A stretch of 64,000 nt of DNA from an archaeon. Its GTDB lineage: Archaea; Asgardarchaeota; Thorarchaeia; Thorarchaeales; Thorarchaeaceae. The position numbers and the translations under genes were made by a program. The notes beneath the pieces were generated by a model. It made no database searches. It was not told where the DNA came from and worked only from the letters and a program-made list of their open reading frames with translations. Where the stretch lies: assembly GCA_024276825.1 (NCBI GenBank), contig JAJRWI010000015.1, forward strand, positions 1 to 64,000, given 5' to 3'. Shown one piece after another: positions 1 to 64,000 of this stretch. Each line of letters begins with the position of its first letter. The first letter of the stretch is position 1.

Positions 1-866
1 ATGAAACCAGTCCCACCCACAATTATTGACGAACAGGAGTACAGGAAAGGATAGTTTTTGATCACAGTATAGCACAGTTCTCGGTCAGTTGATAACAATA
101 CGAGATGGAATATCCTTACGTTTACACTCGAGAGTGACACCCGTTCATAGTGAGTCAAGATTCCGCGATTTAGCAGGTTTGGAATGACCGTTGATACCCA
201 TGTTGTTGATTTTTTCAGCCGGCTTGCAATTTCAACCCGAGTTAAGTTTGGTTCTCTGAGAAGGAGTTCAATCACACGGGCTTCGGTTGCAGTGAGTGGA
301 ACACTATATTCAGTAATGAAGAGGTGTAGGTATCGAGAGTACTCCTCAAATGACATCGTGAACTTGTATCGATCAATCCTGTATAGATGCCTCATTAATT
401 CATTGAACCCGTTTTCCGAGTCCAACTTGTCAAGATCATCAAGACGCATTACTGGATTGTAGATATAACCCCCAGGCATAATGACAGGAGGTCTCTCGTT
501 CAACCACAGGTCATCCCATTGTTGAGAGAGAGATGCATCGTTCAAGTGTTGTTTCCCGAATTGAACTGCAAGATCACGGCTCTGGGGGATGTCTGATATG
601 CAATGGGGCAGACTGACTGACAATGCTTCTCTGGCAATGATTGCCTTAAAGAGGGGAGAGGTGGTATCAATGTTCGGATCGACACTGACGAGGGCATCTT
701 TCACTTGAATTGACCATAGATCTTCAATACTAGAGGCATCATTATTTGATACTGCAACTTTAATGTCTGGAACTCTATGATCGGTGGTGAATCTGGTTTC
801 GATTTCTTTGCAGTATTGGGCCCATAATTTTTGAACTTGTGCTTTGGTTGCTTTGTGATTTGTCAT
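1..866 (-). CDS. Large winged-helix/Lrp-like regulator family protein, 3' end runs off the window
   Basis: Hand translation from ATG at 866 (MTNHKATKAQ...) is open to the window edge. HTH segment LTATEARVIELLLREPNLTRVEIASRLKKSTTWVSTVIPNLLNRGIL resembles 2391..3932. Confidence 0.75.
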   Translation of the reverse strand, partial: MTNHKATKAQVQKLWAQYCKEIETRFTTDHRVPDIKVAVSNNDASSIEDLWSIQVKDALVSVDPNIDTTSPLFKAIIAREALSVSLPHCISDIPQSRDLAVQFGKQHLNDASLSQQWDDLWLNERPPVIMPGGYIYNPVMRLDDLDKLDSENGFNELMRHLYRIDRYKFTMSFEEYSRYLHLFITEYSVPLTATEARVIELLLREPNLTRVEIASRLKKSTTWVSTVIPNLLNRGILTHYERVSLSSVNVRIFHLVLLSTDRELCYTVIKNYPFLYSCSSIIVGGTGF

Positions 867-971
867 TCTATTGGGGTTCTCCTCACTGCAGATTGACAGA
901 AGACGCTACAGATTGTTAAGAGCATGATAACATAGCCATTTTAATTAATTGTGATTTTGAATAGAATGCAT

Positions 972-2075
972 TTATTCGATGGTATGGTTATCACTTGCAT
1001 CTTCCAAATTTTTTGTTTTCATGTTGTGGAGGTCATACATCTTTCTCCCAAGGTATATAGCAACATAGACCAGGCCAATTAGTACGGGGACTTCAATCAA
1101 TGGACCAACGACCGCAGCAAGCGCCTGACCAGAGTTGATGCCAAAGACACCTATGGCAACAGCAATTGCGAGTTCGAAGTTATTGCTTGCTGCAGTGAAT
1201 GAAATTGTCACATTCTTTTCGTATGAAAACCGCATTCGATAGGATATTGCAAATGAAACCACAAACATTATCACGAAGTAGAACACAAGTGGGACGGATA
1301 TTCTTAGGACATCATAGGGCAGTTCTACAATCTTTTCGCCCTTGAGGGAGAACATTATCACTATTGTGTAGAGCAGACCGATCAGTGCCGCAGGACCTAA
1401 TCTTGGAGCAAAGGACTTCTCGTACCATTCGACACCACGCTTCTTTATTAGTGTCATTCTTGTGATAATTCCTGCAATGAGGGGGATGCCTAGAAAGATG
1501 ATCACGCTCACTGCCACATCAACCATGGATATCTGCACTAAAGACGTGGAGCTTGGATCAATGATTGATGAGAGAAGAGTCACATAGAACCATGCCTCAA
1601 AGCTGTATAGCAGAATCTGCAGAATAGAGTTGATTGCCACGAGTAGCGCACAGGCCTCCGAGTCGCCACCAGCAAGCATATTCCAGATAAGCACCATAGC
1701 AATGCAACGAGCAAGACCCACAATTATCAGGCCAACTCGATATTCAGGGAGGTCTGCCAGAAAGACCCATGCGAGGCTGAACATGATCACTGGACCAACC
1801 AGCCAGTTTAGGACCAGTGAGATTCCGAACATTCTGGTCTCGCCACGGAGTTTGCCAATCTCCTCATACTTCACCTTGGCAAGAACGGGATACATCATCC
1901 AGAGAAGTCCTATGGCTATTGGAATGGATGTCGTGCCAATACTCAATGAGTCAAGAAAATCAGCAATGCCAGGCACAATGCGACCAATCATAATTCCAAG
2001 AATCATTGCAATGATTATCCACAATGGTAATAGTTTGTCAGTGCGACTAAGACCTTCTGGTTGTTGTAGTGTCAT
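972..2075 (-). CDS. acr3: ACR3-family arsenite efflux transporter
   Basis: Multi-TM protein with GLARCIAMVLIW, SNNFELAIAVA and GPLIEVPVL motifs. Confidence 0.95.
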   Translation of the reverse strand: MTLQQPEGLSRTDKLLPLWIIIAMILGIMIGRIVPGIADFLDSLSIGTTSIPIAIGLLWMMYPVLAKVKYEEIGKLRGETRMFGISLVLNWLVGPVIMFSLAWVFLADLPEYRVGLIIVGLARCIAMVLIWNMLAGGDSEACALLVAINSILQILLYSFEAWFYVTLLSSIIDPSSTSLVQISMVDVAVSVIIFLGIPLIAGIITRMTLIKKRGVEWYEKSFAPRLGPAALIGLLYTIVIMFSLKGEKIVELPYDVLRISVPLVFYFVIMFVVSFAISYRMRFSYEKNVTISFTAASNNFELAIAVAIGVFGINSGQALAAVVGPLIEVPVLIGLVYVAIYLGRKMYDLHNMKTKNLEDASDNHTIE

Positions 2076-2126
2076 TGTGCTCCAGACTCACAATGCTTAC
2101 ACCCATATAAAACGATTGATAGCTAT

Positions 2127-2143
2127 TATTGAATAATTCAATA
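2127..2143. promoter_or_regulatory. Palindromic operator candidate upstream of acr3
   Basis: Perfect 8-1-8 inverted repeat TATTGAAT-A-ATTCAATA, just upstream of a minus-strand TATA-like TTTTATAT (2105-2112). Confidence 0.5.
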
Positions 2144-2390
2144 TTAAATTATGATAAGAAAACCTGTGTATAAGATATATGAACTGGCAGAATCAGTAAT
2201 ATCAACAGGAGATGAGTTCAGGGGGGGCTCCCCCAACCCATTGTTTTATACCATGCCGTCATCGAGTTGTGATGGGTGAGCTATATTCATTATTAGAAAA
2301 TAATAACAGTTAAGATGATGTAGGCAGTTGATGAATTTCAAACTTCGAAAAATAGGAGGATTGGGGTAAAATTTGGAATTGGGAGTTTGG

Positions 2391-3932
2391 TCAGACCTTA
2401 AAGTCAGACTCTTTTATGATCCATGTCTTGTCAGATTCTTGAAATCGTGATATGGGAAAGGCCCAGTCCACAAAGAGCTCATCAAAGTACTGGTTCAGCC
2501 ATAGTTTGGAGGCCTGCAAAAGCGAACGAATGTCAGAAGCAAGAAATGGGGACTGGCCCTCTGGGAGTCGCAAGAAGAATATTGACTGGTCTGTGTACGA
2601 GCGCATGGAGTAGACCTCGGGAATGACCTCAAGAGCTCGGCTGAGCCGCGTGTGTTCTTCAAGTGATATCTCTGCCACTAATGACAGGGCCTCCGAGGCA
2701 AATATTGGAGAGGGCCATATTCTTTCTCGAATGATACCACGTGAGTAGAGGTCATTGAGTCGCATTCTCACATAATTATAGTCCTTTTTCAGTTGCTTCC
2801 TGACGGTTCGTACTGGCAGTGGGCCATTCATCCAGAACTCGTTGATTATTTTTAGATCATCGAGGGACAAGGAGTATCCTTTAGTTCTAGATGGAGGGTC
2901 ATGTTTGATAGGTTCAATCTCATCAGACTTGAACTTCGACTTGACAGAGGGGCCGTAGAACATGTTTGGGATGTTCCATCTTTTGCCATCATACAGATCG
3001 TAGTTCAAATGTCGCCAGTTAAACCGTTCATCACGCGTAAAGACATGAACATCACTGACTCCGCGATACTCTCTCAGTTTGGAGACCCATTTGTCAATTA
3101 TTCCATCAGTCCGTTCTATATCGGGCACTATGAATGAAGCGAGGATGAAACGGTTTCCAAGATTGCTGTCATAAAGACTGTAGATCCAAGGATTTTCTGT
3201 TGAGAAGCAGGCGGGAAGCGTGACATTCGCATTATCCAACTCTACAAGGCCAAACATGACCTTGAGATTCAGTGCTGTGAGATCGAGATGTATCGAATGT
3301 ACTAGAATCTGCTTAGATAGCAATGTTTTTGCTATTTGAGCCATATGACCTTGAGTACGTCCCAGGCGTTCTGCCAGTAATGAAGGGGATAGGCTCTGTT
3401 CTTTGATGATCGCAAGGAAGACTTCACGCTCTGATGGCGTAAGGGAGGGCAAGCACCTTGTACGCAGTTTAAAAAAGGCATCAAGGTAGGTCTGTACCAG
3501 TTCTTCATCTGAAACGGACTTCAGGCTAATGTAAATGTCCTTTAGAATCTCGAAGGCATAATCGCAATAATCAAGGGACTGATACACCTTTGGGCATTTG
3601 TAATTGAGGTTAAGTGAGTATCGATGTTGTCGAGATGTGTTTGCCCAGAACTGATTCCATCTATTAATCACTGAACCGCCAAGATGGAGGTTCTTCATCA
3701 GCTGTCTTGTTCTGAAACAGATCAGGTCCCAGCCAATAGTGGCGGGCTTGGCCTCCAGTTCCTCAGTTAGTTTCTCTATTTCTGGAAGTATTCTATCAAC
3801 ATCATTAGACGTTAGCATTCCGTCCTTTGCCATCTGCATAAGCTGGCGCTTTATAACTAATGACATTTCACTGAGTGAGAGACCTTGCTTATTAAAAGCG
3901 GTTTTGTTATGTAGAAAGTTTGGAATTGCCAT
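2391..3932 (-). CDS. Large tandem wHTH (Lrp/AsnC-like) regulator family protein, possibly 5'-truncated
   Basis: Two HTH blocks (LTPSEREVFLAII...LAERLG and DDLKIINEF...YVRMRLNDL). The frame stays open upstream of the ATG up to the repeat element at 3981. Confidence 0.7.
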   Translation of the reverse strand: MAIPNFLHNKTAFNKQGLSLSEMSLVIKRQLMQMAKDGMLTSNDVDRILPEIEKLTEELEAKPATIGWDLICFRTRQLMKNLHLGGSVINRWNQFWANTSRQHRYSLNLNYKCPKVYQSLDYCDYAFEILKDIYISLKSVSDEELVQTYLDAFFKLRTRCLPSLTPSEREVFLAIIKEQSLSPSLLAERLGRTQGHMAQIAKTLLSKQILVHSIHLDLTALNLKVMFGLVELDNANVTLPACFSTENPWIYSLYDSNLGNRFILASFIVPDIERTDGIIDKWVSKLREYRGVSDVHVFTRDERFNWRHLNYDLYDGKRWNIPNMFYGPSVKSKFKSDEIEPIKHDPPSRTKGYSLSLDDLKIINEFWMNGPLPVRTVRKQLKKDYNYVRMRLNDLYSRGIIRERIWPSPIFASEALSLVAEISLEEHTRLSRALEVIPEVYSMRSYTDQSIFFLRLPEGQSPFLASDIRSLLQASKLWLNQYFDELFVDWAFPISRFQESDKTWIIKESDFKV

Positions 3933-3980
3933 TTTACAGCCTAATGAGCGTCTTTGGTTCTTTTCGGGACAAATGAGTTG

Positions 3981-4162
3981 CGCGTAGATGTGTAGCGCTT
4001 GGGCAAACTTGGATGCTAATTAAAAGGATATCTAAGAGATATACTAAGAAATTGTTAGGAGTCTAAATAGTATCATCAGAAATCAAAGTCCGAAATGTGC
4101 CCACTACTGTTCGTGGGCGGACGGGACTGAAATGTCCGGGATTGTCCAATTTACAATGAACG
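3981..4162 (+). mobile_element. ~182-bp dispersed element (MITE-like or recombination-site-like), copy 1
   Basis: Colinear with 12063..12243 and 25713..25894. Invariant ends CGCGTAG ... GTCCAATTTACAATGAACG. Confidence 0.75.
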
Positions 4163-5128
4163 GTTTCAAAGAAGATCAAGGGACTGCGAGAGAGATATGT
4201 GCTCCGCAAGTTTGAAACAGTAAGGTTTTCTCGAATCGACATAGGAATGTTTTTTCTATTCCTAAATATTAGAAAGAGTGTAGACATTGATCTGACCACT
4301 CTGTTTTGGAAGTGTCCGTTTACATATCATATAAGAGAGGTCTTATCGGGAAACTGGGATACTCTTGTGACATTAGCAATCCCCGAGAATGTAAATAGCC
4401 TTGAATCCGTAAGGGGCGTTCTCAAGAAGTTAAACAAGGCAGGTATCAATTCGCGACTCGTAGAAGTCACCTCATCTGGTGTGTCCAATAGTTTTGACTA
4501 TTATTCTAGTTGCAGTGGCTGTTGGGAGATCCCATGGGACCTAGAGCGATTGTTGCTGTCAAAGATATATTGTGAACGATTGGCGGAGGTCTTCCCAAGA
4601 GTGGATCATGGGAGAGTCTATACGGACATTGACATTGATGAGATTGATATCAGAATACTTGACATGTTCTGGAGAGGGTGCAACACGGTTTCAGAGATTC
4701 GCAGTAGACTGGGGATAGGCCGCCAAAAAGTCGTCAATCGCATCAAGCGGCTTCGTGAGTCCGAGATGATATCAACAATCTGGGAGGTTCACAACATAGG
4801 ACTGGTTGAGAATGCATATATAACAACCAAGGACAATGATGCAGGAATGGCCATTGCTGCATGGATACAGAGACTGCCACGCGCCATTGTGTCATTTGAT
4901 GAGAGAGTGTGTCTATCGCTCGTGGTCAGTCTTCCCACTGGAGGAATTCATGGGGTCGCCAATGCTCTGAGAGTCATCCCACGGGAGGTCAGTATTAACC
5001 AGTTGGGAATGATTACCAAAGGCAGGTGGGGATTTCCTAGTTATGAATGGGACACGGAAACCCTGAGTTGGTCATTCCCAAGAGATCGTGTCAATCGATG
5101 GCTTGAGTCGCTGGATGGAAACATTTAG
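4160..5128 (+). pseudogene. 5'-truncated tandem wHTH/Lrp-like regulator
   Basis: The frame begins mid-HTH (TVSKKIKGLRERYVLRKFETV) exactly at the right end of element copy 1, preceded by an in-frame TGA. The second HTH (IDIRILDMF...VVNRIKRL) is intact. Confidence 0.7.
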
Positions 5129-5131
5129 GAT

Positions 5132-6553
5132 TCAGACAACTGGCCACTTTGGTCTGATTTCAATGCCTGCTCGCTCCAATATCTCTTGAGCGTGTTTTGA
5201 TACTCTTTCACGTAATCGGTCCTCGTCAATTGTCAGTAGTTTCTTGTCGTGCATGAGTAATTGGCCATTGACGATAGTGGTACTCACATTATGGCCAGCA
5301 CCGGAATAGACCAGATTTGACACAGGATTCGAGGTAGGTATCATGCTGAGATCAGTCAGGTCAATGATGATGAGATCAGCAATTTTACCAAGTTCAAGAG
5401 TGCCCACCTTATTACTTATGCCCATTGCCTGTGCACCGCCGAGAGTGGCCATCTCAATCACCTGTTCAGCAGATACCACCAATGGATCGCTAGTATATGC
5501 CTTGTGAATCAGTGCGGCGAGTCTCATCTCTCGAACCATGTCGTAAGTGTTATTGCTTGGACCGCCATCGCAACCAAGTGAAACCGGTACTCCAATCTTG
5601 ATCATTTCGGGAACCCGTGCAAATCCCGAAGCCAGTTTCATGTTGCTTGAAGGGCAGTGCGAAACATTGGTCTGGGTATTTGCAAGCCGCTGTAAGTCAT
5701 CGGAGTCAAAATGAACACCATGTGCAAAGACCATATCGGGTCCCAACAATGAGTGTTCTTGTGCGAACTCAGTGAGGGACATGCCATAGTTCTTTCTAAC
5801 AAAGCGGACATCATCCACCACTTCTCCCAAGTGCATGGTCATCCCAGTATTTCGTTCACGTGCGTTTCGAGCGACCTCCTTGAATAGTTCAGAGGTGACC
5901 GCTCCAAGAGACCGTAGGCCGTACCAGATCTGGATTCTGCCTTCTGCCTTTCCATGCCATTTGTCGTACATTGATGAGGTCTCTCTCATGCATTCATCTG
6001 CATCCTCGACCATTCCGGGATACATGATGTCAGGGCTGTCCGCATATCCCGTGGAGTCCATTATTATCTTGGACAGAGCAGCCCGCATTCCAATCTTCTC
6101 AACGGATTTGGCAATGCCATCAAACCCATACCGCGAATGGATCATACAGTCAAGGAATGAGGTTGTGCCCGTACGGATCATCTCAGCCATGCACAACTCA
6201 GCAGAGATCTTCCCATCTTCCTTGGTGTAGTTGCCCTGTAGCACCCAGACATAGTTCTTCAGCCAGTCGACAAGTGAAACATCATCGGCGCATCCACGAA
6301 TCAGTGCCTGAGAGAGATGCACATGAGTGTCAATCAGACCGGGCATAACTATCTTGTTGGAAGCATCAATCTCAATTTCAGCCGATTCCTTAATCCTGTC
6401 TGTCTTTCCCACCCTAGTGATTCTTCCGTCCTCAATGAGTAGGGCACCATCTCTGATTATCTCACGTTTCTGATTCATCGTCAGGACATATCCATGCTTA
6501 ATCAGTATAGACTTAGGTACTGTCAACGGCATCACTCCGAGAGATGAGTTCAT
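5132..6553 (-). CDS. Amidohydrolase, MTA/SAH or purine deaminase (AtzA/SsnA-like) family
   Basis: DTHVH, HLGE, AHGVH, HCPSSN and GCDG metal-binding motifs. Confidence 0.85.
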   Translation of the reverse strand: MNSSLGVMPLTVPKSILIKHGYVLTMNQKREIIRDGALLIEDGRITRVGKTDRIKESAEIEIDASNKIVMPGLIDTHVHLSQALIRGCADDVSLVDWLKNYVWVLQGNYTKEDGKISAELCMAEMIRTGTTSFLDCMIHSRYGFDGIAKSVEKIGMRAALSKIIMDSTGYADSPDIMYPGMVEDADECMRETSSMYDKWHGKAEGRIQIWYGLRSLGAVTSELFKEVARNARERNTGMTMHLGEVVDDVRFVRKNYGMSLTEFAQEHSLLGPDMVFAHGVHFDSDDLQRLANTQTNVSHCPSSNMKLASGFARVPEMIKIGVPVSLGCDGGPSNNTYDMVREMRLAALIHKAYTSDPLVVSAEQVIEMATLGGAQAMGISNKVGTLELGKIADLIIIDLTDLSMIPTSNPVSNLVYSGAGHNVSTTIVNGQLLMHDKKLLTIDEDRLRERVSKHAQEILERAGIEIRPKWPVV

Positions 6554-6582
6554 CTTACAAGGAAGTCATAATCGTTTTGGTG

Positions 6583-8385
6583 CTACTTCGCCAATGAGAA
6601 TGCAAGGGTGACCTTAAGTCCTTGATCAGGGTGACCCTGGACTCTGTCATCCACCATGATTCGGATTCCATATTTAGTAGCAAGTGTCTTTACAATATGA
6701 AGCCCGACACCACCATAGCGGCGAGTTGAGAGGAATATTTCAGCCTTCTTGGAGTCGGAAAGGCCCGGACCATTATCAGCAAACTCGATATAGAAAGTGT
6801 CATCAGTAAGGCGTCCAGCGATCCACAGTTTTTTCTCTTCGCGCTTGTTATGCTTTATTGCATTCTCCATTATGTTCCAGAACAGGTTGCTGAGTGAGCT
6901 GTCCGCATATACAGTGATGCTCCCTGGAATTCCCTCAACAACAGGAGAAATTCCATATTGTCGGCTCATATGTTCAATCTCGCTCAGTAATATATCAACC
7001 AGTTCAATAGGCCTCACAACCTCGCCCTTGGCGGCCTCAATCTTTCTCACCTTGGATATCAGTTCAAGACAGCGTCTAGCGCCATCGAGAATGTAGCCTC
7101 TTGCGGCATCAAGGATTTCAATGGATGAGTTGGGATGGCATAGTTCAGCACCAGCTATTACAAGTTGGAGTTGATTCCCAAAATCATGAAGCAGAAGGTC
7201 CAACAGAAAATGCGCCTCTGCCTCAGCCTGTTTCAGGTTTGAAACATCCGTGATTAATCCAAAGCTTCCAATGTATTCGCCATCGGGACCAAACAGTGGT
7301 GATGCATTAACAACTACCGGGATTAGACGGCCAGACCGATGAATAAGCTGTGCTTCATAGGATTCAACACTGCCCTGCTTTCGCATCTCAATGCGCTTCT
7401 CAATTATCTCTTGAGAGAGCCCAGCCATAATATCTGACAGGGGTCTTCCAATAATCTCATCAGCATCAGCATATCCCAGCATTTTCACAAGGGCTGGATT
7501 GACATAGATAAGAAGCCCATTGACATCATCAATTCCAAGACCGGTCTGCATGGTCTCAACAAGAGTGCGGTATCGTTGCTCACTCGCTTCTAATTGAATT
7601 CGTTGCTCTTCCAATTCTGTGAAGTCATGCAGTTGTGCGACTGTCCTCATTGTCCCGTCGCTAGCAACCATGGTGCTGGTATTGATCAATACAGTCTTGA
7701 CAGCACCGCTGCTGTGAATTACTTTAAACTTGTAAATACTGGGCACCTTCTCGCCCCGCTGCCTCTTGATATATCTCTCTGTGACCAGTGCAATGCTGTC
7801 GGGGTGCAAGAATTCACGGAAATCATGTCCAAGAATCTCATTTCTCTGACGACCGAGCATGGTGCAAAGTCCGTCATTCACATAGACAAATCGGTAATTA
7901 TCATCCACGACTAGAATTCCGAGTTGTGATTGTTCGACGATTATCTTAAATGCCTCATGCTGATCCTCAAGCTTCTCCTCAATTCTGGTCTGTCGGGTCA
8001 TGTCAAAGACATATATTAGAAAACCAACTACTGCTCCAGTTGAGTTGTGAATCGTGTCAGTGAATGTCTGAACGGGAACTTGCACACCATCGACTCGTAA
8101 TGTTCTGAGTGCAAGAGGCGCTGGGGATGCACCGTTGCGCACTAACTCAAGGCCTTTTGTTACAAGGCCCAATTGTTCATGCACAACAATATCTGAGACA
8201 AAAATTCCGTTTGCAATGCTGGCATCAGAGAAACCGAGTAGGTCTTTTGCAGCTCTATTTGCATATACCATTCTATAATTGAGATCGAGCTCAACTACAG
8301 GAATAACTAATTCATCTAGGACCTTCTTAAGAATGGCCAATGTTTCTAAAGATATAGAGTTTCTAGAGAATTCAGTTGCTGTCAT
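6583..8385 (-). CDS. Three-PAS sensor histidine kinase
   Basis: Repeated PAS units, H-box HDFGNQL, N-box NIMENAIKH, DNGPG, GVGL. Confidence 0.9.
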   Translation of the reverse strand: MTATEFSRNSISLETLAILKKVLDELVIPVVELDLNYRMVYANRAAKDLLGFSDASIANGIFVSDIVVHEQLGLVTKGLELVRNGASPAPLALRTLRVDGVQVPVQTFTDTIHNSTGAVVGFLIYVFDMTRQTRIEEKLEDQHEAFKIIVEQSQLGILVVDDNYRFVYVNDGLCTMLGRQRNEILGHDFREFLHPDSIALVTERYIKRQRGEKVPSIYKFKVIHSSGAVKTVLINTSTMVASDGTMRTVAQLHDFTELEEQRIQLEASEQRYRTLVETMQTGLGIDDVNGLLIYVNPALVKMLGYADADEIIGRPLSDIMAGLSQEIIEKRIEMRKQGSVESYEAQLIHRSGRLIPVVVNASPLFGPDGEYIGSFGLITDVSNLKQAEAEAHFLLDLLLHDFGNQLQLVIAGAELCHPNSSIEILDAARGYILDGARRCLELISKVRKIEAAKGEVVRPIELVDILLSEIEHMSRQYGISPVVEGIPGSITVYADSSLSNLFWNIMENAIKHNKREEKKLWIAGRLTDDTFYIEFADNGPGLSDSKKAEIFLSTRRYGGVGLHIVKTLATKYGIRIMVDDRVQGHPDQGLKVTLAFSLAK

Positions 8386-8537
8386 TGAGATATCATCGAC
8401 CTGCCTAGTAATATGTCAATAGAACGATTAATGAAAATTGTTTGATAATAGGATATAATAAGTTTTGGATTGCGTAATTTCAGAAGTATCATTTGGAAAT
8501 AACTTAAAGGGAGAACAGGTGATTCAGGGAAGCCCAT

Positions 8538-9050
8538 ATGATTAAATGGAGAGAACATGCCTTGAAGCAATTCCTCGTGATAGATGTAGAGAGATGCACT
8601 GGTTGCAGAAACTGCGAACTCGCCTGTTCTATGAGGAACGTGAGGAGTTTCAACCCTGCAAGGTCAAGGATTCAGATATTGAAGAGAGAGACTCAGAACT
8701 TGATAATACCTGTTGTCTGTCTTCAGTGTGACACTCCATTGTGCAAGGAGGCCTGCCCTGTTGGAGCGTTGGTGATGAACTCTGTGGGTGTGTTGACCGT
8801 AGATGACAGGACATGCATTGGATGCCTTAATTGTGTGAGCGCGTGCATTTATGGAGGGATTGCTGTTGATGCCGTTACCCGAAAAACCATCAAATGTGAC
8901 CTGTGCGACGGGGCTCCCGCCTGCATAGAGGCCTGCGATTACAATGCCATATCATTGATGAGTGCTAATGAACAGGGGAAGAGTGAGCGATCAGAGAAAA
9001 TGATGCAGTTGATAATAACATTAGGAGTAGCAAGGGAGGAGGTTCAATAA
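8538..9050 (+). CDS. 4Fe-4S dicluster ferredoxin-like subunit (AOR partner)
   Basis: Four Cys clusters, e.g. CTGCRNCELAC and CIGCLNCVSAC. Stop overlaps the AOR start. Confidence 0.9.
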   Translation: MIKWREHALKQFLVIDVERCTGCRNCELACSMRNVRSFNPARSRIQILKRETQNLIIPVVCLQCDTPLCKEACPVGALVMNSVGVLTVDDRTCIGCLNCVSACIYGGIAVDAVTRKTIKCDLCDGAPACIEACDYNAISLMSANEQGKSERSEKMMQLIITLGVAREEVQ

Positions 9051-10978
9051 TGACTTTTCCATACAAGGGCTATGCTGGATACTACTTAGAGGTTGATCTA
9101 ACTAGTGGTAAGCTCCGCAAGAGAGAGATGGAGAACGAGTGGGTGCGGCTCTATCTGGGCGGCACGGGAGTGGCTGCAAGGATACTCTGGGACAGAACGA
9201 GCCCTGCGACTGACCCGCTGTCGCCAGACAACGTGCTGGTAGTAGGCACTGGGCCGCTCACGGGAGTGATGTTCTCACCATCAGGTCGTTTCATGTTTGC
9301 TTCAAAGAGCCCACTGACTGGAATATGGGGAGAGAGTCATAGCGGAGGATTCTTTGGTCCTGAGATGAAATACGCGGGCTTTGATTTTATAATCATACAC
9401 GGCAGGTCCCCGAAGCCCGTCTATCTGTTTCTCAGAGATGGGGAGGCAGAGTTGCGAGATGCATCTCACCTATGGGGTCGCGAAACCCACGAAACCACAG
9501 ACATTATCAGGGAGGAGCTTCGCGACCCGTCGATAGAAGTCTCGGCCATTGGCCCCGCGGGGGAGAACCAAGTCCTCTATGGATGCATCACGGTTGACTA
9601 TTACAGGGCGGCAGGCAGGACTGGAATGGGTGCGGTAATGGGCTCTAAGAACCTGAAGGCAATTGCCGCTAGTGGGTCTCTACCGCTCGAGGCCCACGAC
9701 ATGGATGCTTATCTTGAGGCTAATCAGAGAGAGATGGAAAGGAATCATGCTGAGATATGGAAGGACTTCCTGTTATCTTTGAAGAAGTATGGTACAACAG
9801 ACCTTGTGGCAATGATCAATGAGATTGGGCGTCTGCCAACAAAAAACCACTGGACAGGGTATTTTGAGAAGGCAGAGGATATTGGTCCAGAGGTGATAGC
9901 TGCCAAGTACAGAATAGCGCAGGAGGCATGTCATGGATGTTCCATTGGCTGCAAATATATTTACAGGGTGATGGATGGAGAGTTTGCAGGCGGTCCAGCT
10001 GGAGGCCCCGAATATGAGACACTAATGGCCTTTGGTTCCAACTGTCTGAATAACAACATCGAGTCAATATTGCATCTGGGCACAAGATGCGATCTTTTGG
10101 GTATGGACACAATATCATGCGGGAAGACAATTGGATTTGCTATGGAACTCTGGGAGAAGGGTATCCTCACCGCCAAAGACACAGGGGGCATAGATCTCAG
10201 TTGGGGCAATGTGGAATCGATGGTTCAGCTCGTTGAGATGATTGCCAAACGTGAGGGCATTGGAAACCTTCTTGCAAATGGTGTGAAGAAGGCAGCTGAA
10301 CAGCTTGGTGGAGATGCGTGGATGTACGCAGTACATTGTAAGGGGCTTGAGGCCTCTGGACAGGACCCAAGGGCACATCAGTCAGTCGGACTCACATATG
10401 CAACTAATGTCAGAGGAGCTGATCACCTCAGATGCCTCTCAAGCCTTGAAGAACTCGGGTTCCCTGAGATTGCTATCAGTCGCTCTGGTGAGGACAAGGC
10501 TGAGGCAATCATGAACATCATGTCACCACAGTATAAGGGAGAACTGATCAAGGACATTGAAGATCTGTATGCACTTGTGGACTCAGCAGTCATCTGCAAG
10601 TACGGGACAATGTGGCCACCAATTTATTACTTTGACACCTTTGAGAATGTCATAGCACCACTCACTGGCATGACAGAATGGTCAGACAAAAGGTTTGTCA
10701 GACAGGCAGCAGAGAGAATCAGCCATTTGAGAAGAGCGTATAATCACAGACTCGGTATAACGCGCAAGGATGAAACACTCCCAAGAAGGCTACTCAAGGA
10801 GCCCATGCCAACGGGGCCCTCAAAGGGAGGACTGCCAGACCTTGATGTGATGCTTGATGAGTATTATGACTATAGAGGCTGTTCTCGTGAGACCGGTCTG
10901 CCAAAGAGGGAGGTCCTAATCGAGCTCGGACTTGATTATGTTGCTGATGATCTTGGGCGCAGAAACATGCTAGCCTGA
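9050..10978 (+). CDS. Tungsten aldehyde:ferredoxin oxidoreductase family protein
   Basis: KSPLTG, GAVMGSKNLKA, CHGCSIGC, EYET, DLLGMDTIS motifs. Confidence 0.92.
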   Translation: MTFPYKGYAGYYLEVDLTSGKLRKREMENEWVRLYLGGTGVAARILWDRTSPATDPLSPDNVLVVGTGPLTGVMFSPSGRFMFASKSPLTGIWGESHSGGFFGPEMKYAGFDFIIIHGRSPKPVYLFLRDGEAELRDASHLWGRETHETTDIIREELRDPSIEVSAIGPAGENQVLYGCITVDYYRAAGRTGMGAVMGSKNLKAIAASGSLPLEAHDMDAYLEANQREMERNHAEIWKDFLLSLKKYGTTDLVAMINEIGRLPTKNHWTGYFEKAEDIGPEVIAAKYRIAQEACHGCSIGCKYIYRVMDGEFAGGPAGGPEYETLMAFGSNCLNNNIESILHLGTRCDLLGMDTISCGKTIGFAMELWEKGILTAKDTGGIDLSWGNVESMVQLVEMIAKREGIGNLLANGVKKAAEQLGGDAWMYAVHCKGLEASGQDPRAHQSVGLTYATNVRGADHLRCLSSLEELGFPEIAISRSGEDKAEAIMNIMSPQYKGELIKDIEDLYALVDSAVICKYGTMWPPIYYFDTFENVIAPLTGMTEWSDKRFVRQAAERISHLRRAYNHRLGITRKDETLPRRLLKEPMPTGPSKGGLPDLDVMLDEYYDYRGCSRETGLPKREVLIELGLDYVADDLGRRNMLA

Positions 10979-11202
10979 GTCCGACTATCAATCGAAGTGA
11001 TCATAATTATTTCAATCATCGTTCACATTAGTCTGAGTCAGTAAGAGTTTGAGACATATCAATGATCAGGTCACTGCAGTAAATGATCCTTTAACAATGA
11101 TTTCAAGATTCAATGCAAGTTAAAGAACTTGAAAAGTGAATGAAAAATCACAGATTACGGTATTTTTATACTAATTCGACTATTCAGTATTGAGGACTTG
11201 TC

Positions 11203-11874
11203 ATGAGCGATCGCATTGAGTATGATGCAAAGTGGGCATACTGGATTGATCCAAGATCGTTCAGAATGCGACGAGTAAAGGGGAGTGTGCCTATTGGTAC
11301 AATAGTACTGTTAAAGAAACAAGAATCTCTTGATGATGGCCGGCGAATCGTCACAACCACCTATTTGTTTGCCACTGAAGATGGAGTGATCCCCAGTACG
11401 AAACGAGAGGTCAGCAAGAATCTATCAAGACAGATGTTAGAGTATATGCGAAATAGGGGAGAATATCCTCCATTTACCGAGATATCAAAAGTCTTCGCGA
11501 ATGGAAATGTAGACCTGTTGTATCATCCAACTGGTTATGACAGGTTCACAGTGCGACTGACTCCTGATCTTGTCGGCGAGGATGTTGAGATGTTCCTGAG
11601 TCAGCTTACTGAACCTGAGATTGAGGAGAAGGAACCGCCATGGGTGATTGAACCCGCCAAGTCGAGTAGGGCCAGATGCAGAAGTTGTGGTGAGAAGATA
11701 GTAAAGGGCGAACTTCGACTGGGGGAACCGAGCATTTACGAGGGGCATGTGACCTACCGTTGGCATCATCTCAAGTGTGGAGTCTACAAGATCAGGGGAT
11801 CAAAGCCCACAGATCTCAAAGGATACGATAGTCTCACTGAAGAACAAAAGCATGAAACAGAACAAATTCTCTGA
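11203..11874 (+). CDS. PARP-type zinc-finger domain protein
   Basis: C-terminal EPAKSSRARCRSC...KGELRLG...WHHLKC matches the zf-PARP pattern. N-terminal domain not recognised. Confidence 0.75.
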   Translation: MSDRIEYDAKWAYWIDPRSFRMRRVKGSVPIGTIVLLKKQESLDDGRRIVTTTYLFATEDGVIPSTKREVSKNLSRQMLEYMRNRGEYPPFTEISKVFANGNVDLLYHPTGYDRFTVRLTPDLVGEDVEMFLSQLTEPEIEEKEPPWVIEPAKSSRARCRSCGEKIVKGELRLGEPSIYEGHVTYRWHHLKCGVYKIRGSKPTDLKGYDSLTEEQKHETEQIL

Positions 11875-11956
11875 CAGATGAAGTCATATTATGATTCTGT
11901 ATTTCAGTCAGTATATTAATATCTGCACCTTCTGAATAATTCAGTAAGCGAATATA

Positions 11957-12986
11957 TTGAAGCTCATAAATCGAGAGAATGAGATGAGAGAGTTAAGGAG
12001 AGTGAAGAGCCGCTCCAAGAGAAAACTGTTTGTGATTGCATTATATGGAATGAGAAGGGTTGCGCGTAGGTGCGTAGAGCTTGACAAAGTTGGACACCAA
12101 TCAAAAGAACATCTAAGAGATCCACCATGAAATTGTGAGAAGTTTAAATGGTCTCATCGAAAACAATGGTCTGAAATGTGTCCACTGCCGTTTCTAGAAG
12201 GACAGGACTATTATGTCCCAGATTGTCCAATTTACAATGAACGATAAAGGAGCGGATGAGATACTCGAGTTTCTGTTGTTCAATGTGAACGCGCCCTTGG
12301 AGGATGAGGTCAACAGCATTCTTGCACAGGAATTCGGAAATAGTAGGGGATTATATTATTCGATTCCAAAAGCAATTGCGCAGGGAAAGAACACATTATC
12401 ATCAACAGCAGGATCATTGAATATTAGTCCCACATCAATAACTCGTCAGGTCAAAGAACTGAAGGATTATTCTGAACTGATAGAGGGGGAAAGGCCATAT
12501 GAGGGAAAACGGGGAATTTATCGCATAGTTCATCCTCTAATGGAGTGCTGGTTTTCAGAAATCCATTCACACTATTCAGATTATATAGCTAGGAGACCTG
12601 ATTTCATAGACAAGTTGAGATCAAATTTGAACACATATTATGGGAGAGCATTTGAGAGGATAGCTAGGGAGTTCTTGATTGAGAAGTTGAATCTAATTGA
12701 GGCCAAAAGGCAATGGGGCAAAATCAAGGGCGCTGAGAGAGGAGAGGACACATATGAGATTGGCCTTATCGGAAAAGGCAAGAGAGAAAAAACTGTGTTT
12801 GAGTTCAAGTGGACTGGTCTGACAGCAGCCGCAACTGAGAGAATATTATACAAACTAAGGCAAGAACTGGCATATATGAGAAATCCACCAAATGATGCAA
12901 AGCTTGGAGTAGTAGCTAGGAAAATAGATGACAAAGAGTTCTTGAGAGATGCCGGGTTTGTGGTGCATGACATGGAGGACTTTTGA
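11957..12986 (+). pseudogene. Archaeal ATPase (AAA ATPase + wHTH + DUF234/PD-(D/E)xK), broken by element copy 2 with internal deletion
   Basis: 11957-12062 encodes LKLINRENE...IALYGMRRV, stopping just before the Walker A GKT. After the element only the C-terminal half remains (GRAFERIARE, EIGLIG...FEFKW). Confidence 0.8.
12063..12243 (+). mobile_element. ~182-bp dispersed element, copy 2
   Basis: By hand count about 84% identical to copy 3 and 77% to copy 1, with a single 1-bp gap. Interrupts the ATPase gene. Confidence 0.8.
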
Positions 12987-13030
12987 TATTATGAGTAATT
13001 CTTATGTTGGAACACCCACATTCCAAGAAC

Positions 13031-14125
13031 ATGGCAGATATTTCAGTAGAGTTTGCAGGACTCTCGTTCAGAAACCCGGTACTGACAGCAGCAGGGCCCA
13101 TGGCCAGAAACGGTGCCACATTGCTTGAGGCTGCCAAGAACGGCGTGGGGGGGTTGGTCGCTAAGACAGTGAGTGTAAGACCAGCTGAAGTACCTAAACC
13201 AAACATGGCGGCCATTCAGAAAGGACGAGTAGGATCCCGGAGAGGAATTCTGAATGCTGAACTATGGAGCGAGTTACCTATAGAGAGATGGTTGGACAGA
13301 GAATATTCAATTGCTCTTGAGTCCGGGCTCACACTCATTGCGAGTCTGGGATACAAACCTGAAGAAGTGGCTGAGATAGCACCCAAAATTGAGAGAGCAG
13401 GCGTTCATGCATTGGAGTTCAGCACCCATTATGTTGGGGGACATGTGGAGATTGCAAAGGTATTGAGAGAGTCAGTGGACATTCCCATATTCGCGAAACT
13501 CAGTCCAAAGATAGATGTGGCAGAGGTTGCCAAGTCTCTTGAGCCTTATGTGGATGGAATTGTGGGAATCAATACTTACGGACCTTGTCTGAGGATTGAT
13601 ATTGAAACCGGAAAGCCAATGTTGGGTAGTGAGTTCGGGCAGGGGTGGATGAGCGGCGCCGCCCTCAAACCAATAGCACTCAGGTGCATTGCAGACATTG
13701 CAATGGCTATTAGGAAGCCAGTCATAGCAGTAGGGGGTGTCACAGAGGGGGCTGATGCCATTGAGTTCATCATGGCTGGGGCCTTTGCTGTTGAAGTATG
13801 TACAGCTGCAATTCTAGAGGGACCATCGGTCTACGGCAAAATAGCTGGTGAGATTGAAGACTGGCTTGATGAACATGGTTATGATTCTGTTGAAGACATT
13901 CAGGGGATTGCCCTCAGGCACTTGCCAAAGCGAGTGGAGTTGAAGCAACCGCCAAGAGTTGATGATGATCTCTGCACATTATGTGGACTCTGTCCAAAAT
14001 CATGCGTCTATGAAGCAATCGAACTGAACAGAGAGAAAAAGCAATTAATCATTCATGGGGACAAATGCGAACGGTGTGGGCTCTGCATATCGGTTTGCCC
14101 ATATCATGCATTGAGTTCAGATTAA
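13031..14125 (+). CDS. Dihydroorotate/dihydropyrimidine dehydrogenase (PreA-like) FMN protein with C-terminal 2x[4Fe-4S]
   Basis: FRNPVLTAAGP, AKT, KLSP, INT, SGAALKP, GGV motifs and two CxxCxxCxxxC motifs. Probable start is ATG 13031. Confidence 0.8.
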   Translation: MADISVEFAGLSFRNPVLTAAGPMARNGATLLEAAKNGVGGLVAKTVSVRPAEVPKPNMAAIQKGRVGSRRGILNAELWSELPIERWLDREYSIALESGLTLIASLGYKPEEVAEIAPKIERAGVHALEFSTHYVGGHVEIAKVLRESVDIPIFAKLSPKIDVAEVAKSLEPYVDGIVGINTYGPCLRIDIETGKPMLGSEFGQGWMSGAALKPIALRCIADIAMAIRKPVIAVGGVTEGADAIEFIMAGAFAVEVCTAAILEGPSVYGKIAGEIEDWLDEHGYDSVEDIQGIALRHLPKRVELKQPPRVDDDLCTLCGLCPKSCVYEAIELNREKKQLIIHGDKCERCGLCISVCPYHALSSD

Positions 14126-15318
14126 ACAAAAAGAACATCATCAAGGCCTGTGGTCAGTCGTTTTGCCCGCCCCTTTCTGACTACAAAGTCATTCTCGATA
14201 CGTACACCACCAAATCCCTTGAGATACACTCCAGGTTCAATTGCCACCACATTACCCACTTCGAACCTTGCAGTTCGATCATACAGAGAGGGATGCTCGT
14301 GGACATTCAGTCCAATCCCATGACCCAAGCCATGGGTCATTCCCTCAACAGTTGAAGGGTTGAGTCGCGAGGAGTCAAATCCACGTTCTTTGAGGGTGTT
14401 ATAGCAAGCCATGTTGACATCAGCATCAATCAGTTGCCCAGCCCTCAATGCATCTGAAACACTTAGAACTGCGGCATGAACAGCATCAAACATTTCACGG
14501 ACCCTGTCGGGAACATGTCCCTTGACAACTGTTCTTGTGACATCGGCAACATATCGCTCATTCTTCAGTCTTGGAAAGACATCTATGATGATTGGAGATT
14601 CAGCCTTCAGCTTGTCTTTAGCTGCACCAAGATAATGCCAGTCGAACCCCTTCTTGCCAACTGCCACAATGGAGTCCTCTGCCGATTCTGCACCCATGTC
14701 CAGTAGATAGTGTTCGAGGGCATTCTTTATTCGAAAGACAGTCAGGGGCTTGTTATCAAGCATCAAGACCTTTTTCTCGCCAATGTCAGAGTCCTTTATC
14801 ATTTCCGCAATGTGTGAGACTGCATTAATTGTAGCAGATGCAGCCTTGTGAATCATTTTGACCTCGCGTGGTGACTTGGTTGCTCTTGCCTTCAAGAATA
14901 ATTTCGGAACAACTTTGATATTGACCCCCATCTCTTGGATTGCAATAAGAATGCGTGCTGGAAGATGGTCAGGCACGCCAAGGGTCTCTCCAGTAAACAG
15001 TTCTCTGAGAATAGTACCAAACTCAAGTTCTGGATGATCAAAGGAGCGTTTGCCCTCACGCATGAGCCCGCGATAGACCTCAGTGAGATCTAGGGTTTCT
15101 TTTACAAGGCTCTCTTTCTTGACACGCTCAACTGTGTTGAAGCCTGTTGCCACAACAACGTCTTCACCATGGTTCTTAAACACGGTAATGGAGTCGGGGG
15201 ATCTAAAACCCGTGAGCCAGTAGATATCTGGCACTTCGAAAGCATTGCCATACGCAATGATTGCATCAATTCCCTCTTGCTCCATTAGTCCATCCAAGTC
15301 ACTTAGCATGAGTAGCAC
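14122..15318 (-). CDS. Xaa-Pro aminopeptidase (M24)
   Basis: ADVTRT, HGLGHGIGLNVHE, EPGVY, GVRIEND. Confidence 0.92.
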   Translation of the reverse strand: MLLMLSDLDGLMEQEGIDAIIAYGNAFEVPDIYWLTGFRSPDSITVFKNHGEDVVVATGFNTVERVKKESLVKETLDLTEVYRGLMREGKRSFDHPELEFGTILRELFTGETLGVPDHLPARILIAIQEMGVNIKVVPKLFLKARATKSPREVKMIHKAASATINAVSHIAEMIKDSDIGEKKVLMLDNKPLTVFRIKNALEHYLLDMGAESAEDSIVAVGKKGFDWHYLGAAKDKLKAESPIIIDVFPRLKNERYVADVTRTVVKGHVPDRVREMFDAVHAAVLSVSDALRAGQLIDADVNMACYNTLKERGFDSSRLNPSTVEGMTHGLGHGIGLNVHEHPSLYDRTARFEVGNVVAIEPGVYLKGFGGVRIENDFVVRKGRAKRLTTGLDDVLFV

Positions 15319-15360
15319 CTGTTGATTGGAATTGTCTTCTTAATGCATGCTTAGTGCACA

Positions 15361-16275
15361 CTATAGAAACCTGTTCATTCTAGCAATCACGGCATTTCTA
15401 TTGGGAGGATTATAAGGGCCTATGGTTTCAAGATTGAAAGACGCACAAGTAGCTGCAAAGAGCCCTGCTTGCTTGAGATTGTTTGTCTTTGCATACTCCA
15501 ATAAGAAGCTCACTGAGTAAACATCACCACAACCAGTGTTGTCAATTATTTTATGAGGCTGCACTGCAGGAATTTCCACACGGTCTGATTGTGAATAGAT
15601 TGTGGACCCAAAATGCGCGCGGGTCACCAGCACAATATTAACGCCCATATCGATAAGAGTCATGACTGCTTCTTCTTCATTCACTTCAGTGAAAGCACTG
15701 CGTATCTCATTCTCATCGAACTTCATGATATCAATGTGTTGAATTATGTCAGGCAGTTCAGACCAATGTCGTGGAAGCACTTCAGTGCCCTTAATCTCCC
15801 GCAAGAAGCCCTGAGCGTCCAAAGAAACAAGATTGTCATCCCTTTTCATCTTGCGGAAAATGCTGGGGTCAATCTCGTTATTTGACAGAGGCGAAAAGTG
15901 AATTATCTCAGCTGCAAATGCTGAGTCGGGGAGGTCATCAATGCGAATTGGAGGTGCTAGTGCCTCAATATGTTGAGTACGCTTGCCTTGCGAGTCGTAT
16001 GTGTTGACAAATCGAGTGGACACAGGACCATCAACAACAAGACCATCAAGATTCAAATTGGACTTGGAAAGGTATGCAAGATATTCGGGTTCAAAGTCGT
16101 CACCAATCTTTGAAACAATGCCTGCGTTATGAACTCCTAGTTTTGGTGCTATCGTGGCATAAGCGGCCCCGCCTCCAAGTGTTTCTCGTGTTATTGTGGG
16201 CGTTATCAACAGGTCCCTACTGAGATGCCCGATGACCAAGATATCCATAACAGGTCTCCTCAATATGCTCATCAT
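15361..16275 (-). CDS. PfkB-family carbohydrate/nucleoside kinase
   Basis: LGGGAAY N-terminal motif and DNTGCGD signature. Confidence 0.9.
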   Translation of the reverse strand: MMSILRRPVMDILVIGHLSRDLLITPTITRETLGGGAAYATIAPKLGVHNAGIVSKIGDDFEPEYLAYLSKSNLNLDGLVVDGPVSTRFVNTYDSQGKRTQHIEALAPPIRIDDLPDSAFAAEIIHFSPLSNNEIDPSIFRKMKRDDNLVSLDAQGFLREIKGTEVLPRHWSELPDIIQHIDIMKFDENEIRSAFTEVNEEEAVMTLIDMGVNIVLVTRAHFGSTIYSQSDRVEIPAVQPHKIIDNTGCGDVYSVSFLLEYAKTNNLKQAGLFAATCASFNLETIGPYNPPNRNAVIARMNRFL

Positions 16276-16332
16276 GTATCAGACTGGAAATGTTAAATTC
16301 ATTACTGCACAATCAAAGTGGAGAGGATATCA

Positions 16333-16614
16333 ATGCCAAGGGTCACAGTGAAGTTCTTTGCAACTGTTCGAGAGGTCACAGGAGTCAGAAGCATAGAAAT
16401 TGATGCCGAAACCATTCGTGATGTTTTGGAGGATTTGAAAAGGAGATACGGTAAACAGTTTCTTGAAACAGTCATTGACCAGAACACTGGAGAACTTCGA
16501 AGGTTCTACTCATTTATGGTGAACGGAAAGCGAGTAGAGTTGTTAGACGGGTATGACACACGTCTGAGTGAGGGCGATTCGGTGGCACTGTTCCCACCAA
16601 TAGGGGGAGGATAG
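16333..16614 (+). CDS. moaD: MoaD/ThiS/SAMP ubiquitin-like sulfur carrier
   Basis: VKFFATVRE...FPPIGGG with C-terminal GG. Confidence 0.85.
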   Translation: MPRVTVKFFATVREVTGVRSIEIDAETIRDVLEDLKRRYGKQFLETVIDQNTGELRRFYSFMVNGKRVELLDGYDTRLSEGDSVALFPPIGGG

Positions 16615-16655
16615 AGCTGAGTAGTTCAGTCACTGCCAGTTGGAGAAAGCGTTCA

Positions 16656-18026
16656 ATGAGCCGACAGGTTGATCTAGTAATAATGAATGCAAGACTGCTT
16701 CTTGAGTCTGGTATTGTTCATGGAGGCCTAGGAGTCACTGATGGTAAGATTGTCTTGATAGCGACCGATGAACACCTTCCCCGAGCTGATAAGACCATTG
16801 ACGCTGGAGGAAAGATTGTAATGCCGGGCCTGATTGATGCCCATGCACACATCTATGACCCGGAGATGCCACAGCATGAGGACTTTGTTAGTGGGTCAAG
16901 AGCCGCTGCAGCAGGGGGAGTGACAACATTTGCAGACATGCCTCTTGTGAGCCATGTGATGTCTACTCAAAGTGTGAATGAGAAGCGAACCCGTGGTGAA
17001 AAGGACTCGGTGGTCGATTTTACTATCAACGCAGGAATGATTGATCCCAGCAACATCCATGTGATACCGCTGTTAATTCAAGAGGGCGTTGCTGCTATTA
17101 AGGCATTCACCTGCAGGCCCTTTGAAGCAAATAATGGCGTGCTTGTTCTTGCCTTGAGTGAGGTCTCAGAGCACGGGGGGCACGTGATTGTTCACTCTGA
17201 AGACCAGGGGGTCTTGGACGAGTTCGCAAAGGACTTTGAGGGGGAGTGGGATGCACCAGTAAGTCATGCACTATCAAGACCAGAGCTTGCAGAATATCTG
17301 GCAGTGAGTCAGATGATCCGAATAGCAGACCAGACTAAGGGCCATCTTCATATCGCGCATATCACCACCAAAAAGGCAGTTTCAGAGGTTGAGAAGGCCA
17401 AGTTGAGTGGCATTCTCGTGACCACAGAAGTCTGTCCACATCACCTGATGTTTCACAGGGATGAGATGAACAGGCTTGGCCCGAAGAGCAAGATGAATCC
17501 GCCCCTAAGATCAAAGCATGACAGGGCTGCTCTGTGGTCTGCCCTCTTGAGAGGATACATCGATATCACTGTGAGCGACCACGCCCCATGTCCAATAGAG
17601 AAGAAGACTGTGGGAGAGGGTGACATCAGGAAGGCCTGGTCAGGAGTGGATGGTATTCAGACGATTCTGCGGGTGCTTCTTTCCGAGGGGATAAACAAGG
17701 GGCGCTTAACATATCACAGGCTCCTAGAGGTGGCATCGAAGAACCCCGCTAGACTTCTTGGCCTATATCCTAAGAAGGGCTGTATAGGAATCGGTGCTGA
17801 TGCAGACCTTGTCATCATAGACCCAAAAAGGGAAGAGAAGATCACAAGTGATATGATGTTCTCGAAATGCGGGTGGACAATATATGAGGGAATGAGAATG
17901 AAAGGGGCCCCTGTCCAGACTCTTGTGAGAGGAGTATCTGTATTTGAGGCTGGAGAAATACAGATCAATCCGCCCCTTGGCAAGTTTCAGAAGATGGGAG
18001 GCGGGTTCTTACTTGGAGAGAATTAG
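16656..18026 (+). CDS. Cyclic amidohydrolase (allantoinase/dihydropyrimidinase/dihydroorotase family)
   Basis: DAHAH, AAAGGVTT, EVCPHHL, KMNPPLR, SDHAP. Confidence 0.88.
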   Translation: MSRQVDLVIMNARLLLESGIVHGGLGVTDGKIVLIATDEHLPRADKTIDAGGKIVMPGLIDAHAHIYDPEMPQHEDFVSGSRAAAAGGVTTFADMPLVSHVMSTQSVNEKRTRGEKDSVVDFTINAGMIDPSNIHVIPLLIQEGVAAIKAFTCRPFEANNGVLVLALSEVSEHGGHVIVHSEDQGVLDEFAKDFEGEWDAPVSHALSRPELAEYLAVSQMIRIADQTKGHLHIAHITTKKAVSEVEKAKLSGILVTTEVCPHHLMFHRDEMNRLGPKSKMNPPLRSKHDRAALWSALLRGYIDITVSDHAPCPIEKKTVGEGDIRKAWSGVDGIQTILRVLLSEGINKGRLTYHRLLEVASKNPARLLGLYPKKGCIGIGADADLVIIDPKREEKITSDMMFSKCGWTIYEGMRMKGAPVQTLVRGVSVFEAGEIQINPPLGKFQKMGGGFLLGEN

Positions 18027-18028
18027 CC

Positions 18029-18520
18029 ATGAGTCAGCTACATTTCGTAATTGGTGACCCTGAGGTGTGTACAGGATGCATGATTTGTGTTACTGTCTGC
18101 AGTATGCATTTCTACAAAGTGATAAGTCCGGAGCGGTCTCGAACCCGCGTAGTGCGACTTGATAACGGGCTGGATTTTCCGCTGTTCTGTAGAAACTGTG
18201 AGGATGCACAGTGTATTCCCGCGTGTCCAAACGGTGCGATATCAAGGACATCGAAGGGGACTGTTATTGTCAACAATGCAAAGTGCAATGGTACAGGAGC
18301 TTGTGTTGAAGCATGTCCATACTTTGCAGTTCACATCCACCCTGACACTAGAAAAGCAATCAAGTGCATTCAATGTGGCGAGTGTGTGAGACGATGTCCT
18401 GCGGATGCAATATGGATCACAACTGTTGATGAACTGACCGAACGTGACCCCAAGGGCAAGATTCTAGGACTTCATGAGGAGTATAGTGAGGAACTCTATG
18501 GAGAGGAGGCCAGAAGATGA
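18029..18520 (+). CDS. 4Fe-4S dicluster ferredoxin-like subunit (AOR partner)
   Basis: Multiple Cys clusters; overlaps the AOR start (ATGA). Confidence 0.88.
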   Translation: MSQLHFVIGDPEVCTGCMICVTVCSMHFYKVISPERSRTRVVRLDNGLDFPLFCRNCEDAQCIPACPNGAISRTSKGTVIVNNAKCNGTGACVEACPYFAVHIHPDTRKAIKCIQCGECVRRCPADAIWITTVDELTERDPKGKILGLHEEYSEELYGEEARR

Positions 18521-20409
18521 TAAAGGGCGTTGGCGGCACTATACTAAGGATTGATCTAGGCAAAGGAAAAATAGAGAAGCAACCAATTGATGAGGACCTG
18601 ATAAGGAGGTATCTACTAGGTGCGGGATACCTGTCAAAGGTCTTGTTTGATGAGATAGCGGTTGATACTGACCCATTGGGACCGGAGAATGTGCTTGGTT
18701 TTGCAACAGGTCTCCTCACAGCGTCCATGTTCCCACAGGCCTCCCGTCATGTGATAGCAGCACTATCACCTCTGACTGGAATCTGGGGAGAGAGTCATGC
18801 AGCTGGGTTCTGGGGTGCAGAGCTCAAGCTAGCAGGGTATGATGCCATAATCTTCAAGGGCAAGGCAAAGGGTCCGGTCTATCTGAATATAAAAGACAAT
18901 GAGGTGGATCTATTAGATGCATCGCCCATATGGGGCAGGGATGTCTTTGAGACTGATGATTATCTGAGAGAACATCATGGAAAGAAATGCAGAACACTCG
19001 CCATCGGGCAGGCTGGAGAGAACCTTGTGCGATTTGCAGCAATCATGAATGACAGGGACAGGGCGTCAGCAAGGTCGGGTCTTGGGGCGGTCATGGGTTC
19101 GAAGAACCTCAAGGCGATTTGTGTCAGGGGCACTGGAAAGATAGAGGTTGCAAGACCCAAGGAGTATCTTAAGCAGATGGACGAGTTCTACAAGAGAATG
19201 ATGGCGAACCCATTCACCGAGGGACGAATCAAATACGGGACGACCAGTCTTGTGGAGATGATGCAGCACATCGGCAGACTGCCATCATATAACATGAGAC
19301 AGGGAGTCTTTGAGGGATACCGTAGGATCAGTGGGGAGGTCATCACTGACAACTATCTTGTCAAGCCACGTTCGGATTGGTGTTGTCTTCAGAGATGTGG
19401 TAGGTTCACAACTGTAAGAAAGGGACCTTATGCTTACATTGGAGGGTCGCCAGAGTTTGAGAGCCAGTCCTCCTTTGGATCTCGCTGTGGTAATGATAAT
19501 GTCGAATCCGTGTTGTATGCACATCACCTATCAAATCAATATGGTATGGACACAATATCACTGGGCGCAACAATCTCATGGGCCATGGAAGCCTGGGATG
19601 AGGGGCTTCTGACTGCAGAAGACACAGGAGGACTTGACCTCTCTTGGGGCAACCATGAAGTGATTGTCAAGCTTGTCAAGATGATAGCATTTCGTGAGGG
19701 ATTTGGCGATGTCTTGGCAGAGGGTAGCAAACGCGCAGCTGAGATAATTGGAAGGGGCACTGATCGCTTTGTGATGGCGGTCAAGGGTCAGGAGATTGCG
19801 GGACAGGAACCTAGAGCCCAGAAGTCTATGGGTCTTGCAGCGGTCACTGCCGCCAGGGGAGCAGATCATCTGTATGCATTCCCAGTATTGGATGAGGTTG
19901 GGTTTGATAAGGAGATTAGAGAGAGATTTGGCGAGCAGTATTTGCCAGAGATCGCAGACAGACTGAATCCGAAGTACAAGGGCGTAATGGTGAAGGAATG
20001 CGAGGACTACATGGTCGTTGTGGAGAGTCTAGGTCTGTGCAAATATGGCACACAAATCCCTGCCGAGTTCTTCTATGATGATGTTGCACAGGCACTACTG
20101 ATTCATAATGGTCTTGAGTTCACCAGAGAGGAGTTGCAGACAATTGGAGAACGCATAGTGAATATCAATAGACTGTTCAACGTGGCACGCGGAATCACGC
20201 GCAAGGATGATCAACTCCCAGATCGACTGACCAAAGAACCCGCTCCTGTTGGACCCTCAAAAGGTCAAGTTGTTGAATTAGACCAGATGTTGAATGAATA
20301 TTATACAGAACGTGGATGGGATCTAGAAACTGGGATACCGTTGATGAAGACATTGAAACGACTTGGTCTGGAAAAAGAGGGAAAAGGTCTGGCCATTGAG
20401 AGTGAGTGA
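18517..20409 (+). CDS. Tungsten aldehyde:ferredoxin oxidoreductase family protein (second paralog)
   Basis: SPLTG, GAVMGSKNLKA, DWCCLQRC, EFES, GMDTIS. Confidence 0.92.
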   Translation: MIKGVGGTILRIDLGKGKIEKQPIDEDLIRRYLLGAGYLSKVLFDEIAVDTDPLGPENVLGFATGLLTASMFPQASRHVIAALSPLTGIWGESHAAGFWGAELKLAGYDAIIFKGKAKGPVYLNIKDNEVDLLDASPIWGRDVFETDDYLREHHGKKCRTLAIGQAGENLVRFAAIMNDRDRASARSGLGAVMGSKNLKAICVRGTGKIEVARPKEYLKQMDEFYKRMMANPFTEGRIKYGTTSLVEMMQHIGRLPSYNMRQGVFEGYRRISGEVITDNYLVKPRSDWCCLQRCGRFTTVRKGPYAYIGGSPEFESQSSFGSRCGNDNVESVLYAHHLSNQYGMDTISLGATISWAMEAWDEGLLTAEDTGGLDLSWGNHEVIVKLVKMIAFREGFGDVLAEGSKRAAEIIGRGTDRFVMAVKGQEIAGQEPRAQKSMGLAAVTAARGADHLYAFPVLDEVGFDKEIRERFGEQYLPEIADRLNPKYKGVMVKECEDYMVVVESLGLCKYGTQIPAEFFYDDVAQALLIHNGLEFTREELQTIGERIVNINRLFNVARGITRKDDQLPDRLTKEPAPVGPSKGQVVELDQMLNEYYTERGWDLETGIPLMKTLKRLGLEKEGKGLAIESE

Positions 20410-20417
20410 CCTCTACT

Positions 20418-20819
20418 CTACTCCCAATGGTCCATATCGGGTGTCTGGGCCTCCATTGGCTCAACACTAAAGTCCATGTTGTTCTTCTCACAAAAATTGA
20501 TGATACGATACATCAGCTTCGAGTCCATTTCATAGACCAATTCGCCAGTGGCTGCAGTGCAGCTCACCAGAATCACATTATCCTCTTCAGAGATGATCTC
20601 AACTGTGAACTCGCTACCAAGAACATCCTTTCCGAGGTTGAGGACTGCATTTCTGATCTCAGCTGCGCCAAGATATAATTGATGCCCAAATCTTGGTCTG
20701 AATCGGTAGATGCGTCTACTTCTTACCTCTGACATTCTCATCGCCTCAGTCACAACTGGCACAGACGTTAGTGATTGTGTCCTTAACGCCTTCCATTTTT
20801 CTGAGTTTCTCAAAGACAA
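20418..20819 (-). CDS. Hypothetical protein (true start probably near 20741)
   Basis: ORF directly downstream of the Lrp-domain gene; no motif recognised. Confidence 0.55.
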   Translation of the reverse strand: MSLRNSEKWKALRTQSLTSVPVVTEAMRMSEVRSRRIYRFRPRFGHQLYLGAAEIRNAVLNLGKDVLGSEFTVEIISEEDNVILVSCTAATGELVYEMDSKLMYRIINFCEKNNMDFSVEPMEAQTPDMDHWE

Positions 20820-20991
20820 ATGAACTCAGTGCTTCTGGAGTCTTAAACACACCCTTAATCAGAATGTCATATGCCCCGTAGATGAGAAAGGCCTCTTCAA
20901 CTTCATCCATCTCAAGGACACTGTCCAGGACTTGTCGGGCCTTTGCAGAGTCCACCTTTCCAATAATGAATGCCATTATCATGTCAGTCAT
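20746..20991 (-). CDS. Stand-alone Lrp/AsnC ligand-binding domain protein
   Basis: YGAYDILIK and EGVKDTIT motifs, about 80 aa. Confidence 0.88.
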   Translation of the reverse strand: MTDMIMAFIIGKVDSAKARQVLDSVLEMDEVEEAFLIYGAYDILIKGVFKTPEALSSFVFEKLRKMEGVKDTITNVCASCD

Positions 20992-21139
20992 ATCAAGTTG
21001 TCTCCAGCGCTGTAAATAGTAATGTTCAGATAACTGCCTATGAGTGTGGAGTAATAAACATGACGACTTTTAATGCAACGGTTCATGTTGATGACCCTAT
21101 TATTATCAGTCAAAAACGACGGTATGCATGCATAATGGG

Positions 21140-22450
21140 TCATTCGCTGCTCTCACACTTGAACTTGAGTATGAACACTGTTCCAGGCTTGGACTGTGAG
21201 TTGTTCCTGTTTCGAACGCTCAGTTGGATACCACACAGTGGTGCAAGTCCTTTGATAAGACCCAGTCCCAATCCCGAATTAGGTGGACCTATGTTTCCCT
21301 ACTCGCTGGAGTTTATGTATTGCAACTGTTGTTCATTCATACCGCCTGCACTGTCTTGAATTTGAAGAATACAAATGGAGGAGTCTACCGTCCTTGCAGT
21401 GATTTCTATATCTTGACTGCCATGCTTGAATGCATTGTCTATGATATTCCAGACTATCTCTTGAGCCAGTTGATTTGTCAATATTTGAATGTGTTCGATT
21501 CCCTCAACTCGAATCGCATCCTGACTAAGGACATACTCTTGCATGACACGATTCAGGACGCCTTTAATCAGATCTTCTAGGTCTATCCTGACCATTGGTA
21601 GTTTGAGAGAGGACAGTATTTGTTCAATCTCTCGCATGTCATCGATGAACTTACTAGACTGGTTGACTGCATCATTCGCTATTTGCAGCCAGTATTCATT
21701 ATCCTGAGGGTTATCACGTGCCAGCTGAATAGCATTACTAATTATCTGAATATAGTTGCGAATATCGTGTTGCACAACGCGAGTCATCAGTCGCGATATA
21801 TTATACTGTGATTGTATCTTCAAACCCATGTATCTAAACAAAAGGGCATATATCGATATACCAATTATCAGAATTCCTGTTGCGTGAAATACTATGAGGA
21901 TCAATATAATGTCGAAAAAGTGAACGAAGGGAGGGATAATGGAAGTGACCGCAACCAATAGCAGTCCAACGGTTAGTGTATATATGGAGGTTCTTTGCTT
22001 AATGGGTATTTTGGACAATTCATTGGCAGAAAGGTAGCAAGCAATAGGCATTTCAAAAGACAGGGGGATATACATGGAAAGAAGAGGAAGTTGGAAAACC
22101 AGACAAAACAATACCCAGGCAGACATGAGCACAAATGAGAGTATATAGTAATGATGCTTCAAGTTCTTGTTAACACTCTCATCGAGCTCAAAGGCCACCA
22201 TTGCAACTCCCAGTGCGGCCAATGGCATCAAAACAAGATCAATAGGAAGACCACCCTCCGCAGAATGTAGTGCAAATAGTGATGCATTTGCAATGTACAG
22301 GTTCCATCCGATTGACCATCGTCTGAATTTTGTGTCCACAGATAGGCGATAGAATGCAAGGCTGACCATTATCACGGTTGCTATTGCTGCCTCCATTATT
22401 ATGATGTTAATTACTTCCAATAATAGACTTTGCAGCAATAGTATCACCAA
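21140..22450 (-). pseudogene. Membrane sensor histidine kinase with an in-frame TAG inside the HATPase domain
   Basis: H-box HDIRN, N-box DNAFKH and DSAGG precede TAG at 21299-21301. The frame continues GNIGPPNSGLGLGLIK...GTVFILKF to TGA at 21140. Confidence 0.8.
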
Positions 22451-22646
22451 TGCCTTTCATTCTGGCTAAAGAAAGCCCTCATTCGAACTAAATATCGTAT
22501 TACAGACCATAGCAGATGCACTTATTGAGTGCTTCAGGTTGATTATATTTACTTTTCCATATTTTCTGAATTAGTCTGACAGGGGATATAATAACGGTAG
22601 TCTTCTCCACTGCTGATGGTTTCACCTCATCTATAATACTCAGGGT

Positions 22647-25550
22647 TCATTCAAGATATAGAGACACTCTACCAGGCAATGCGAACCTTGCCTTGTTCTG
22701 CGGGTCGTATTCAGGTCTAACAGCCTTGTGAATGATTGTTTTGGCACCAATCTCGGACTCTATGAAGGCTGATGAGTCCCTGAGAGTAGTGTATTCATCC
22801 TTTGCAGAGTATGAGTGATCCCAGAGCCCGTTTTCTTTTGCAATGCGATCAACAATCGACTTGACCTGCTTTCCATAGGCTCTGAATTTTGGGTCAGACA
22901 TCAAGTGTTTCATTATATTTCCAACAACCATCGGCATATTGGCCTCTCGGATGCTATTCATCGCATCGAACATCCATTGGGGGGCAACATAGACATGAAC
23001 CGTTGAAACCTGTTTGCCCTTCAAGAGTTTCATTATTTCTCTGATGTCGCTGATAGTTGAACTGACGACGGCAAAGGCATTCTCGATCTTTGGGTCAATC
23101 AACCTCTTGTCTGGTTTAGGCCAATGTGCAAGGGACACATAGCCCTCGCGTCGCATCTTTGACCACATCTCCTCGCAGGTGTGTGGTGCCATTGGTGCCA
23201 TCAGCCTGACCCAAATGTCGGACACATAGGCCATTGTGCCCTCGCGTTCTGCCTTGGGCACTTCAGGGTGCTTCAGATAGTGGTTGATTGCGCGGATCAT
23301 CTCGGATGTAGTATAGATTGCATAGTCCCTAATCTTGAATGACTCCATGAATTCGGTGCACAACTTCACAATAGAGTTCACCTTTGAGAGTATCCAGCGG
23401 GTGGCCAGTGTTGGTCCGTCCTTCTTCAGAAAAACACGAGGTTCCTTCCTTGCATATTTGGAAACAATATCCGTGAACTGACGTAGACGGGTTCTCACAG
23501 CTGGCACATCACGTTCGCGCCAGTCCATAATCGAGCCGGGTTCTGCTGCAGATATTGCGTAGATGCGATACACATCAGCACCGTATTTCTTTGGGATCTC
23601 CACAAGTGGAATGACATTACCCTTACTCTTGGACATCTTTGTGCCTTCAAGAATGAGATGTTCATTCAGACTAATGCACTTCAACCAGTGCTTCTCGGGG
23701 AATATCGCTACATGGTGAAAGATGGCAAAGCTGAGATGGTTTGATATATGAGATGGCGCAGTGTGTCTTTGATCATTGGGGTACCAGTATAGGAACTCTG
23801 CTCGCATCTTCTTCAGTAGTTCTGCATCAATGCCAGTCTTTTCAGAAACCTTCTTGGGAGTTCCCTTGCCCAGAAACACATGATCAAAGAACTCGAGGGT
23901 CAGCTGCTCGGGCTTTAGCTTGTTCCCATAGATAAAGTGTGCTATTGTATAATATGCCATATAGATTGTCGAGTCAGACAACGACTCGATAATCCACTCG
24001 GGGTCGAATGGCAGTCGAGTCCCGATGCCTCGCTTTCTTGCACAGGGGCGCTGAGTTAACCAGTCGAAGGTGGCCTCGAACAGGTTCCTGAAGGTCTCAG
24101 GTAGAATCTTCATCGAGTTCAATGCCTTCCAAGCGGTCTCTTTCCAGCCGGGGCTCAGATAGTCAAGGAACCATTGTCCTGCAAAGACGCCCACCTCAAC
24201 TTCAGTGCCACATTTACAGATAACAGGGCGGATGTCGGGTTCGTAGAACACATCACACTTGTTATTCTCTTTCATCCATGCAATCACATCATCCTTGACG
24301 TCTTTTATTGCACGACCAGAGAACTGCATACAATTGTCCTTCATGATTCCTGAATAGAACTCTGCCTTGTAGATCTCCTGCGTGGCGTCCTCCAGCTTTT
24401 CATCCTCGTTCTGCGATTTTATATCCCTACTCTCAACAGCGTCTTTGGCAGGAAACTCGCTGTATCCATCAATGTCAATCATGCTGATTATCTCGATGGA
24501 CCTCACTTCCTCAGGTGAGATGCCATATTGTTCAAGTCCAGAGGGGTCATCCCAAAGGTCTCTTAGGGCAATATAGTCGAAGGGGGCATGTCCCGGTACT
24601 GAGTACACAACACCCGTGGCATTGTCGGGGTCAACAAAGTCTGCAGGCAATATTAGAATCTCGTGGTCGTCATGAATTGCTCTGAATTTCTTGCCGATGA
24701 TCTTTGAGCCCGGAAACTTTTCAATTATCTCGACCTCTTTAGCCTGCAACTTCAATTTCTCAGCGGCCGACTTAGAGATCAACCACTTCTCACTGTTGAC
24801 TCGTGCCCAAACATAGATTGCTTTTGGGTCGATCCACATGTTGGTGACTCCAAAGATTGTTTCGGGTCTTAGAGTAGCAGCAACAAGATAGCCATCCTCA
24901 AAGCCCCACTTAATCGCAGTGAATTCCTTGATCTTGGCAGTCTCGCCGGCTAGGAGGTCATCCTCACCAACAGGGTTCTCGCACTTCGGGCAGTAAAGTA
25001 AGGGGTAATCGCCCTGTTTGATGTATCCCTTCTCCTTGAATTTTGAGTACTGCCACTCGATAAATTTTGAATACTCCTTGTCGCCAGTTGTGAACTTTCT
25101 CCGCCAATCAATACTGTATCCAAGGGCATCAAAGTCCTGTGAGATTACCTTTGCAAAGAAAGACGCTGTGACCCAAGGGTCTGTAAACTTGGCGAGCTGC
25201 GTGTTAACTTCTTCTTCGGTCTCAAAGTACAGACGGAGGTCTCTCTTATACTGTTCAATGGCAGTCTTGTCACCGGCCTTGATCCGCTCGACTATCCCTA
25301 GAATGGGCGTGCCGGTCATGTGTGAGGCCATGGGAAACAGGACATTATACCCCTGCATCCTCTTGTATCGTGCAATCAGGTCACCCATGGTATAAGTACG
25401 CCCATGTCCAATATGCAGGGCGCCATTGGTATATGGATAGGGGACTGTGAGAAAGAATTTCTTCTTCTTTGGTATTGGGTCTGCTTCAAAGACCTTATCG
25501 CGTTTCCAGCGTTTCTGCCATTTCTTCTCGATCTTTGCAAATTCGCTCAA
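22647..25550 (-). CDS. leuS: Leucine--tRNA ligase (archaeal/eukaryotic type)
   Basis: PYPYTNGALHIGH, ATLRPET, KMSKSKGN; TTG start with GAGG Shine-Dalgarno (SD). Confidence 0.96.
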   Translation of the reverse strand: MSEFAKIEKKWQKRWKRDKVFEADPIPKKKKFFLTVPYPYTNGALHIGHGRTYTMGDLIARYKRMQGYNVLFPMASHMTGTPILGIVERIKAGDKTAIEQYKRDLRLYFETEEEVNTQLAKFTDPWVTASFFAKVISQDFDALGYSIDWRRKFTTGDKEYSKFIEWQYSKFKEKGYIKQGDYPLLYCPKCENPVGEDDLLAGETAKIKEFTAIKWGFEDGYLVAATLRPETIFGVTNMWIDPKAIYVWARVNSEKWLISKSAAEKLKLQAKEVEIIEKFPGSKIIGKKFRAIHDDHEILILPADFVDPDNATGVVYSVPGHAPFDYIALRDLWDDPSGLEQYGISPEEVRSIEIISMIDIDGYSEFPAKDAVESRDIKSQNEDEKLEDATQEIYKAEFYSGIMKDNCMQFSGRAIKDVKDDVIAWMKENNKCDVFYEPDIRPVICKCGTEVEVGVFAGQWFLDYLSPGWKETAWKALNSMKILPETFRNLFEATFDWLTQRPCARKRGIGTRLPFDPEWIIESLSDSTIYMAYYTIAHFIYGNKLKPEQLTLEFFDHVFLGKGTPKKVSEKTGIDAELLKKMRAEFLYWYPNDQRHTAPSHISNHLSFAIFHHVAIFPEKHWLKCISLNEHLILEGTKMSKSKGNVIPLVEIPKKYGADVYRIYAISAAEPGSIMDWRERDVPAVRTRLRQFTDIVSKYARKEPRVFLKKDGPTLATRWILSKVNSIVKLCTEFMESFKIRDYAIYTTSEMIRAINHYLKHPEVPKAEREGTMAYVSDIWVRLMAPMAPHTCEEMWSKMRREGYVSLAHWPKPDKRLIDPKIENAFAVVSSTISDIREIMKLLKGKQVSTVHVYVAPQWMFDAMNSIREANMPMVVGNIMKHLMSDPKFRAYGKQVKSIVDRIAKENGLWDHSYSAKDEYTTLRDSSAFIESEIGAKTIIHKAVRPEYDPQNKARFALPGRVSLYLE

Positions 25551-25712
25551 TGACTAGGACCTCCTCTGTTGGTGTGTTGATGATATGCGAGCCAAAAAAC
25601 ATACTGTGTAATAGGATTCAAAGGTTGTGACTCTCTTAATGATTGAGAACGCAATCCATCCTGGCTCACTTGATTATTGACATTTACAAGGTATTCTTAT
25701 AGCTTTGGATTT

Positions 25713-25894
25713 CGCGTAGATGCGTAGAGCTTGGACAGAGTTGGACACCAATCAAAAGAACGTCTAAGTGATATGCTATAAAATTGTGAGGGGCTTAAGC
25801 AGTATCATGGTAAACAATGGTCTGAAATTTGTCCAGTGCTGTTCCTGGAAGGACAGGACTTTAATGTCCAACTTAGTCCAATTTACAATGAACG
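25713..25894 (+). mobile_element. ~182-bp dispersed element, copy 3 (best-preserved motifs)
   Basis: Left TTGGACagagTTGGAC and right GTCCAActtaGTCCAA; same invariant termini as the other copies. Intergenic. Confidence 0.8.
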
Positions 25895-26039
25895 ATTAAC
25901 TCACTTGATCACTAGATTTTCAAAAAGTGTCGTTGAAAAAACTATAACAAGAGTAGTATTGGGTATCTGGGTCAATTCGTCCATTGACTTTGCATTTACA
26001 GTCAATGACTGCATCATATTCACGAGTTGATCAGACACA

Positions 26040-26678
26040 ATGAACAACCAAAGCATCGAGTACAGAGACCTCCACAGTAACCTCATCTCGTTTCATGAGG
26101 CCATTGATTATCTGTCCATGATTGAGAGGAATGGTGACCTTCGCAGGTACTTCAAGGGTGCTAATGATGGAGGGCGATGGTTCTTTCAGATATTGAGTGT
26201 TGAGTTCGTTGAGCAGCTAGCAAGACTAATCAATGATGCTTGCCAGAATATCGAGCCCTTTCGACCTGTGCTTGAGATCATGAGTGGCGATGGGCAATTG
26301 GCGAAGTTTCTTGCCCCCCTTCTAAACAGGAATATCATTGCGACTGACGCCAAAGATGGGAGGTATGACATTGCATACCCAAAATGGGTTGAAACCATGG
26401 AGGCAATGGATGCAGTCAGGCGCTACGACCCTGCAATCACACTGGTCTCGTGGGAGCCATTCTTATCGATGACATGCATTGACCTGGTAGAGGCAAGAAG
26501 ACCTCTGGTCTGGATTGGACAGGAAGGGAAGTGTGGTCACCCAGACCTGTTTGAGTATGATCATATCAAGATAAACAGCAATTATGCTTTAGGCAAGTTC
26601 GACAATTTCACATTGAGGATGTTTCATACTGATGTTTACATCTTCAATGTCGATGGTGATCTTCAGATCTCTAGGTGA
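26040..26678 (+). CDS. Hypothetical protein, SAM-methyltransferase-like fold
   Basis: VLEIMSGDG motif-I-like sequence followed by IIATD. Confidence 0.55.
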   Translation: MNNQSIEYRDLHSNLISFHEAIDYLSMIERNGDLRRYFKGANDGGRWFFQILSVEFVEQLARLINDACQNIEPFRPVLEIMSGDGQLAKFLAPLLNRNIIATDAKDGRYDIAYPKWVETMEAMDAVRRYDPAITLVSWEPFLSMTCIDLVEARRPLVWIGQEGKCGHPDLFEYDHIKINSNYALGKFDNFTLRMFHTDVYIFNVDGDLQISR

Positions 26679-26744
26679 TGTGTTACAGCAATTCATAAGG
26701 ATTCTGAGCATGCTTATTATCAGAGTGGAAAGAAGGTCAGAGCG

Positions 26745-27677
26745 ATGGTCAAGGTTCAGATTGACACAGTCGAGATTGATCCCAAGACAGGAACAGCCCT
26801 TGGTTTTTATCAATATGGTGATAATAGGCCTAGTGCTCTCATTCTGTCTGCAATCAATGGATTGTCTGCGACCTGCACATATTCGAGCTATCTCCTCATG
26901 AAATTTCTAGAGAGTGAGAGTAGTGTGTATGGATCAGTCACTATTCTGCCAGTTGCGAATCCCTTGCCGTTTCGCCTTGGCGTAAAGATGTCACCTCTTG
27001 ACTCAAAGGACCTTGACTCGGTATTCCCTGGTGATGAGAGGGGATCGGTGACTGAGAGGGTTGCATGGGAGATCTGGAGAAGAACATCACAAGCGGACTA
27101 TGTCATTCTCCTGAGAAGCCGTGCCCCCTCATGCATCAGCCATGTATCAGCGCTTCATCGTGACTTCATCCATGTCCGAAACCTTGCCACTCAGATTGGG
27201 CTTCCTGTAGTGGTCCAGAATGATGGCAGTCGTGGGTCTCTTGTCATCGAGGCCTCCCATGAGGGCATCCCTGCGGTGTCAATTGAGATGCGTGGACAGC
27301 ATGAGGTAGACGCCCAGGCTGCAGTGGAAGTACGGGAGGCAATATTGAACTTTCTCAGAATTAAGGGGATAATTCCTGGCAAGTCAATTGAGACCTCAAC
27401 ATTACTCACGGGCAGGCTCAACCACATCAATGCTGAACATGAGGGGTTCTTTGTTCCAAACCTTCATCCTGGAGAAGAGATACACGAGAATAGCATCATT
27501 GGTCAAATAATGGATAACAAGGAAATACTATCACCATATGAGGGTATTCTAGTATCAATCAGCACAATGCGGTATGTTTTCGAGGGCGATATTATAGCAA
27601 ACATTGCACCGACATTATCTACTGCAAGTTCATCGGAGAGTGCTGAGATCAGACCGCAAAAACCCAGGAAGTGGTAA
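26745..27677 (+). CDS. Succinylglutamate desuccinylase/aspartoacylase (M14) family, degenerate Zn ligands
   Basis: ILPVANP, DLDSVFPG and IEM motifs; the expected HGxE and DLH appear as NGLS and LLR. Confidence 0.75.
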   Translation: MVKVQIDTVEIDPKTGTALGFYQYGDNRPSALILSAINGLSATCTYSSYLLMKFLESESSVYGSVTILPVANPLPFRLGVKMSPLDSKDLDSVFPGDERGSVTERVAWEIWRRTSQADYVILLRSRAPSCISHVSALHRDFIHVRNLATQIGLPVVVQNDGSRGSLVIEASHEGIPAVSIEMRGQHEVDAQAAVEVREAILNFLRIKGIIPGKSIETSTLLTGRLNHINAEHEGFFVPNLHPGEEIHENSIIGQIMDNKEILSPYEGILVSISTMRYVFEGDIIANIAPTLSTASSSESAEIRPQKPRKW

Positions 27678-28126
27678 TTAATATGGACGATGATCTTCAG
27701 ATCGAGCAGGTATTGAGCATTAATGTTGGAGACAGTCGAATCCGCGAGAAGGGGCAGCTACTTCTTATAGGTAGTTGCATGCCAGCTAGATTTCCTGAGA
27801 TTATCAAGGAGTTCATCACGCGTGATGGAGGGTATTTCCCACTTCATGTCTGCTTGGAAAAGGACCATGTGAATCAAGTAGGTTTCAAAATAGGCTCAAT
27901 CATCAGTTACACCAAACTAAAGAGGGTGGTAGTGCTTACAATTGATGGCAGCCCTCATTGTGTTCAACTACACTTTGTCCTTGAGGATGTCAAGAATCAC
28001 TTTATTCAAGACATCGAAGTAGAACACTATGTTGTGGAGAAGGGAAGCTTGTTCAAGATATCAGCATCAGCAGTAAAGATGGCAAGACATCTCTCCAAGA
28101 TTCAGTCAATTATGAACAAAGAATGA
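27671..28126 (+). CDS. Putative Fe-S/Cys-motif protein
   Basis: GSC...CLE...DGSPHC pattern. Confidence 0.55.
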   Translation: MVINMDDDLQIEQVLSINVGDSRIREKGQLLLIGSCMPARFPEIIKEFITRDGGYFPLHVCLEKDHVNQVGFKIGSIISYTKLKRVVVLTIDGSPHCVQLHFVLEDVKNHFIQDIEVEHYVVEKGSLFKISASAVKMARHLSKIQSIMNKE

Positions 28127-28138
28127 ATCACAAGACCA

Positions 28139-28726
28139 TTAATGACGAGCGATCTTGGGAAGGATGAAGCCTGCCTTGTTCATGTAGTTTCGATACTGAT
28201 TGCCGTAAAAGACAATCAGTTTTCGTTCCTCCAAAAATGCGCCTATTAAGGTGTATACTATCATGGATATTGAAAACACAATCACAGGCAAAAATGGATA
28301 GAGAAGAATAAGCGCAATCAGGCTCAGTATTGTTGCAAGATATAGTGGATGACGGATTCTTGAATAGATCCCATCCTTGATTAACTCAGGTTCGCGATCT
28401 GTTCGCATATCAGCAACTGTAGAAACCGAGATGACTTTAGAGGCGGCTGTTGCAATTGCCACTCCACTCAACAGGAAGGCAACACCCAGAATAAATAGGG
28501 GGATAATCACTAGCTGTGGTGTGAAAAGAAAATACAACCAGTCCCAGAAATTCATCGATAGGAATGCAATTAGAAATGTAATGATGGAAGTTATTGTAAA
28601 TATATGAGAGTATGTCTCTTTTCCCCACCTATCAATGATGTAGTTTTTCACTCTTAATGATGATATTCCGCTGTGTTGGACTCCAAAGAGTGTAGATGCA
28701 ATAACTATCGTCAAGGACTCCATCAT
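28139..28726 (-). CDS. Isoprenylcysteine carboxyl methyltransferase (ICMT/PEMT) family membrane protein
   Basis: LIKDGIYSRIRHPLY and EERKL...YG..Y..Y. Probable start is ATG 28726. Confidence 0.85.
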   Translation of the reverse strand: MMESLTIVIASTLFGVQHSGISSLRVKNYIIDRWGKETYSHIFTITSIITFLIAFLSMNFWDWLYFLFTPQLVIIPLFILGVAFLLSGVAIATAASKVISVSTVADMRTDREPELIKDGIYSRIRHPLYLATILSLIALILLYPFLPVIVFSISMIVYTLIGAFLEERKLIVFYGNQYRNYMNKAGFILPKIARH

Positions 28727-29127
28727 GATAACTATCATCACCTTAAAGGTTAATAATAAATAATTCACTATAGTTAATATAGTTTGTCCAATATACATGC
28801 ATAGGAATGAGTGTGATAAGGGAGAACGGTATTTGGAGATGCCAGCAGTGAAAGGCACATCATCTGAAGAGTGATCATCATAATCTTTCCTTTGAACATA
28901 CTGGAGAAACCACACTATGTATGTATGAGGATAAAGTGAAGAATACTGTTTCTTTGATGGTTATGATTGAAAGGGGTGGTGCTTAATTTCACCCATGCTT
29001 AGACTTAAATACTCAAAATTGTGGGCTTGAGGAAGCACTTCCCCTCGGAGTGTGATTTTGCCCAGCGACAAAGCCACCACAACAAGGGCCATGCCTCAGA
29101 GGGACACAGCAGGACAGGTGAGAAATA

Positions 29128-30075
29128 ATGGCAAGACCAATCAGAGCATCCGCTGGCCGCAAAAAGGGAATGCCCGTGTGTGCGGTGTGTGGCGGAACAG
29201 AGTTTTATGAGGACCACAATCGAGGTGAGCAGATTTGTACCTCTTGTGGGTGTGTAGTGTCTGAGAGAATCATTGATAGCGGTCCTGAATGGAGAGCCTT
29301 CACTTCTGAAGAGAGGGACGCAAGAGCAAGAACGGGATCACCCATTACATTGACCATGGCAGATAAGGGTCTTGCTACAACCATTGGTTGGAGTGACAGA
29401 GACGCTCATGGTCGTTCTATTTCTGCAAGTAGTCGTGCTGCGATATACAGAATGAGAAAGTGGCAAATCAGAACACTTGTACATAGTTCTCAACATAGGA
29501 ACCTGAGCATCGCAATGAGTGAGATGGACAGACTCTCCTCTCAACTTGGAGTTCCAAAGGAAACCAAAGAAACTGCAGCCCTGATTTATAGAAAGGCATT
29601 AGATAAGAGGCTTGTCAGAGGTCGTAGTATCGAGGGAATGGTGGCAGCATCGATATATCTCTCCTGTCGAATTCATAAGATTCCAAGACAACTGGACGAG
29701 ATTGTGACTGAGGCCCGTGTGAACAGAAAGGAACTCGGTCAGTGTGTCAGACTGATCTTGAGATATGTTAGGATTAAGGTGCCAATCCCATCAGCCAATG
29801 ACCTGATGCCGAGAATCTCAGCAGACCTTGGTCTTAGCGGGAAGACTCTGCAGACCGCAATGAACATCATCAATCAGGCACGTGAGAAGGGAATCACAGC
29901 AGGCAAGGACCCTGGCGGTCTTGCTGCAGCTGCATTGTACATTGCGGGCATCATTGAGGATGAGAGGAGGACACAGCGCGAGATTGCAGAGGCGTCCAAT
30001 GTGACAGAGGTCACGGTGAGGAATAGGTATAAGCAGTTGGCAAATGATCTGAAGATCACAATTGCACCCTCATAA
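29128..30075 (+). CDS. tfb: Transcription initiation factor IIB
   Basis: Zn ribbon, GPEWRAF, two cyclin repeats, TEVTVRNRYK. Confidence 0.96.
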   Translation: MARPIRASAGRKKGMPVCAVCGGTEFYEDHNRGEQICTSCGCVVSERIIDSGPEWRAFTSEERDARARTGSPITLTMADKGLATTIGWSDRDAHGRSISASSRAAIYRMRKWQIRTLVHSSQHRNLSIAMSEMDRLSSQLGVPKETKETAALIYRKALDKRLVRGRSIEGMVAASIYLSCRIHKIPRQLDEIVTEARVNRKELGQCVRLILRYVRIKVPIPSANDLMPRISADLGLSGKTLQTAMNIINQAREKGITAGKDPGGLAAAALYIAGIIEDERRTQREIAEASNVTEVTVRNRYKQLANDLKITIAPS

Positions 30076-30088
30076 CTAAATTCTGAGT

Positions 30089-30107
30089 AAGGGAGCATGC
30101 CTCCCTT
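30089..30107 (+). terminator. Hairpin just downstream of tfb
   Basis: AAGGGAG-catgc-CTCCCTT, 13 nt after the stop codon. Confidence 0.4.
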
Positions 30108-30137
30108 CTCATCACAATTGAAGACACGGTTCGCTCA

Positions 30138-30343
30138 CTCATGGCATATTTGATATATTCAACTGCTCTGAAGTATGTTAAGACCTCCGAGGGAAGTATT
30201 CTTTCTGTGATAGGGATTATAGATGCTCCAACTTCTCTGTCTTAATTCTGAGTGAGATTCTAGAGGAGTTTCAGATCATCGGTACTATCTTAGCATTGAT
30301 TGGAGCCTTGTTATTATTCAAGAGAGGCAAGTCAATAGATTAG
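30138..30343 (+). pseudogene. Frameshifted C-terminal remnant of an EamA/DMT transporter
   Basis: LMAYLIYSTALKYVKTSEGSILSVI, then in a shifted frame LILSEILEEFQIIGTILALIGALLL. Resembles EamA final helices; no 5' part. Confidence 0.6.
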
Positions 30344-30430
30344 CTGCAACTCAAGAATATCAGCAACTAGCAATAACAGTCTTTAACTCATCCAATATAA
30401 TAGAAATAGCTATAAGATTCTAACGGGCCC

Positions 30431-31207
30431 GTGAGTAAAATGAGACAGTTTCTCCTAGTACTTTGTGGTATTCCAGCATCAGGAAAGAGCACACTTGCCA
30501 TTGCAATCAGGGAGAGGACTAGCCAGACTCAAAACGTGGTAATAGTCAGCACAGATGATTGGAGGGACGAGGAGTACTACTCAGATTTCACTCCTGAAAA
30601 GGAGCAGATTGTTAGGAAAAGAGCACTTCATAAAACAAGGCAGATGATCAACAAGGGACTCTCAGTGATACATGATGACACTAATTATTATCAGAGTATG
30701 AGGCATGATCTATATGAGATTGCTGTAGATAGAGGGTGTGTGTTTGGGGTCGTTTATGTAAGCACGCCACCTGATATAGCAATGAGATGGAATAGACTTA
30801 GGAATATTCACATTCCTGATGAGGTGATTGAGAGAATACATGATAGATTTGACCTGCCCGGAAAGAAGTACCTATGGGATAGGCCAATAATGACCATCAA
30901 TCTCTTTGTGATGCCCGTTGATTCTGTGGCTATGGACTTGGCAGAACGATTGCGTGCCCTTCGCCCAGTGAGAAAACCCACACCTCATGAGATGAATCAT
31001 AATACTGAGCGTGTACTGCTTGATGTGATTACTAGACAGGTTGTCCGCAAATTCCTTCAAGAGATGCCAGAATATCAGAAAGACCCAAGAGTGTCAAAGA
31101 TAAGAAGGGAGGTCTTGCGCGAAGCAAGAGAGAAGGGTTTCTCGCCCCATGAAACAGAACAGACACTGCGCGTAAGACTTGGCATTCTCTCTGCAAGGGT
31201 CTCATAA
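30431..31207 (+). CDS. pstK: L-seryl-tRNA(Sec) kinase
   Basis: GIPASGKST, DDTNYYQSMR, WDRP; adjacent to tRNA-Sec, spcS and selB. Confidence 0.9.
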   Translation: MSKMRQFLLVLCGIPASGKSTLAIAIRERTSQTQNVVIVSTDDWRDEEYYSDFTPEKEQIVRKRALHKTRQMINKGLSVIHDDTNYYQSMRHDLYEIAVDRGCVFGVVYVSTPPDIAMRWNRLRNIHIPDEVIERIHDRFDLPGKKYLWDRPIMTINLFVMPVDSVAMDLAERLRALRPVRKPTPHEMNHNTERVLLDVITRQVVRKFLQEMPEYQKDPRVSKIRREVLREAREKGFSPHETEQTLRVRLGILSARVS

Positions 31208-31212
31208 GGCCA

Positions 31213-31303
31213 TGGCGGCCTCCAGAGAGAATCGAACTCTAATCGCTTGCGCGATCATGGGTTTGAAGCCCACGGGGCCGGACCACCGACCCTACTGGAG
31301 GCC
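31213..31303 (-). tRNA. selC: tRNA-Sec (anticodon UCA), 9/4 fold, encoded CCA
   Basis: GGCCTCCAG/CTGGAGGCC 9-bp acceptor stem, 7-bp D stem, CT-TCA-AA loop, long variable arm GATCGC-GCAA-GCGATT, 4-bp T stem AGAG/CTCT, 3' GCCA. Confidence 0.96.
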
Positions 31304-31316
31304 ATGGTTTCAAAGT

Positions 31317-32009
31317 CTAGATGAATTGCTTAATGAATGAATGGATTTGGTTCTTCCATTCAACACTCTTCAATGCTATCTCCTTTGCGATGTTTGAGGG
31401 CATCTTCTCATCACGTGGAAGAGGCTCAATCCTACTCAGCCATCCAGCAGTAGAGAGAGCCAGGGAATTGACTTCATCATCGCCAGCGGTGGCCTGTATC
31501 ATCATCTCTCGTGCATGAGCTACCTGAAAATAGATGTCACTAGTGGGGCTGTTATTTAGTACATGATACACTATTCTATCAACACAGCATTTTGCCACAA
31601 GTGCCTTGCTTAAACGGGTCTGTCTATCTTCATCAAGGGACTTTACTTTTGTGAGCGCCTGACTAATGCCAGACTCGATGGTTTCTGCTGTCTTGTTGAT
31701 GGTCGTTTCATCATTACCCAGAACAGAGATCTTGACTGAGGAGTCAGACTCATCGACCTTGCATGACTCGAGAGCTTCCTTGTCATCAATCTTGACAAAG
31801 AACTGTGCTTCTCCAACAAACACCTGACTCTCAGCCTTGGTTTCTTTAATCAGGCGGGCGCCAGGAAATGATGAGGAAACATACCAAGCAAGTCGGAATA
31901 CAAGTGGGGGCTCGAGTTTGTCAAAATTAATGGTCCTCTCAACCTGCGCATTGAAATGAAACTCATTCATCTCCACAGACACTCCATCGGATGCTAATTT
32001 TATGAACAA
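31317..32009 (-). CDS. Hypothetical protein inside the Sec operon
   Basis: 230-aa ORF between spcS and tRNA-Sec on the same strand; no motif recognised. Confidence 0.75.
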   Translation of the reverse strand: MFIKLASDGVSVEMNEFHFNAQVERTINFDKLEPPLVFRLAWYVSSSFPGARLIKETKAESQVFVGEAQFFVKIDDKEALESCKVDESDSSVKISVLGNDETTINKTAETIESGISQALTKVKSLDEDRQTRLSKALVAKCCVDRIVYHVLNNSPTSDIYFQVAHAREMMIQATAGDDEVNSLALSTAGWLSRIEPLPRDEKMPSNIAKEIALKSVEWKNQIHSFIKQFI

Positions 32010-33313
32010 AGCACCTTATAGAGTTTGATGGTTGCTTTCTCAATGTCCTTCCTGCGCGCTCCGATGGCAGCGTTCATTGTTATGTAGCTATGAGGGTAAT
32101 CATCGATGCAGGACCCTTGGTCGCCAGATCTGACAGCTCTGGGACCTGTGACTCTTTGATTGTAAAGCTTAGCACCAACCCCGGTCACATTCAGTCCATT
32201 AAGAGTGAGTGCAATGGCCACAGGGTTTTCAACATCAAGAATACGCTGTCCCACTTTTCCTGCAATGGACTCAAGTTGTTCTTTCAGGAAGGAGAGATTA
32301 CTTTTCTGTTTATCACGTAATTCAGTGTATCTTTCAAGACCAATCAGCAACATTGCAGACAGAGTCTGAACAATTGGTGCAGCAGTCGCACGGCCTGCAT
32401 AGGTTTCTGCAACTTGCTCAATTATTGCACCGTCTGGCGAAGCGATAATGGAACCGCCAACAGGGGTCAAGAAGTTCTTGTCGGAACTCTGTACAATGAT
32501 GTCAACACGCCCAGCGTCGATTGCAGAGCGGATGGAGGACATTACTCTTTCCGATTGGACCCCATAGGCATTATTGATCAGGAGTGGAATGTCTGCCTCA
32601 GCACACATCTTAGAGATCTCCTTCACAGGATCTGACTCACGCGGTGGAAAGAATGTGGTGGTTGCCAGAACTGCAATACCATCTGCAGACATTTTTCTCT
32701 CAAGGTCGCTCATGTCGACGATGACAGCATCATCATCAAGAGTCGTGTTAACAGGGATTGTTTCTAGCCCAGCCAGTTCAATACCTCTCTTTGGAGATGT
32801 GTGATCAATTCTAGGATAAAGTACACGTGAAACACCCCTTTCACGACGCATAGCTGCAAATGACAGGGCAATTGCCATTCCTGTTGATAAAGGAAGAACC
32901 GAGGCTGCCCTGATGTTTGGAATGCCAAGTTTCTTCAGCGCGCTCAATGCAACCTGATTGGCCAGAAACTGCATTTGACTTGCACCAACCGCCTTTGGTT
33001 GAGGGGCAGTGAGATGACCACTGCGACCAACACCATGGCAGAAGCCCGCTGACAACCGTTCAAGCAGTGGAGAAATAATCCTGGCCTCGCGTTCACCAAC
33101 TCTTGCGGCTTCAGGGTCCTTATCAGTGTCCATTAGCGACAGGAGCCGCAGTAGGAGTTCTACTTGGGATTCCGACCACGCTTTTTTGGGAAACTGTCTT
33201 CTGTTAAGAAGGTCTTTGATCGGTGCAAGGACCGCGTCAAGTGTGATTTTGCCTCGTGCCAACATATGTTTAGGTATGATGTCCTCGAGTCTTGTCAATG
33301 GATCATCTTCCAA
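32000..33313 (-). CDS. spcS: O-phosphoseryl-tRNA(Sec) selenium transferase (SepSecS)
   Basis: GEREAR, HGVGRSG, QPKA, NNAYG, PLP-lysine motif QSSDKNF. Confidence 0.95.
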   Translation of the reverse strand: MEDDPLTRLEDIIPKHMLARGKITLDAVLAPIKDLLNRRQFPKKAWSESQVELLLRLLSLMDTDKDPEAARVGEREARIISPLLERLSAGFCHGVGRSGHLTAPQPKAVGASQMQFLANQVALSALKKLGIPNIRAASVLPLSTGMAIALSFAAMRRERGVSRVLYPRIDHTSPKRGIELAGLETIPVNTTLDDDAVIVDMSDLERKMSADGIAVLATTTFFPPRESDPVKEISKMCAEADIPLLINNAYGVQSERVMSSIRSAIDAGRVDIIVQSSDKNFLTPVGGSIIASPDGAIIEQVAETYAGRATAAPIVQTLSAMLLIGLERYTELRDKQKSNLSFLKEQLESIAGKVGQRILDVENPVAIALTLNGLNVTGVGAKLYNQRVTGPRAVRSGDQGSCIDDYPHSYITMNAAIGARRKDIEKATIKLYKVLCS

Positions 33314-34697
33314 ATCTGAACTCCTCCTTTCGCAACAGGACTAGGACAACATCATCATTGATGGAGACCTCCCTGTCGAATCTTGCCGAGATGACTCCAC
33401 GAGTACCAAAGGGTCTTATGAGTTCTCCCACCGCCCCAGAATGTGTATGAACACTCATCCCACACAGCTGCATGGCACGGTCCTTTGAATGCGCAAGGCC
33501 TTCAATCAATACATCGGACTCCCTGATCCTAAATATCTTGCCAATGTGTTCTCGTTGCACATATAGTTGTGCCGAATGCACAACACTCTCAACCTGTCCA
33601 GAAGCCATGATCCTCATGCTCGTTGGGGGCAGGTCGGTTCTTAGTAGAAGTGCATTCATTTTAGGTTCAATGGGTATGGGCTTCTTAAGGAACAGTATTG
33701 CCTTGAACCGTTCATTCGACACCTCATCAATGACAATCTGTCTGCCATTGTCCTCTCTGAACGGGACTATCTCGGCAGTAACACTTGGCATTCCAATTGT
33801 GGCGCTTATCAACATCTTCTTTCTGACGATACCTTGGTATATTGGATTGAGCGTGAGTGCAACTCTAACGATTCTAGACCTTTCAGGACAACTGTCTTTG
33901 CAGATATATGACCCACGCTTGACCAAATGATGATCAATCTCTGGCAGATTCACTCCAATGCGGTCCCCAGCCTTGGCAGACTCCACGGACTTGCCAAATA
34001 TCTGAATGCTGCGAACTCTTGCCGAGAGGTTCTGTGGGGCGAGATTGACTGTGTCATCTACTGCAATCCGACCGCGAAGTATCGTACCTGTAATGACTGT
34101 GCCATGGCCTTTCACAGGAAATGCATGATCTATAGGAACCAATAGAGGACCTGAGATGTCCCTATCTTGTGGAGTGATTATCCGCAAGAGCTTCTCTTTT
34201 AGGGCCTTAATTCCAACACCTTTCTTTGCGGACACCCTCACGAGTTCCACATTGCTGAACTCAGTGTCCCTCATGATCTGTCTGACTCGTTTCTCAACCA
34301 AATCCGCTTGATGCTCATCAACAAGATCGGTCTTAGTAATAGCAACCACAACATCGCTGATCCCCATTGACTGCAGCACCAGAATGTGCTCTCCAGTCTG
34401 AACTTTGGGACCTTCATCAGCAGCCACGACTAGTATAGCAGCGTCTATTATTGTTGCGGAAGCCACCACGCTTCTAATCAGGTCTGCATGACCTGGGGCA
34501 TCAACGAGAGTGACGAGATAGTCACCAAGTGTGAACATAGTGAATCCAAGATCGATAGTTATGCCTCTCATGCGGGCTTGAGGGTGTTTATCTAGGCCTG
34601 CAGTGGAAACTTTCTCACTCAGGGCCCTAGCCAGTTCGGTCTTGCCATGGTCGATGTGCCCCATAAGTCCTATGTGAACGGGAGTGAGTTCGGTCAT
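33303..34697 (-). CDS. selB: Selenocysteine-specific elongation factor
   Basis: GHIDHGKT, RGITIDLGF, DAPGH, TKTD; archaeal/eukaryote-type C-terminus (PFGTRG); Sec-cluster context. Confidence 0.93.
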   Translation of the reverse strand: MTELTPVHIGLMGHIDHGKTELARALSEKVSTAGLDKHPQARMRGITIDLGFTMFTLGDYLVTLVDAPGHADLIRSVVASATIIDAAILVVAADEGPKVQTGEHILVLQSMGISDVVVAITKTDLVDEHQADLVEKRVRQIMRDTEFSNVELVRVSAKKGVGIKALKEKLLRIITPQDRDISGPLLVPIDHAFPVKGHGTVITGTILRGRIAVDDTVNLAPQNLSARVRSIQIFGKSVESAKAGDRIGVNLPEIDHHLVKRGSYICKDSCPERSRIVRVALTLNPIYQGIVRKKMLISATIGMPSVTAEIVPFREDNGRQIVIDEVSNERFKAILFLKKPIPIEPKMNALLLRTDLPPTSMRIMASGQVESVVHSAQLYVQREHIGKIFRIRESDVLIEGLAHSKDRAMQLCGMSVHTHSGAVGELIRPFGTRGVISARFDREVSINDDVVLVLLRKEEFRFGR

Positions 34698-34817
34698 GTT
34701 TCAAACGCCATTTAAGAGTGTATACTGTCAGCAATAAAACCTTGGCCAATACGAAGATAAATAGAGAAGTCTGGCTTATTCCTGTGTGAATATCGGGCAA
34801 TCTATGCAAGACAAGAG

Positions 34818-35234
34818 ATGAGTGTAATGGTCTCAAGGTCCATTGAGAAAATGCTTCTGATAGCAATAGGACTGTCAACAGCAGTAATTGTTGGCGTTCC
34901 AGTGCTGCTCTATTCGATTCGGACAATCTCCAATGTCAGTGATCTAGAGGTCGCAAGGTCCATTGCAGGACAGATACTGAACGCCACAGAGCGTGTGGAT
35001 TCGGGAGGATCCACGGAGGTCTCATTTCAGGTCAATATACCATCTGGGTTTAGGATCAAAGCAGCAGGCTCTAGTCTGAGCGTTTACTTGGACATGGCTG
35101 ATGATAACACATACAGCTGGAGTAGAAATTATGGCCATACAATTGTCTTGACCCCACCTCAGGAGGCAGGAATGTATTTTGTTAGTATTCAGATGGAGAA
35201 TAATATAATCGTCATCGGGTTCACAAGGGCATAA
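34818..35234 (+). CDS. Pilin-like hypothetical protein
   Basis: N-terminal SRSIEKMLLIAIGL hydrophobic helix followed by a beta-rich domain. Confidence 0.5.
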   Translation: MSVMVSRSIEKMLLIAIGLSTAVIVGVPVLLYSIRTISNVSDLEVARSIAGQILNATERVDSGGSTEVSFQVNIPSGFRIKAAGSSLSVYLDMADDNTYSWSRNYGHTIVLTPPQEAGMYFVSIQMENNIIVIGFTRA

Positions 35235-35267
35235 TGATACACCTTTTGATACTGCACAACGTTTTTA

Positions 35268-36374
35268 ATGATGACACAGTTTCCGACTCTGCAAAGTGCC
35301 AAACAGGGGTCAGTGAATATGGTAGACAATGCTGAGCTGGCAGAGACCGAAGAAGAACCTGAAGAGGAAGAGGTTGAGGAACAATCCAAGAAGGAAGAGA
35401 AGAAGAGAGTGGTTCTGGAGAAGACAAAGACCCCCAGAGCAAGAAACATTGTTGGGATGATCTTCAATCTGCGGATGCTACGTCGAATCGTTCAGATATT
35501 CTTCTTTATTGGTGTTAATGCATGGATATTGGGTGCAATGGGAAATGAGGCAGCTCAGCAGTTCTGGATCACCATTAGAGATATAATCCCTACACTGCCG
35601 ATGATTGCCCCCCTAGAAGGAATATATGCGATGATTGGAGGTTCTTTTGATGCCATGCATAGAGAGCTCGCAGCTGGAATCTTTCCATTCTTTACTCTGG
35701 GTTCTATGATAATTATACTGACCATATTGGGACGGACAACATGTGGTTGGATATGCCCCATTGGCACAATTCAAGACTTTGCAACTCTGCCAAATCGCGA
35801 GAAGATCCGCCCTGCACCAAGCACTGAAAATGAGCTGAGGAGAATAAAGGCAGGGATATTCATTATTGTCACCTTCTTCTCAAGTTGGGTTGCTATTAGT
35901 ACTATGCTTGGAACAGATGATGCAATAAGAAGAGCACTGGGAGTGTTTGCAGACTCAGGATTTGCACCAATCAATCCAGCATATATCATATTCAAACTGT
36001 TCTTTGAAGTGCCTTGGCCAAACAGCCTTGAAACCCTGTGGTATATATCCAGCTGGGGATGGGTTTTCTGGCTCCAGTTCATATTCATCCTTCTGATCGT
36101 GTTTGTGTCACTCTGGTTCCCAAGATGGTATTGCAGGTGGCTATGTCCCGCGGGATGGTTCTACGGTATATTCTCACGCAATGCACTCATTTCAATTGGC
36201 AGAAACCCTGCAAAATGCACACCAGACACATGCAATGTGTGTGAAGTTGTTTGTCCGATGAACATCAGAATCAGAAGGTTCCCCTATCAGCATGTTCACA
36301 GCCAGGAATGCATAATGTGCCTTGAGTGCAAGAGTCACTGCCCGAACGATGCAATAGAGATCAAGTTCTCATAG
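35268..36374 (+). CDS. NapH/MauN-type membrane 4Fe-4S binding protein
   Basis: GRTTCGWICPIG, YCRWLCPAG, C-terminal ferredoxin motifs, TM helices. Confidence 0.88.
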   Translation: MMTQFPTLQSAKQGSVNMVDNAELAETEEEPEEEEVEEQSKKEEKKRVVLEKTKTPRARNIVGMIFNLRMLRRIVQIFFFIGVNAWILGAMGNEAAQQFWITIRDIIPTLPMIAPLEGIYAMIGGSFDAMHRELAAGIFPFFTLGSMIIILTILGRTTCGWICPIGTIQDFATLPNREKIRPAPSTENELRRIKAGIFIIVTFFSSWVAISTMLGTDDAIRRALGVFADSGFAPINPAYIIFKLFFEVPWPNSLETLWYISSWGWVFWLQFIFILLIVFVSLWFPRWYCRWLCPAGWFYGIFSRNALISIGRNPAKCTPDTCNVCEVVCPMNIRIRRFPYQHVHSQECIMCLECKSHCPNDAIEIKFS

Positions 36375-36722
36375 GCGGTCCTTGGCAGAAGATGCGATGC
36401 GTTTGAACTCTTCGTTGAGGTGAGAGTAAAGCTCCATCAGATGATCAGCAAGGCGTGTGACCACGGCCCCGCCGCCGTGCGGTCCACCCTTCTTTGTAAT
36501 CAGGAGTTTCTCGCCAATCTTTGACTCAATCTCATTAATGACACCCCAAGCGTATCTATAGGACATATTCAGAGCGCTAGCACCTTTAGCAATTGACCCA
36601 GATTCTTTTATACTCTTTAGAATCGCATATGCGCCCGGACCAAAGACATATTCTCCATCAAGCTCGAGCCAAAGCTTCCAGTTGGCAGTATAATGACTTT
36701 TAATCCTTTTTTCATCACTCAC
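36369..36722 (-). CDS. ModE-type wHTH regulator
   Basis: GSIAKGASALNMSYRYAW...GGPHGGG. Confidence 0.88.
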   Translation of the reverse strand: MSDEKRIKSHYTANWKLWLELDGEYVFGPGAYAILKSIKESGSIAKGASALNMSYRYAWGVINEIESKIGEKLLITKKGGPHGGGAVVTRLADHLMELYSHLNEEFKRIASSAKDRL

Positions 36723-36774
36723 CGGTGATGGTCTCCTTATTTCCGAGTTGTAAACCAGACTATGATGCGTAGAA

Positions 36775-36996
36775 CTAATGCCCCCAACGAAGGCGTTCGG
36801 CCTTGGTGTCCTTCTTGAATGACTTCTTCACTTTCTTCCAGTGATCATGACATAGATGGATTTTGCGGGACCTTGCATCCTTCACTTTAAGGCCGGACTT
36901 TGTCACACTCTCAGCGATTCTTACTGTTGCAAAGGTTCTCTTTGAGGGCTTATCGCAACCAACGATACTACAGGTCTTTTTGCTTTCAGGGGACAC
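36775..36996 (-). CDS. Small basic Zn-binding protein
   Basis: CSIVGC...LCHDH pattern. Confidence 0.65.
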   Translation of the reverse strand: MSPESKKTCSIVGCDKPSKRTFATVRIAESVTKSGLKVKDARSRKIHLCHDHWKKVKKSFKKDTKAERLRWGH

Positions 36997-37084
36997 GGTC
37001 TACACTTCCATATTCATGTTCATCAGAATGCTGAGTTTATATAACATTGACGGCGATGCATTCCACCCATTGGACTACTAAAGT

Positions 37085-38074
37085 CTACTCTTTACTTCTG
37101 GGTGTGAGAACAGGACCCTTGGAGTAGTTAAATATCACCTGTTCCTCGTTGTTCAGTCTGAGTCGGAGTGATTCCGAATCATCAACTTCACCAATGACTA
37201 CAGAGTTCATGTTATGATCATTCACTATCTCTGACATTCTGTCCAGGTCATCGGGCGATACTGCAACTAGGAATCCGACCGAGATGAACATCCGCAGCCA
37301 ATCACTCAGGGGAATCTCTGGTGGACGTGTTGTGTCAATCATGTTTAAATCAACAACACCACCCTTGCCAGAGTATTCCAGCATCATCCCTGCGGTCCCT
37401 ATAAGCCCTGCCACAGACACATCCTTGGATGCGTTGAGAAGGTGAGATGTTGCTAGGACTCTCATGACTGACAGCCTGCTCACTATGTCCTCAGATGATC
37501 TTCCTGTGACTGTGTCCCATCCGAGTGTATAGTAGGAGCCACGCTTGCCAGCCCTGTCAAAGATGAGAACGAGCAGGTCGCCTGTTTTCGCGCCTCCAGA
37601 TGTGAGCATGTCATTCTTCATCACAGTCCCAGTGGCAGAACCCACAACATAGGTTGAGCTGGACTGAGAGTTCGTATGACCACGGACGATTGGAATCTGA
37701 AATGTGTGTGACCCTTCAATCAGCCCCTCAAGAAGTCGTTCTCCAATGCTTGGATCGGAGTATGACAATGCCACAGCAAATGATGTCGGACGGCCGCCAG
37801 CAGCATAGATATCCATTACATTAGCAAGGACCACATTGAATCCGGCTGCATGAGGATACTTTAGACATAGTTCTTCTACAATCGAGTCTGTTGTAAGTAG
37901 AATGACCTCATCAGAATCTGTACTTATTGCTGCAGAGTCTTCGCCAAGACTGTGAGGCTGATCACTCTTGTATGATGCTTCTCTGAGGCGACCAATAATC
38001 CTTGGGAGAACAAACTTTCGAGAGATTCCTTCAAATTCAAGAAGAAGTGATATGATCTCATTCAATGAACTCAC
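37085..38074 (-). CDS. AIR-synthase-related protein (PurM/SelD fold, methanogenesis marker 2/sll0787-like)
   Basis: GEDSAA, NVMDIYAAGG, RGHTN, KDVS..G..GT. Lacks the SelD GC/UGCK loop. Confidence 0.8.
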   Translation of the reverse strand: MSSLNEIISLLLEFEGISRKFVLPRIIGRLREASYKSDQPHSLGEDSAAISTDSDEVILLTTDSIVEELCLKYPHAAGFNVVLANVMDIYAAGGRPTSFAVALSYSDPSIGERLLEGLIEGSHTFQIPIVRGHTNSQSSSTYVVGSATGTVMKNDMLTSGGAKTGDLLVLIFDRAGKRGSYYTLGWDTVTGRSSEDIVSRLSVMRVLATSHLLNASKDVSVAGLIGTAGMMLEYSGKGGVVDLNMIDTTRPPEIPLSDWLRMFISVGFLVAVSPDDLDRMSEIVNDHNMNSVVIGEVDDSESLRLRLNNEEQVIFNYSKGPVLTPRSKE

Positions 38075-38100
38075 AGGGTCACCACCATGGTCTCACAGGT

Positions 38101-38226
38101 TCATGGTGGACCGAGAAATCTGATTACGTAGGCAGTTTGACCCAAAATGATTCCAATGCCCAATAGAGAGAGACCAATCATGAAGAATATGAGTGCTCTC
38201 ATCTCGGGACGTATCTCTTCAAACAT
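38101..38226 (-). CDS. 41-aa single-TM microprotein (possible UGA readthrough to 38071)
   Basis: SD GGTGAGG then MFEEIRPEMRALIFFMIGLSLLGIGIILGQTAYVIRFLGPP-UGA. Below the ORF-track size cutoff. Confidence 0.65.
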   Translation of the reverse strand: MFEEIRPEMRALIFFMIGLSLLGIGIILGQTAYVIRFLGPP

Positions 38227-38351
38227 TATGCCTCACCTTGTCTGATTCTCATGCAATTTTGTTTTACTTATAGACATTATGGGATGACCAAATACAATTA
38301 CATCCATCTAATTGATTGTATACAGTAGACTTCAGTTCAGAGTATTATTGA

Positions 38352-38669
38352 TCATAGGAGAGAGGCGAGTTTAGCAACTGCCTCATCAAACTTGGCCTTT
38401 GATGTGACGATAGAGTCAGCTCCATAGTCAGGCAGGACCTTTAGTTCCTCAATCAGCAGTGCAATGGCCTTTGTTGGTGGAATCTCTTTCTTGTCAAGGG
38501 AGCCATCAGGAAAAGTGATTGATGCCTCAACCCAAGTTTCATGAGTGTCATCAGTAGGAAAGAGACAATAGATGTAGTCAGAGTTGCAGCAAATGAATGA
38601 TGGTGTATGGCTCCATGCCTGATCCAGAAGTTGTCCGAATTCCTTTGCATTCTCGGTCTTGTCTGCCAT
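38352..38669 (-). CDS. Hypothetical protein
   Basis: 105-aa ORF with GAGG SD. Confidence 0.7.
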   Translation of the reverse strand: MADKTENAKEFGQLLDQAWSHTPSFICCNSDYIYCLFPTDDTHETWVEASITFPDGSLDKKEIPPTKAIALLIEELKVLPDYGADSIVTSKAKFDEAVAKLASLL

Positions 38670-38746
38670 TTAATATCCCTCAACTGCAATTTGATTGTAG
38701 TCAAATTGGCCTTATGACCTTTTCTAAAACAGACTGCAAAGTTCTT

Positions 38747-39325
38747 TCATGGTCTATGCCAGATAAATGAGTAATATGCTATCTCACCATTCTTCTTTAT
38801 GGTGGCAATTATGAACTTTTTTCTAACACTAGTTGCAAGCCGGCCCGCCCTGACAATGTCCAGAGGAACAACCCCTTTTTTCTGCGGAATAACATGGATA
38901 AGGAATGGTGCATGATCAATGCCAGGCCCATATTCATAGACTGCAAAATCCGTGCCAAACTTCATTCCAGGCCTGACGATAAAACCACGTTCTCGAAGTT
39001 GGAAGTAAACGAGAAATCTGTCATAGAACTCATCAGTCATTTCAAGACCTTTTGCAATGATTTCGTCAAAAGTCAATGTTTTGTCTTCTTGGGGATGAAT
39101 CACTCTTAGCCAGCCAATTTTTGTGAGATATGCGCACTCAATTAATGAGAGTTCAAGGGGTTTATCAAACTCAAAGGACTTTGGCTTTCTAATGCCGACT
39201 GGTTGTCCGAAATAGCCTGATGCGTAGAGTTTCATACCTTCTTCTGGATTCCAGACTATCGCTCTATCACCAATGAAGTCAGCCGTTGCATTGATCTCTC
39301 TTTCTTCCACTTGATAACCAACCAC
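38747..39325 (-). CDS. endA: tRNA-intron endonuclease
   Basis: GMKFGTDFAVY, GPGIDHAPF, RLATSVRK catalytic Y/H/K. Confidence 0.93.
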   Translation of the reverse strand: MVGYQVEEREINATADFIGDRAIVWNPEEGMKLYASGYFGQPVGIRKPKSFEFDKPLELSLIECAYLTKIGWLRVIHPQEDKTLTFDEIIAKGLEMTDEFYDRFLVYFQLRERGFIVRPGMKFGTDFAVYEYGPGIDHAPFLIHVIPQKKGVVPLDIVRAGRLATSVRKKFIIATIKKNGEIAYYSFIWHRP

Positions 39326-39326
39326 A

Positions 39327-39989
39327 TTAGATGTTTAGTGTGAGAGACAGACCGCGGATGGTGTTCGCTGCATCCTCACTAAAATTGGATATCTCTTCAA
39401 GGGTGTTAATCATATCGCGCGCCCTGAGAATCTTTGCAATGCCAATGTTGGCATTATAGAGGAGTTTGATGATCTTTCGTTGGATGATATCAATATGCTT
39501 CTCAATTGTACATATCTCATTCGTGTAGTTGAGAGAGGTTTCCAAATTGATTGAGAGAAATCGAACTGCTTCTCTCTGCTGGGTCACTATTGATAGTACT
39601 TGATTGCTGATTTCTTTCAAGTGCTCCCTGAGTTCACCATCTGGCGACCATGACTCACAGACATCGGCTAGATGATAACATGCTATCTCAGCACCATCAA
39701 TGAGTTTGTCTTGCAGGAACACTAGGCGCAAAAGGTCTTCACGCTGCATCATAGAGTTGGCACTGGCCAGTTCTGAGAGAATGCGCTGCTTCATCTCATT
39801 TCCTTTCTCTTCAAGATCGGTTATCTTTCTCAAAGTGTCCTCGCTAACAGCGCTGTTCGAATCAAGCCATTCAGACATCGAGTTGGCAACAATCCTGTTT
39901 GCCGAGAGAGCGATTCTAATGTGCTCTTCAATCATCTGAGTGATGTTAGCCAGTTCAGCGGTCAGGAATCGCTTCTCATCTAAGACCAA
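39327..39989 (-). CDS. DUF47/PhoU-like helical protein
   Basis: LEEKGNE...REDLLRL...DKLID and EKHID repeats. Confidence 0.8.
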   Translation of the reverse strand: MVLDEKRFLTAELANITQMIEEHIRIALSANRIVANSMSEWLDSNSAVSEDTLRKITDLEEKGNEMKQRILSELASANSMMQREDLLRLVFLQDKLIDGAEIACYHLADVCESWSPDGELREHLKEISNQVLSIVTQQREAVRFLSINLETSLNYTNEICTIEKHIDIIQRKIIKLLYNANIGIAKILRARDMINTLEEISNFSEDAANTIRGLSLTLNI

Positions 39990-40068
39990 TATTCATACCT
40001 CACAGCGCAATTGCATTTTGGGGTCAGTTTTAAATGTTGGGTAGCTGGTCAAAACATGAGGAAAATCT

Positions 40069-40854
40069 ATGGAACTATGGCAGATAATAGCAGCACTACT
40101 TCAAGGGCTGGTCGAATGGTTGCCAATAAGCAGTGAGGGACAAGTCATATTATTTCTGTACAATTTCAGCTCGGTTCCTGTTAGCGAGCTCTTGACTGTA
40201 GTGGTATGGCTACATCTGGGCACAGCTATGGCAGTCATTGTACGCTATCCAAGGGTGATTCTTGATGTGCTCAGTCTGCGGGACAGAGTACTGTTCAGGA
40301 ACATCCTGATTGCAACAGTCTTTACCACTATCACTGCCATTCCCCTTTATCTACTTCTAAAGACCACGCTTGCAGGATTTAATGGTGAGGCCATCAATGT
40401 TCTGGTGGGCATCCTCTTATTAGTCACTGCACTGATGCTGTACATACCTACTAGACATGAGGGGGAAATAGATGAGAAAGAGGTCGATGACAAGGTTGCT
40501 GCTGCAACGGGACTCGTTCAGGGATTCTCTGTAATGCCTGGACTAAGCAGATCGGGCGTGACTGTATCGGCACTTTTGATGCAGAGGGTGAACAAGGAAA
40601 CCGCATTGAAGTTCAGTTTTCTCATCAGTGTGCCAGCAGTCTTTGGAATACTGTTCATTGAGGTTCTTACTGGTGGGGCCGTCATGCCATCAATACCCAT
40701 TAGTGATGTGATTGTAATGGAGATCATAGTATTTGTTACAGCATTGGTCTCAATGGAGTTCCTATTGCAGATTGCCAAGAGGGTCGCCTTTTGGAAACTT
40801 TGTCTGTTTCTTGCTATTGTGGCTATTGTGTTTGGGCTACCCGCTCTATTCTGA
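40069..40854 (+). CDS. uppP: Undecaprenyl-diphosphatase (BacA family)
   Basis: QGLVEWLPISSEG and PGLSRSG. Confidence 0.92.
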   Translation: MELWQIIAALLQGLVEWLPISSEGQVILFLYNFSSVPVSELLTVVVWLHLGTAMAVIVRYPRVILDVLSLRDRVLFRNILIATVFTTITAIPLYLLLKTTLAGFNGEAINVLVGILLLVTALMLYIPTRHEGEIDEKEVDDKVAAATGLVQGFSVMPGLSRSGVTVSALLMQRVNKETALKFSFLISVPAVFGILFIEVLTGGAVMPSIPISDVIVMEIIVFVTALVSMEFLLQIAKRVAFWKLCLFLAIVAIVFGLPALF

Positions 40855-41592
40855 CCTCTTCTGAAACATGATGGCAATGGGAGCGTTGGCCTTTCGCCAT
40901 TCCACTAGTTTGCCCTCATACTCGAGGGGGATCGGTGTCCTCCCGTGATTACCAATTATCACGAACAATGTATCATCACGGGCCTGTCGCATCAGGACTT
41001 TGACCCAATTATCGGTGCGACGCACTATCTTTTCAAGCAGTGTCTGTGGGGGTGTTCGATGTCCATATTGGGCATACAGGCTCTCAAAGTCGAGAAAGTG
41101 AATATAGAGTAGTTCACTTCTGAATATGTATTTTGTAGACTCAATATATGCGTTCATGTCATTATGAACTGGAATTGTGTACTCGGTTTCAAAATCAAAG
41201 GTGCCCACATCATCCTTGTGACATATCGCACGCGTAAACTTCCCATGTCGCTTGACATATGACAACAGATGGAACCCAGTCTTCTGGGAGCCTTGGAGAA
41301 CAGTTGTTATCAGAGGGATTGCATAGGGATCATCAGTGTTGAGTAGTGCAAGGGCCTCCATTTTCTTGATCATGGTTTCGGGCTTGTACACCACGGCCTC
41401 AAAGAGGCCAAAGTTGTCTATCATAATCATGACTATGGACTTTGGACTGAATCTGCCCACAATCTCATCATCAGGGCTGGGAAGACCCTCAGGCACTGTC
41501 AGGTCCAGCATCTTAAGAATGGTCGCAGGGATCTCTTCTGCAGTGGTTTCAACTCGTGGTAGCGTCAAATCTAGTCGTTGTAGGAGATACAT
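40846..41592 (-). CDS. Alkaline-phosphatase-superfamily-like hypothetical protein
   Basis: MIDNFG and IIGNHG resemble degenerate AlkP-fold motifs. Probable start is ATG 41592; the longer ORF overlaps the neighbouring gene. Confidence 0.55.
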   Translation of the reverse strand: MYLLQRLDLTLPRVETTAEEIPATILKMLDLTVPEGLPSPDDEIVGRFSPKSIVMIMIDNFGLFEAVVYKPETMIKKMEALALLNTDDPYAIPLITTVLQGSQKTGFHLLSYVKRHGKFTRAICHKDDVGTFDFETEYTIPVHNDMNAYIESTKYIFRSELLYIHFLDFESLYAQYGHRTPPQTLLEKIVRRTDNWVKVLMRQARDDTLFVIIGNHGRTPIPLEYEGKLVEWRKANAPIAIMFQKRSE

Positions 41593-41659
41593 AAACCATT
41601 CAAGAAGCTTTTGCAAACGTTGTGCCTTCGATACAAGCTTTAATAGGCGATGAGTCGCG

Positions 41660-42640
41660 GTGGCAATGATGATGACCATGCCCCTCAATGATATAATAAA
41701 TAATGAGAACATAAAGTTCATCCTTGCAGGTGGCAAGGGTGGCGTTGGCAAGACTAGCTGTGCTGGTGCTATTGCGTTGTTATCAGCCCAACAGGGATTC
41801 AGGACTCTTGTGCTGTCCACAGACCCCGCCCACAGCCTGAGTGATAGTTTTGATCAAGACCTCTCAGGTGGAGATGAGATCCCAATCAAGGGAGTCGACA
41901 AGCTGTGGGGGATGGAGATCAACACAGAAAGGGGCATGGAGGAGTTTCAGGCCACATTGAGCTCAGGGGCAGCGGGACCTGAGGCACAAATGGCCTCTCA
42001 GTTCCTTGGGGATATGGGGGGAATGTCGCCACCTGGCGCGGATGAAACAATGGCCTTTGGTAAAATGCTAGAGTATCTGGAAGACGCATCTTATGACAGA
42101 ATAGTGTTTGACACTGCACCAACAGGGCACACATTGAAACTACTCGAAGTGCCGGATCTTCTGGACACTTGGCTTGGAAAGATTATCACACTCAGACAGA
42201 GGCTCAGCTCCATGATGGCAGGATTTAGGGCAATGTTTGGAGGGGGTCAAGAGGAGGAGACCGCATGGGAGATGCTCCAGAGAACAAAGGAGAAGATCAA
42301 GAAGGCTCGTGAGGAACTGTCAAATCCTGAGCTCACGCAGTTTGTAGTAGTCATGATCCCCGAAGCAATGGCAGTCTTTGAAACCCAGAGGTTGCTGGCC
42401 AGTCTTAATGCTTGGGACATTCCTGCAAACAATATCATCGTCAATCAATTAGTGCCTGATAACCCGGACTGCCCATTCTGTTCCGCGCGTCGCAAGATGC
42501 AGCAGTCTAATCTTGCAGACATCAAGGACATCTACAAGGACCTGAGTATCATTGAGGTCCCGCTGTTTGACAGAGAGATAAGAGGAATTGACGAGTTAAA
42601 AAGACTGGGTGCGATACTGATTGGAGGAGATAGTGCATGA
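41660..42640 (+). CDS. Get3/TRC40/ArsA-family ATPase (single domain, Get3-like)
   Basis: GKGGVGKT, STDPAHSL, DTAPTGHT, Met-rich insert, CPFC dimer motif. Confidence 0.9.
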   Translation: MAMMMTMPLNDIINNENIKFILAGGKGGVGKTSCAGAIALLSAQQGFRTLVLSTDPAHSLSDSFDQDLSGGDEIPIKGVDKLWGMEINTERGMEEFQATLSSGAAGPEAQMASQFLGDMGGMSPPGADETMAFGKMLEYLEDASYDRIVFDTAPTGHTLKLLEVPDLLDTWLGKIITLRQRLSSMMAGFRAMFGGGQEEETAWEMLQRTKEKIKKAREELSNPELTQFVVVMIPEAMAVFETQRLLASLNAWDIPANNIIVNQLVPDNPDCPFCSARRKMQQSNLADIKDIYKDLSIIEVPLFDREIRGIDELKRLGAILIGGDSA

Positions 42641-42735
42641 GGTATTCACTAAGAAAAAAGATCTGCTCATTTGCCCTGCTGATTCTGTTCCTTGCATCAA
42701 TAGTGGCTGCTGCTTATCTAATATTCAAGCCATAG
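42637..42735 (+). CDS. 32-aa membrane microprotein coupled to the Get3-like ATPase
   Basis: ATGA overlap, SD GGAGGAG; MRYSLRKKICSFALLILFLASIVAAAYLIFKP. Confidence 0.6.
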   Translation: MRYSLRKKICSFALLILFLASIVAAAYLIFKP

Positions 42736-42755
42736 ATTAAAGGAGTCCTAGCAGG

Positions 42756-42899
42756 TCATACTCCTTTGACCCGTTTCACGACTGGAGGACGAATCTTGTA
42801 GAGAATGCGTCCACCACAGTATGGACACTTTACACCTGGGAGAGCCTTAAGACTTTCAGGAGTAACTTCTTTCTTGCAGGTGTGACAGACATAAACCAT
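42756..42899 (-). CDS. rpoP: DNA-directed RNA polymerase subunit P (Rpo12)
   Basis: Hand translation MVYVCHTCKK...VKCPYCGGRILYKIRPPVVKRVKGV. Confidence 0.92.
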   Translation of the reverse strand: MVYVCHTCKKEVTPESLKALPGVKCPYCGGRILYKIRPPVVKRVKGV

Positions 42900-42971
42900 T
42901 ACCAACCACCAAATGGGAGTGAGAGTAGAGGCAATAAGAAGTTTTGCTTAGAGAACATTGCACATCCATAC

Positions 42972-44555
42972 TTAGTCATCAACCACTACACCCAGCAAGA
43001 GCCCTTCACTTAAGACTTTCGTGATTTTGATGTCGAGTAAGGTTCCAGGTGAAAACCCCCCATGAACTGTCATTATAGGACCTTCGCCCAGAGGATAAAC
43101 GATTGAATATCCCTTTTTTGCCCATGATGGTTCTGCAACCACACCCCTTACTGTTTTACCCACATAGTCAGTCTTCTTTTCCCTATTGATCTCCTGAGCC
43201 ACCCTTCGCATCCTTTCAGCAAGTGGGTTTCTTAGAGTTGGTTCTGGAAAACTAGCAAATGCTGAATTGGGCAGAGGTCTGAATCCATAGAGAATCACTC
43301 GTTCAACGCCGATCTTGCTCAGCTCACGCATCATCGATATTGACTGCTCTACAGATTCTGGAGTCTCGCCAGGCAGACCGTAGATGAGATATACAAAGGG
43401 GTTCATTCCATATGACCTCGCAGTCCTTACAGCCCTAATGACATCATAGGGTGTACCACATTTTCCTATCTGTCGGGCGTGATGCTCAGACCCTGTTTCA
43501 AGACCAATGTTGGGAGAAGTTGTTGGAACGGACTTTGCAATCACTTGAGCCACATCATCAGTGAACAAACAGGCCTTAATGTTCTCTATCGCAAGGTGTG
43601 TGTTGTTGTTATCAAACTGAGGCAGCGAAACAATATCATTCAGCAAAGATGATATTGCGTCGAGATTGGGCTTGGGTTCGCACGCATCTGTCAGTGGATG
43701 ACTGCCGCGCATATAGTCCAAGAAGTCGGGGGCCTCAAGTACAATTCGATGTACGCCCAGCTCGAGAAGACCTCTGATTTCTTCCACTATGTCTGTTTTA
43801 GATCTACTGCGGGGAGGGCCCCAAGTAGAGGGCACACTGCAAAAGCCACAGCCAGGCGGTATATCTATAGGGCAATCCAGGCGGGTTTCGAGGTCTGCAG
43901 AGAAACAGTTTCCGCAATCATTGCATTGCCGGCCATCAGGAAGTTGTAATGCGGTGCGTTGAAAGTTCGAGCACCCCCTTAAAACTTCCACATAGACTTT
44001 GCTGGCCTGGTATGCTTGGTAGTCAACAATCCTGTCGACCGATGGTCTGAACTTAGACAGGTCATCTTCTGGGATCAGACTACGACGCCTATTGATTACG
44101 GGTTGTCCTGATTCAAAATAACCAATCCCAGTAATATGCGATAGGTCAATGCGCTCATCAAAGAAGTTTTTGCTAATGAGTTCAGTCAAGGTTCCTTCGC
44201 CCTCGCCTATAACGAGAACATCGGGATGCAATGCTTTTAGGACAGGTTTTGGATCTAATGCAATGGGACCTCCAACAATGACCAGTCCAGACTTATTTGC
44301 CCTTCGCCAAGATTGGATGACATGTCTGCATGAGTCAATGTCCATTGTCATGGCGCTAATAGTGAGATGACTGAACCTCTTGAGTTGCCTGCGGGAAGTT
44401 ATGTCTTCAGAACGGATAATCCTACATTCAAGATCATTGGCCTCAAAGATGCCAGCAATTGTTCTTGGCCCGCATCCTATGGAGTCACGCGAGCTCTTCC
44501 TCCTACCGTGACCTGCTGCAAGGGCATCTACAATAAGAATGCTTTCGACCATCAT
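42972..44555 (-). CDS. B12-binding radical SAM protein with C-terminal TRAM-like domain
   Basis: VGGP, GEGE, RGCS...CGFC with a Cys-rich insert, GLETGS, YGLPGET. Confidence 0.85.
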   Translation of the reverse strand: MMVESILIVDALAAGHGRRKSSRDSIGCGPRTIAGIFEANDLECRIIRSEDITSRRQLKRFSHLTISAMTMDIDSCRHVIQSWRRANKSGLVIVGGPIALDPKPVLKALHPDVLVIGEGEGTLTELISKNFFDERIDLSHITGIGYFESGQPVINRRRSLIPEDDLSKFRPSVDRIVDYQAYQASKVYVEVLRGCSNFQRTALQLPDGRQCNDCGNCFSADLETRLDCPIDIPPGCGFCSVPSTWGPPRSRSKTDIVEEIRGLLELGVHRIVLEAPDFLDYMRGSHPLTDACEPKPNLDAISSLLNDIVSLPQFDNNNTHLAIENIKACLFTDDVAQVIAKSVPTTSPNIGLETGSEHHARQIGKCGTPYDVIRAVRTARSYGMNPFVYLIYGLPGETPESVEQSISMMRELSKIGVERVILYGFRPLPNSAFASFPEPTLRNPLAERMRRVAQEINREKKTDYVGKTVRGVVAEPSWAKKGYSIVYPLGEGPIMTVHGGFSPGTLLDIKITKVLSEGLLLGVVVDD

Positions 44556-44713
44556 AGACTCAATATGCTATTCTAGTTATCAATGATTTGAAATTGAACT
44601 ATGATCAGTTCATCCATGTCAAAACCAGATAAAGATTCATATCCTTAGAACTTATATGGGACATAGTTCCATATACTTTCAATATAACAAAATAACAAGG
44701 AGTAAATCGCTGA

Positions 44714-45052
44714 GTGTCTGACGATGAGATATGTCCAAATTGTGGACTACCCAAGGACTTGTGTGTGTGCGAAACCATAGCACAGGAAGAAGCTCGAATA
44801 ACAGTGAGGGTCGAAAGACGAAAATGGGGCCGACTTACAACGGTCATTGAAGGTTTTGATAAGAATATTGACATTAATGAGTTGGCCACAAAACTGAAGG
44901 GAAAACTGGCATGTGGTGGCGCAGCAAAACATGGTCATGTCGAACTTCAGGGGGACCACCGCGGTGTGATTGTCAGCGTGCTCTCACAGATGGGCTTTCC
45001 TGAGGACACCATCACTGTTGATTGGACCTTTAGTCAATCAAGGCGCCGTTAG
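44714..45052 (+). CDS. sui1: Translation initiation factor SUI1/aIF1
   Basis: CGLPKDLCVC, LACGG, ELQGDHR. Confidence 0.93.
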   Translation: MSDDEICPNCGLPKDLCVCETIAQEEARITVRVERRKWGRLTTVIEGFDKNIDINELATKLKGKLACGGAAKHGHVELQGDHRGVIVSVLSQMGFPEDTITVDWTFSQSRRR

Positions 45053-45121
45053 TAATATTATCACTTACCAACAATATCCATTATGACGAGAGGAAGTTAG
45101 GAATTCATGATGATCTCAGAT

Positions 45122-46069
45122 CTATGAGATACTCAATGTGTCAATGCCTAGTTTCTGAACTAGCTCTTTGTATCTATTCCGCACGGTGACCTCTGTTACT
45201 CTCGCCACCTCGGCAATTTCTCGTTGTGTGCGCCGCTCATCAAGCATTATTGAAGCGATGTAGATTGCCGCAGCGGCCAACCCTAGTGGATCACGGCCAA
45301 TGGTCAGGCCAAAGTCTCGACCCCGTTCTAATAGTTCAATTGTTCTAAGCTGCACTCTGCTTGATAATGACAGTTCAGAGATGAATCTTCCAATATAGTC
45401 AACAGGATTGCTTAATGGGACCTTTAGATTTAGGCTTCTCAATAAAAGACGGTAACATTGTCCCAGCTTCTTTCTACTGACACGTGAGGCATCTGCCACC
45501 TCATCCAGGGGCCTTGGCTTCGAACGAATTCTACAAGCGGCATATATCGTGGCAGCGACCATGGCCTCAATCGATCGTCCTCTGACAAGCTTGTTTTGAA
45601 TTGACTTTCTGTACAAGAGTGCTGCCAATTCTCTGATCTGCGAGGGAATCTGAAGTTGTGAGGCAAGGCGCTCCAGTTCGTTCATGGCTTGAGCAAGGTT
45701 TCTATCAAGAGACGAGTGCACTCTTGAACGTATCTGCCATTTCCTTAATCGATAAATCTCCGAACGTCTTGTGGGGCTTAACTTGCGACCTGACATGTCT
45801 TGGTCCCGCCAGTCTATCATAGTGGATAGTCCTTTATCGTGGATGGTGTATCTTAATGGAGCACCGACCCTGCTTCGCGCATCTGACTCCTCAGCACTAA
45901 AGGCCCGCCACTCAGCTCCAGTGTCGATTCTCCGGTCGGATAATACAAGACCACACCCTCCACAGACTCTCTCACCCCGTGCAAGGTCATCATGAAAGAC
46001 TGTTGAGCCGCACTCAGGGCAGATATATTCACTGGAAGAAGTGTTTGCACCCTTCTTTCGCCCTGCCAT
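45122..46069 (-). CDS. tfb: Transcription initiation factor IIB (second paralog)
   Basis: CPECG...CGGCG, GAEWRAF, TEVTVRNRYK. Probable start is ATG 46069. Confidence 0.95.
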   Translation of the reverse strand: MAGRKKGANTSSSEYICPECGSTVFHDDLARGERVCGGCGLVLSDRRIDTGAEWRAFSAEESDARSRVGAPLRYTIHDKGLSTMIDWRDQDMSGRKLSPTRRSEIYRLRKWQIRSRVHSSLDRNLAQAMNELERLASQLQIPSQIRELAALLYRKSIQNKLVRGRSIEAMVAATIYAACRIRSKPRPLDEVADASRVSRKKLGQCYRLLLRSLNLKVPLSNPVDYIGRFISELSLSSRVQLRTIELLERGRDFGLTIGRDPLGLAAAAIYIASIMLDERRTQREIAEVARVTEVTVRNRYKELVQKLGIDTLSIS

Positions 46070-46284
46070 TACTTCTTGCGAACGATCCAATCCCAATCCT
46101 CTCTCCAAATGGTTTGGGTCGCAAAGCTGCCAGAAGTCAAAGAGAGGGTCAAAGTTCTAAGACAAGCTCCCAGACCACACTAATGTCTAAAGGTAAAATT
46201 TGCTTTTAATGATTGTGGGAAAAAGAGCATTAGGCATGAACTCACCACTTTAGCACAATAATTATGGATTTGCAGTATGCCATT

Positions 46285-47226
46285 TCAGGTGGTGCGTTCA
46301 CAACCATCTTCAGTGATTATGACTGTATGTTCATGTTGCGAAACAAACTCGCCCTTCTCTTCTGCAAGGATGTGGTGCGCAATGAGTGCACCATTCTGTT
46401 GAAGCTCACGGATTGCCATCTTTAAAGAAGCGTGTTTCATCTGCCTTGCAAGCCAACGTTCTGCAAATGGGAACTCCTTGTATGACTTGCGGGCAATTCC
46501 TAAGAACTGCTTGGTCCCTTTGAAACGGACAGGTACACGAATGGGTAAGAGTTGATAGATCTGTGGATTTGGCAGGTCAGTGACATTTCCAGAACCCGTG
46601 CTAGCGAATGTTTCTACAGCGTATACTTCACCCTCTTCAACGATGACCTCGGACTTTCCAGACACACAGGGAATCTGCTTTTCAGCATGAAGTTCCCACT
46701 CGTTTAATTGGTGTCCGCTGAGTTGCTTGATAGGCTTGAATCCTGCACTAACAATGGTGTCTTCAATGAGAGCGCCAATTGTGTTGAGTTTGGCGCCAGG
46801 ACGTAGCATCTTGATTGCGAGTTCGGTCGCTTCAACTGACGCATGAACAAGTCCTTCATAATCAGGGTTCAATGCGATAGTGAAGGCGGAGTCAGAGATG
46901 CATCCATCAATGTGGGCACCACAATCGACAGTGACAAGGTCTCCTTCTTGTATCACAGTTTCATCATTCAATGGTGATGTATAATGAGCGGCGATGTTGT
47001 TTATTGACACATTACAGGGGAATGAGAGACCTGTGGCATGTTCAAGAATATAGCCCTCAACAGCCTCCACAATATCAATCACTTTTGTGCCGGGCTTAAT
47101 CATAGGCCTTGCCATTTCAAGGGCCTCTCTTGCAACAACTCCCGCCTTGCGCCACTTGGCCCAGGGGTCGTCTGATTCCTCAGGCTCATTATCATCAACG
47201 GATTCAACAGGCTTCTCTTCCGGCAC
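46285..47226 (-). CDS. map: Methionine aminopeptidase type II
   Basis: AAHY, DCGAHIDG..SD, LSGH, AVETF, QHEHT. Confidence 0.95.
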   Translation of the reverse strand: MPEEKPVESVDDNEPEESDDPWAKWRKAGVVAREALEMARPMIKPGTKVIDIVEAVEGYILEHATGLSFPCNVSINNIAAHYTSPLNDETVIQEGDLVTVDCGAHIDGCISDSAFTIALNPDYEGLVHASVEATELAIKMLRPGAKLNTIGALIEDTIVSAGFKPIKQLSGHQLNEWELHAEKQIPCVSGKSEVIVEEGEVYAVETFASTGSGNVTDLPNPQIYQLLPIRVPVRFKGTKQFLGIARKSYKEFPFAERWLARQMKHASLKMAIRELQQNGALIAHHILAEEKGEFVSQHEHTVIITEDGCERTT

Positions 47227-47293
47227 AATATCACCTCAGACTACGAAGGTCAACTGAGTGCACATTATAAAAAGTGTTAGCTTGGTGATTAAT

Positions 47294-47692
47294 TTACAAG
47301 ATTGATTCTATACTTCTAGCCACACGGGTCATCATTAGCAACATGTAGCCAAGATTCACCTTCTTGTTGGTGAGAACAGCAAGCAGAGCATCTTTTCCTG
47401 CACCGCTAATTATGATGTATCCATGCTCACCCTCGATAAACATTCTCACAAAACCACCGCGTTTCAGTTCATCGAAGACGCGACTTGTTGCATCTTGAAT
47501 CTGCATGGATCGACCAGCAATCACGTCTTCTTCAGGAACTTGGCTCTTGTCAACTTTCTCCGGATAATGGCTACAAATGGGAAGTCCTTGAGAAGTAGAG
47601 ATAATCATGCTTGCCTGCACATTACCCTGGGAGGCACGGTTGAGTCCCTCTAGCAGATTGATCAGTTGTTGGGTCTTACTTGACAAATTCAT
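47294..47692 (-). CDS. Roadblock/LC7 domain protein
   Basis: IISTSQGLPI...IEGEHGYIII...LAVLT...NLG pattern. Confidence 0.85.
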   Translation of the reverse strand: MNLSSKTQQLINLLEGLNRASQGNVQASMIISTSQGLPICSHYPEKVDKSQVPEEDVIAGRSMQIQDATSRVFDELKRGGFVRMFIEGEHGYIIISGAGKDALLAVLTNKKVNLGYMLLMMTRVARSIESIL

Positions 47693-47752
47693 TCCTCCCG
47701 TGGTGAGGTAATAATGTTACTAGATTATTTAAACATGAATGGTGTCAACTAT

Positions 47753-48523
47753 TCAAATCTTTTCAGCACCCACTGCTTTAAGACCTTCTATGATGTTTCG
47801 AAGTCCCTTGCCCTTGTCCTCAAGAATGTGCTTCTCAAGGTAGGTTCCTTGTACGACAATCGAAGCGCCTGCCTTAACAGCATTGACGACAGACTCGCGA
47901 TCATTAAAACCACCGCCCGTAATCAAGGGTATGTTGGTGAGCTGAGACACAACAGAGATGAATTCTGGTGGAACGCCGCCTCCCTCAGCACCACTACCAG
48001 CCTCGAGATAAACAAGTTTGAAGCCTATCAGTTCTGCCGCCATGGCATATGCCAGTGCAAGCTTTGGCTTGTCCCTTGGAAATACCTTGGCGTCTCCGAC
48101 CCATGCTGCGGTCTTACCAGGTGCAACTAGGAGATATGCCATAGAGATAGGTTCAATCTCACTGAGCTTGACGTTAGCTGCCGCTAGAGCCTGTGCGTGA
48201 ATAATCCAATATGGGTTAGTACTATTCAGAAGACTCATGAAGAACATGGCGTCTGCGTATCTCGACACTCCAGATATGTTGCCTGGGAACAATATGGTTG
48301 GAATCTCAACAGCATCGGTGATTGCCTTGACTGCCTCATCGATGATCCCGAAGGCAGTGCTGCCTCCAATCATTATGGCATCAGTGCCTGCCGACTCTGC
48401 AAATCTAGCAATCTTCACACAGGACTCAACACCCATCTTCAAGGGATCTGGGTCAATCAGACTGAAATGAAGAGCTCCCTCTTTATTGAGCTTCTCAGTG
48501 ATGTAATTCCATACTCTTCCCAT
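47753..48523 (-). CDS. Geranylgeranylglyceryl phosphate synthase
   Basis: LIDPD, IGGST, FPG, YLEAGSG, GGG. Confidence 0.93.
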   Translation of the reverse strand: MGRVWNYITEKLNKEGALHFSLIDPDPLKMGVESCVKIARFAESAGTDAIMIGGSTAFGIIDEAVKAITDAVEIPTILFPGNISGVSRYADAMFFMSLLNSTNPYWIIHAQALAAANVKLSEIEPISMAYLLVAPGKTAAWVGDAKVFPRDKPKLALAYAMAAELIGFKLVYLEAGSGAEGGGVPPEFISVVSQLTNIPLITGGGFNDRESVVNAVKAGASIVVQGTYLEKHILEDKGKGLRNIIEGLKAVGAEKI

Positions 48524-48613
48524 TCTAATGGTCTCCTAGAGTTAGAAAGGAGCACGGATGTCCTTCTTTTTATCATTTTGGTGCTCAAGTAATGAGTACA
48601 AATCTCAGATTTT

Positions 48614-49246
48614 TCATAAATGTCGAAGTCTGGGAAACAGCATCCCTGTTGATTTTTGGTATTCAATGTATCTATCACCAAAATATCTTACTAGCATGAC
48701 TTCTTCCCTTATTGCGACCGAGTAGTAGCCAGGAATGCCAATCAGAAGCATTAGAGTTACTAGTGAGGGAATTAGAATAAAAAGACCTGTGAAAATCATT
48801 ATGTATGATGAGTAAGATGGATGGCGTATTATCGAGTAAGGCCCCGTAGTCACAAGCTCATGATTTGCACTCATCTCCCACGATATTACTTTTGCCTTAC
48901 GTTCAGCTCTTGACCATAAATGAAAAACCAGCCCAATAACAACCATTGTTAGTCCCAGTATCCATATTGGTTCAGGAGGATCAATAATTTGGAATATAAT
49001 TAAGAAACTAAGCAAGCTGACATTTGCAGTCATCCATGATATAATGATCGCAAGAATTACTGCCATTGCTCCTAATGTAGATATAGCCACAGCAACAATT
49101 GCAAATGCAGAGTTTTGATCTTCAGAATTATGATACATTATTTCTGGTCTACTCTTAATCTTCCTGTAGTCATAGTAGAGATGAACAAGTATGTCAATGA
49201 ATACAATCGGAGTGATGAGAGTCCCAGTGATGCTCAGATCAAACAT
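48614..49246 (-). CDS. ICMT/PEMT-family membrane methyltransferase
   Basis: LVTTGPYSIIRHPSY, EEVML..FG..Y..Y. Confidence 0.85.
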   Translation of the reverse strand: MFDLSITGTLITPIVFIDILVHLYYDYRKIKSRPEIMYHNSEDQNSAFAIVAVAISTLGAMAVILAIIISWMTANVSLLSFLIIFQIIDPPEPIWILGLTMVVIGLVFHLWSRAERKAKVISWEMSANHELVTTGPYSIIRHPSYSSYIMIFTGLFILIPSLVTLMLLIGIPGYYSVAIREEVMLVRYFGDRYIEYQKSTGMLFPRLRHL

Positions 49247-49396
49247 GCGATGTTGATTGTATGTCTATTATAAAGAATTTATCAATAGATGATGATTTTT
49301 GCAGATTATTGCAATCGTAAGGCTTTATTACTGCAAGTTCTCTGGCCGCTTGCATCATTCGTGCATTAATATCACTACATACCTGAGGATACAGTC

Positions 49397-51361
49397 ATGG
49401 CCGAACCAAGAATAGGAGTTTTTCTCTGTCATTGTGGAAGCAATATAGCTGGGGTCGTTGATATTCCAAGAGTTCTTGAAGTAGTGAAGGGGCTCCCAAA
49501 TGTTATTCATGCAGAAGAGTACAAATATGTCTGCTCTAAGCCGGGACAGCAGATAATCAAGGACAGAATCAGAGAGCATGGCTTGACCAGAGTTGTCATA
49601 GGGGCATGTTCTCCCAGAATGCATGAAACCACCTTCAGGCAAACGATGCGAGAAGCAGACCTGAACCCATACCTCCTTGAGATTGCCAATATTCGAGAAC
49701 ACTGCTCATGGATCCATCAGGACAACCCTGAAGCTGCTACAGACAAGGCCATTGACTTGGTCAGGATGAGCATTGCACGGGCCAGACTTCTTGAACCGCT
49801 TGAGGAAACAGAGGTCGAGATCAAAAAGGCATCACTTGTGATTGGTGGTGGTATTGCGGGAATCTCAGCAGCCCTTGACCTTGCTAATGCAGGATTCAAG
49901 GTATACTTGATTGAGAAACGCCCATCGATTGGTGGAAACATGGCACGGATTGACAAGACATTCCCCACCCTCGATTGCTCCTCATGTATTCTGACACCAC
50001 GAATGGCTGAGGCCGGATCACATCCAAACATTGAGTTGTTGACACTTGCAAAGGTTGACAAGGTGGATGGATATGTGGGCAATTTCACCGTCACAATCAA
50101 GAAGCTGCCAAGGTATGTGGATATTGACAAATGCACATCTTGTGGGGACTGCGCTTCAATCTGTCCTGTAGACATCCCCTCAGAGTTTGATGCATTTCTA
50201 GCATATCGAAAGGCAATATACATCCCCTTTGCCCAAGCCGTCCCCTCTGCATATGTTTTGGACATGGAAAACTGCCTTGGTGTTGATGCAGTCAGATGTG
50301 GAAAATGCAAGACTGCGTGTGAGGCGGATGCTATAGACTATGATGATCATGAGAGGTTAATCAAAGTAGAGGTCGGTACAATAATTGTTGCAACGGGCTA
50401 CGAGATCTTTGATGCTTCTCAAAAGGAAGAGTATGGCTATGGCGAGTTTCCAAATGTGGTCAACTTGATGGAAGTCGAACGAATGTTGAACTCTGCAGGA
50501 CCGACTCAGGGACACATCACAAGACCCTCAGACTTAAAGGAGGCCAAACGCATTGTATATGTTCAATGCGTTGGAAGCCGGGATGAACGAACGAACAGTT
50601 ATTGCTCTCGGGTATGTTGCATGACTGCAGTGAAGCAGGCAAGAATGATTCGTGAAAAGACTGGTGCGGAGGTCTATGTGTTCTATATTGATCTGCGCTC
50701 ATTTGGCAAGGGATATGAGGAGTTCTATGAAACTACAGCTCGGCAGGGAGTGACGTTCATCCGAGGGCGTGTTGGAGAGATCATTGAGGACCTAGATACT
50801 CACAATTTGACTGTCAGGGGCGAGGACACACTTCTTAGCAAACCAATTGAATTACATGATGTTGATCTCGTTGTTCTCTCCACGGGCATTGTCCCACCAG
50901 TTGATGTAAGAGAAGTCGCCAAAGCTCTTAACCTGAGTTTCTCGCCTGACGGATTTCTCATGGAAGCCCATCCGAAACTCAGGCCTGTTGACTCGTTCAA
51001 CGATGGGGTCTTTGTTGCTGGAATGGCACAGGGCCCCAAAGATATCCCCGACACCGTGGCTCAAGCAAAGGCGGCAGCTGCAGGAGCAATGGCCCTGATG
51101 GGTAGAGGAAAGATAACAATCGAGCCATATTACTCTGTTATAGATGAGGACAGGTGTTCTGGCTGTAAAGTGTGTGTCACAGTCTGCCCATATAGTGCGA
51201 TCAGAATTAATGAACGAGGGCATGCAGAAGTCAATCCTGCTCTCTGTAAGGGATGCGGTACATGCACAGCATCATGCACAAGTGGTGCCATAAAGTCCCA
51301 ACATTACACCGACGGACAGATAGCTGCAATGATTGAAGAGTACCTGTCAACTTTTGAGTGA
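49397..51361 (+). CDS. hdrA: Heterodisulfide reductase subunit A family
   Basis: CHCG, CSP, NIREHCSW, GGGIAG, DKTFPTLDCSSC, CSRVCC, HPKLRP. Confidence 0.95.
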   Translation: MAEPRIGVFLCHCGSNIAGVVDIPRVLEVVKGLPNVIHAEEYKYVCSKPGQQIIKDRIREHGLTRVVIGACSPRMHETTFRQTMREADLNPYLLEIANIREHCSWIHQDNPEAATDKAIDLVRMSIARARLLEPLEETEVEIKKASLVIGGGIAGISAALDLANAGFKVYLIEKRPSIGGNMARIDKTFPTLDCSSCILTPRMAEAGSHPNIELLTLAKVDKVDGYVGNFTVTIKKLPRYVDIDKCTSCGDCASICPVDIPSEFDAFLAYRKAIYIPFAQAVPSAYVLDMENCLGVDAVRCGKCKTACEADAIDYDDHERLIKVEVGTIIVATGYEIFDASQKEEYGYGEFPNVVNLMEVERMLNSAGPTQGHITRPSDLKEAKRIVYVQCVGSRDERTNSYCSRVCCMTAVKQARMIREKTGAEVYVFYIDLRSFGKGYEEFYETTARQGVTFIRGRVGEIIEDLDTHNLTVRGEDTLLSKPIELHDVDLVVLSTGIVPPVDVREVAKALNLSFSPDGFLMEAHPKLRPVDSFNDGVFVAGMAQGPKDIPDTVAQAKAAAAGAMALMGRGKITIEPYYSVIDEDRCSGCKVCVTVCPYSAIRINERGHAEVNPALCKGCGTCTASCTSGAIKSQHYTDGQIAAMIEEYLSTFE

Positions 51362-51392
51362 TGGTGGTCAGAGTAGAAGTGAGTGATTTCAG

Positions 51393-52010
51393 TTGAGAGA
51401 GAGAGACCTTACTACAGCAGTTCTTGCTGGGGGCAATTCTGAACGATTTGGGTCATATAAGGCCCTTGCACACTTTAGAGGGACTCCTCTAATCAAACAT
51501 ATGGTAGAGATTGCAAAACATCTCTCCGAAAAGATACTGATTGTGGTTTCAAATGATGAGCAGAGAGCAGAGATTGAGAACATTGTTAGTAAAGTGAAGA
51601 TTGTTACTGATCCTGCAAACGCGCCACGTTGCGCTCTCACAGGAGCCATTACTGCCTTTGAGTTTGCAGACACAAAACACACTATGCTCCTGCCAGTTGA
51701 TACTCCCTTAGCAAGAGTGGAGATACTACAGATAATAGCTGATCTTGCAGGTCTACACGGAGCTGTGATTCCAACCTGGCCCAACGGGTACATTGAGCCA
51801 TTACATTCAGTGTATCATTCAGAGCATGCATATGGCCAAGGGCTCAAGGTCATCCGTGAAGGTAGTCACAAAATGAAGGACATGATAGCCTCCCTTGAAA
51901 ACGTGCTTGGGATCTCAACACATGTGTTGAAGCAGTTTGATCCGGATCTGTTGACCTTCAGGAATGTCAACACAAGGGATGATCTGAGAGAACTTGAGAG
52001 ATTGGTCTAG
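51393..52010 (+). CDS. mobA: Molybdenum cofactor guanylyltransferase
   Basis: LAGGNSERFG..K, PVDTP, EPL, NVNT. Confidence 0.88.
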   Translation: MRERDLTTAVLAGGNSERFGSYKALAHFRGTPLIKHMVEIAKHLSEKILIVVSNDEQRAEIENIVSKVKIVTDPANAPRCALTGAITAFEFADTKHTMLLPVDTPLARVEILQIIADLAGLHGAVIPTWPNGYIEPLHSVYHSEHAYGQGLKVIREGSHKMKDMIASLENVLGISTHVLKQFDPDLLTFRNVNTRDDLRELERLV

Positions 52011-53086
52011 AGGGCTCCGCTCTCATGATGAATTCTGCAAGTGCCTTCATGGCCGACCATACATGGGCCATATGGGTCTTCGGGAGTGCATCGTTTTCCA
52101 AAGAGCTTGCACTCTTTGGGTTCTATCATTCCCAAAATGACCTCATGGCATCTACAGCCCGGCAGAATGTCAATCGACTCGATTGGGGAAAAGTCGTATC
52201 TTTCGCGTGCATCATGTCTTGCGAACTCATCACGAATGTAGTATCCTGATTTCTTGATGACTCCGAGACCTCGCCATGGTGCGTCATCAATATAGAATGC
52301 GTGCCTGAGCATCTTCTGTGCCACAAGGTTGCCCTCTGGCTTGACTACACGGGTATACTCGTTCTCAGAAGTCGCCCTGCCATCATTAATCTGGTTAAGG
52401 ATCATTCTAATTGCCTCTAGTACATCAAGAGGCTCAAACCCTGCGGCCACACAGGGCACCCTGTGTTTTTCCGCAAAGGGCCTGAATGCGTTTGTTCCAA
52501 TGATTGTGCTCACATGCCCTGGTGTAATAAAGCCATCAACATTGAACCCTTCAAGGCTGACGAGTATCTCCATTGCTGGGGGAATTACCTTAAGAGATGT
52601 GAGAATGGAGAAGTTATCAGGAGGCCCCCTCAGAATCTCAACAGCCATTGTGGGTGCAGTGGTCTCGAAACCAGCACCGATGAAGATCACATCCTTTTCA
52701 GGGTTCGCCTTTGCAATCTCGACTGCCTCATTTACGCCGTAAACTACTCTAACATCAGCGCCACGCATCCGCTCTTTCACTAGGGAAGAGGAAGTGGATG
52801 GGACTTGAATCATGTCTCCAAATGATGTAATAATGTGTCCCATTCGTGCCAACTCAATTGCCATATCAACGTCCTCAGCGGCACATACACAGACGGGACA
52901 TCCTGGACCAGCCACAAGTTTGATGTTATTTGGCAGAATCGAGCGTAATCCATGCCTTGTGATTGTGTCTTCATGAGTACCACATACATGAACAATTCGA
53001 ATGTTCTTCCCTTCACTCAATTGTTCAATTTCCTGAGCAATGGCCTTGGCATATTTAGAATCTCGGAAAGGACGAGTGTCAATCAT
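52007..53086 (-). CDS. hypD: Hydrogenase maturation protein HypD
   Basis: CGTH, GPGCPVC, GFETT, PGHVS, C-terminal Cys cluster. Confidence 0.96.
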   Translation of the reverse strand: MIDTRPFRDSKYAKAIAQEIEQLSEGKNIRIVHVCGTHEDTITRHGLRSILPNNIKLVAGPGCPVCVCAAEDVDMAIELARMGHIITSFGDMIQVPSTSSSLVKERMRGADVRVVYGVNEAVEIAKANPEKDVIFIGAGFETTAPTMAVEILRGPPDNFSILTSLKVIPPAMEILVSLEGFNVDGFITPGHVSTIIGTNAFRPFAEKHRVPCVAAGFEPLDVLEAIRMILNQINDGRATSENEYTRVVKPEGNLVAQKMLRHAFYIDDAPWRGLGVIKKSGYYIRDEFARHDARERYDFSPIESIDILPGCRCHEVILGMIEPKECKLFGKRCTPEDPYGPCMVGHEGTCRIHHESGAL

Positions 53087-53154
53087 AATGAATCAGACCA
53101 TCAATGCAATGATTATTCTGCATAAAAGAAGTAGGCTATGGCAAGGCAATCAGA

Positions 53155-53472
53155 TCAATGAGTTTGAAGAGTGACGAACTCATCAATTATGACCATTGCC
53201 TCGCCAAGTGATATTGACAGTAGACTGGCCAATTGTTTTGGCGTTATAGAAGGATTATTGTTCAGAATATTGTTCCATGCGTATCCTGCAATATTGGGAT
53301 ACAGTGGATTTCTCTTGACAGTTTCCACCAGAATCTCCCAGAAGTATGTACGTTTTAGCTCAGCAATATTAGTATCCAGCATTGGTAATGGAACACTTCC
53401 ACTGCTCACAATTTCAGGAGGTTGAATTGGAGAATCATCATCACTGAGATCAGATAGCCTTGCCTGTTTCAC
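53155..53472 (-). CDS. Small hypothetical HTH protein
   Basis: ITPKQLASLLSISLGEA, HTH-like. Confidence 0.55.
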   Translation of the reverse strand: MKQARLSDLSDDDSPIQPPEIVSSGSVPLPMLDTNIAELKRTYFWEILVETVKRNPLYPNIAGYAWNNILNNNPSITPKQLASLLSISLGEAMVIIDEFVTLQTH

Positions 53473-53690
53473 TTAGACGTCCCTTCCCGGCGTTATACGA
53501 GTCTGGGCTAAGACTCGAAGTAATAATGGAACTATCCCATTATAAGCATTGAGGCGTTCTGTTATGCATTTTAGTTAGAATAGATGATGATTTGATTAAA
53601 TAAGTAGCAGCGATGAAAAGGACTACGTAGGAATATTTAACAGTCTATTATGATGAGGACTACAAGAAATAGACCACTAAGGTCAATAAT

Positions 53691-54005
53691 ATGGGGTTTG
53701 GAATCAAAGTGCCTGAAGGAATAAGGCGCCTAGTACTAGATGTTTTGAAACCACACGAACCGTTGTTAACGGATTTAGCGTTAATGGTGTCTCGTGATAA
53801 AAATGTGAGTGGAGTGAACATCAGCCTGAAAGAGGTTGATCAGAACACAGAGTCTATCACCATCACACTTGAGGGTGATAATCTGGACTATATGGCAATC
53901 AAAGAGATTCTTGAGCAGGCGGGTGCAGTCATCCACTCAATAGATCAGGTTGTAGCAGGTCGAAGATTCGTTGAGGAAGTGAATTTGCAACCAGAGAATA
54001 GTTAG
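53691..54005 (+). CDS. DUF211-family protein
   Basis: IRRLVLDVLKPH...IHSIDQV. Confidence 0.88.
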   Translation: MGFGIKVPEGIRRLVLDVLKPHEPLLTDLALMVSRDKNVSGVNISLKEVDQNTESITITLEGDNLDYMAIKEILEQAGAVIHSIDQVVAGRRFVEEVNLQPENS

Positions 54006-54006
54006 T

Positions 54007-54663
54007 TCATGGCGACTTGCCATGTATCTCTGAGAGCAATTTTTCACTCTCCTCCTCTATTTTACGCTGAACTAGATTAAACAGTTCCTGCTCGAAGGCA
54101 GAGGGAAGAATTTTTACAACATTAATGAGTTGATCAACAATTTTCTCAGTCAGAGCATCAGCCGCTTTGAAAACGCCCTTTACAATGCTTCTGACAATTT
54201 CTTCACCCACACTATTACGAACAACTGAATTGATCACAGAAGTGATTGTTCCCTGCGGGTCTAAGAAGAAGGGCAGATGATTCTTGTCCCGGAGTACTGC
54301 AAAACCCAGTTTTTCAGCAATACACTCAGTATACCATTCAAGACTGGACTCTTTCAGCAACAGCTTGTTTGCAAACTCGGTCTTTGTGAGGGGGTTTGGA
54401 TAACTCCATGCATGCCGAATTACCATGTACAAGGCGGCACCGAAGAACGGCTCTGACTCGCGAGGGAGACCTTCCTGAAACACATATCTGCGTATGAGAT
54501 CAAGAGCAAGAAACTCATACCTTTCGTCCACATTATATTCTGCAAAGAATTCATGAGCATCTCTCACTGTATTCACGATAATGTGGGGACTCGCACCAAT
54601 GTCAATACCCTCGCTATGATACAAATCACGCATATCTCCATGCATTATTAGTTGATAACTCAT
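54007..54663 (-). CDS. Hypothetical protein with one TFIIB/cyclin-like repeat
   Basis: GAALYMVIR...PLTKTEFA resembles the TFB AASIYLSCR...PRQLDEI segment. Confidence 0.55.
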   Translation of the reverse strand: MSYQLIMHGDMRDLYHSEGIDIGASPHIIVNTVRDAHEFFAEYNVDERYEFLALDLIRRYVFQEGLPRESEPFFGAALYMVIRHAWSYPNPLTKTEFANKLLLKESSLEWYTECIAEKLGFAVLRDKNHLPFFLDPQGTITSVINSVVRNSVGEEIVRSIVKGVFKAADALTEKIVDQLINVVKILPSAFEQELFNLVQRKIEEESEKLLSEIHGKSP

Positions 54664-54723
54664 GATTAAAGCTTAATATTTCTGTTGCATAGAATAGCAG
54701 TGGGGCGCGTTAAGAAACTCCAG

Positions 54724-55314
54724 TCATTTTTCCTTGTATGTCTTCTCAAGAGTCCAACGAACACGTCTCTGAATATCTTTAAGGCGCTCCTCACTTCCAT
54801 AGTTCTTTATCACGAGTTTCTTCAATATTCCATCTTCTGCAATCACTTCAAAATCAAAGGCGTCATTCCATTCAATCTCGCCATTCTCCACCCTGTGCCT
54901 GTCCTCTTGTTGATATCCGCCCAATGTGCGTTCGGTCAGAAATCTGGCAAAGGCACCGAGTTTGATGTCATATACAGCATGGTCAGCAGGGATTATTGTG
55001 ATTGTGCGTTCATCCACTATCATTGTTGCAAGATTTAGATTGCGTTGCTTGTTCATCAGGACAATCTCATATGGGAATGTACGCTCGGGCGGTTTGGTCA
55101 TGGAAGCTTGTGGTGCGGATGAGGATGTAGGAGGTTCAGCTTTAAGGCCAACATCAGCAGTCGAAAAGCTGCTTTTGCTAATCATCGAGTCAATCAGTTG
55201 CAAGTATTCCTCTAATTTGGCAGTCATGCTTGTTACCTTGTCAATATACTCCACAATGCCTTTCTTCAGGGCCAGGAGGTTCTTGATGGTTTCATCATCC
55301 ATGGTCAGCACCAA
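54724..55314 (-). CDS. Hypothetical protein with N-terminal coiled coil
   Basis: 196-aa ORF. Confidence 0.7.
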   Translation of the reverse strand: MVLTMDDETIKNLLALKKGIVEYIDKVTSMTAKLEEYLQLIDSMISKSSFSTADVGLKAEPPTSSSAPQASMTKPPERTFPYEIVLMNKQRNLNLATMIVDERTITIIPADHAVYDIKLGAFARFLTERTLGGYQQEDRHRVENGEIEWNDAFDFEVIAEDGILKKLVIKNYGSEERLKDIQRRVRWTLEKTYKEK

Positions 55315-55395
55315 CTCTGCAGTGCAATTCTTTCACACTATAACATATGATATCTTGTGTTATTGAATTCATGCATTACGTATTTCAAGAAAGAA

Positions 55396-55617
55396 TCATT
55401 CTTCTGCATGGACCGAGATGGCAAAATCCGGGCATTCTAGCTCGCACAGGCGACAGAGCTTGCATGCATCCAAATCTACAACCTCGGGCAGGAAGAAGCC
55501 TCTATTATCAACATGTTCAGAAACCTTGAGGACATTCTGAGGACACACATGAATGCAAATGTGGCATCCTTTACAGAGTTTGGCATCTATGATTATCGTT
55601 GATGCTTTCCTTGCCAT
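55396..55617 (-). CDS. 2x[4Fe-4S] ferredoxin (KorD/VorD-like)
   Basis: CKGCHICIHVCP and CKLCRLCELECPDFAI. Confidence 0.9.
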   Translation of the reverse strand: MARKASTIIIDAKLCKGCHICIHVCPQNVLKVSEHVDNRGFFLPEVVDLDACKLCRLCELECPDFAISVHAEE

Positions 55618-55736
55618 TTATTGTTCCTCATGTCGAGCCTGAGCTATTAGTGATATAACAATTCTCATAGGTCAATTTTTGAGTGATGATTATATATTGC
55701 AAGTCAGTATTTGAGATATAATAAGGTGATTATTGC

Positions 55737-56453
55737 TTGAGGTCTTTCCTTGTGTTTGCCTGCCCAAAGTGCAAGAACTTTACGAATGCGCCTGTTGGAC
55801 AGAAGAGAAGACGTTGCAGCTATTGTGGTCATATAATTGATATCTCAAGGGCGCAATGTGCTCATTTTGACAGTCCAGAGGCTGCACAACATGCAGTAAA
55901 GGAGTTCAATGCCTCCCGGGGCGGTGACGAGTTTCAGAGGGCAGTAGAGCGCTCAAGAGAAAAGATACGATCATTGGTGCCACGAGAAAGAGTTTCAGGA
56001 GCGGGTCTGGTTGAAGAGGGCACTCGAACCCTACAGACTGGGAAGAGAAGGGTGTTGTTGAATCTTCTCGAACAGTCAGCCAGTCAGAAACCGTGTTCAT
56101 TGGATGAGTTTGCAGAGTTGTGCAGAAGACACAATCTGGACTGGTCATGGGTGGAGGAGCAATTGATCAAGTTGTCCAATCAAGGAGTGATTATATTTCC
56201 GAGGCCCTGGTCAATTCGGATTGTTCAGACTCAGAGTCATTCAAAAGCCAAGAAGTCAGCGTCAGCAGACATCACAGGAGAGGTGCGTCATTTTCTCCAT
56301 GAACATGGGGGTTCAGCAAAGGTTAGTGATATCATCAGTCATTTCAGTGACAGAGGGATTGCCGAGTCCTTGGTTGATAAGGCCCTAGACAAGATGATGC
56401 GCTCTGGCGAGATATATCAACCTAGTGCGAGTGAGGTCAAGCTGATAGATTAG
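55737..56453 (+). CDS. Zn-ribbon plus wHTH domain protein
   Basis: CPKC...CSYC at the N-terminus; wHTH-like C-terminus (LDKMMRSGEIYQP). Confidence 0.7.
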   Translation: MRSFLVFACPKCKNFTNAPVGQKRRRCSYCGHIIDISRAQCAHFDSPEAAQHAVKEFNASRGGDEFQRAVERSREKIRSLVPRERVSGAGLVEEGTRTLQTGKRRVLLNLLEQSASQKPCSLDEFAELCRRHNLDWSWVEEQLIKLSNQGVIIFPRPWSIRIVQTQSHSKAKKSASADITGEVRHFLHEHGGSAKVSDIISHFSDRGIAESLVDKALDKMMRSGEIYQPSASEVKLID

Positions 56454-56481
56454 TTCAATAGGCTTTGAATCATGATAATAG

Positions 56482-56880
56482 ATGAGAATTATGCCCATTG
56501 TTGAACTGGTCGCAAAGAAGGCCCTTGAGAGGAATCCAAGCCTAGGGATTAGTGTGATTGACATGATAGTACTCCTATGGCTCTATACCAATCCATACTC
56601 CAGCCATAGGAGACAGATCAGCAGCATGAAAAATGTTCTAAAGATGACAGAGAGCTTGCAGGGTGCAGCTGGTACTGTAGAGATCACCGATGAGGAGCTG
56701 ACACAGATTGTCCTCTCAAGTCTCACAAGATTGAAAGAAATGGGTCTTGTGTATCTTCAGTCAGCAGGCATACATTTCATAAAGGGAACACTCACACAGA
56801 AAGGGATAGATCTCATTGAGGAGTCCATCCAGACACCAGTACTAAGGAGGGTGACCTCAGAGTTTGGTAACAACCCATGA
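56482..56880 (+). CDS. Hypothetical wHTH-like protein
   Basis: LTRLKEMGLV...LTQKG wing motif. Confidence 0.65.
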   Translation: MRIMPIVELVAKKALERNPSLGISVIDMIVLLWLYTNPYSSHRRQISSMKNVLKMTESLQGAAGTVEITDEELTQIVLSSLTRLKEMGLVYLQSAGIHFIKGTLTQKGIDLIEESIQTPVLRRVTSEFGNNP

Positions 56881-56948
56881 GATAGAATTTCTGTTGAAAA
56901 GGTATTGAAGCGAATGTTTAAATGTAAAATGTTTCCGAAAAGCCAAGT

Positions 56949-57122
56949 CGCTCTCTGATGACGACTGTTTCAGAACAGAAGGAAGCAGTGCAAGCCTCTG
57001 GTTCTGCTCGCGAGAACGGCTTGTAAACGTGTGCCGGAAATGTTCTGAAGTGGTCGATTAGGGCGCCAAAAGGACTGACACCTTACGCATAAGTAGTGCG
57101 TAGTAATTGCACAGTCAAAACA
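56949..57122 (+). ncRNA. Structured RNA leader upstream of the ribosomal protein cluster
   Basis: 16-bp helix 56962-56977/57041-57056 with G-U pairs on the + strand, nested helices and a second hairpin. TATA-like TTTAAAT at 56917. Confidence 0.6.
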
Positions 57123-57137
57123 CCTGAGGTGAGGCAA

Positions 57138-57602
57138 ATGCCATCATATGGATATTCGATCATAGGCATCGATCCTGACAGAACAGCAGTAGCCAGTGGC
57201 AGGAATATGCGATGTTCCCCAAAGCATAGCAGAGAGATATGTAATACTATCAAGGGAATGATGCTTGACAAGGCAATAGAGCTATTAGAGAGTGTGATCG
57301 AGCAAAAAGCTTGGATTCCTTATAGACGACATAAGAAGAAGAGGGGTCATCATTCAGGAATGAAGAAGTGGATGGCAGGAGGTCACCCTGTAAAGGCGTC
57401 CAAATACATTCTCAAGGTGCTCAAGAATGCGGAAGCCAATGCTGATGACAAAGGACTTGATATCGATAGACTAAGAGTGTTTCATGCAGCTGCACATAAA
57501 GGCAGAACATACAAGGCGTACATTGAGAGAGCATTTGGAAGAAGCACTCCATATTTTGAGATTACCACTCATGTTGAAATTGTATTGGAAGAGGTGGGCT
57601 AG
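57138..57602 (+). CDS. rpl22: 50S ribosomal protein uL22
   Basis: SPKHSREIC, NAEANA, RAFGR; SD GAGGTGA before ATG 57138. Confidence 0.95.
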   Translation: MPSYGYSIIGIDPDRTAVASGRNMRCSPKHSREICNTIKGMMLDKAIELLESVIEQKAWIPYRRHKKKRGHHSGMKKWMAGGHPVKASKYILKVLKNAEANADDKGLDIDRLRVFHAAAHKGRTYKAYIERAFGRSTPYFEITTHVEIVLEEVG

Positions 57603-58484
57603 TTGTCTGCTGTTAAATACTTCATAGATATGAACTCCAGGAAGCTCCGAGTAGATGAGTATCTCGCACGAGAACTCAACTCTGCTGGTTATGGTGGAGT
57701 CGACATTCGAAAGATCTCGATGAAGACAGAAGTGATAATCTATGCTTCTAGACCTGGTGTTGTCATTGGAAGGCGAGGGGCAAAGATCAGGGAGTTGACA
57801 GACACTCTTGAAAACGAGTTTGGCATAGAGAAGCCACAGATTGAAGTCAGTGAGATCGAGTCGCCATGGCTAAATGCTCAGGTAATGGCTTCAAGACTGG
57901 CCAGACAGCTTGAGAGGGGTGTCAGATTCAGAAGGATGGCATATTGGATACTGAGAAGAGTAATGCGTGCAGGAGCAATCGGTTGTGAGATCATTATTAG
58001 TGGAAAACTATCAAGCAGAAGAGCACGTTATCAGAAGTTTAGGCAGGGCACTATTGCCAAGACTGGTGAACCATCCGACCTTTATGTCGACGAGGCTTAC
58101 GACATTGCCATTTTGAAACCAGGAGTGATTGGAATTAAAGTCAGGATAATGAAGCCTGATGCGAAACTTCCGGGGATTATAAATGTGAAAGTACCAAAGG
58201 TGCGTAAGGCCACCGAACTAACTCGTAAACCAGAAGTCATTGAGGAGGTGCCTGAGGGGGCAGAGGCCATTGAGGAGGTGCCTGAGGGAATAGCTGACAT
58301 TGAAGAGCTTCGTGAGCTTGAGGAGCTTGATGGCTTAGAACTACTAGATGAAACAGAGGTGGAGCCAGAAGAACCACCCGCAGAAGAGAAGCCTCCAGAA
58401 GAGGAGGAGGAGGCCGTGGACACATCTTCAGTGGATGATCTGAGCGAGTTGGACGAATTGGATAACCTTGACAAGGAGGAGTAA
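57603..58484 (+). CDS. rps3: 30S ribosomal protein uS3 with long acidic tail
   Basis: RPGVVIGRRG KH motif, ISGKL, GVIGIKV. Confidence 0.95.
   Translation: MSAVKYFIDMNSRKLRVDEYLARELNSAGYGGVDIRKISMKTEVIIYASRPGVVIGRRGAKIRELTDTLENEFGIEKPQIEVSEIESPWLNAQVMASRLARQLERGVRFRRMAYWILRRVMRAGAIGCEIIISGKLSSRRARYQKFRQGTIAKTGEPSDLYVDEAYDIAILKPGVIGIKVRIMKPDAKLPGIINVKVPKVRKATELTRKPEVIEEVPEGAEAIEEVPEGIADIEELRELEELDGLELLDETEVEPEEPPAEEKPPEEEEEAVDTSSVDDLSELDELDNLDKEE
58238..58306 (+). repeat. 30-nt-period tandem repeat in the rps3 tail
   Basis: CATTGAGGAGGTGCCTGAGGG at 58238 and 58268, partial third copy at 58298 (IEEVPEG x2). Confidence 0.8.
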
Positions 58485-58486
58485 TT

Positions 58487-58699
58487 ATGGCTAGACTTAC
58501 TGCTAAAGACATTCGGAACCTCACCCCCACAGAGAGAGAGAAGAAGCTAGAGGAGCTCTATAACGAGCTATCCAGTGTCAGGATTCAATTGGCCACAGGT
58601 GGGGGTACTGAGAACCCATACAAGATTCGTTCAATCAAGAGGGCAATAGCCCGAATCTTAACAATTCAGAGAGAAGAAGAACTGGAGGCTTTGAAGTGA
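58487..58699 (+). CDS. rpl29: 50S ribosomal protein uL29
   Basis: ENPYKIRSIKRAIARILT. Confidence 0.93.
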   Translation: MARLTAKDIRNLTPTEREKKLEELYNELSSVRIQLATGGGTENPYKIRSIKRAIARILTIQREEELEALK

Positions 58700-58980
58700 A
58701 CATTGAACCTATGAGTATTATCAATGCAGAATTAATAGGTCTTCACACTCATGTGGTTGCTTCCAGTGATCCGGGTCAAGTGTGTAATGAAGGCAAGATA
58801 ATAGATGAAACACGCGAGATGTTCTACATAAAACAGGACAGCAGAGTGATCAAAGTTCCAAAGAGTATTGCTGTGTTTGACTTCACTTTACCAGATGGCA
58901 CAATTGTGAGAGTGAATGGTAAGATACTGAGGGGACGGCCTGAAGAGAGACTGAAGAAGAGCCTGAGGAGGAGATGGTGA
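58696..58980 (+). CDS. rnp1: Ribonuclease P protein component 1 (Rpp29)
   Basis: ELIGL...GKIIDET...GRPEERLK; canonical position in the cluster. Confidence 0.9.
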   Translation: MNIEPMSIINAELIGLHTHVVASSDPGQVCNEGKIIDETREMFYIKQDSRVIKVPKSIAVFDFTLPDGTIVRVNGKILRGRPEERLKKSLRRRW

Positions 58981-58981
58981 G

Positions 58982-59344
58982 ATGGCCAAGGCAGGACAAA
59001 AAGTTCGAAACATTGGAATCCCAAATATTGAACCGCCAGAGAGAACATGTGATGATCCAAACTGTCCATTCCATGGAAGCCTACCTGTAAGAGGTAGAAT
59101 CATGGAGGGCATTATAACAAGCGTGAAGATGCACAAGACAATAACGTTTCAGATGGATTATCTGGCACTTATCAAGAAATACATGAGATATGAGAGAAGG
59201 CGTTCAAAGAAGCATGCACACCTTCCACCATGTCTGGATGCCAAACCAGGCGACACTGTGAGAGTTGTTGAGTGTAGACCATTAAGCAAGACCGTATCAT
59301 GCGTAGTAGTTTCGGTGACACCTGCAAAGATAGAGGAGGAGTGA
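58982..59344 (+). CDS. rps17: 30S ribosomal protein uS17
   Basis: CPFHG..VRG, ECRPLSKT. Confidence 0.95.
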   Translation: MAKAGQKVRNIGIPNIEPPERTCDDPNCPFHGSLPVRGRIMEGIITSVKMHKTITFQMDYLALIKKYMRYERRRSKKHAHLPPCLDAKPGDTVRVVECRPLSKTVSCVVVSVTPAKIEEE

Positions 59345-59348
59345 AAGA

Positions 59349-59771
59349 ATGTCAAGAAAGGTCGGTCGAGGAATCAGAAAGTTCATTCCTAGAATTGCAC
59401 GAGGCCTCCCGATTGGAGCAAAGATCATCTGCGCAGACAACTCAGGAGCTCGTGAGTTGAGGATAATCACTGTTCTTGGCTATAAGGGTAAGCTTAGGAA
59501 GCTTGGTAAAGCAGGCATTGGAGACCGTGTCAATGTGTCTGTGACCAAGGGCAAGCAGGAGATGAGAAAGCAGGTGCTTCAAGCTGTGATTGTTCGTCAG
59601 AGGAAGCCCTACAGAAGACCAGATGGTACATGGATGCAGTTTGAGGATAATGCTGCCGTGTTGATCAAGCCAGGCGGTGAGCCACAAGGTTCTGAACTCA
59701 GAGGTCCCATGGCACGAGAGGTCACCCTGCGATGGCCAAGAGTGGCTGCCATTGCATCGAAAATTGTGTGA
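59349..59771 (+). CDS. rpl14: 50S ribosomal protein uL14
   Basis: CADNSGA, FEDNAAV. Confidence 0.95.
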   Translation: MSRKVGRGIRKFIPRIARGLPIGAKIICADNSGARELRIITVLGYKGKLRKLGKAGIGDRVNVSVTKGKQEMRKQVLQAVIVRQRKPYRRPDGTWMQFEDNAAVLIKPGGEPQGSELRGPMAREVTLRWPRVAAIASKIV

Positions 59772-59782
59772 GGTTGAGATAG

Positions 59783-60169
59783 ATGACAAAGAAACCGAGT
59801 CCAAAGTCCCCACGGAAGCAGCGAAGGCGGATTTACAAAGCCCCCCTTCATGCTAAGAGAAAGTTCCTCAGATGCAGATTGGATCAGTTCTTGCAGGAAG
59901 AGTATGGTCTACGTAATCTTCCTATAAAGAAGGGAGACCTTGTGAAAGTTATGAGAGGACAGTTTAGAGACACAGAAGGCAAAGTAGTAGGCGTGGACTA
60001 CAGCAAGGTTCGTGTCTATATTGACAGTGCGACCACAAACAAGGCCAATGGCACAGAGGTGCAAATACCAATCCATCCTTCCAATCTCATGATTGTCAAA
60101 TTAGAGCTGGACAATGAGAGAAAACAACTCATAGAGAGTAAAATGGTCCAGATTGCGGAGAGTGAGTAA
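59783..60169 (+). CDS. rpl24: 50S ribosomal protein uL24
   Basis: PRKQR, KGDLVKVMRG, IHPSN. Confidence 0.95.
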   Translation: MTKKPSPKSPRKQRRRIYKAPLHAKRKFLRCRLDQFLQEEYGLRNLPIKKGDLVKVMRGQFRDTEGKVVGVDYSKVRVYIDSATTNKANGTEVQIPIHPSNLMIVKLELDNERKQLIESKMVQIAESE

Positions 60170-60925
60170 ATGGCAAGAAGAGGCCAAAAGAAACATCTGA
60201 AAAGACTACCAGCACCAAGACACTGGCCCATTAAGAGAAAGGCAGGAAAGTTCACAACCAGAGTTATTCCTGGCCCTCATCCAAAGGAGCACTGCTTGAC
60301 TCTTGCAATCCTCCTTAGAGAGGTTCTTAGTTATGCTGAGAACATGAGAGAAGTGAAGGCCATATTGAACACTGGCCAAGTCATTGTGGATGGCCGTGTG
60401 AGAAAGGAGCCTCGCTATCCAGTAGGACTTATGGATGTAATAGAGATCAAGAACTCTGGCGACAGATTCAGACTCTTACCAAAGAAGGGTGGTGGTCTCA
60501 GACTAGTCAGAATTGATGAGAGCGAGATCGGATACAAGCTCTGCAGAATTGAGAAGAAGATAATGGTGCCTGGCGGAAAGCTTCAGATGACACTTCACGA
60601 CGGAAGAAACATTTTGTTGGCTGATGGTGAGAAGCCATCAGACTATAAGACTTTGGACACATTGAAAATCACTGTTCCAGAGCAGAAACTTGTTTCGAAG
60701 ATTCCTCTTGAAACAGGTGTATACGCAATCGTCACGCAAGGCCGAAACATCGGAATCGAGGGCAAAGTTGTTGAGATTGAGAGAAGATTTGGTACTCATG
60801 CCAGTACTGTGACAATTGAAGACCCTAATGGTAATAGATTCCAGACAGCTCTCGAGTATGTATTCGCTGTTGGCAAGGATAAACCCGAAGTAAGTCTTAG
60901 TTATGAGGGGGTTGTTAACGAATGA
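60170..60925 (+). CDS. rps4e: 30S ribosomal protein eS4
   Basis: HLKRLPAP..W, PGPH, PVGLMDVI. Confidence 0.95.
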   Translation: MARRGQKKHLKRLPAPRHWPIKRKAGKFTTRVIPGPHPKEHCLTLAILLREVLSYAENMREVKAILNTGQVIVDGRVRKEPRYPVGLMDVIEIKNSGDRFRLLPKKGGGLRLVRIDESEIGYKLCRIEKKIMVPGGKLQMTLHDGRNILLADGEKPSDYKTLDTLKITVPEQKLVSKIPLETGVYAIVTQGRNIGIEGKVVEIERRFGTHASTVTIEDPNGNRFQTALEYVFAVGKDKPEVSLSYEGVVNE

Positions 60926-61506
60926 GCATTCCAGATGAACAACTTGAGAAGATATTCGTTGATGACTGGGAAGCATTCCCCATGAGAAAGCCACATATTT
61001 CGAAGGTCGTTGTCGATATGTGTACTGGCGGTGGGGAACAGCTTAATCGTGCAGAAACTATACTCGAGATGTTGACAGGACAGAAACCAGTCAGATCAAG
61101 GGCAAAGCAAACAGTCAGAGACTTTGGAATACGAAGAAAGGAGCCGATTGCAGTACGTGTGACGCTAAGACATGAGAAGGCCATTGATTTCTTGAAAAGA
61201 GCACTTGAGGCAAAGGAGAATGTGCTTCTGCTAAAGAATTGGGATGAAGATGGAAACTTCGCATTTGGAATCGCCGAGCACATTGACATACCTGGTGTCA
61301 AATATGACCCGCAACTGGGAATTCAGGGAATGAATATCACTGTGTGTGTGGAGCGGCCAGGATATAGAGTGAAACGGAGAAGGAAGCAGCGGACAAAGGT
61401 ACCATATCGACATCGACTAACTCCTGAAGAGAGTATGATCTTCATCAGGAAAGAGTTTGGAATTGAAATACTGGAGAAGCCAAGAGAGAGGACCTATCTC
61501 TTCTAG
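60922..61506 (+). CDS. rpl5: 50S ribosomal protein uL5
   Basis: TGQKPV, FGIRR, GNFAFGI.EHID. Confidence 0.95.
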   Translation: MSIPDEQLEKIFVDDWEAFPMRKPHISKVVVDMCTGGGEQLNRAETILEMLTGQKPVRSRAKQTVRDFGIRRKEPIAVRVTLRHEKAIDFLKRALEAKENVLLLKNWDEDGNFAFGIAEHIDIPGVKYDPQLGIQGMNITVCVERPGYRVKRRRKQRTKVPYRHRLTPEESMIFIRKEFGIEILEKPRERTYLF

Positions 61507-61518
61507 AGGTGAGCACAG

Positions 61519-61692
61519 ATGAGTACAGCGAAGAAAATGAAGGGAAAGAAGAGCAAGAAGATTGGAAAGGGCAGTAGGACTTGCGTTCGATGCCAAACAC
61601 ATCAGGCAATCATACGCTCATATGGACTCAACATGTGCCGCCGATGCTTCAGAGAAACCGCTGAAAAGCTTGGATTCCGTAAGTATAGTTAA
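61519..61692 (+). CDS. rps14: 30S ribosomal protein uS14 (Zn-binding)
   Basis: Hand translation ...[10 protein letters not shown]...[23 protein letters not shown]; missing from the ORF track. Confidence 0.95.
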
Positions 61693-61709
61693 GGGAGGTC
61701 GTGAAAGAG

Positions 61710-62102
61710 ATGACACTATTAGACCCGTTGGCAGATGCGATGTCAAGCATTTACAATAGCGAGCTTGTGGGCAAGCCAGAGGTAATCATTGCCCCAGCAT
61801 CCAGCTTGATAGAGCGAGTGCTGCGTGTGATGCAAGCGAATGGCTACATTGGTGAGTTTGAGAAGATTGATGATGGAAAGGCTGGAAGGTTCAGAATCCA
61901 GCTCATGGGACGTACAAACAAATGCGGAGTCATCAAGCCACGATATCCCGTAAAGCGTGATGGGTTTGAGAAGTTTGAGAAACGGTTTCTGCCAGCATAC
62001 AACTTTGGAATACTCATCGTGACTACTCCTCAGGGAGTGATGACTCACGAAGAGGCCAAAAGGCGTGGAATCGGAGGCAGACTACTAGCCTACGTGTATT
62101 GA
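61710..62102 (+). CDS. rps8: 30S ribosomal protein uS8
   Basis: [31 protein letters not shown]. Confidence 0.95.
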
Positions 62103-62109
62103 GGGATCT

Positions 62110-62676
62110 ATGATGTCTGGAGAATATATCTACGAGCGAAGGATTAAGATACCTGAAGACTGCAAGGTCACGCTGGAAGGAAAGACTATCACAGTGTCAG
62201 GGCCCAAGGGCACACTCACACGTGACTTTCCTGAACCACAGACCACATTGTCAATTCAGAACGATGAAGTTGTGGCTTACACAACCATCAAGAGAAAGCG
62301 TGCCCGTGCTCTTGTAGGGACCATTATCGCTCATCTCAGAAACATGTTCATCGGAGTTCAACATGGTTATACTTACGAGATGAAAATTGTCTACAGCCAC
62401 TTCCCCATCACTGTAGAGGTTCATGGTAAAGAAATCTACATCAAGAACTTCATTGGCGAGAGAGGGATCAGGAAGACCCGCATAGTGGGGGATGTAGATA
62501 TCAAGATCACAGAAGATGAAGTCATCATCAGTGGCATAGACATTGAACATGTCGCACAGACTGCTGCTAACATTCAGCTTGCGACAAAAATCAGGGACAA
62601 GGACAGACGTGTGTTCCTTGATGGTATCTATGTCATCAGAAAGAGAAAGGGTGAATCTGTCAAGTCCATAGTCTAG
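62110..62676 (+). CDS. rpl6: 50S ribosomal protein uL6
   Basis: YSHFPI, NFIGE, DRRVFLDGIY. Confidence 0.95.
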   Translation: MMSGEYIYERRIKIPEDCKVTLEGKTITVSGPKGTLTRDFPEPQTTLSIQNDEVVAYTTIKRKRARALVGTIIAHLRNMFIGVQHGYTYEMKIVYSHFPITVEVHGKEIYIKNFIGERGIRKTRIVGDVDIKITEDEVIISGIDIEHVAQTAANIQLATKIRDKDRRVFLDGIYVIRKRKGESVKSIV

Positions 62677-62687
62677 GAGGCCAAGAG

Positions 62688-63611
62688 ATGTCAAAGAAAC
62701 CAAAGTTGGGAGATATTCCTGGTATTGGCCCTAAAATTGAGGAGAAACTCAGAGAGGCAGGCATTAAGACCCCTCTTAAGCTCAGTAGGGCAGATCCTGT
62801 AAAGTTGGCGGCCAAAGTAAATGGTCTGAGTGAGAAGAAGGCTGCAACACTGATTGAGGCTGCTAAGAAGATCATTCAGGCTCAAGAGGCTGACAAACAA
62901 GCCAAGGAAGAGAAGCCCAAGAAGACAGTCAAAAAGGAGAAGCCTAAGAAGAAGGCTCCAAAGGTAGAAGAGCCCAAGGTGGCTCCTAAGAAGAAGACAA
63001 CCAAGAAAGTTGAAGAGAAACCAGAGGCTGCTCCAAAGAAGCAGGAAACAAAGCCAGAACCACCTAAGAAGGAAGCCCCCAAGAAAAAGAGGAAGCCTTC
63101 TAAAAGGAAGCAGGCTGAGAAGCCCAAGAAGGTCACAAAGAAGCAAGAGCCCCTTACCAGGGAAACTCTTGTCGATCCAAGATTATGGAGAATTGCATAT
63201 GAGAAGCGGCGCAGACAGCCCAAGTTTCATCATGAGCAAGCTCATCGTTGGGTTCGTGTCAAGAGATCATGGAGAAAGGTTAGAGGTATTGACAGTGCCA
63301 CACGCGAGAAGCGTAAGGGACGTCCCATAATGGTGAGTGCAGGATACAGAAAGCCCAGAAAGGCAAGGGGAATTCACCCATCAAGGTATATTGAGGTCCT
63401 AGTTCACAGGCCCGAAGAACTCAAGGGTCTGGACCCAGAGCTTCATGCAGTCAGGATTGGAGGTACCGTTGGTAATCGTAAACGACAGGAGATAATCTCC
63501 CAAGCTGATGCAATGCTCATTAGAGTTCTCAATCCAGGAGCTGCAGAAACTGTGGAGGAGGAGGAACTCTTTGCAGATCTAGAGGGTATTGAAGACCTGG
63601 AGGTTGACTAG
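62688..63611 (+). CDS. rpl32e: 50S ribosomal protein eL32 with N-terminal HhH domain and Lys-rich linker
   Basis: IPGIGP HhH; WRKVRGIDS, GYR, RGIHPS, RVLNP eL32 core. Confidence 0.92.
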   Translation: MSKKPKLGDIPGIGPKIEEKLREAGIKTPLKLSRADPVKLAAKVNGLSEKKAATLIEAAKKIIQAQEADKQAKEEKPKKTVKKEKPKKKAPKVEEPKVAPKKKTTKKVEEKPEAAPKKQETKPEPPKKEAPKKKRKPSKRKQAEKPKKVTKKQEPLTRETLVDPRLWRIAYEKRRRQPKFHHEQAHRWVRVKRSWRKVRGIDSATREKRKGRPIMVSAGYRKPRKARGIHPSRYIEVLVHRPEELKGLDPELHAVRIGGTVGNRKRQEIISQADAMLIRVLNPGAAETVEEEELFADLEGIEDLEVD

Positions 63612-63612
63612 A

Positions 63613-64000
63613 ATGAAACTTACAACACAGAAGCGTCTGGCAGCACAAGTAATGGGAGTCGGAGTTTCCAGAGTATGGATTGACCCAGAATTTGAAGATG
63701 AGGTTTCACTAGCTATTACCAAAGACGATATCAGACGCCTTATTGACGAGGGAGCAATCCAGGTCAAGCAAAAGACAGGTGTGAGCAGAGGTCGTGCCCG
63801 TTTCAAGCAGGCCCAGAAGAGAAAGGGACAGAGACGTGGCCCAGGCAGAAGAAAGGGCAAATACACTGCGAAAATATCGCGCAAAGAGCGATGGATGATG
63901 AAGATTCGGCCGTTAAGGAAGGAACTCAAGAGGCTCAGAGATGAGGGCCGAATCACAAGGAAAGTCTATCGCATGTTGTATCTCAAAGCAAAAGGCAATG
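63613..64000 (+). CDS. rpl19e: 50S ribosomal protein eL19 (runs off the window)
   Basis: MKLTTQKRLAAQVMGVGVSRVWIDP...RRGPGRRKG. Confidence 0.95.
   Translation, partial: MKLTTQKRLAAQVMGVGVSRVWIDPEFEDEVSLAITKDDIRRLIDEGAIQVKQKTGVSRGRARFKQAQKRKGQRRGPGRRKGKYTAKISRKERWMMKIRPLRKELKRLRDEGRITRKVYRMLYLKAKGN

Follow-up and report, generated by a model that had tools for sequence, protein, structure and literature searches.

What are the three similar, same-strand repeats found in a 64,000-nt window of a Thorarchaeota contig, the window being the whole stretch of DNA analysed? A preliminary description had proposed a non-autonomous element of an uncharacterised Asgard system. The elements are indeed non-autonomous, mobile and of Asgard origin, but their ends, the GG core, the missing target duplication and the transposase of larger parent elements belong to the known IS607 family, one of the families already listed in that description. 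With a probability of roughly 93 %, the repeats are gene-less, non-autonomous IS607-family transposon derivatives of Thorarchaeota. These mini-elements represent a variant of a familiar type of selfish DNA rather than a new system.

The three copies were present at 3981-4162, 12063-12243 and 25713-25894, with the true ends a few bases further outward. Pairwise identities of 77.3 %, 75.3 % and 84.0 % with a single 1-bp indel agreed with the earlier hand counts (~77 % and 84 %, one 1-bp indel). Corrected boundaries, including a 2-bp core at each end, and the associated features are as follows.

3976..4163, + strand: copy 1; left core AG at 3976-3977, right core GG at 4162-4163; intergenic
3999..4014, + strand: left-end motifs of copy 1, a 10-bp-spaced pair of degenerate TTGGAC; putative TnpA sites
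4062..4069, + strand: copy 1, TATA-like box ~30 nt 5' of the pseudoknot stem; putative promoter
4099..4163, + strand: copy 1, right end, omega-RNA-like scaffold with the last tnpB codons (remnant), stem, pseudoknot and inverted GTCCAA
11954..12059, + strand: 5' part of a disrupted ATPase/DUF234 gene, weakly matching residues 8 to ~41 of a homologue (E 0.045)
12058..12244, + strand: copy 2; core GG on the left and GA on the right; interrupts the ATPase/DUF234 gene at its Walker A codons
12143..12150, + strand: copy 2, TATA-like box, sequence TTTAAATG
12180..12244, + strand: right end of copy 2, omega-RNA-like scaffold with a decayed stem (3/6 pairs)
12245..12986, + strand: 3' part of the disrupted ATPase/DUF234 gene, matching residues 220-454 of the homologue
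25708..25895, + strand: copy 3; GA core at both ends; between leuS and ORF 26040
25731..25746, + strand: copy 3, left-end motifs TTGGAC-N4-TTGGAC
25794..25801, + strand: copy 3, TATA-like box, decayed, in the same register as in the other copies
25831..25895, + strand: copy 3, right end, omega-RNA-like scaffold; shares 60/66 bases with the corresponding end of the IS607 remnant on contig C81

At the right junction of copy 2, ~178 codons of the ATPase/DUF234 gene were absent. A Pfam scan of 20 nearby ORFs revealed no transposase, as the preliminary description had observed for the window, and an Rfam and ARAGORN scan of the window detected nothing but tRNA-Sec.

A profile of the three copies matched further copies in the genome far above chance (E down to 1e-50). 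About 50 copies in three subfamilies were obtained; many had been expected from three copies in 22 kb. A fixed length of ~182 bp was not confirmed, since internally deleted copies of ~120-175 bp and one copy of 570 bp exist, nor were the termini invariant: the exact 3' 19-mer occurred in only 19 of 52 right ends. Three G precede the TTG of the left end (37, 41 and 38 of 43 left ends, position by position), and G-G-T follows the AAC of the right end (45, 43 and 41 of 52). What had been taken for similar left flanks belongs in part to the element itself (TTG) and in part to core plus target (G-GG). The hexamers TTGGAC and GTCCAA with a spacing of 10 bp were confirmed, direct at each end and inverted between the ends, with a different distance to the terminus at the two ends. 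Terminal inverted repeats were absent from the copies, in agreement with the preliminary description. Some copies were nested in one another.

Insertion sites were reconstructed from three empty counterparts: a nested copy on C33, a paralogue on C49 and the orthologous site of copy 3. The latter was empty in three relatives (G001, G002, G041); a position conserved in all relatives, which the preliminary description had held against mobility, was thus not found for this copy. For copies 1 and 2, orthologous sites were not obtained in relatives, their loci being not close enough. Inspection of empty sites, proposed earlier for defining target and core, yielded the target N-G-GG-T/C with one shared 2-bp core. 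Target duplication was absent, as had been described, but the shared dinucleotide is mostly GG, in a minority GA or AG, and not CG. One shared core without target duplication at the empty sites is the signature of IS607.

The long copy with the same ends around a transposase, which had been suggested as a search target, was present on C81: a 570-bp copy with a fragment of an IS607 serine transposase (TnpA residues 1-107; NF033518, E 7e-22; truncated and below the cut-off) fused to the zinc-finger tail of TnpB. Its ends shared 35-38 of 46 and 52-60 of 66 bases with the window copies. Since this copy carries the ends of the mini-elements around a TnpA-TnpB fusion, it fixes their origin. A serine recombinase with an N-terminal HTH is encoded inside the same ends, in the C81 remnant and as full-length TnpA in the related locus L057 (176 bits vs an IS607 cut-off of 110), and wherever the 5' region of a related tnpA was undisturbed, the same left-end motifs lay ~70-90 bp before the gene. 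The mini-elements keep the left end (~45 bp) and the right end (~65 bp) of an element encoding serine transposase and TnpB, while the middle 60 bp had no clear homologue in the parents. Derivation from an IS110/IS1111, IS200/IS605 or tyrosine-recombinase element would also be compatible with missing terminal repeats and duplications, and an IS110 was present within two copies. This IS110, however, has its own boundaries and splits the mini-element inside the left-end motif, i.e., it is a secondary insertion, and the gene directly inside the matching ends codes for a serine recombinase, not a DEDD, Y1 or tyrosine recombinase. Such an origin is largely refuted and retains next to no probability.

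A search of this genome for TnpA, TnpB and the giant protein of the parents described below gave the C81 remnant plus one TnpB, unrelated and located on C24, and nothing more. Intact TnpA, cognate TnpB and the giant were not detected in the 98 %-complete assembly of 82 contigs, which cannot show absence from the whole genome. Judged from this assembly, the family appears to be orphaned and in decay.

Parent elements of 8.0-9.4 kb were identified in related Thorarchaeota. Inside the left end, tnpA is the first gene, followed by a gene for a giant protein of 1,400-1,870 aa and by tnpB (710-770 aa), which overlaps or adjoins the right end. They depart from the compact two-ORF tnpA-tnpB layout (~2 kb), which is typical of IS607 without defining the family, and the arrangement was not described in the literature searched. 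TnpB scored above the cut-off of PF07282 and with 82 bits below that of NF040570 (100); the RuvC residues D531/E641/D734 and the zinc finger were invariant in 7 sequences. The giant, carried by every full-length parent, is a Cas1-fold/nuclease/RecA-fold protein. Searches against Pfam, NCBIfam, PDB sequences and ESM Atlas were uninformative, hence its identification as Cas1-like is due to folding only. The N-terminal domain has the Cas1 catalytic fold, and the top 12 structure matches were all Cas1 or casposase (Z 9.5-12.9, rmsd 3.5-4.1, 152-191 aligned; next match 6.0); Foldseek gave Cas1 matches, none at E 0.001 or better. An acidic and histidine triad (E70, H183, D193) was invariant in this domain. 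Invariant motifs, rather than a fold match, point to a putative PD-(D/E)xK nuclease domain. Locus L074 was considered as a giant-less parent and rejected: the giant gene is inverted, with ends, tnpA and tnpB in the usual arrangement, and this locus is therefore no evidence for the giant being dispensable.

The Cas1-fold giant could participate in mobility. That it, rather than the serine recombinase, moved parents and mini-elements would be in line with a transposase role suggested for aCas1 at aCas1-TnpB loci (PMC10691335), with its presence in all full-length parents, with the Cas1 fold and invariant triad of its N-terminal domain, and with three loci (L079, L086, L087) in which giant, TnpB and right end occur without a nearby tnpA or left end. 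On the other hand, tnpA and not the giant directly follows the left end, and an inverted giant within an otherwise unchanged layout (L074) behaves like cargo. Cas1-type integration leads to staggered target duplications. These would be expected from aCas1, but only a 2-bp core was repeated, both at the junctions of nine long parents and at the three empty sites. Among casposon-like traits, the parents have Cas1 fold and triad, but neither target duplication nor terminal inverted repeats. Mobilization by the giant is very unlikely, and the copies speak for movement of the DNA in this group by the serine recombinase rather than by the Cas1-like giant.

Covariation, proposed earlier as a check for an RNA role, was detected in the last ~65 bp of 26 parent ends in the form of a pseudoknot, with helix 1 paired to 92 % and the pseudoknot to 95 %; 0 of 500 shuffles reached this and slid controls gave at most 44 %. 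Double changes numbered 38 vs 12.8 after shuffling, with five pair types at one position. The geometry is of the omega-RNA type: a stem-loop whose loop pairs with the 3' end of the scaffold, beside the guide. The parent right end thus resembles an omega-RNA with a short covarying scaffold of ~65-70 nt; expression and guidance of TnpB are putative. Decay of the fold is evident in the mini-elements, with 83 % pairing in the stem and 88 % in the pseudoknot, and single copies folded no better than shuffles in a program blind to pseudoknots. A TATA-like box lies 24-31 nt 5' of the stem in 18 of 34 copies (1.7 in shuffled sequences) and at ~30 nt in 16 of 34, counts which, like those of covariation, overstate independence because the copies are related. 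Constant distance of this promoter-like box from the stem and a joint change of both stem sides within the main subfamily might indicate domesticated host RNA or regulatory loci, retained for function whatever their origin. Most covarying stem states also occur in parents, however, so that inheritance or end swapping can explain the joint change. The decaying fold, the lack of an Rfam match for the copies, their nesting, the ATPase/DUF234 gene disrupted by copy 2 and the empty site of copy 3 also argue against domestication, which is extremely unlikely.

By analogy with IS607 biochemistry, TnpA provided in trans would bind the 10-bp-phased motifs at both ends of a mini-element, cut the element out at the GG core as a double-stranded circle and integrate it at new GG sites. 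We somewhat favour the view that the middle part is an archaeal promoter, as the TATA-like box suggests, which would drive synthesis of an omega-RNA in each copy with its own right flank as guide; the parent TnpB would then cut the empty site, favouring retention of the copy. More tentatively, and rather doubtful as a whole, the mini-elements may be promoter-bearing, guide-RNA-only IS607 parasites that borrow TnpA and the oversized TnpB via a ~70-nt scaffold, from a three-enzyme parent in which the DNA is moved by TnpA, with the Cas1-like giant active in a role of its own, e.g., capturing or inserting DNA for the element. If true, the transposase role proposed for aCas1 would be reassigned in this group, and an intermediate between TnpB and Cas12 systems would exist in Asgard archaea.

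Ends, core and parents match features of the IS607 family (IS607, IS1535, ISC1926; PMC6188088) and of the IS607-type CboIStron (bioRxiv 10.1101/2023.11.20.567912): a serine TnpA with N-terminal DNA-binding domain, a GG core that both ends and the target share, with a G before it (TGGG-like) and no duplication of the target, end motifs in helical phase and in opposite orientation at the two ends, and TnpB with a pseudoknot at a right end terminating in CGG. Unlike these systems, the window copies encode nothing, the parents are 8.0-9.4 kb long and have their tnpA separated from the gene for the 710-770 aa TnpB by a giant cargo gene, and the covarying scaffold has ~65 nt, with the intron absent. 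Cargo genes have been reported in serine-TnpB branches (PMC10691335). PATEs, gene-less IS200/IS605 derivatives that often keep the omega-RNA (bioRxiv 10.1101/2023.03.14.532601), likewise retain both ends and an omega-RNA-like right end for TnpB in trans, but their ends serve a Y1 HUH enzyme on single-strand hairpins, those of the mini-elements a serine recombinase with GG core. Classical MITEs are also short, gene-less, multi-copy and dependent on a transposase in trans, whereas the mini-elements lack terminal inverted repeats and target duplications. PMC10691335 describes aCas1-associated TnpB loci of Asgard archaea (Cas1H-Asgard-1/-2), which also pair a Cas1-fold protein, here a giant, with TnpB. 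In contrast, giant and TnpB are enclosed here by IS607-type ends together with a complete tnpA of IS607, and the motif GTTCACTCA, described 3' of tnpB, was missing in 21 of 21 loci.

The mini-element is ordinary selfish DNA, to which this genome owes ~50 repeats and the destruction of one gene. From the copies, the ends, the core and the target (N-G-GG-T) can be read exactly, and a target motif for TnpB as well as a compact scaffold can be predicted; the uncharacterised 710-770 aa Asgard TnpB thereby becomes directly testable. The preliminary description had overlooked the RNA-like pseudoknot at the right end as well as the large parent with its cargo.

The three repeats of the window belong to a real and well-explained family of gene-less IS607 derivatives, here called minis. 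The positions and shared orientation in the preliminary description were confirmed: the copies lie on the same strand with 75-84 % pairwise identity and a single 1-bp indel in total. The proposed ends were too short, as conservation over all copies reaches further out, with G-GG-TTG as the left edge and AAC-GG-T as the right edge.

3976-4163, copy 1, including the 2-bp core at each end
12058-12244, copy 2, including the 2-bp core at each end
25708-25895, copy 3, including the 2-bp core at each end

As predicted, many copies exist genome-wide. With an iterated profile of the element, the 2.94-Mb source assembly (G000) gave 58 matches with E of 1e-5 or lower, on both strands: left ends were present 43 times and right ends 52 times, and 34 copies were near full length. 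Identity among the mini copies ranged from 44 % to 99 %, and their middles defined three subfamilies; copies up to 99 % identical indicate a fairly recent movement.

The mechanism of insertion was fixed by three empty sites. The target was restored on retention of one GG for a copy nested in another copy (contig C33) and for a copy compared to an uninterrupted paralogue (contig C49). At the copy 3 locus, from leuS to ORF 26040, gene order is conserved in three relatives that lack the element, and the copy 3 flanks, joined with one shared core, reproduce their spacing. Comparison of empty sites, suggested beforehand, thus defined target and core and bore out the absence of a target duplication, while the vacant copy 3 site speaks against fixed loci at orthologous positions in all relatives. 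Junction cores were mostly GG/GG; in some, one end or both read GA, which fits published observations of core mismatches with a serine TnpA (bioRxiv 10.1101/2023.11.20.567912).

The absence of terminal repeats and of duplication, GG at both ends and in the target, and phased short motifs are traits of the IS607 family (PMC6188088; bioRxiv 10.1101/2023.11.20.567912) shared by the minis. A long copy with the same ends around a transposase, sought as a check, was present on contig C81: its 570 bp carry IS607 transposase residues 1-107 fused to a TnpB zinc-finger tail. TnpA relatives occurred in 26 of 85 family genomes, a full-length one exceeding the curated IS607 cut-off, and tnpA genes with undisturbed 5' region lie ~70-90 bp behind the left-end motifs of the minis. 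Ends, core and transposase are therefore those of IS607, not of an uncharacterised mobile system. Shorter derivatives (L075, L057, L051, L055, C81) form a deletion series from long parent elements towards minis. Since the minis of relatives differ in their middles, they probably arose more than once. Intact TnpA, cognate TnpB and the giant protein of the parents were not found in this assembly, thus the mini family is probably orphaned in this genome.

The parents, 8.0-9.4 kb long, are ordered left end, tnpA, giant gene (1,430-1,870 aa, usually on the opposite strand), tnpB (710-770 aa) and right end; in five (L066, L067, L069, L071, L072) all three frames are open. In parent TnpB, both zinc finger and RuvC triad are intact. 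The full-length relatives of this TnpB found in the genome collection are archaeal, Thorarchaeota among them. The N-terminal domain of the giant was modelled with a pLDDT of 94.5, and its top 12 structure matches are all Cas1/casposase. E, H and D are invariant in this Cas1-like domain, a PD-(D/E)xK-type motif follows, and the N-terminal 925 residues also contain a RecA/RAD51/KaiC-like fold with degenerate P-loop; the family comprises 190 clusters. Pairing of a Cas1-like protein (aCas1) with TnpB is already known from the literature, where aCas1 was suggested to act as the transposase (PMC10691335). Because the junction repeat was no longer than GG in nine of nine long copies, the sequences point to TnpA rather than the aCas1-type giant as mover. 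In the parent variant L074 (1304-7324), the giant (1,432 aa) is inverted and precedes a RadA/Rad51-like gene (337 aa) and a 245-aa frame, all three within the element ends. L079, L086 and L087 have giant, TnpB and the parent-family right end, but neither tnpA nor a recognisable left end beside the giant, reflecting either truncation or a different left end.

The last 65 bp of the minis derive from the final tnpB codons plus the right end. This scaffold has a stem of 6 bp whose loop pairs with the terminal bases over another 6 bp to form a pseudoknot, plus an additional stem; omega-RNAs have been described with this arrangement. Across 26 parent ends the scaffold is 92 % paired (slid controls, ≤44 %) and covaries, with five pair types at one pseudoknot position and 38 double changes versus 12.8 in shuffles, counts that relatedness inflates. 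The fold persists in decaying form in minis (83 % and 88 % paired). In 16 of 34 copies, belonging to two subfamilies with unlike middles, a TATA-like box lies upstream of the stem and ends exactly 30 nt from it; in two members of the third subfamily the distance is 26-31 nt. The position of the box would place a transcript start ~6 nt before the stem, if expressed. For IS200/IS605, gene-less derivatives that keep an omega-RNA have been described (bioRxiv 10.1101/2023.03.14.532601). Two features exceed the textbook picture: how the parent is laid out, and the pairing of promoter and scaffold that the minis probably have. At G000:C33:117213-117574, a younger copy in opposite orientation lies within the pseudoknot stem of an older one.

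Beyond the demonstrated ends, core, target, duplication-free insertion, mobility and covarying parental fold, the biochemistry of the family suggests that TnpA would bind the phased end motifs of minis in trans, excise the mini as a circle at GG and reintegrate it. More tentatively, the RNA of each copy, with its own flank as guide, might direct TnpB to cut the empty site, which would favour copy retention.

Copy 2 interrupts an ATPase/DUF234 gene (window 11954-12986) within the codons of its Walker A motif. Compared to a 459-aa homologue, ~178 codons are absent at the right junction of copy 2, likely through an element-linked deletion. The minis were themselves targets, the left-end motif having received an IS110 insertion in two copies: a 1,521-bp IS110 lies between the two left-end motifs of one (G000:C81:172958-174478, minus strand), a 324-bp remnant (94 % identical) at the same site in another (G000:C36:16104-16427). 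The IS110 5' non-coding region has an internal loop with CCAAC and TGGACAA matching the left-end motif, resembling bridge-RNA targeting.

An unrelated, intact-looking TnpB (~540-aa frame; G000:C24:44990-46700) lies just downstream of a tRNA-like sequence and lacks the ends of the mini/parent family. The window further contains:

31213-31303, minus strand, selenocysteine tRNA gene

An inverted 110-nt match (29923-30032 and 45168-45277, 71 %) probably represents a paralogue, since the first arm lies within a TFIIB gene. A 27-nt non-coding motif ~95 bp upstream of leuS (25644-25670), 96-100 % identical in four relatives, partly retained in a fifth and weakly folding on the leuS strand (z -1.7), is possibly a leader or small RNA.
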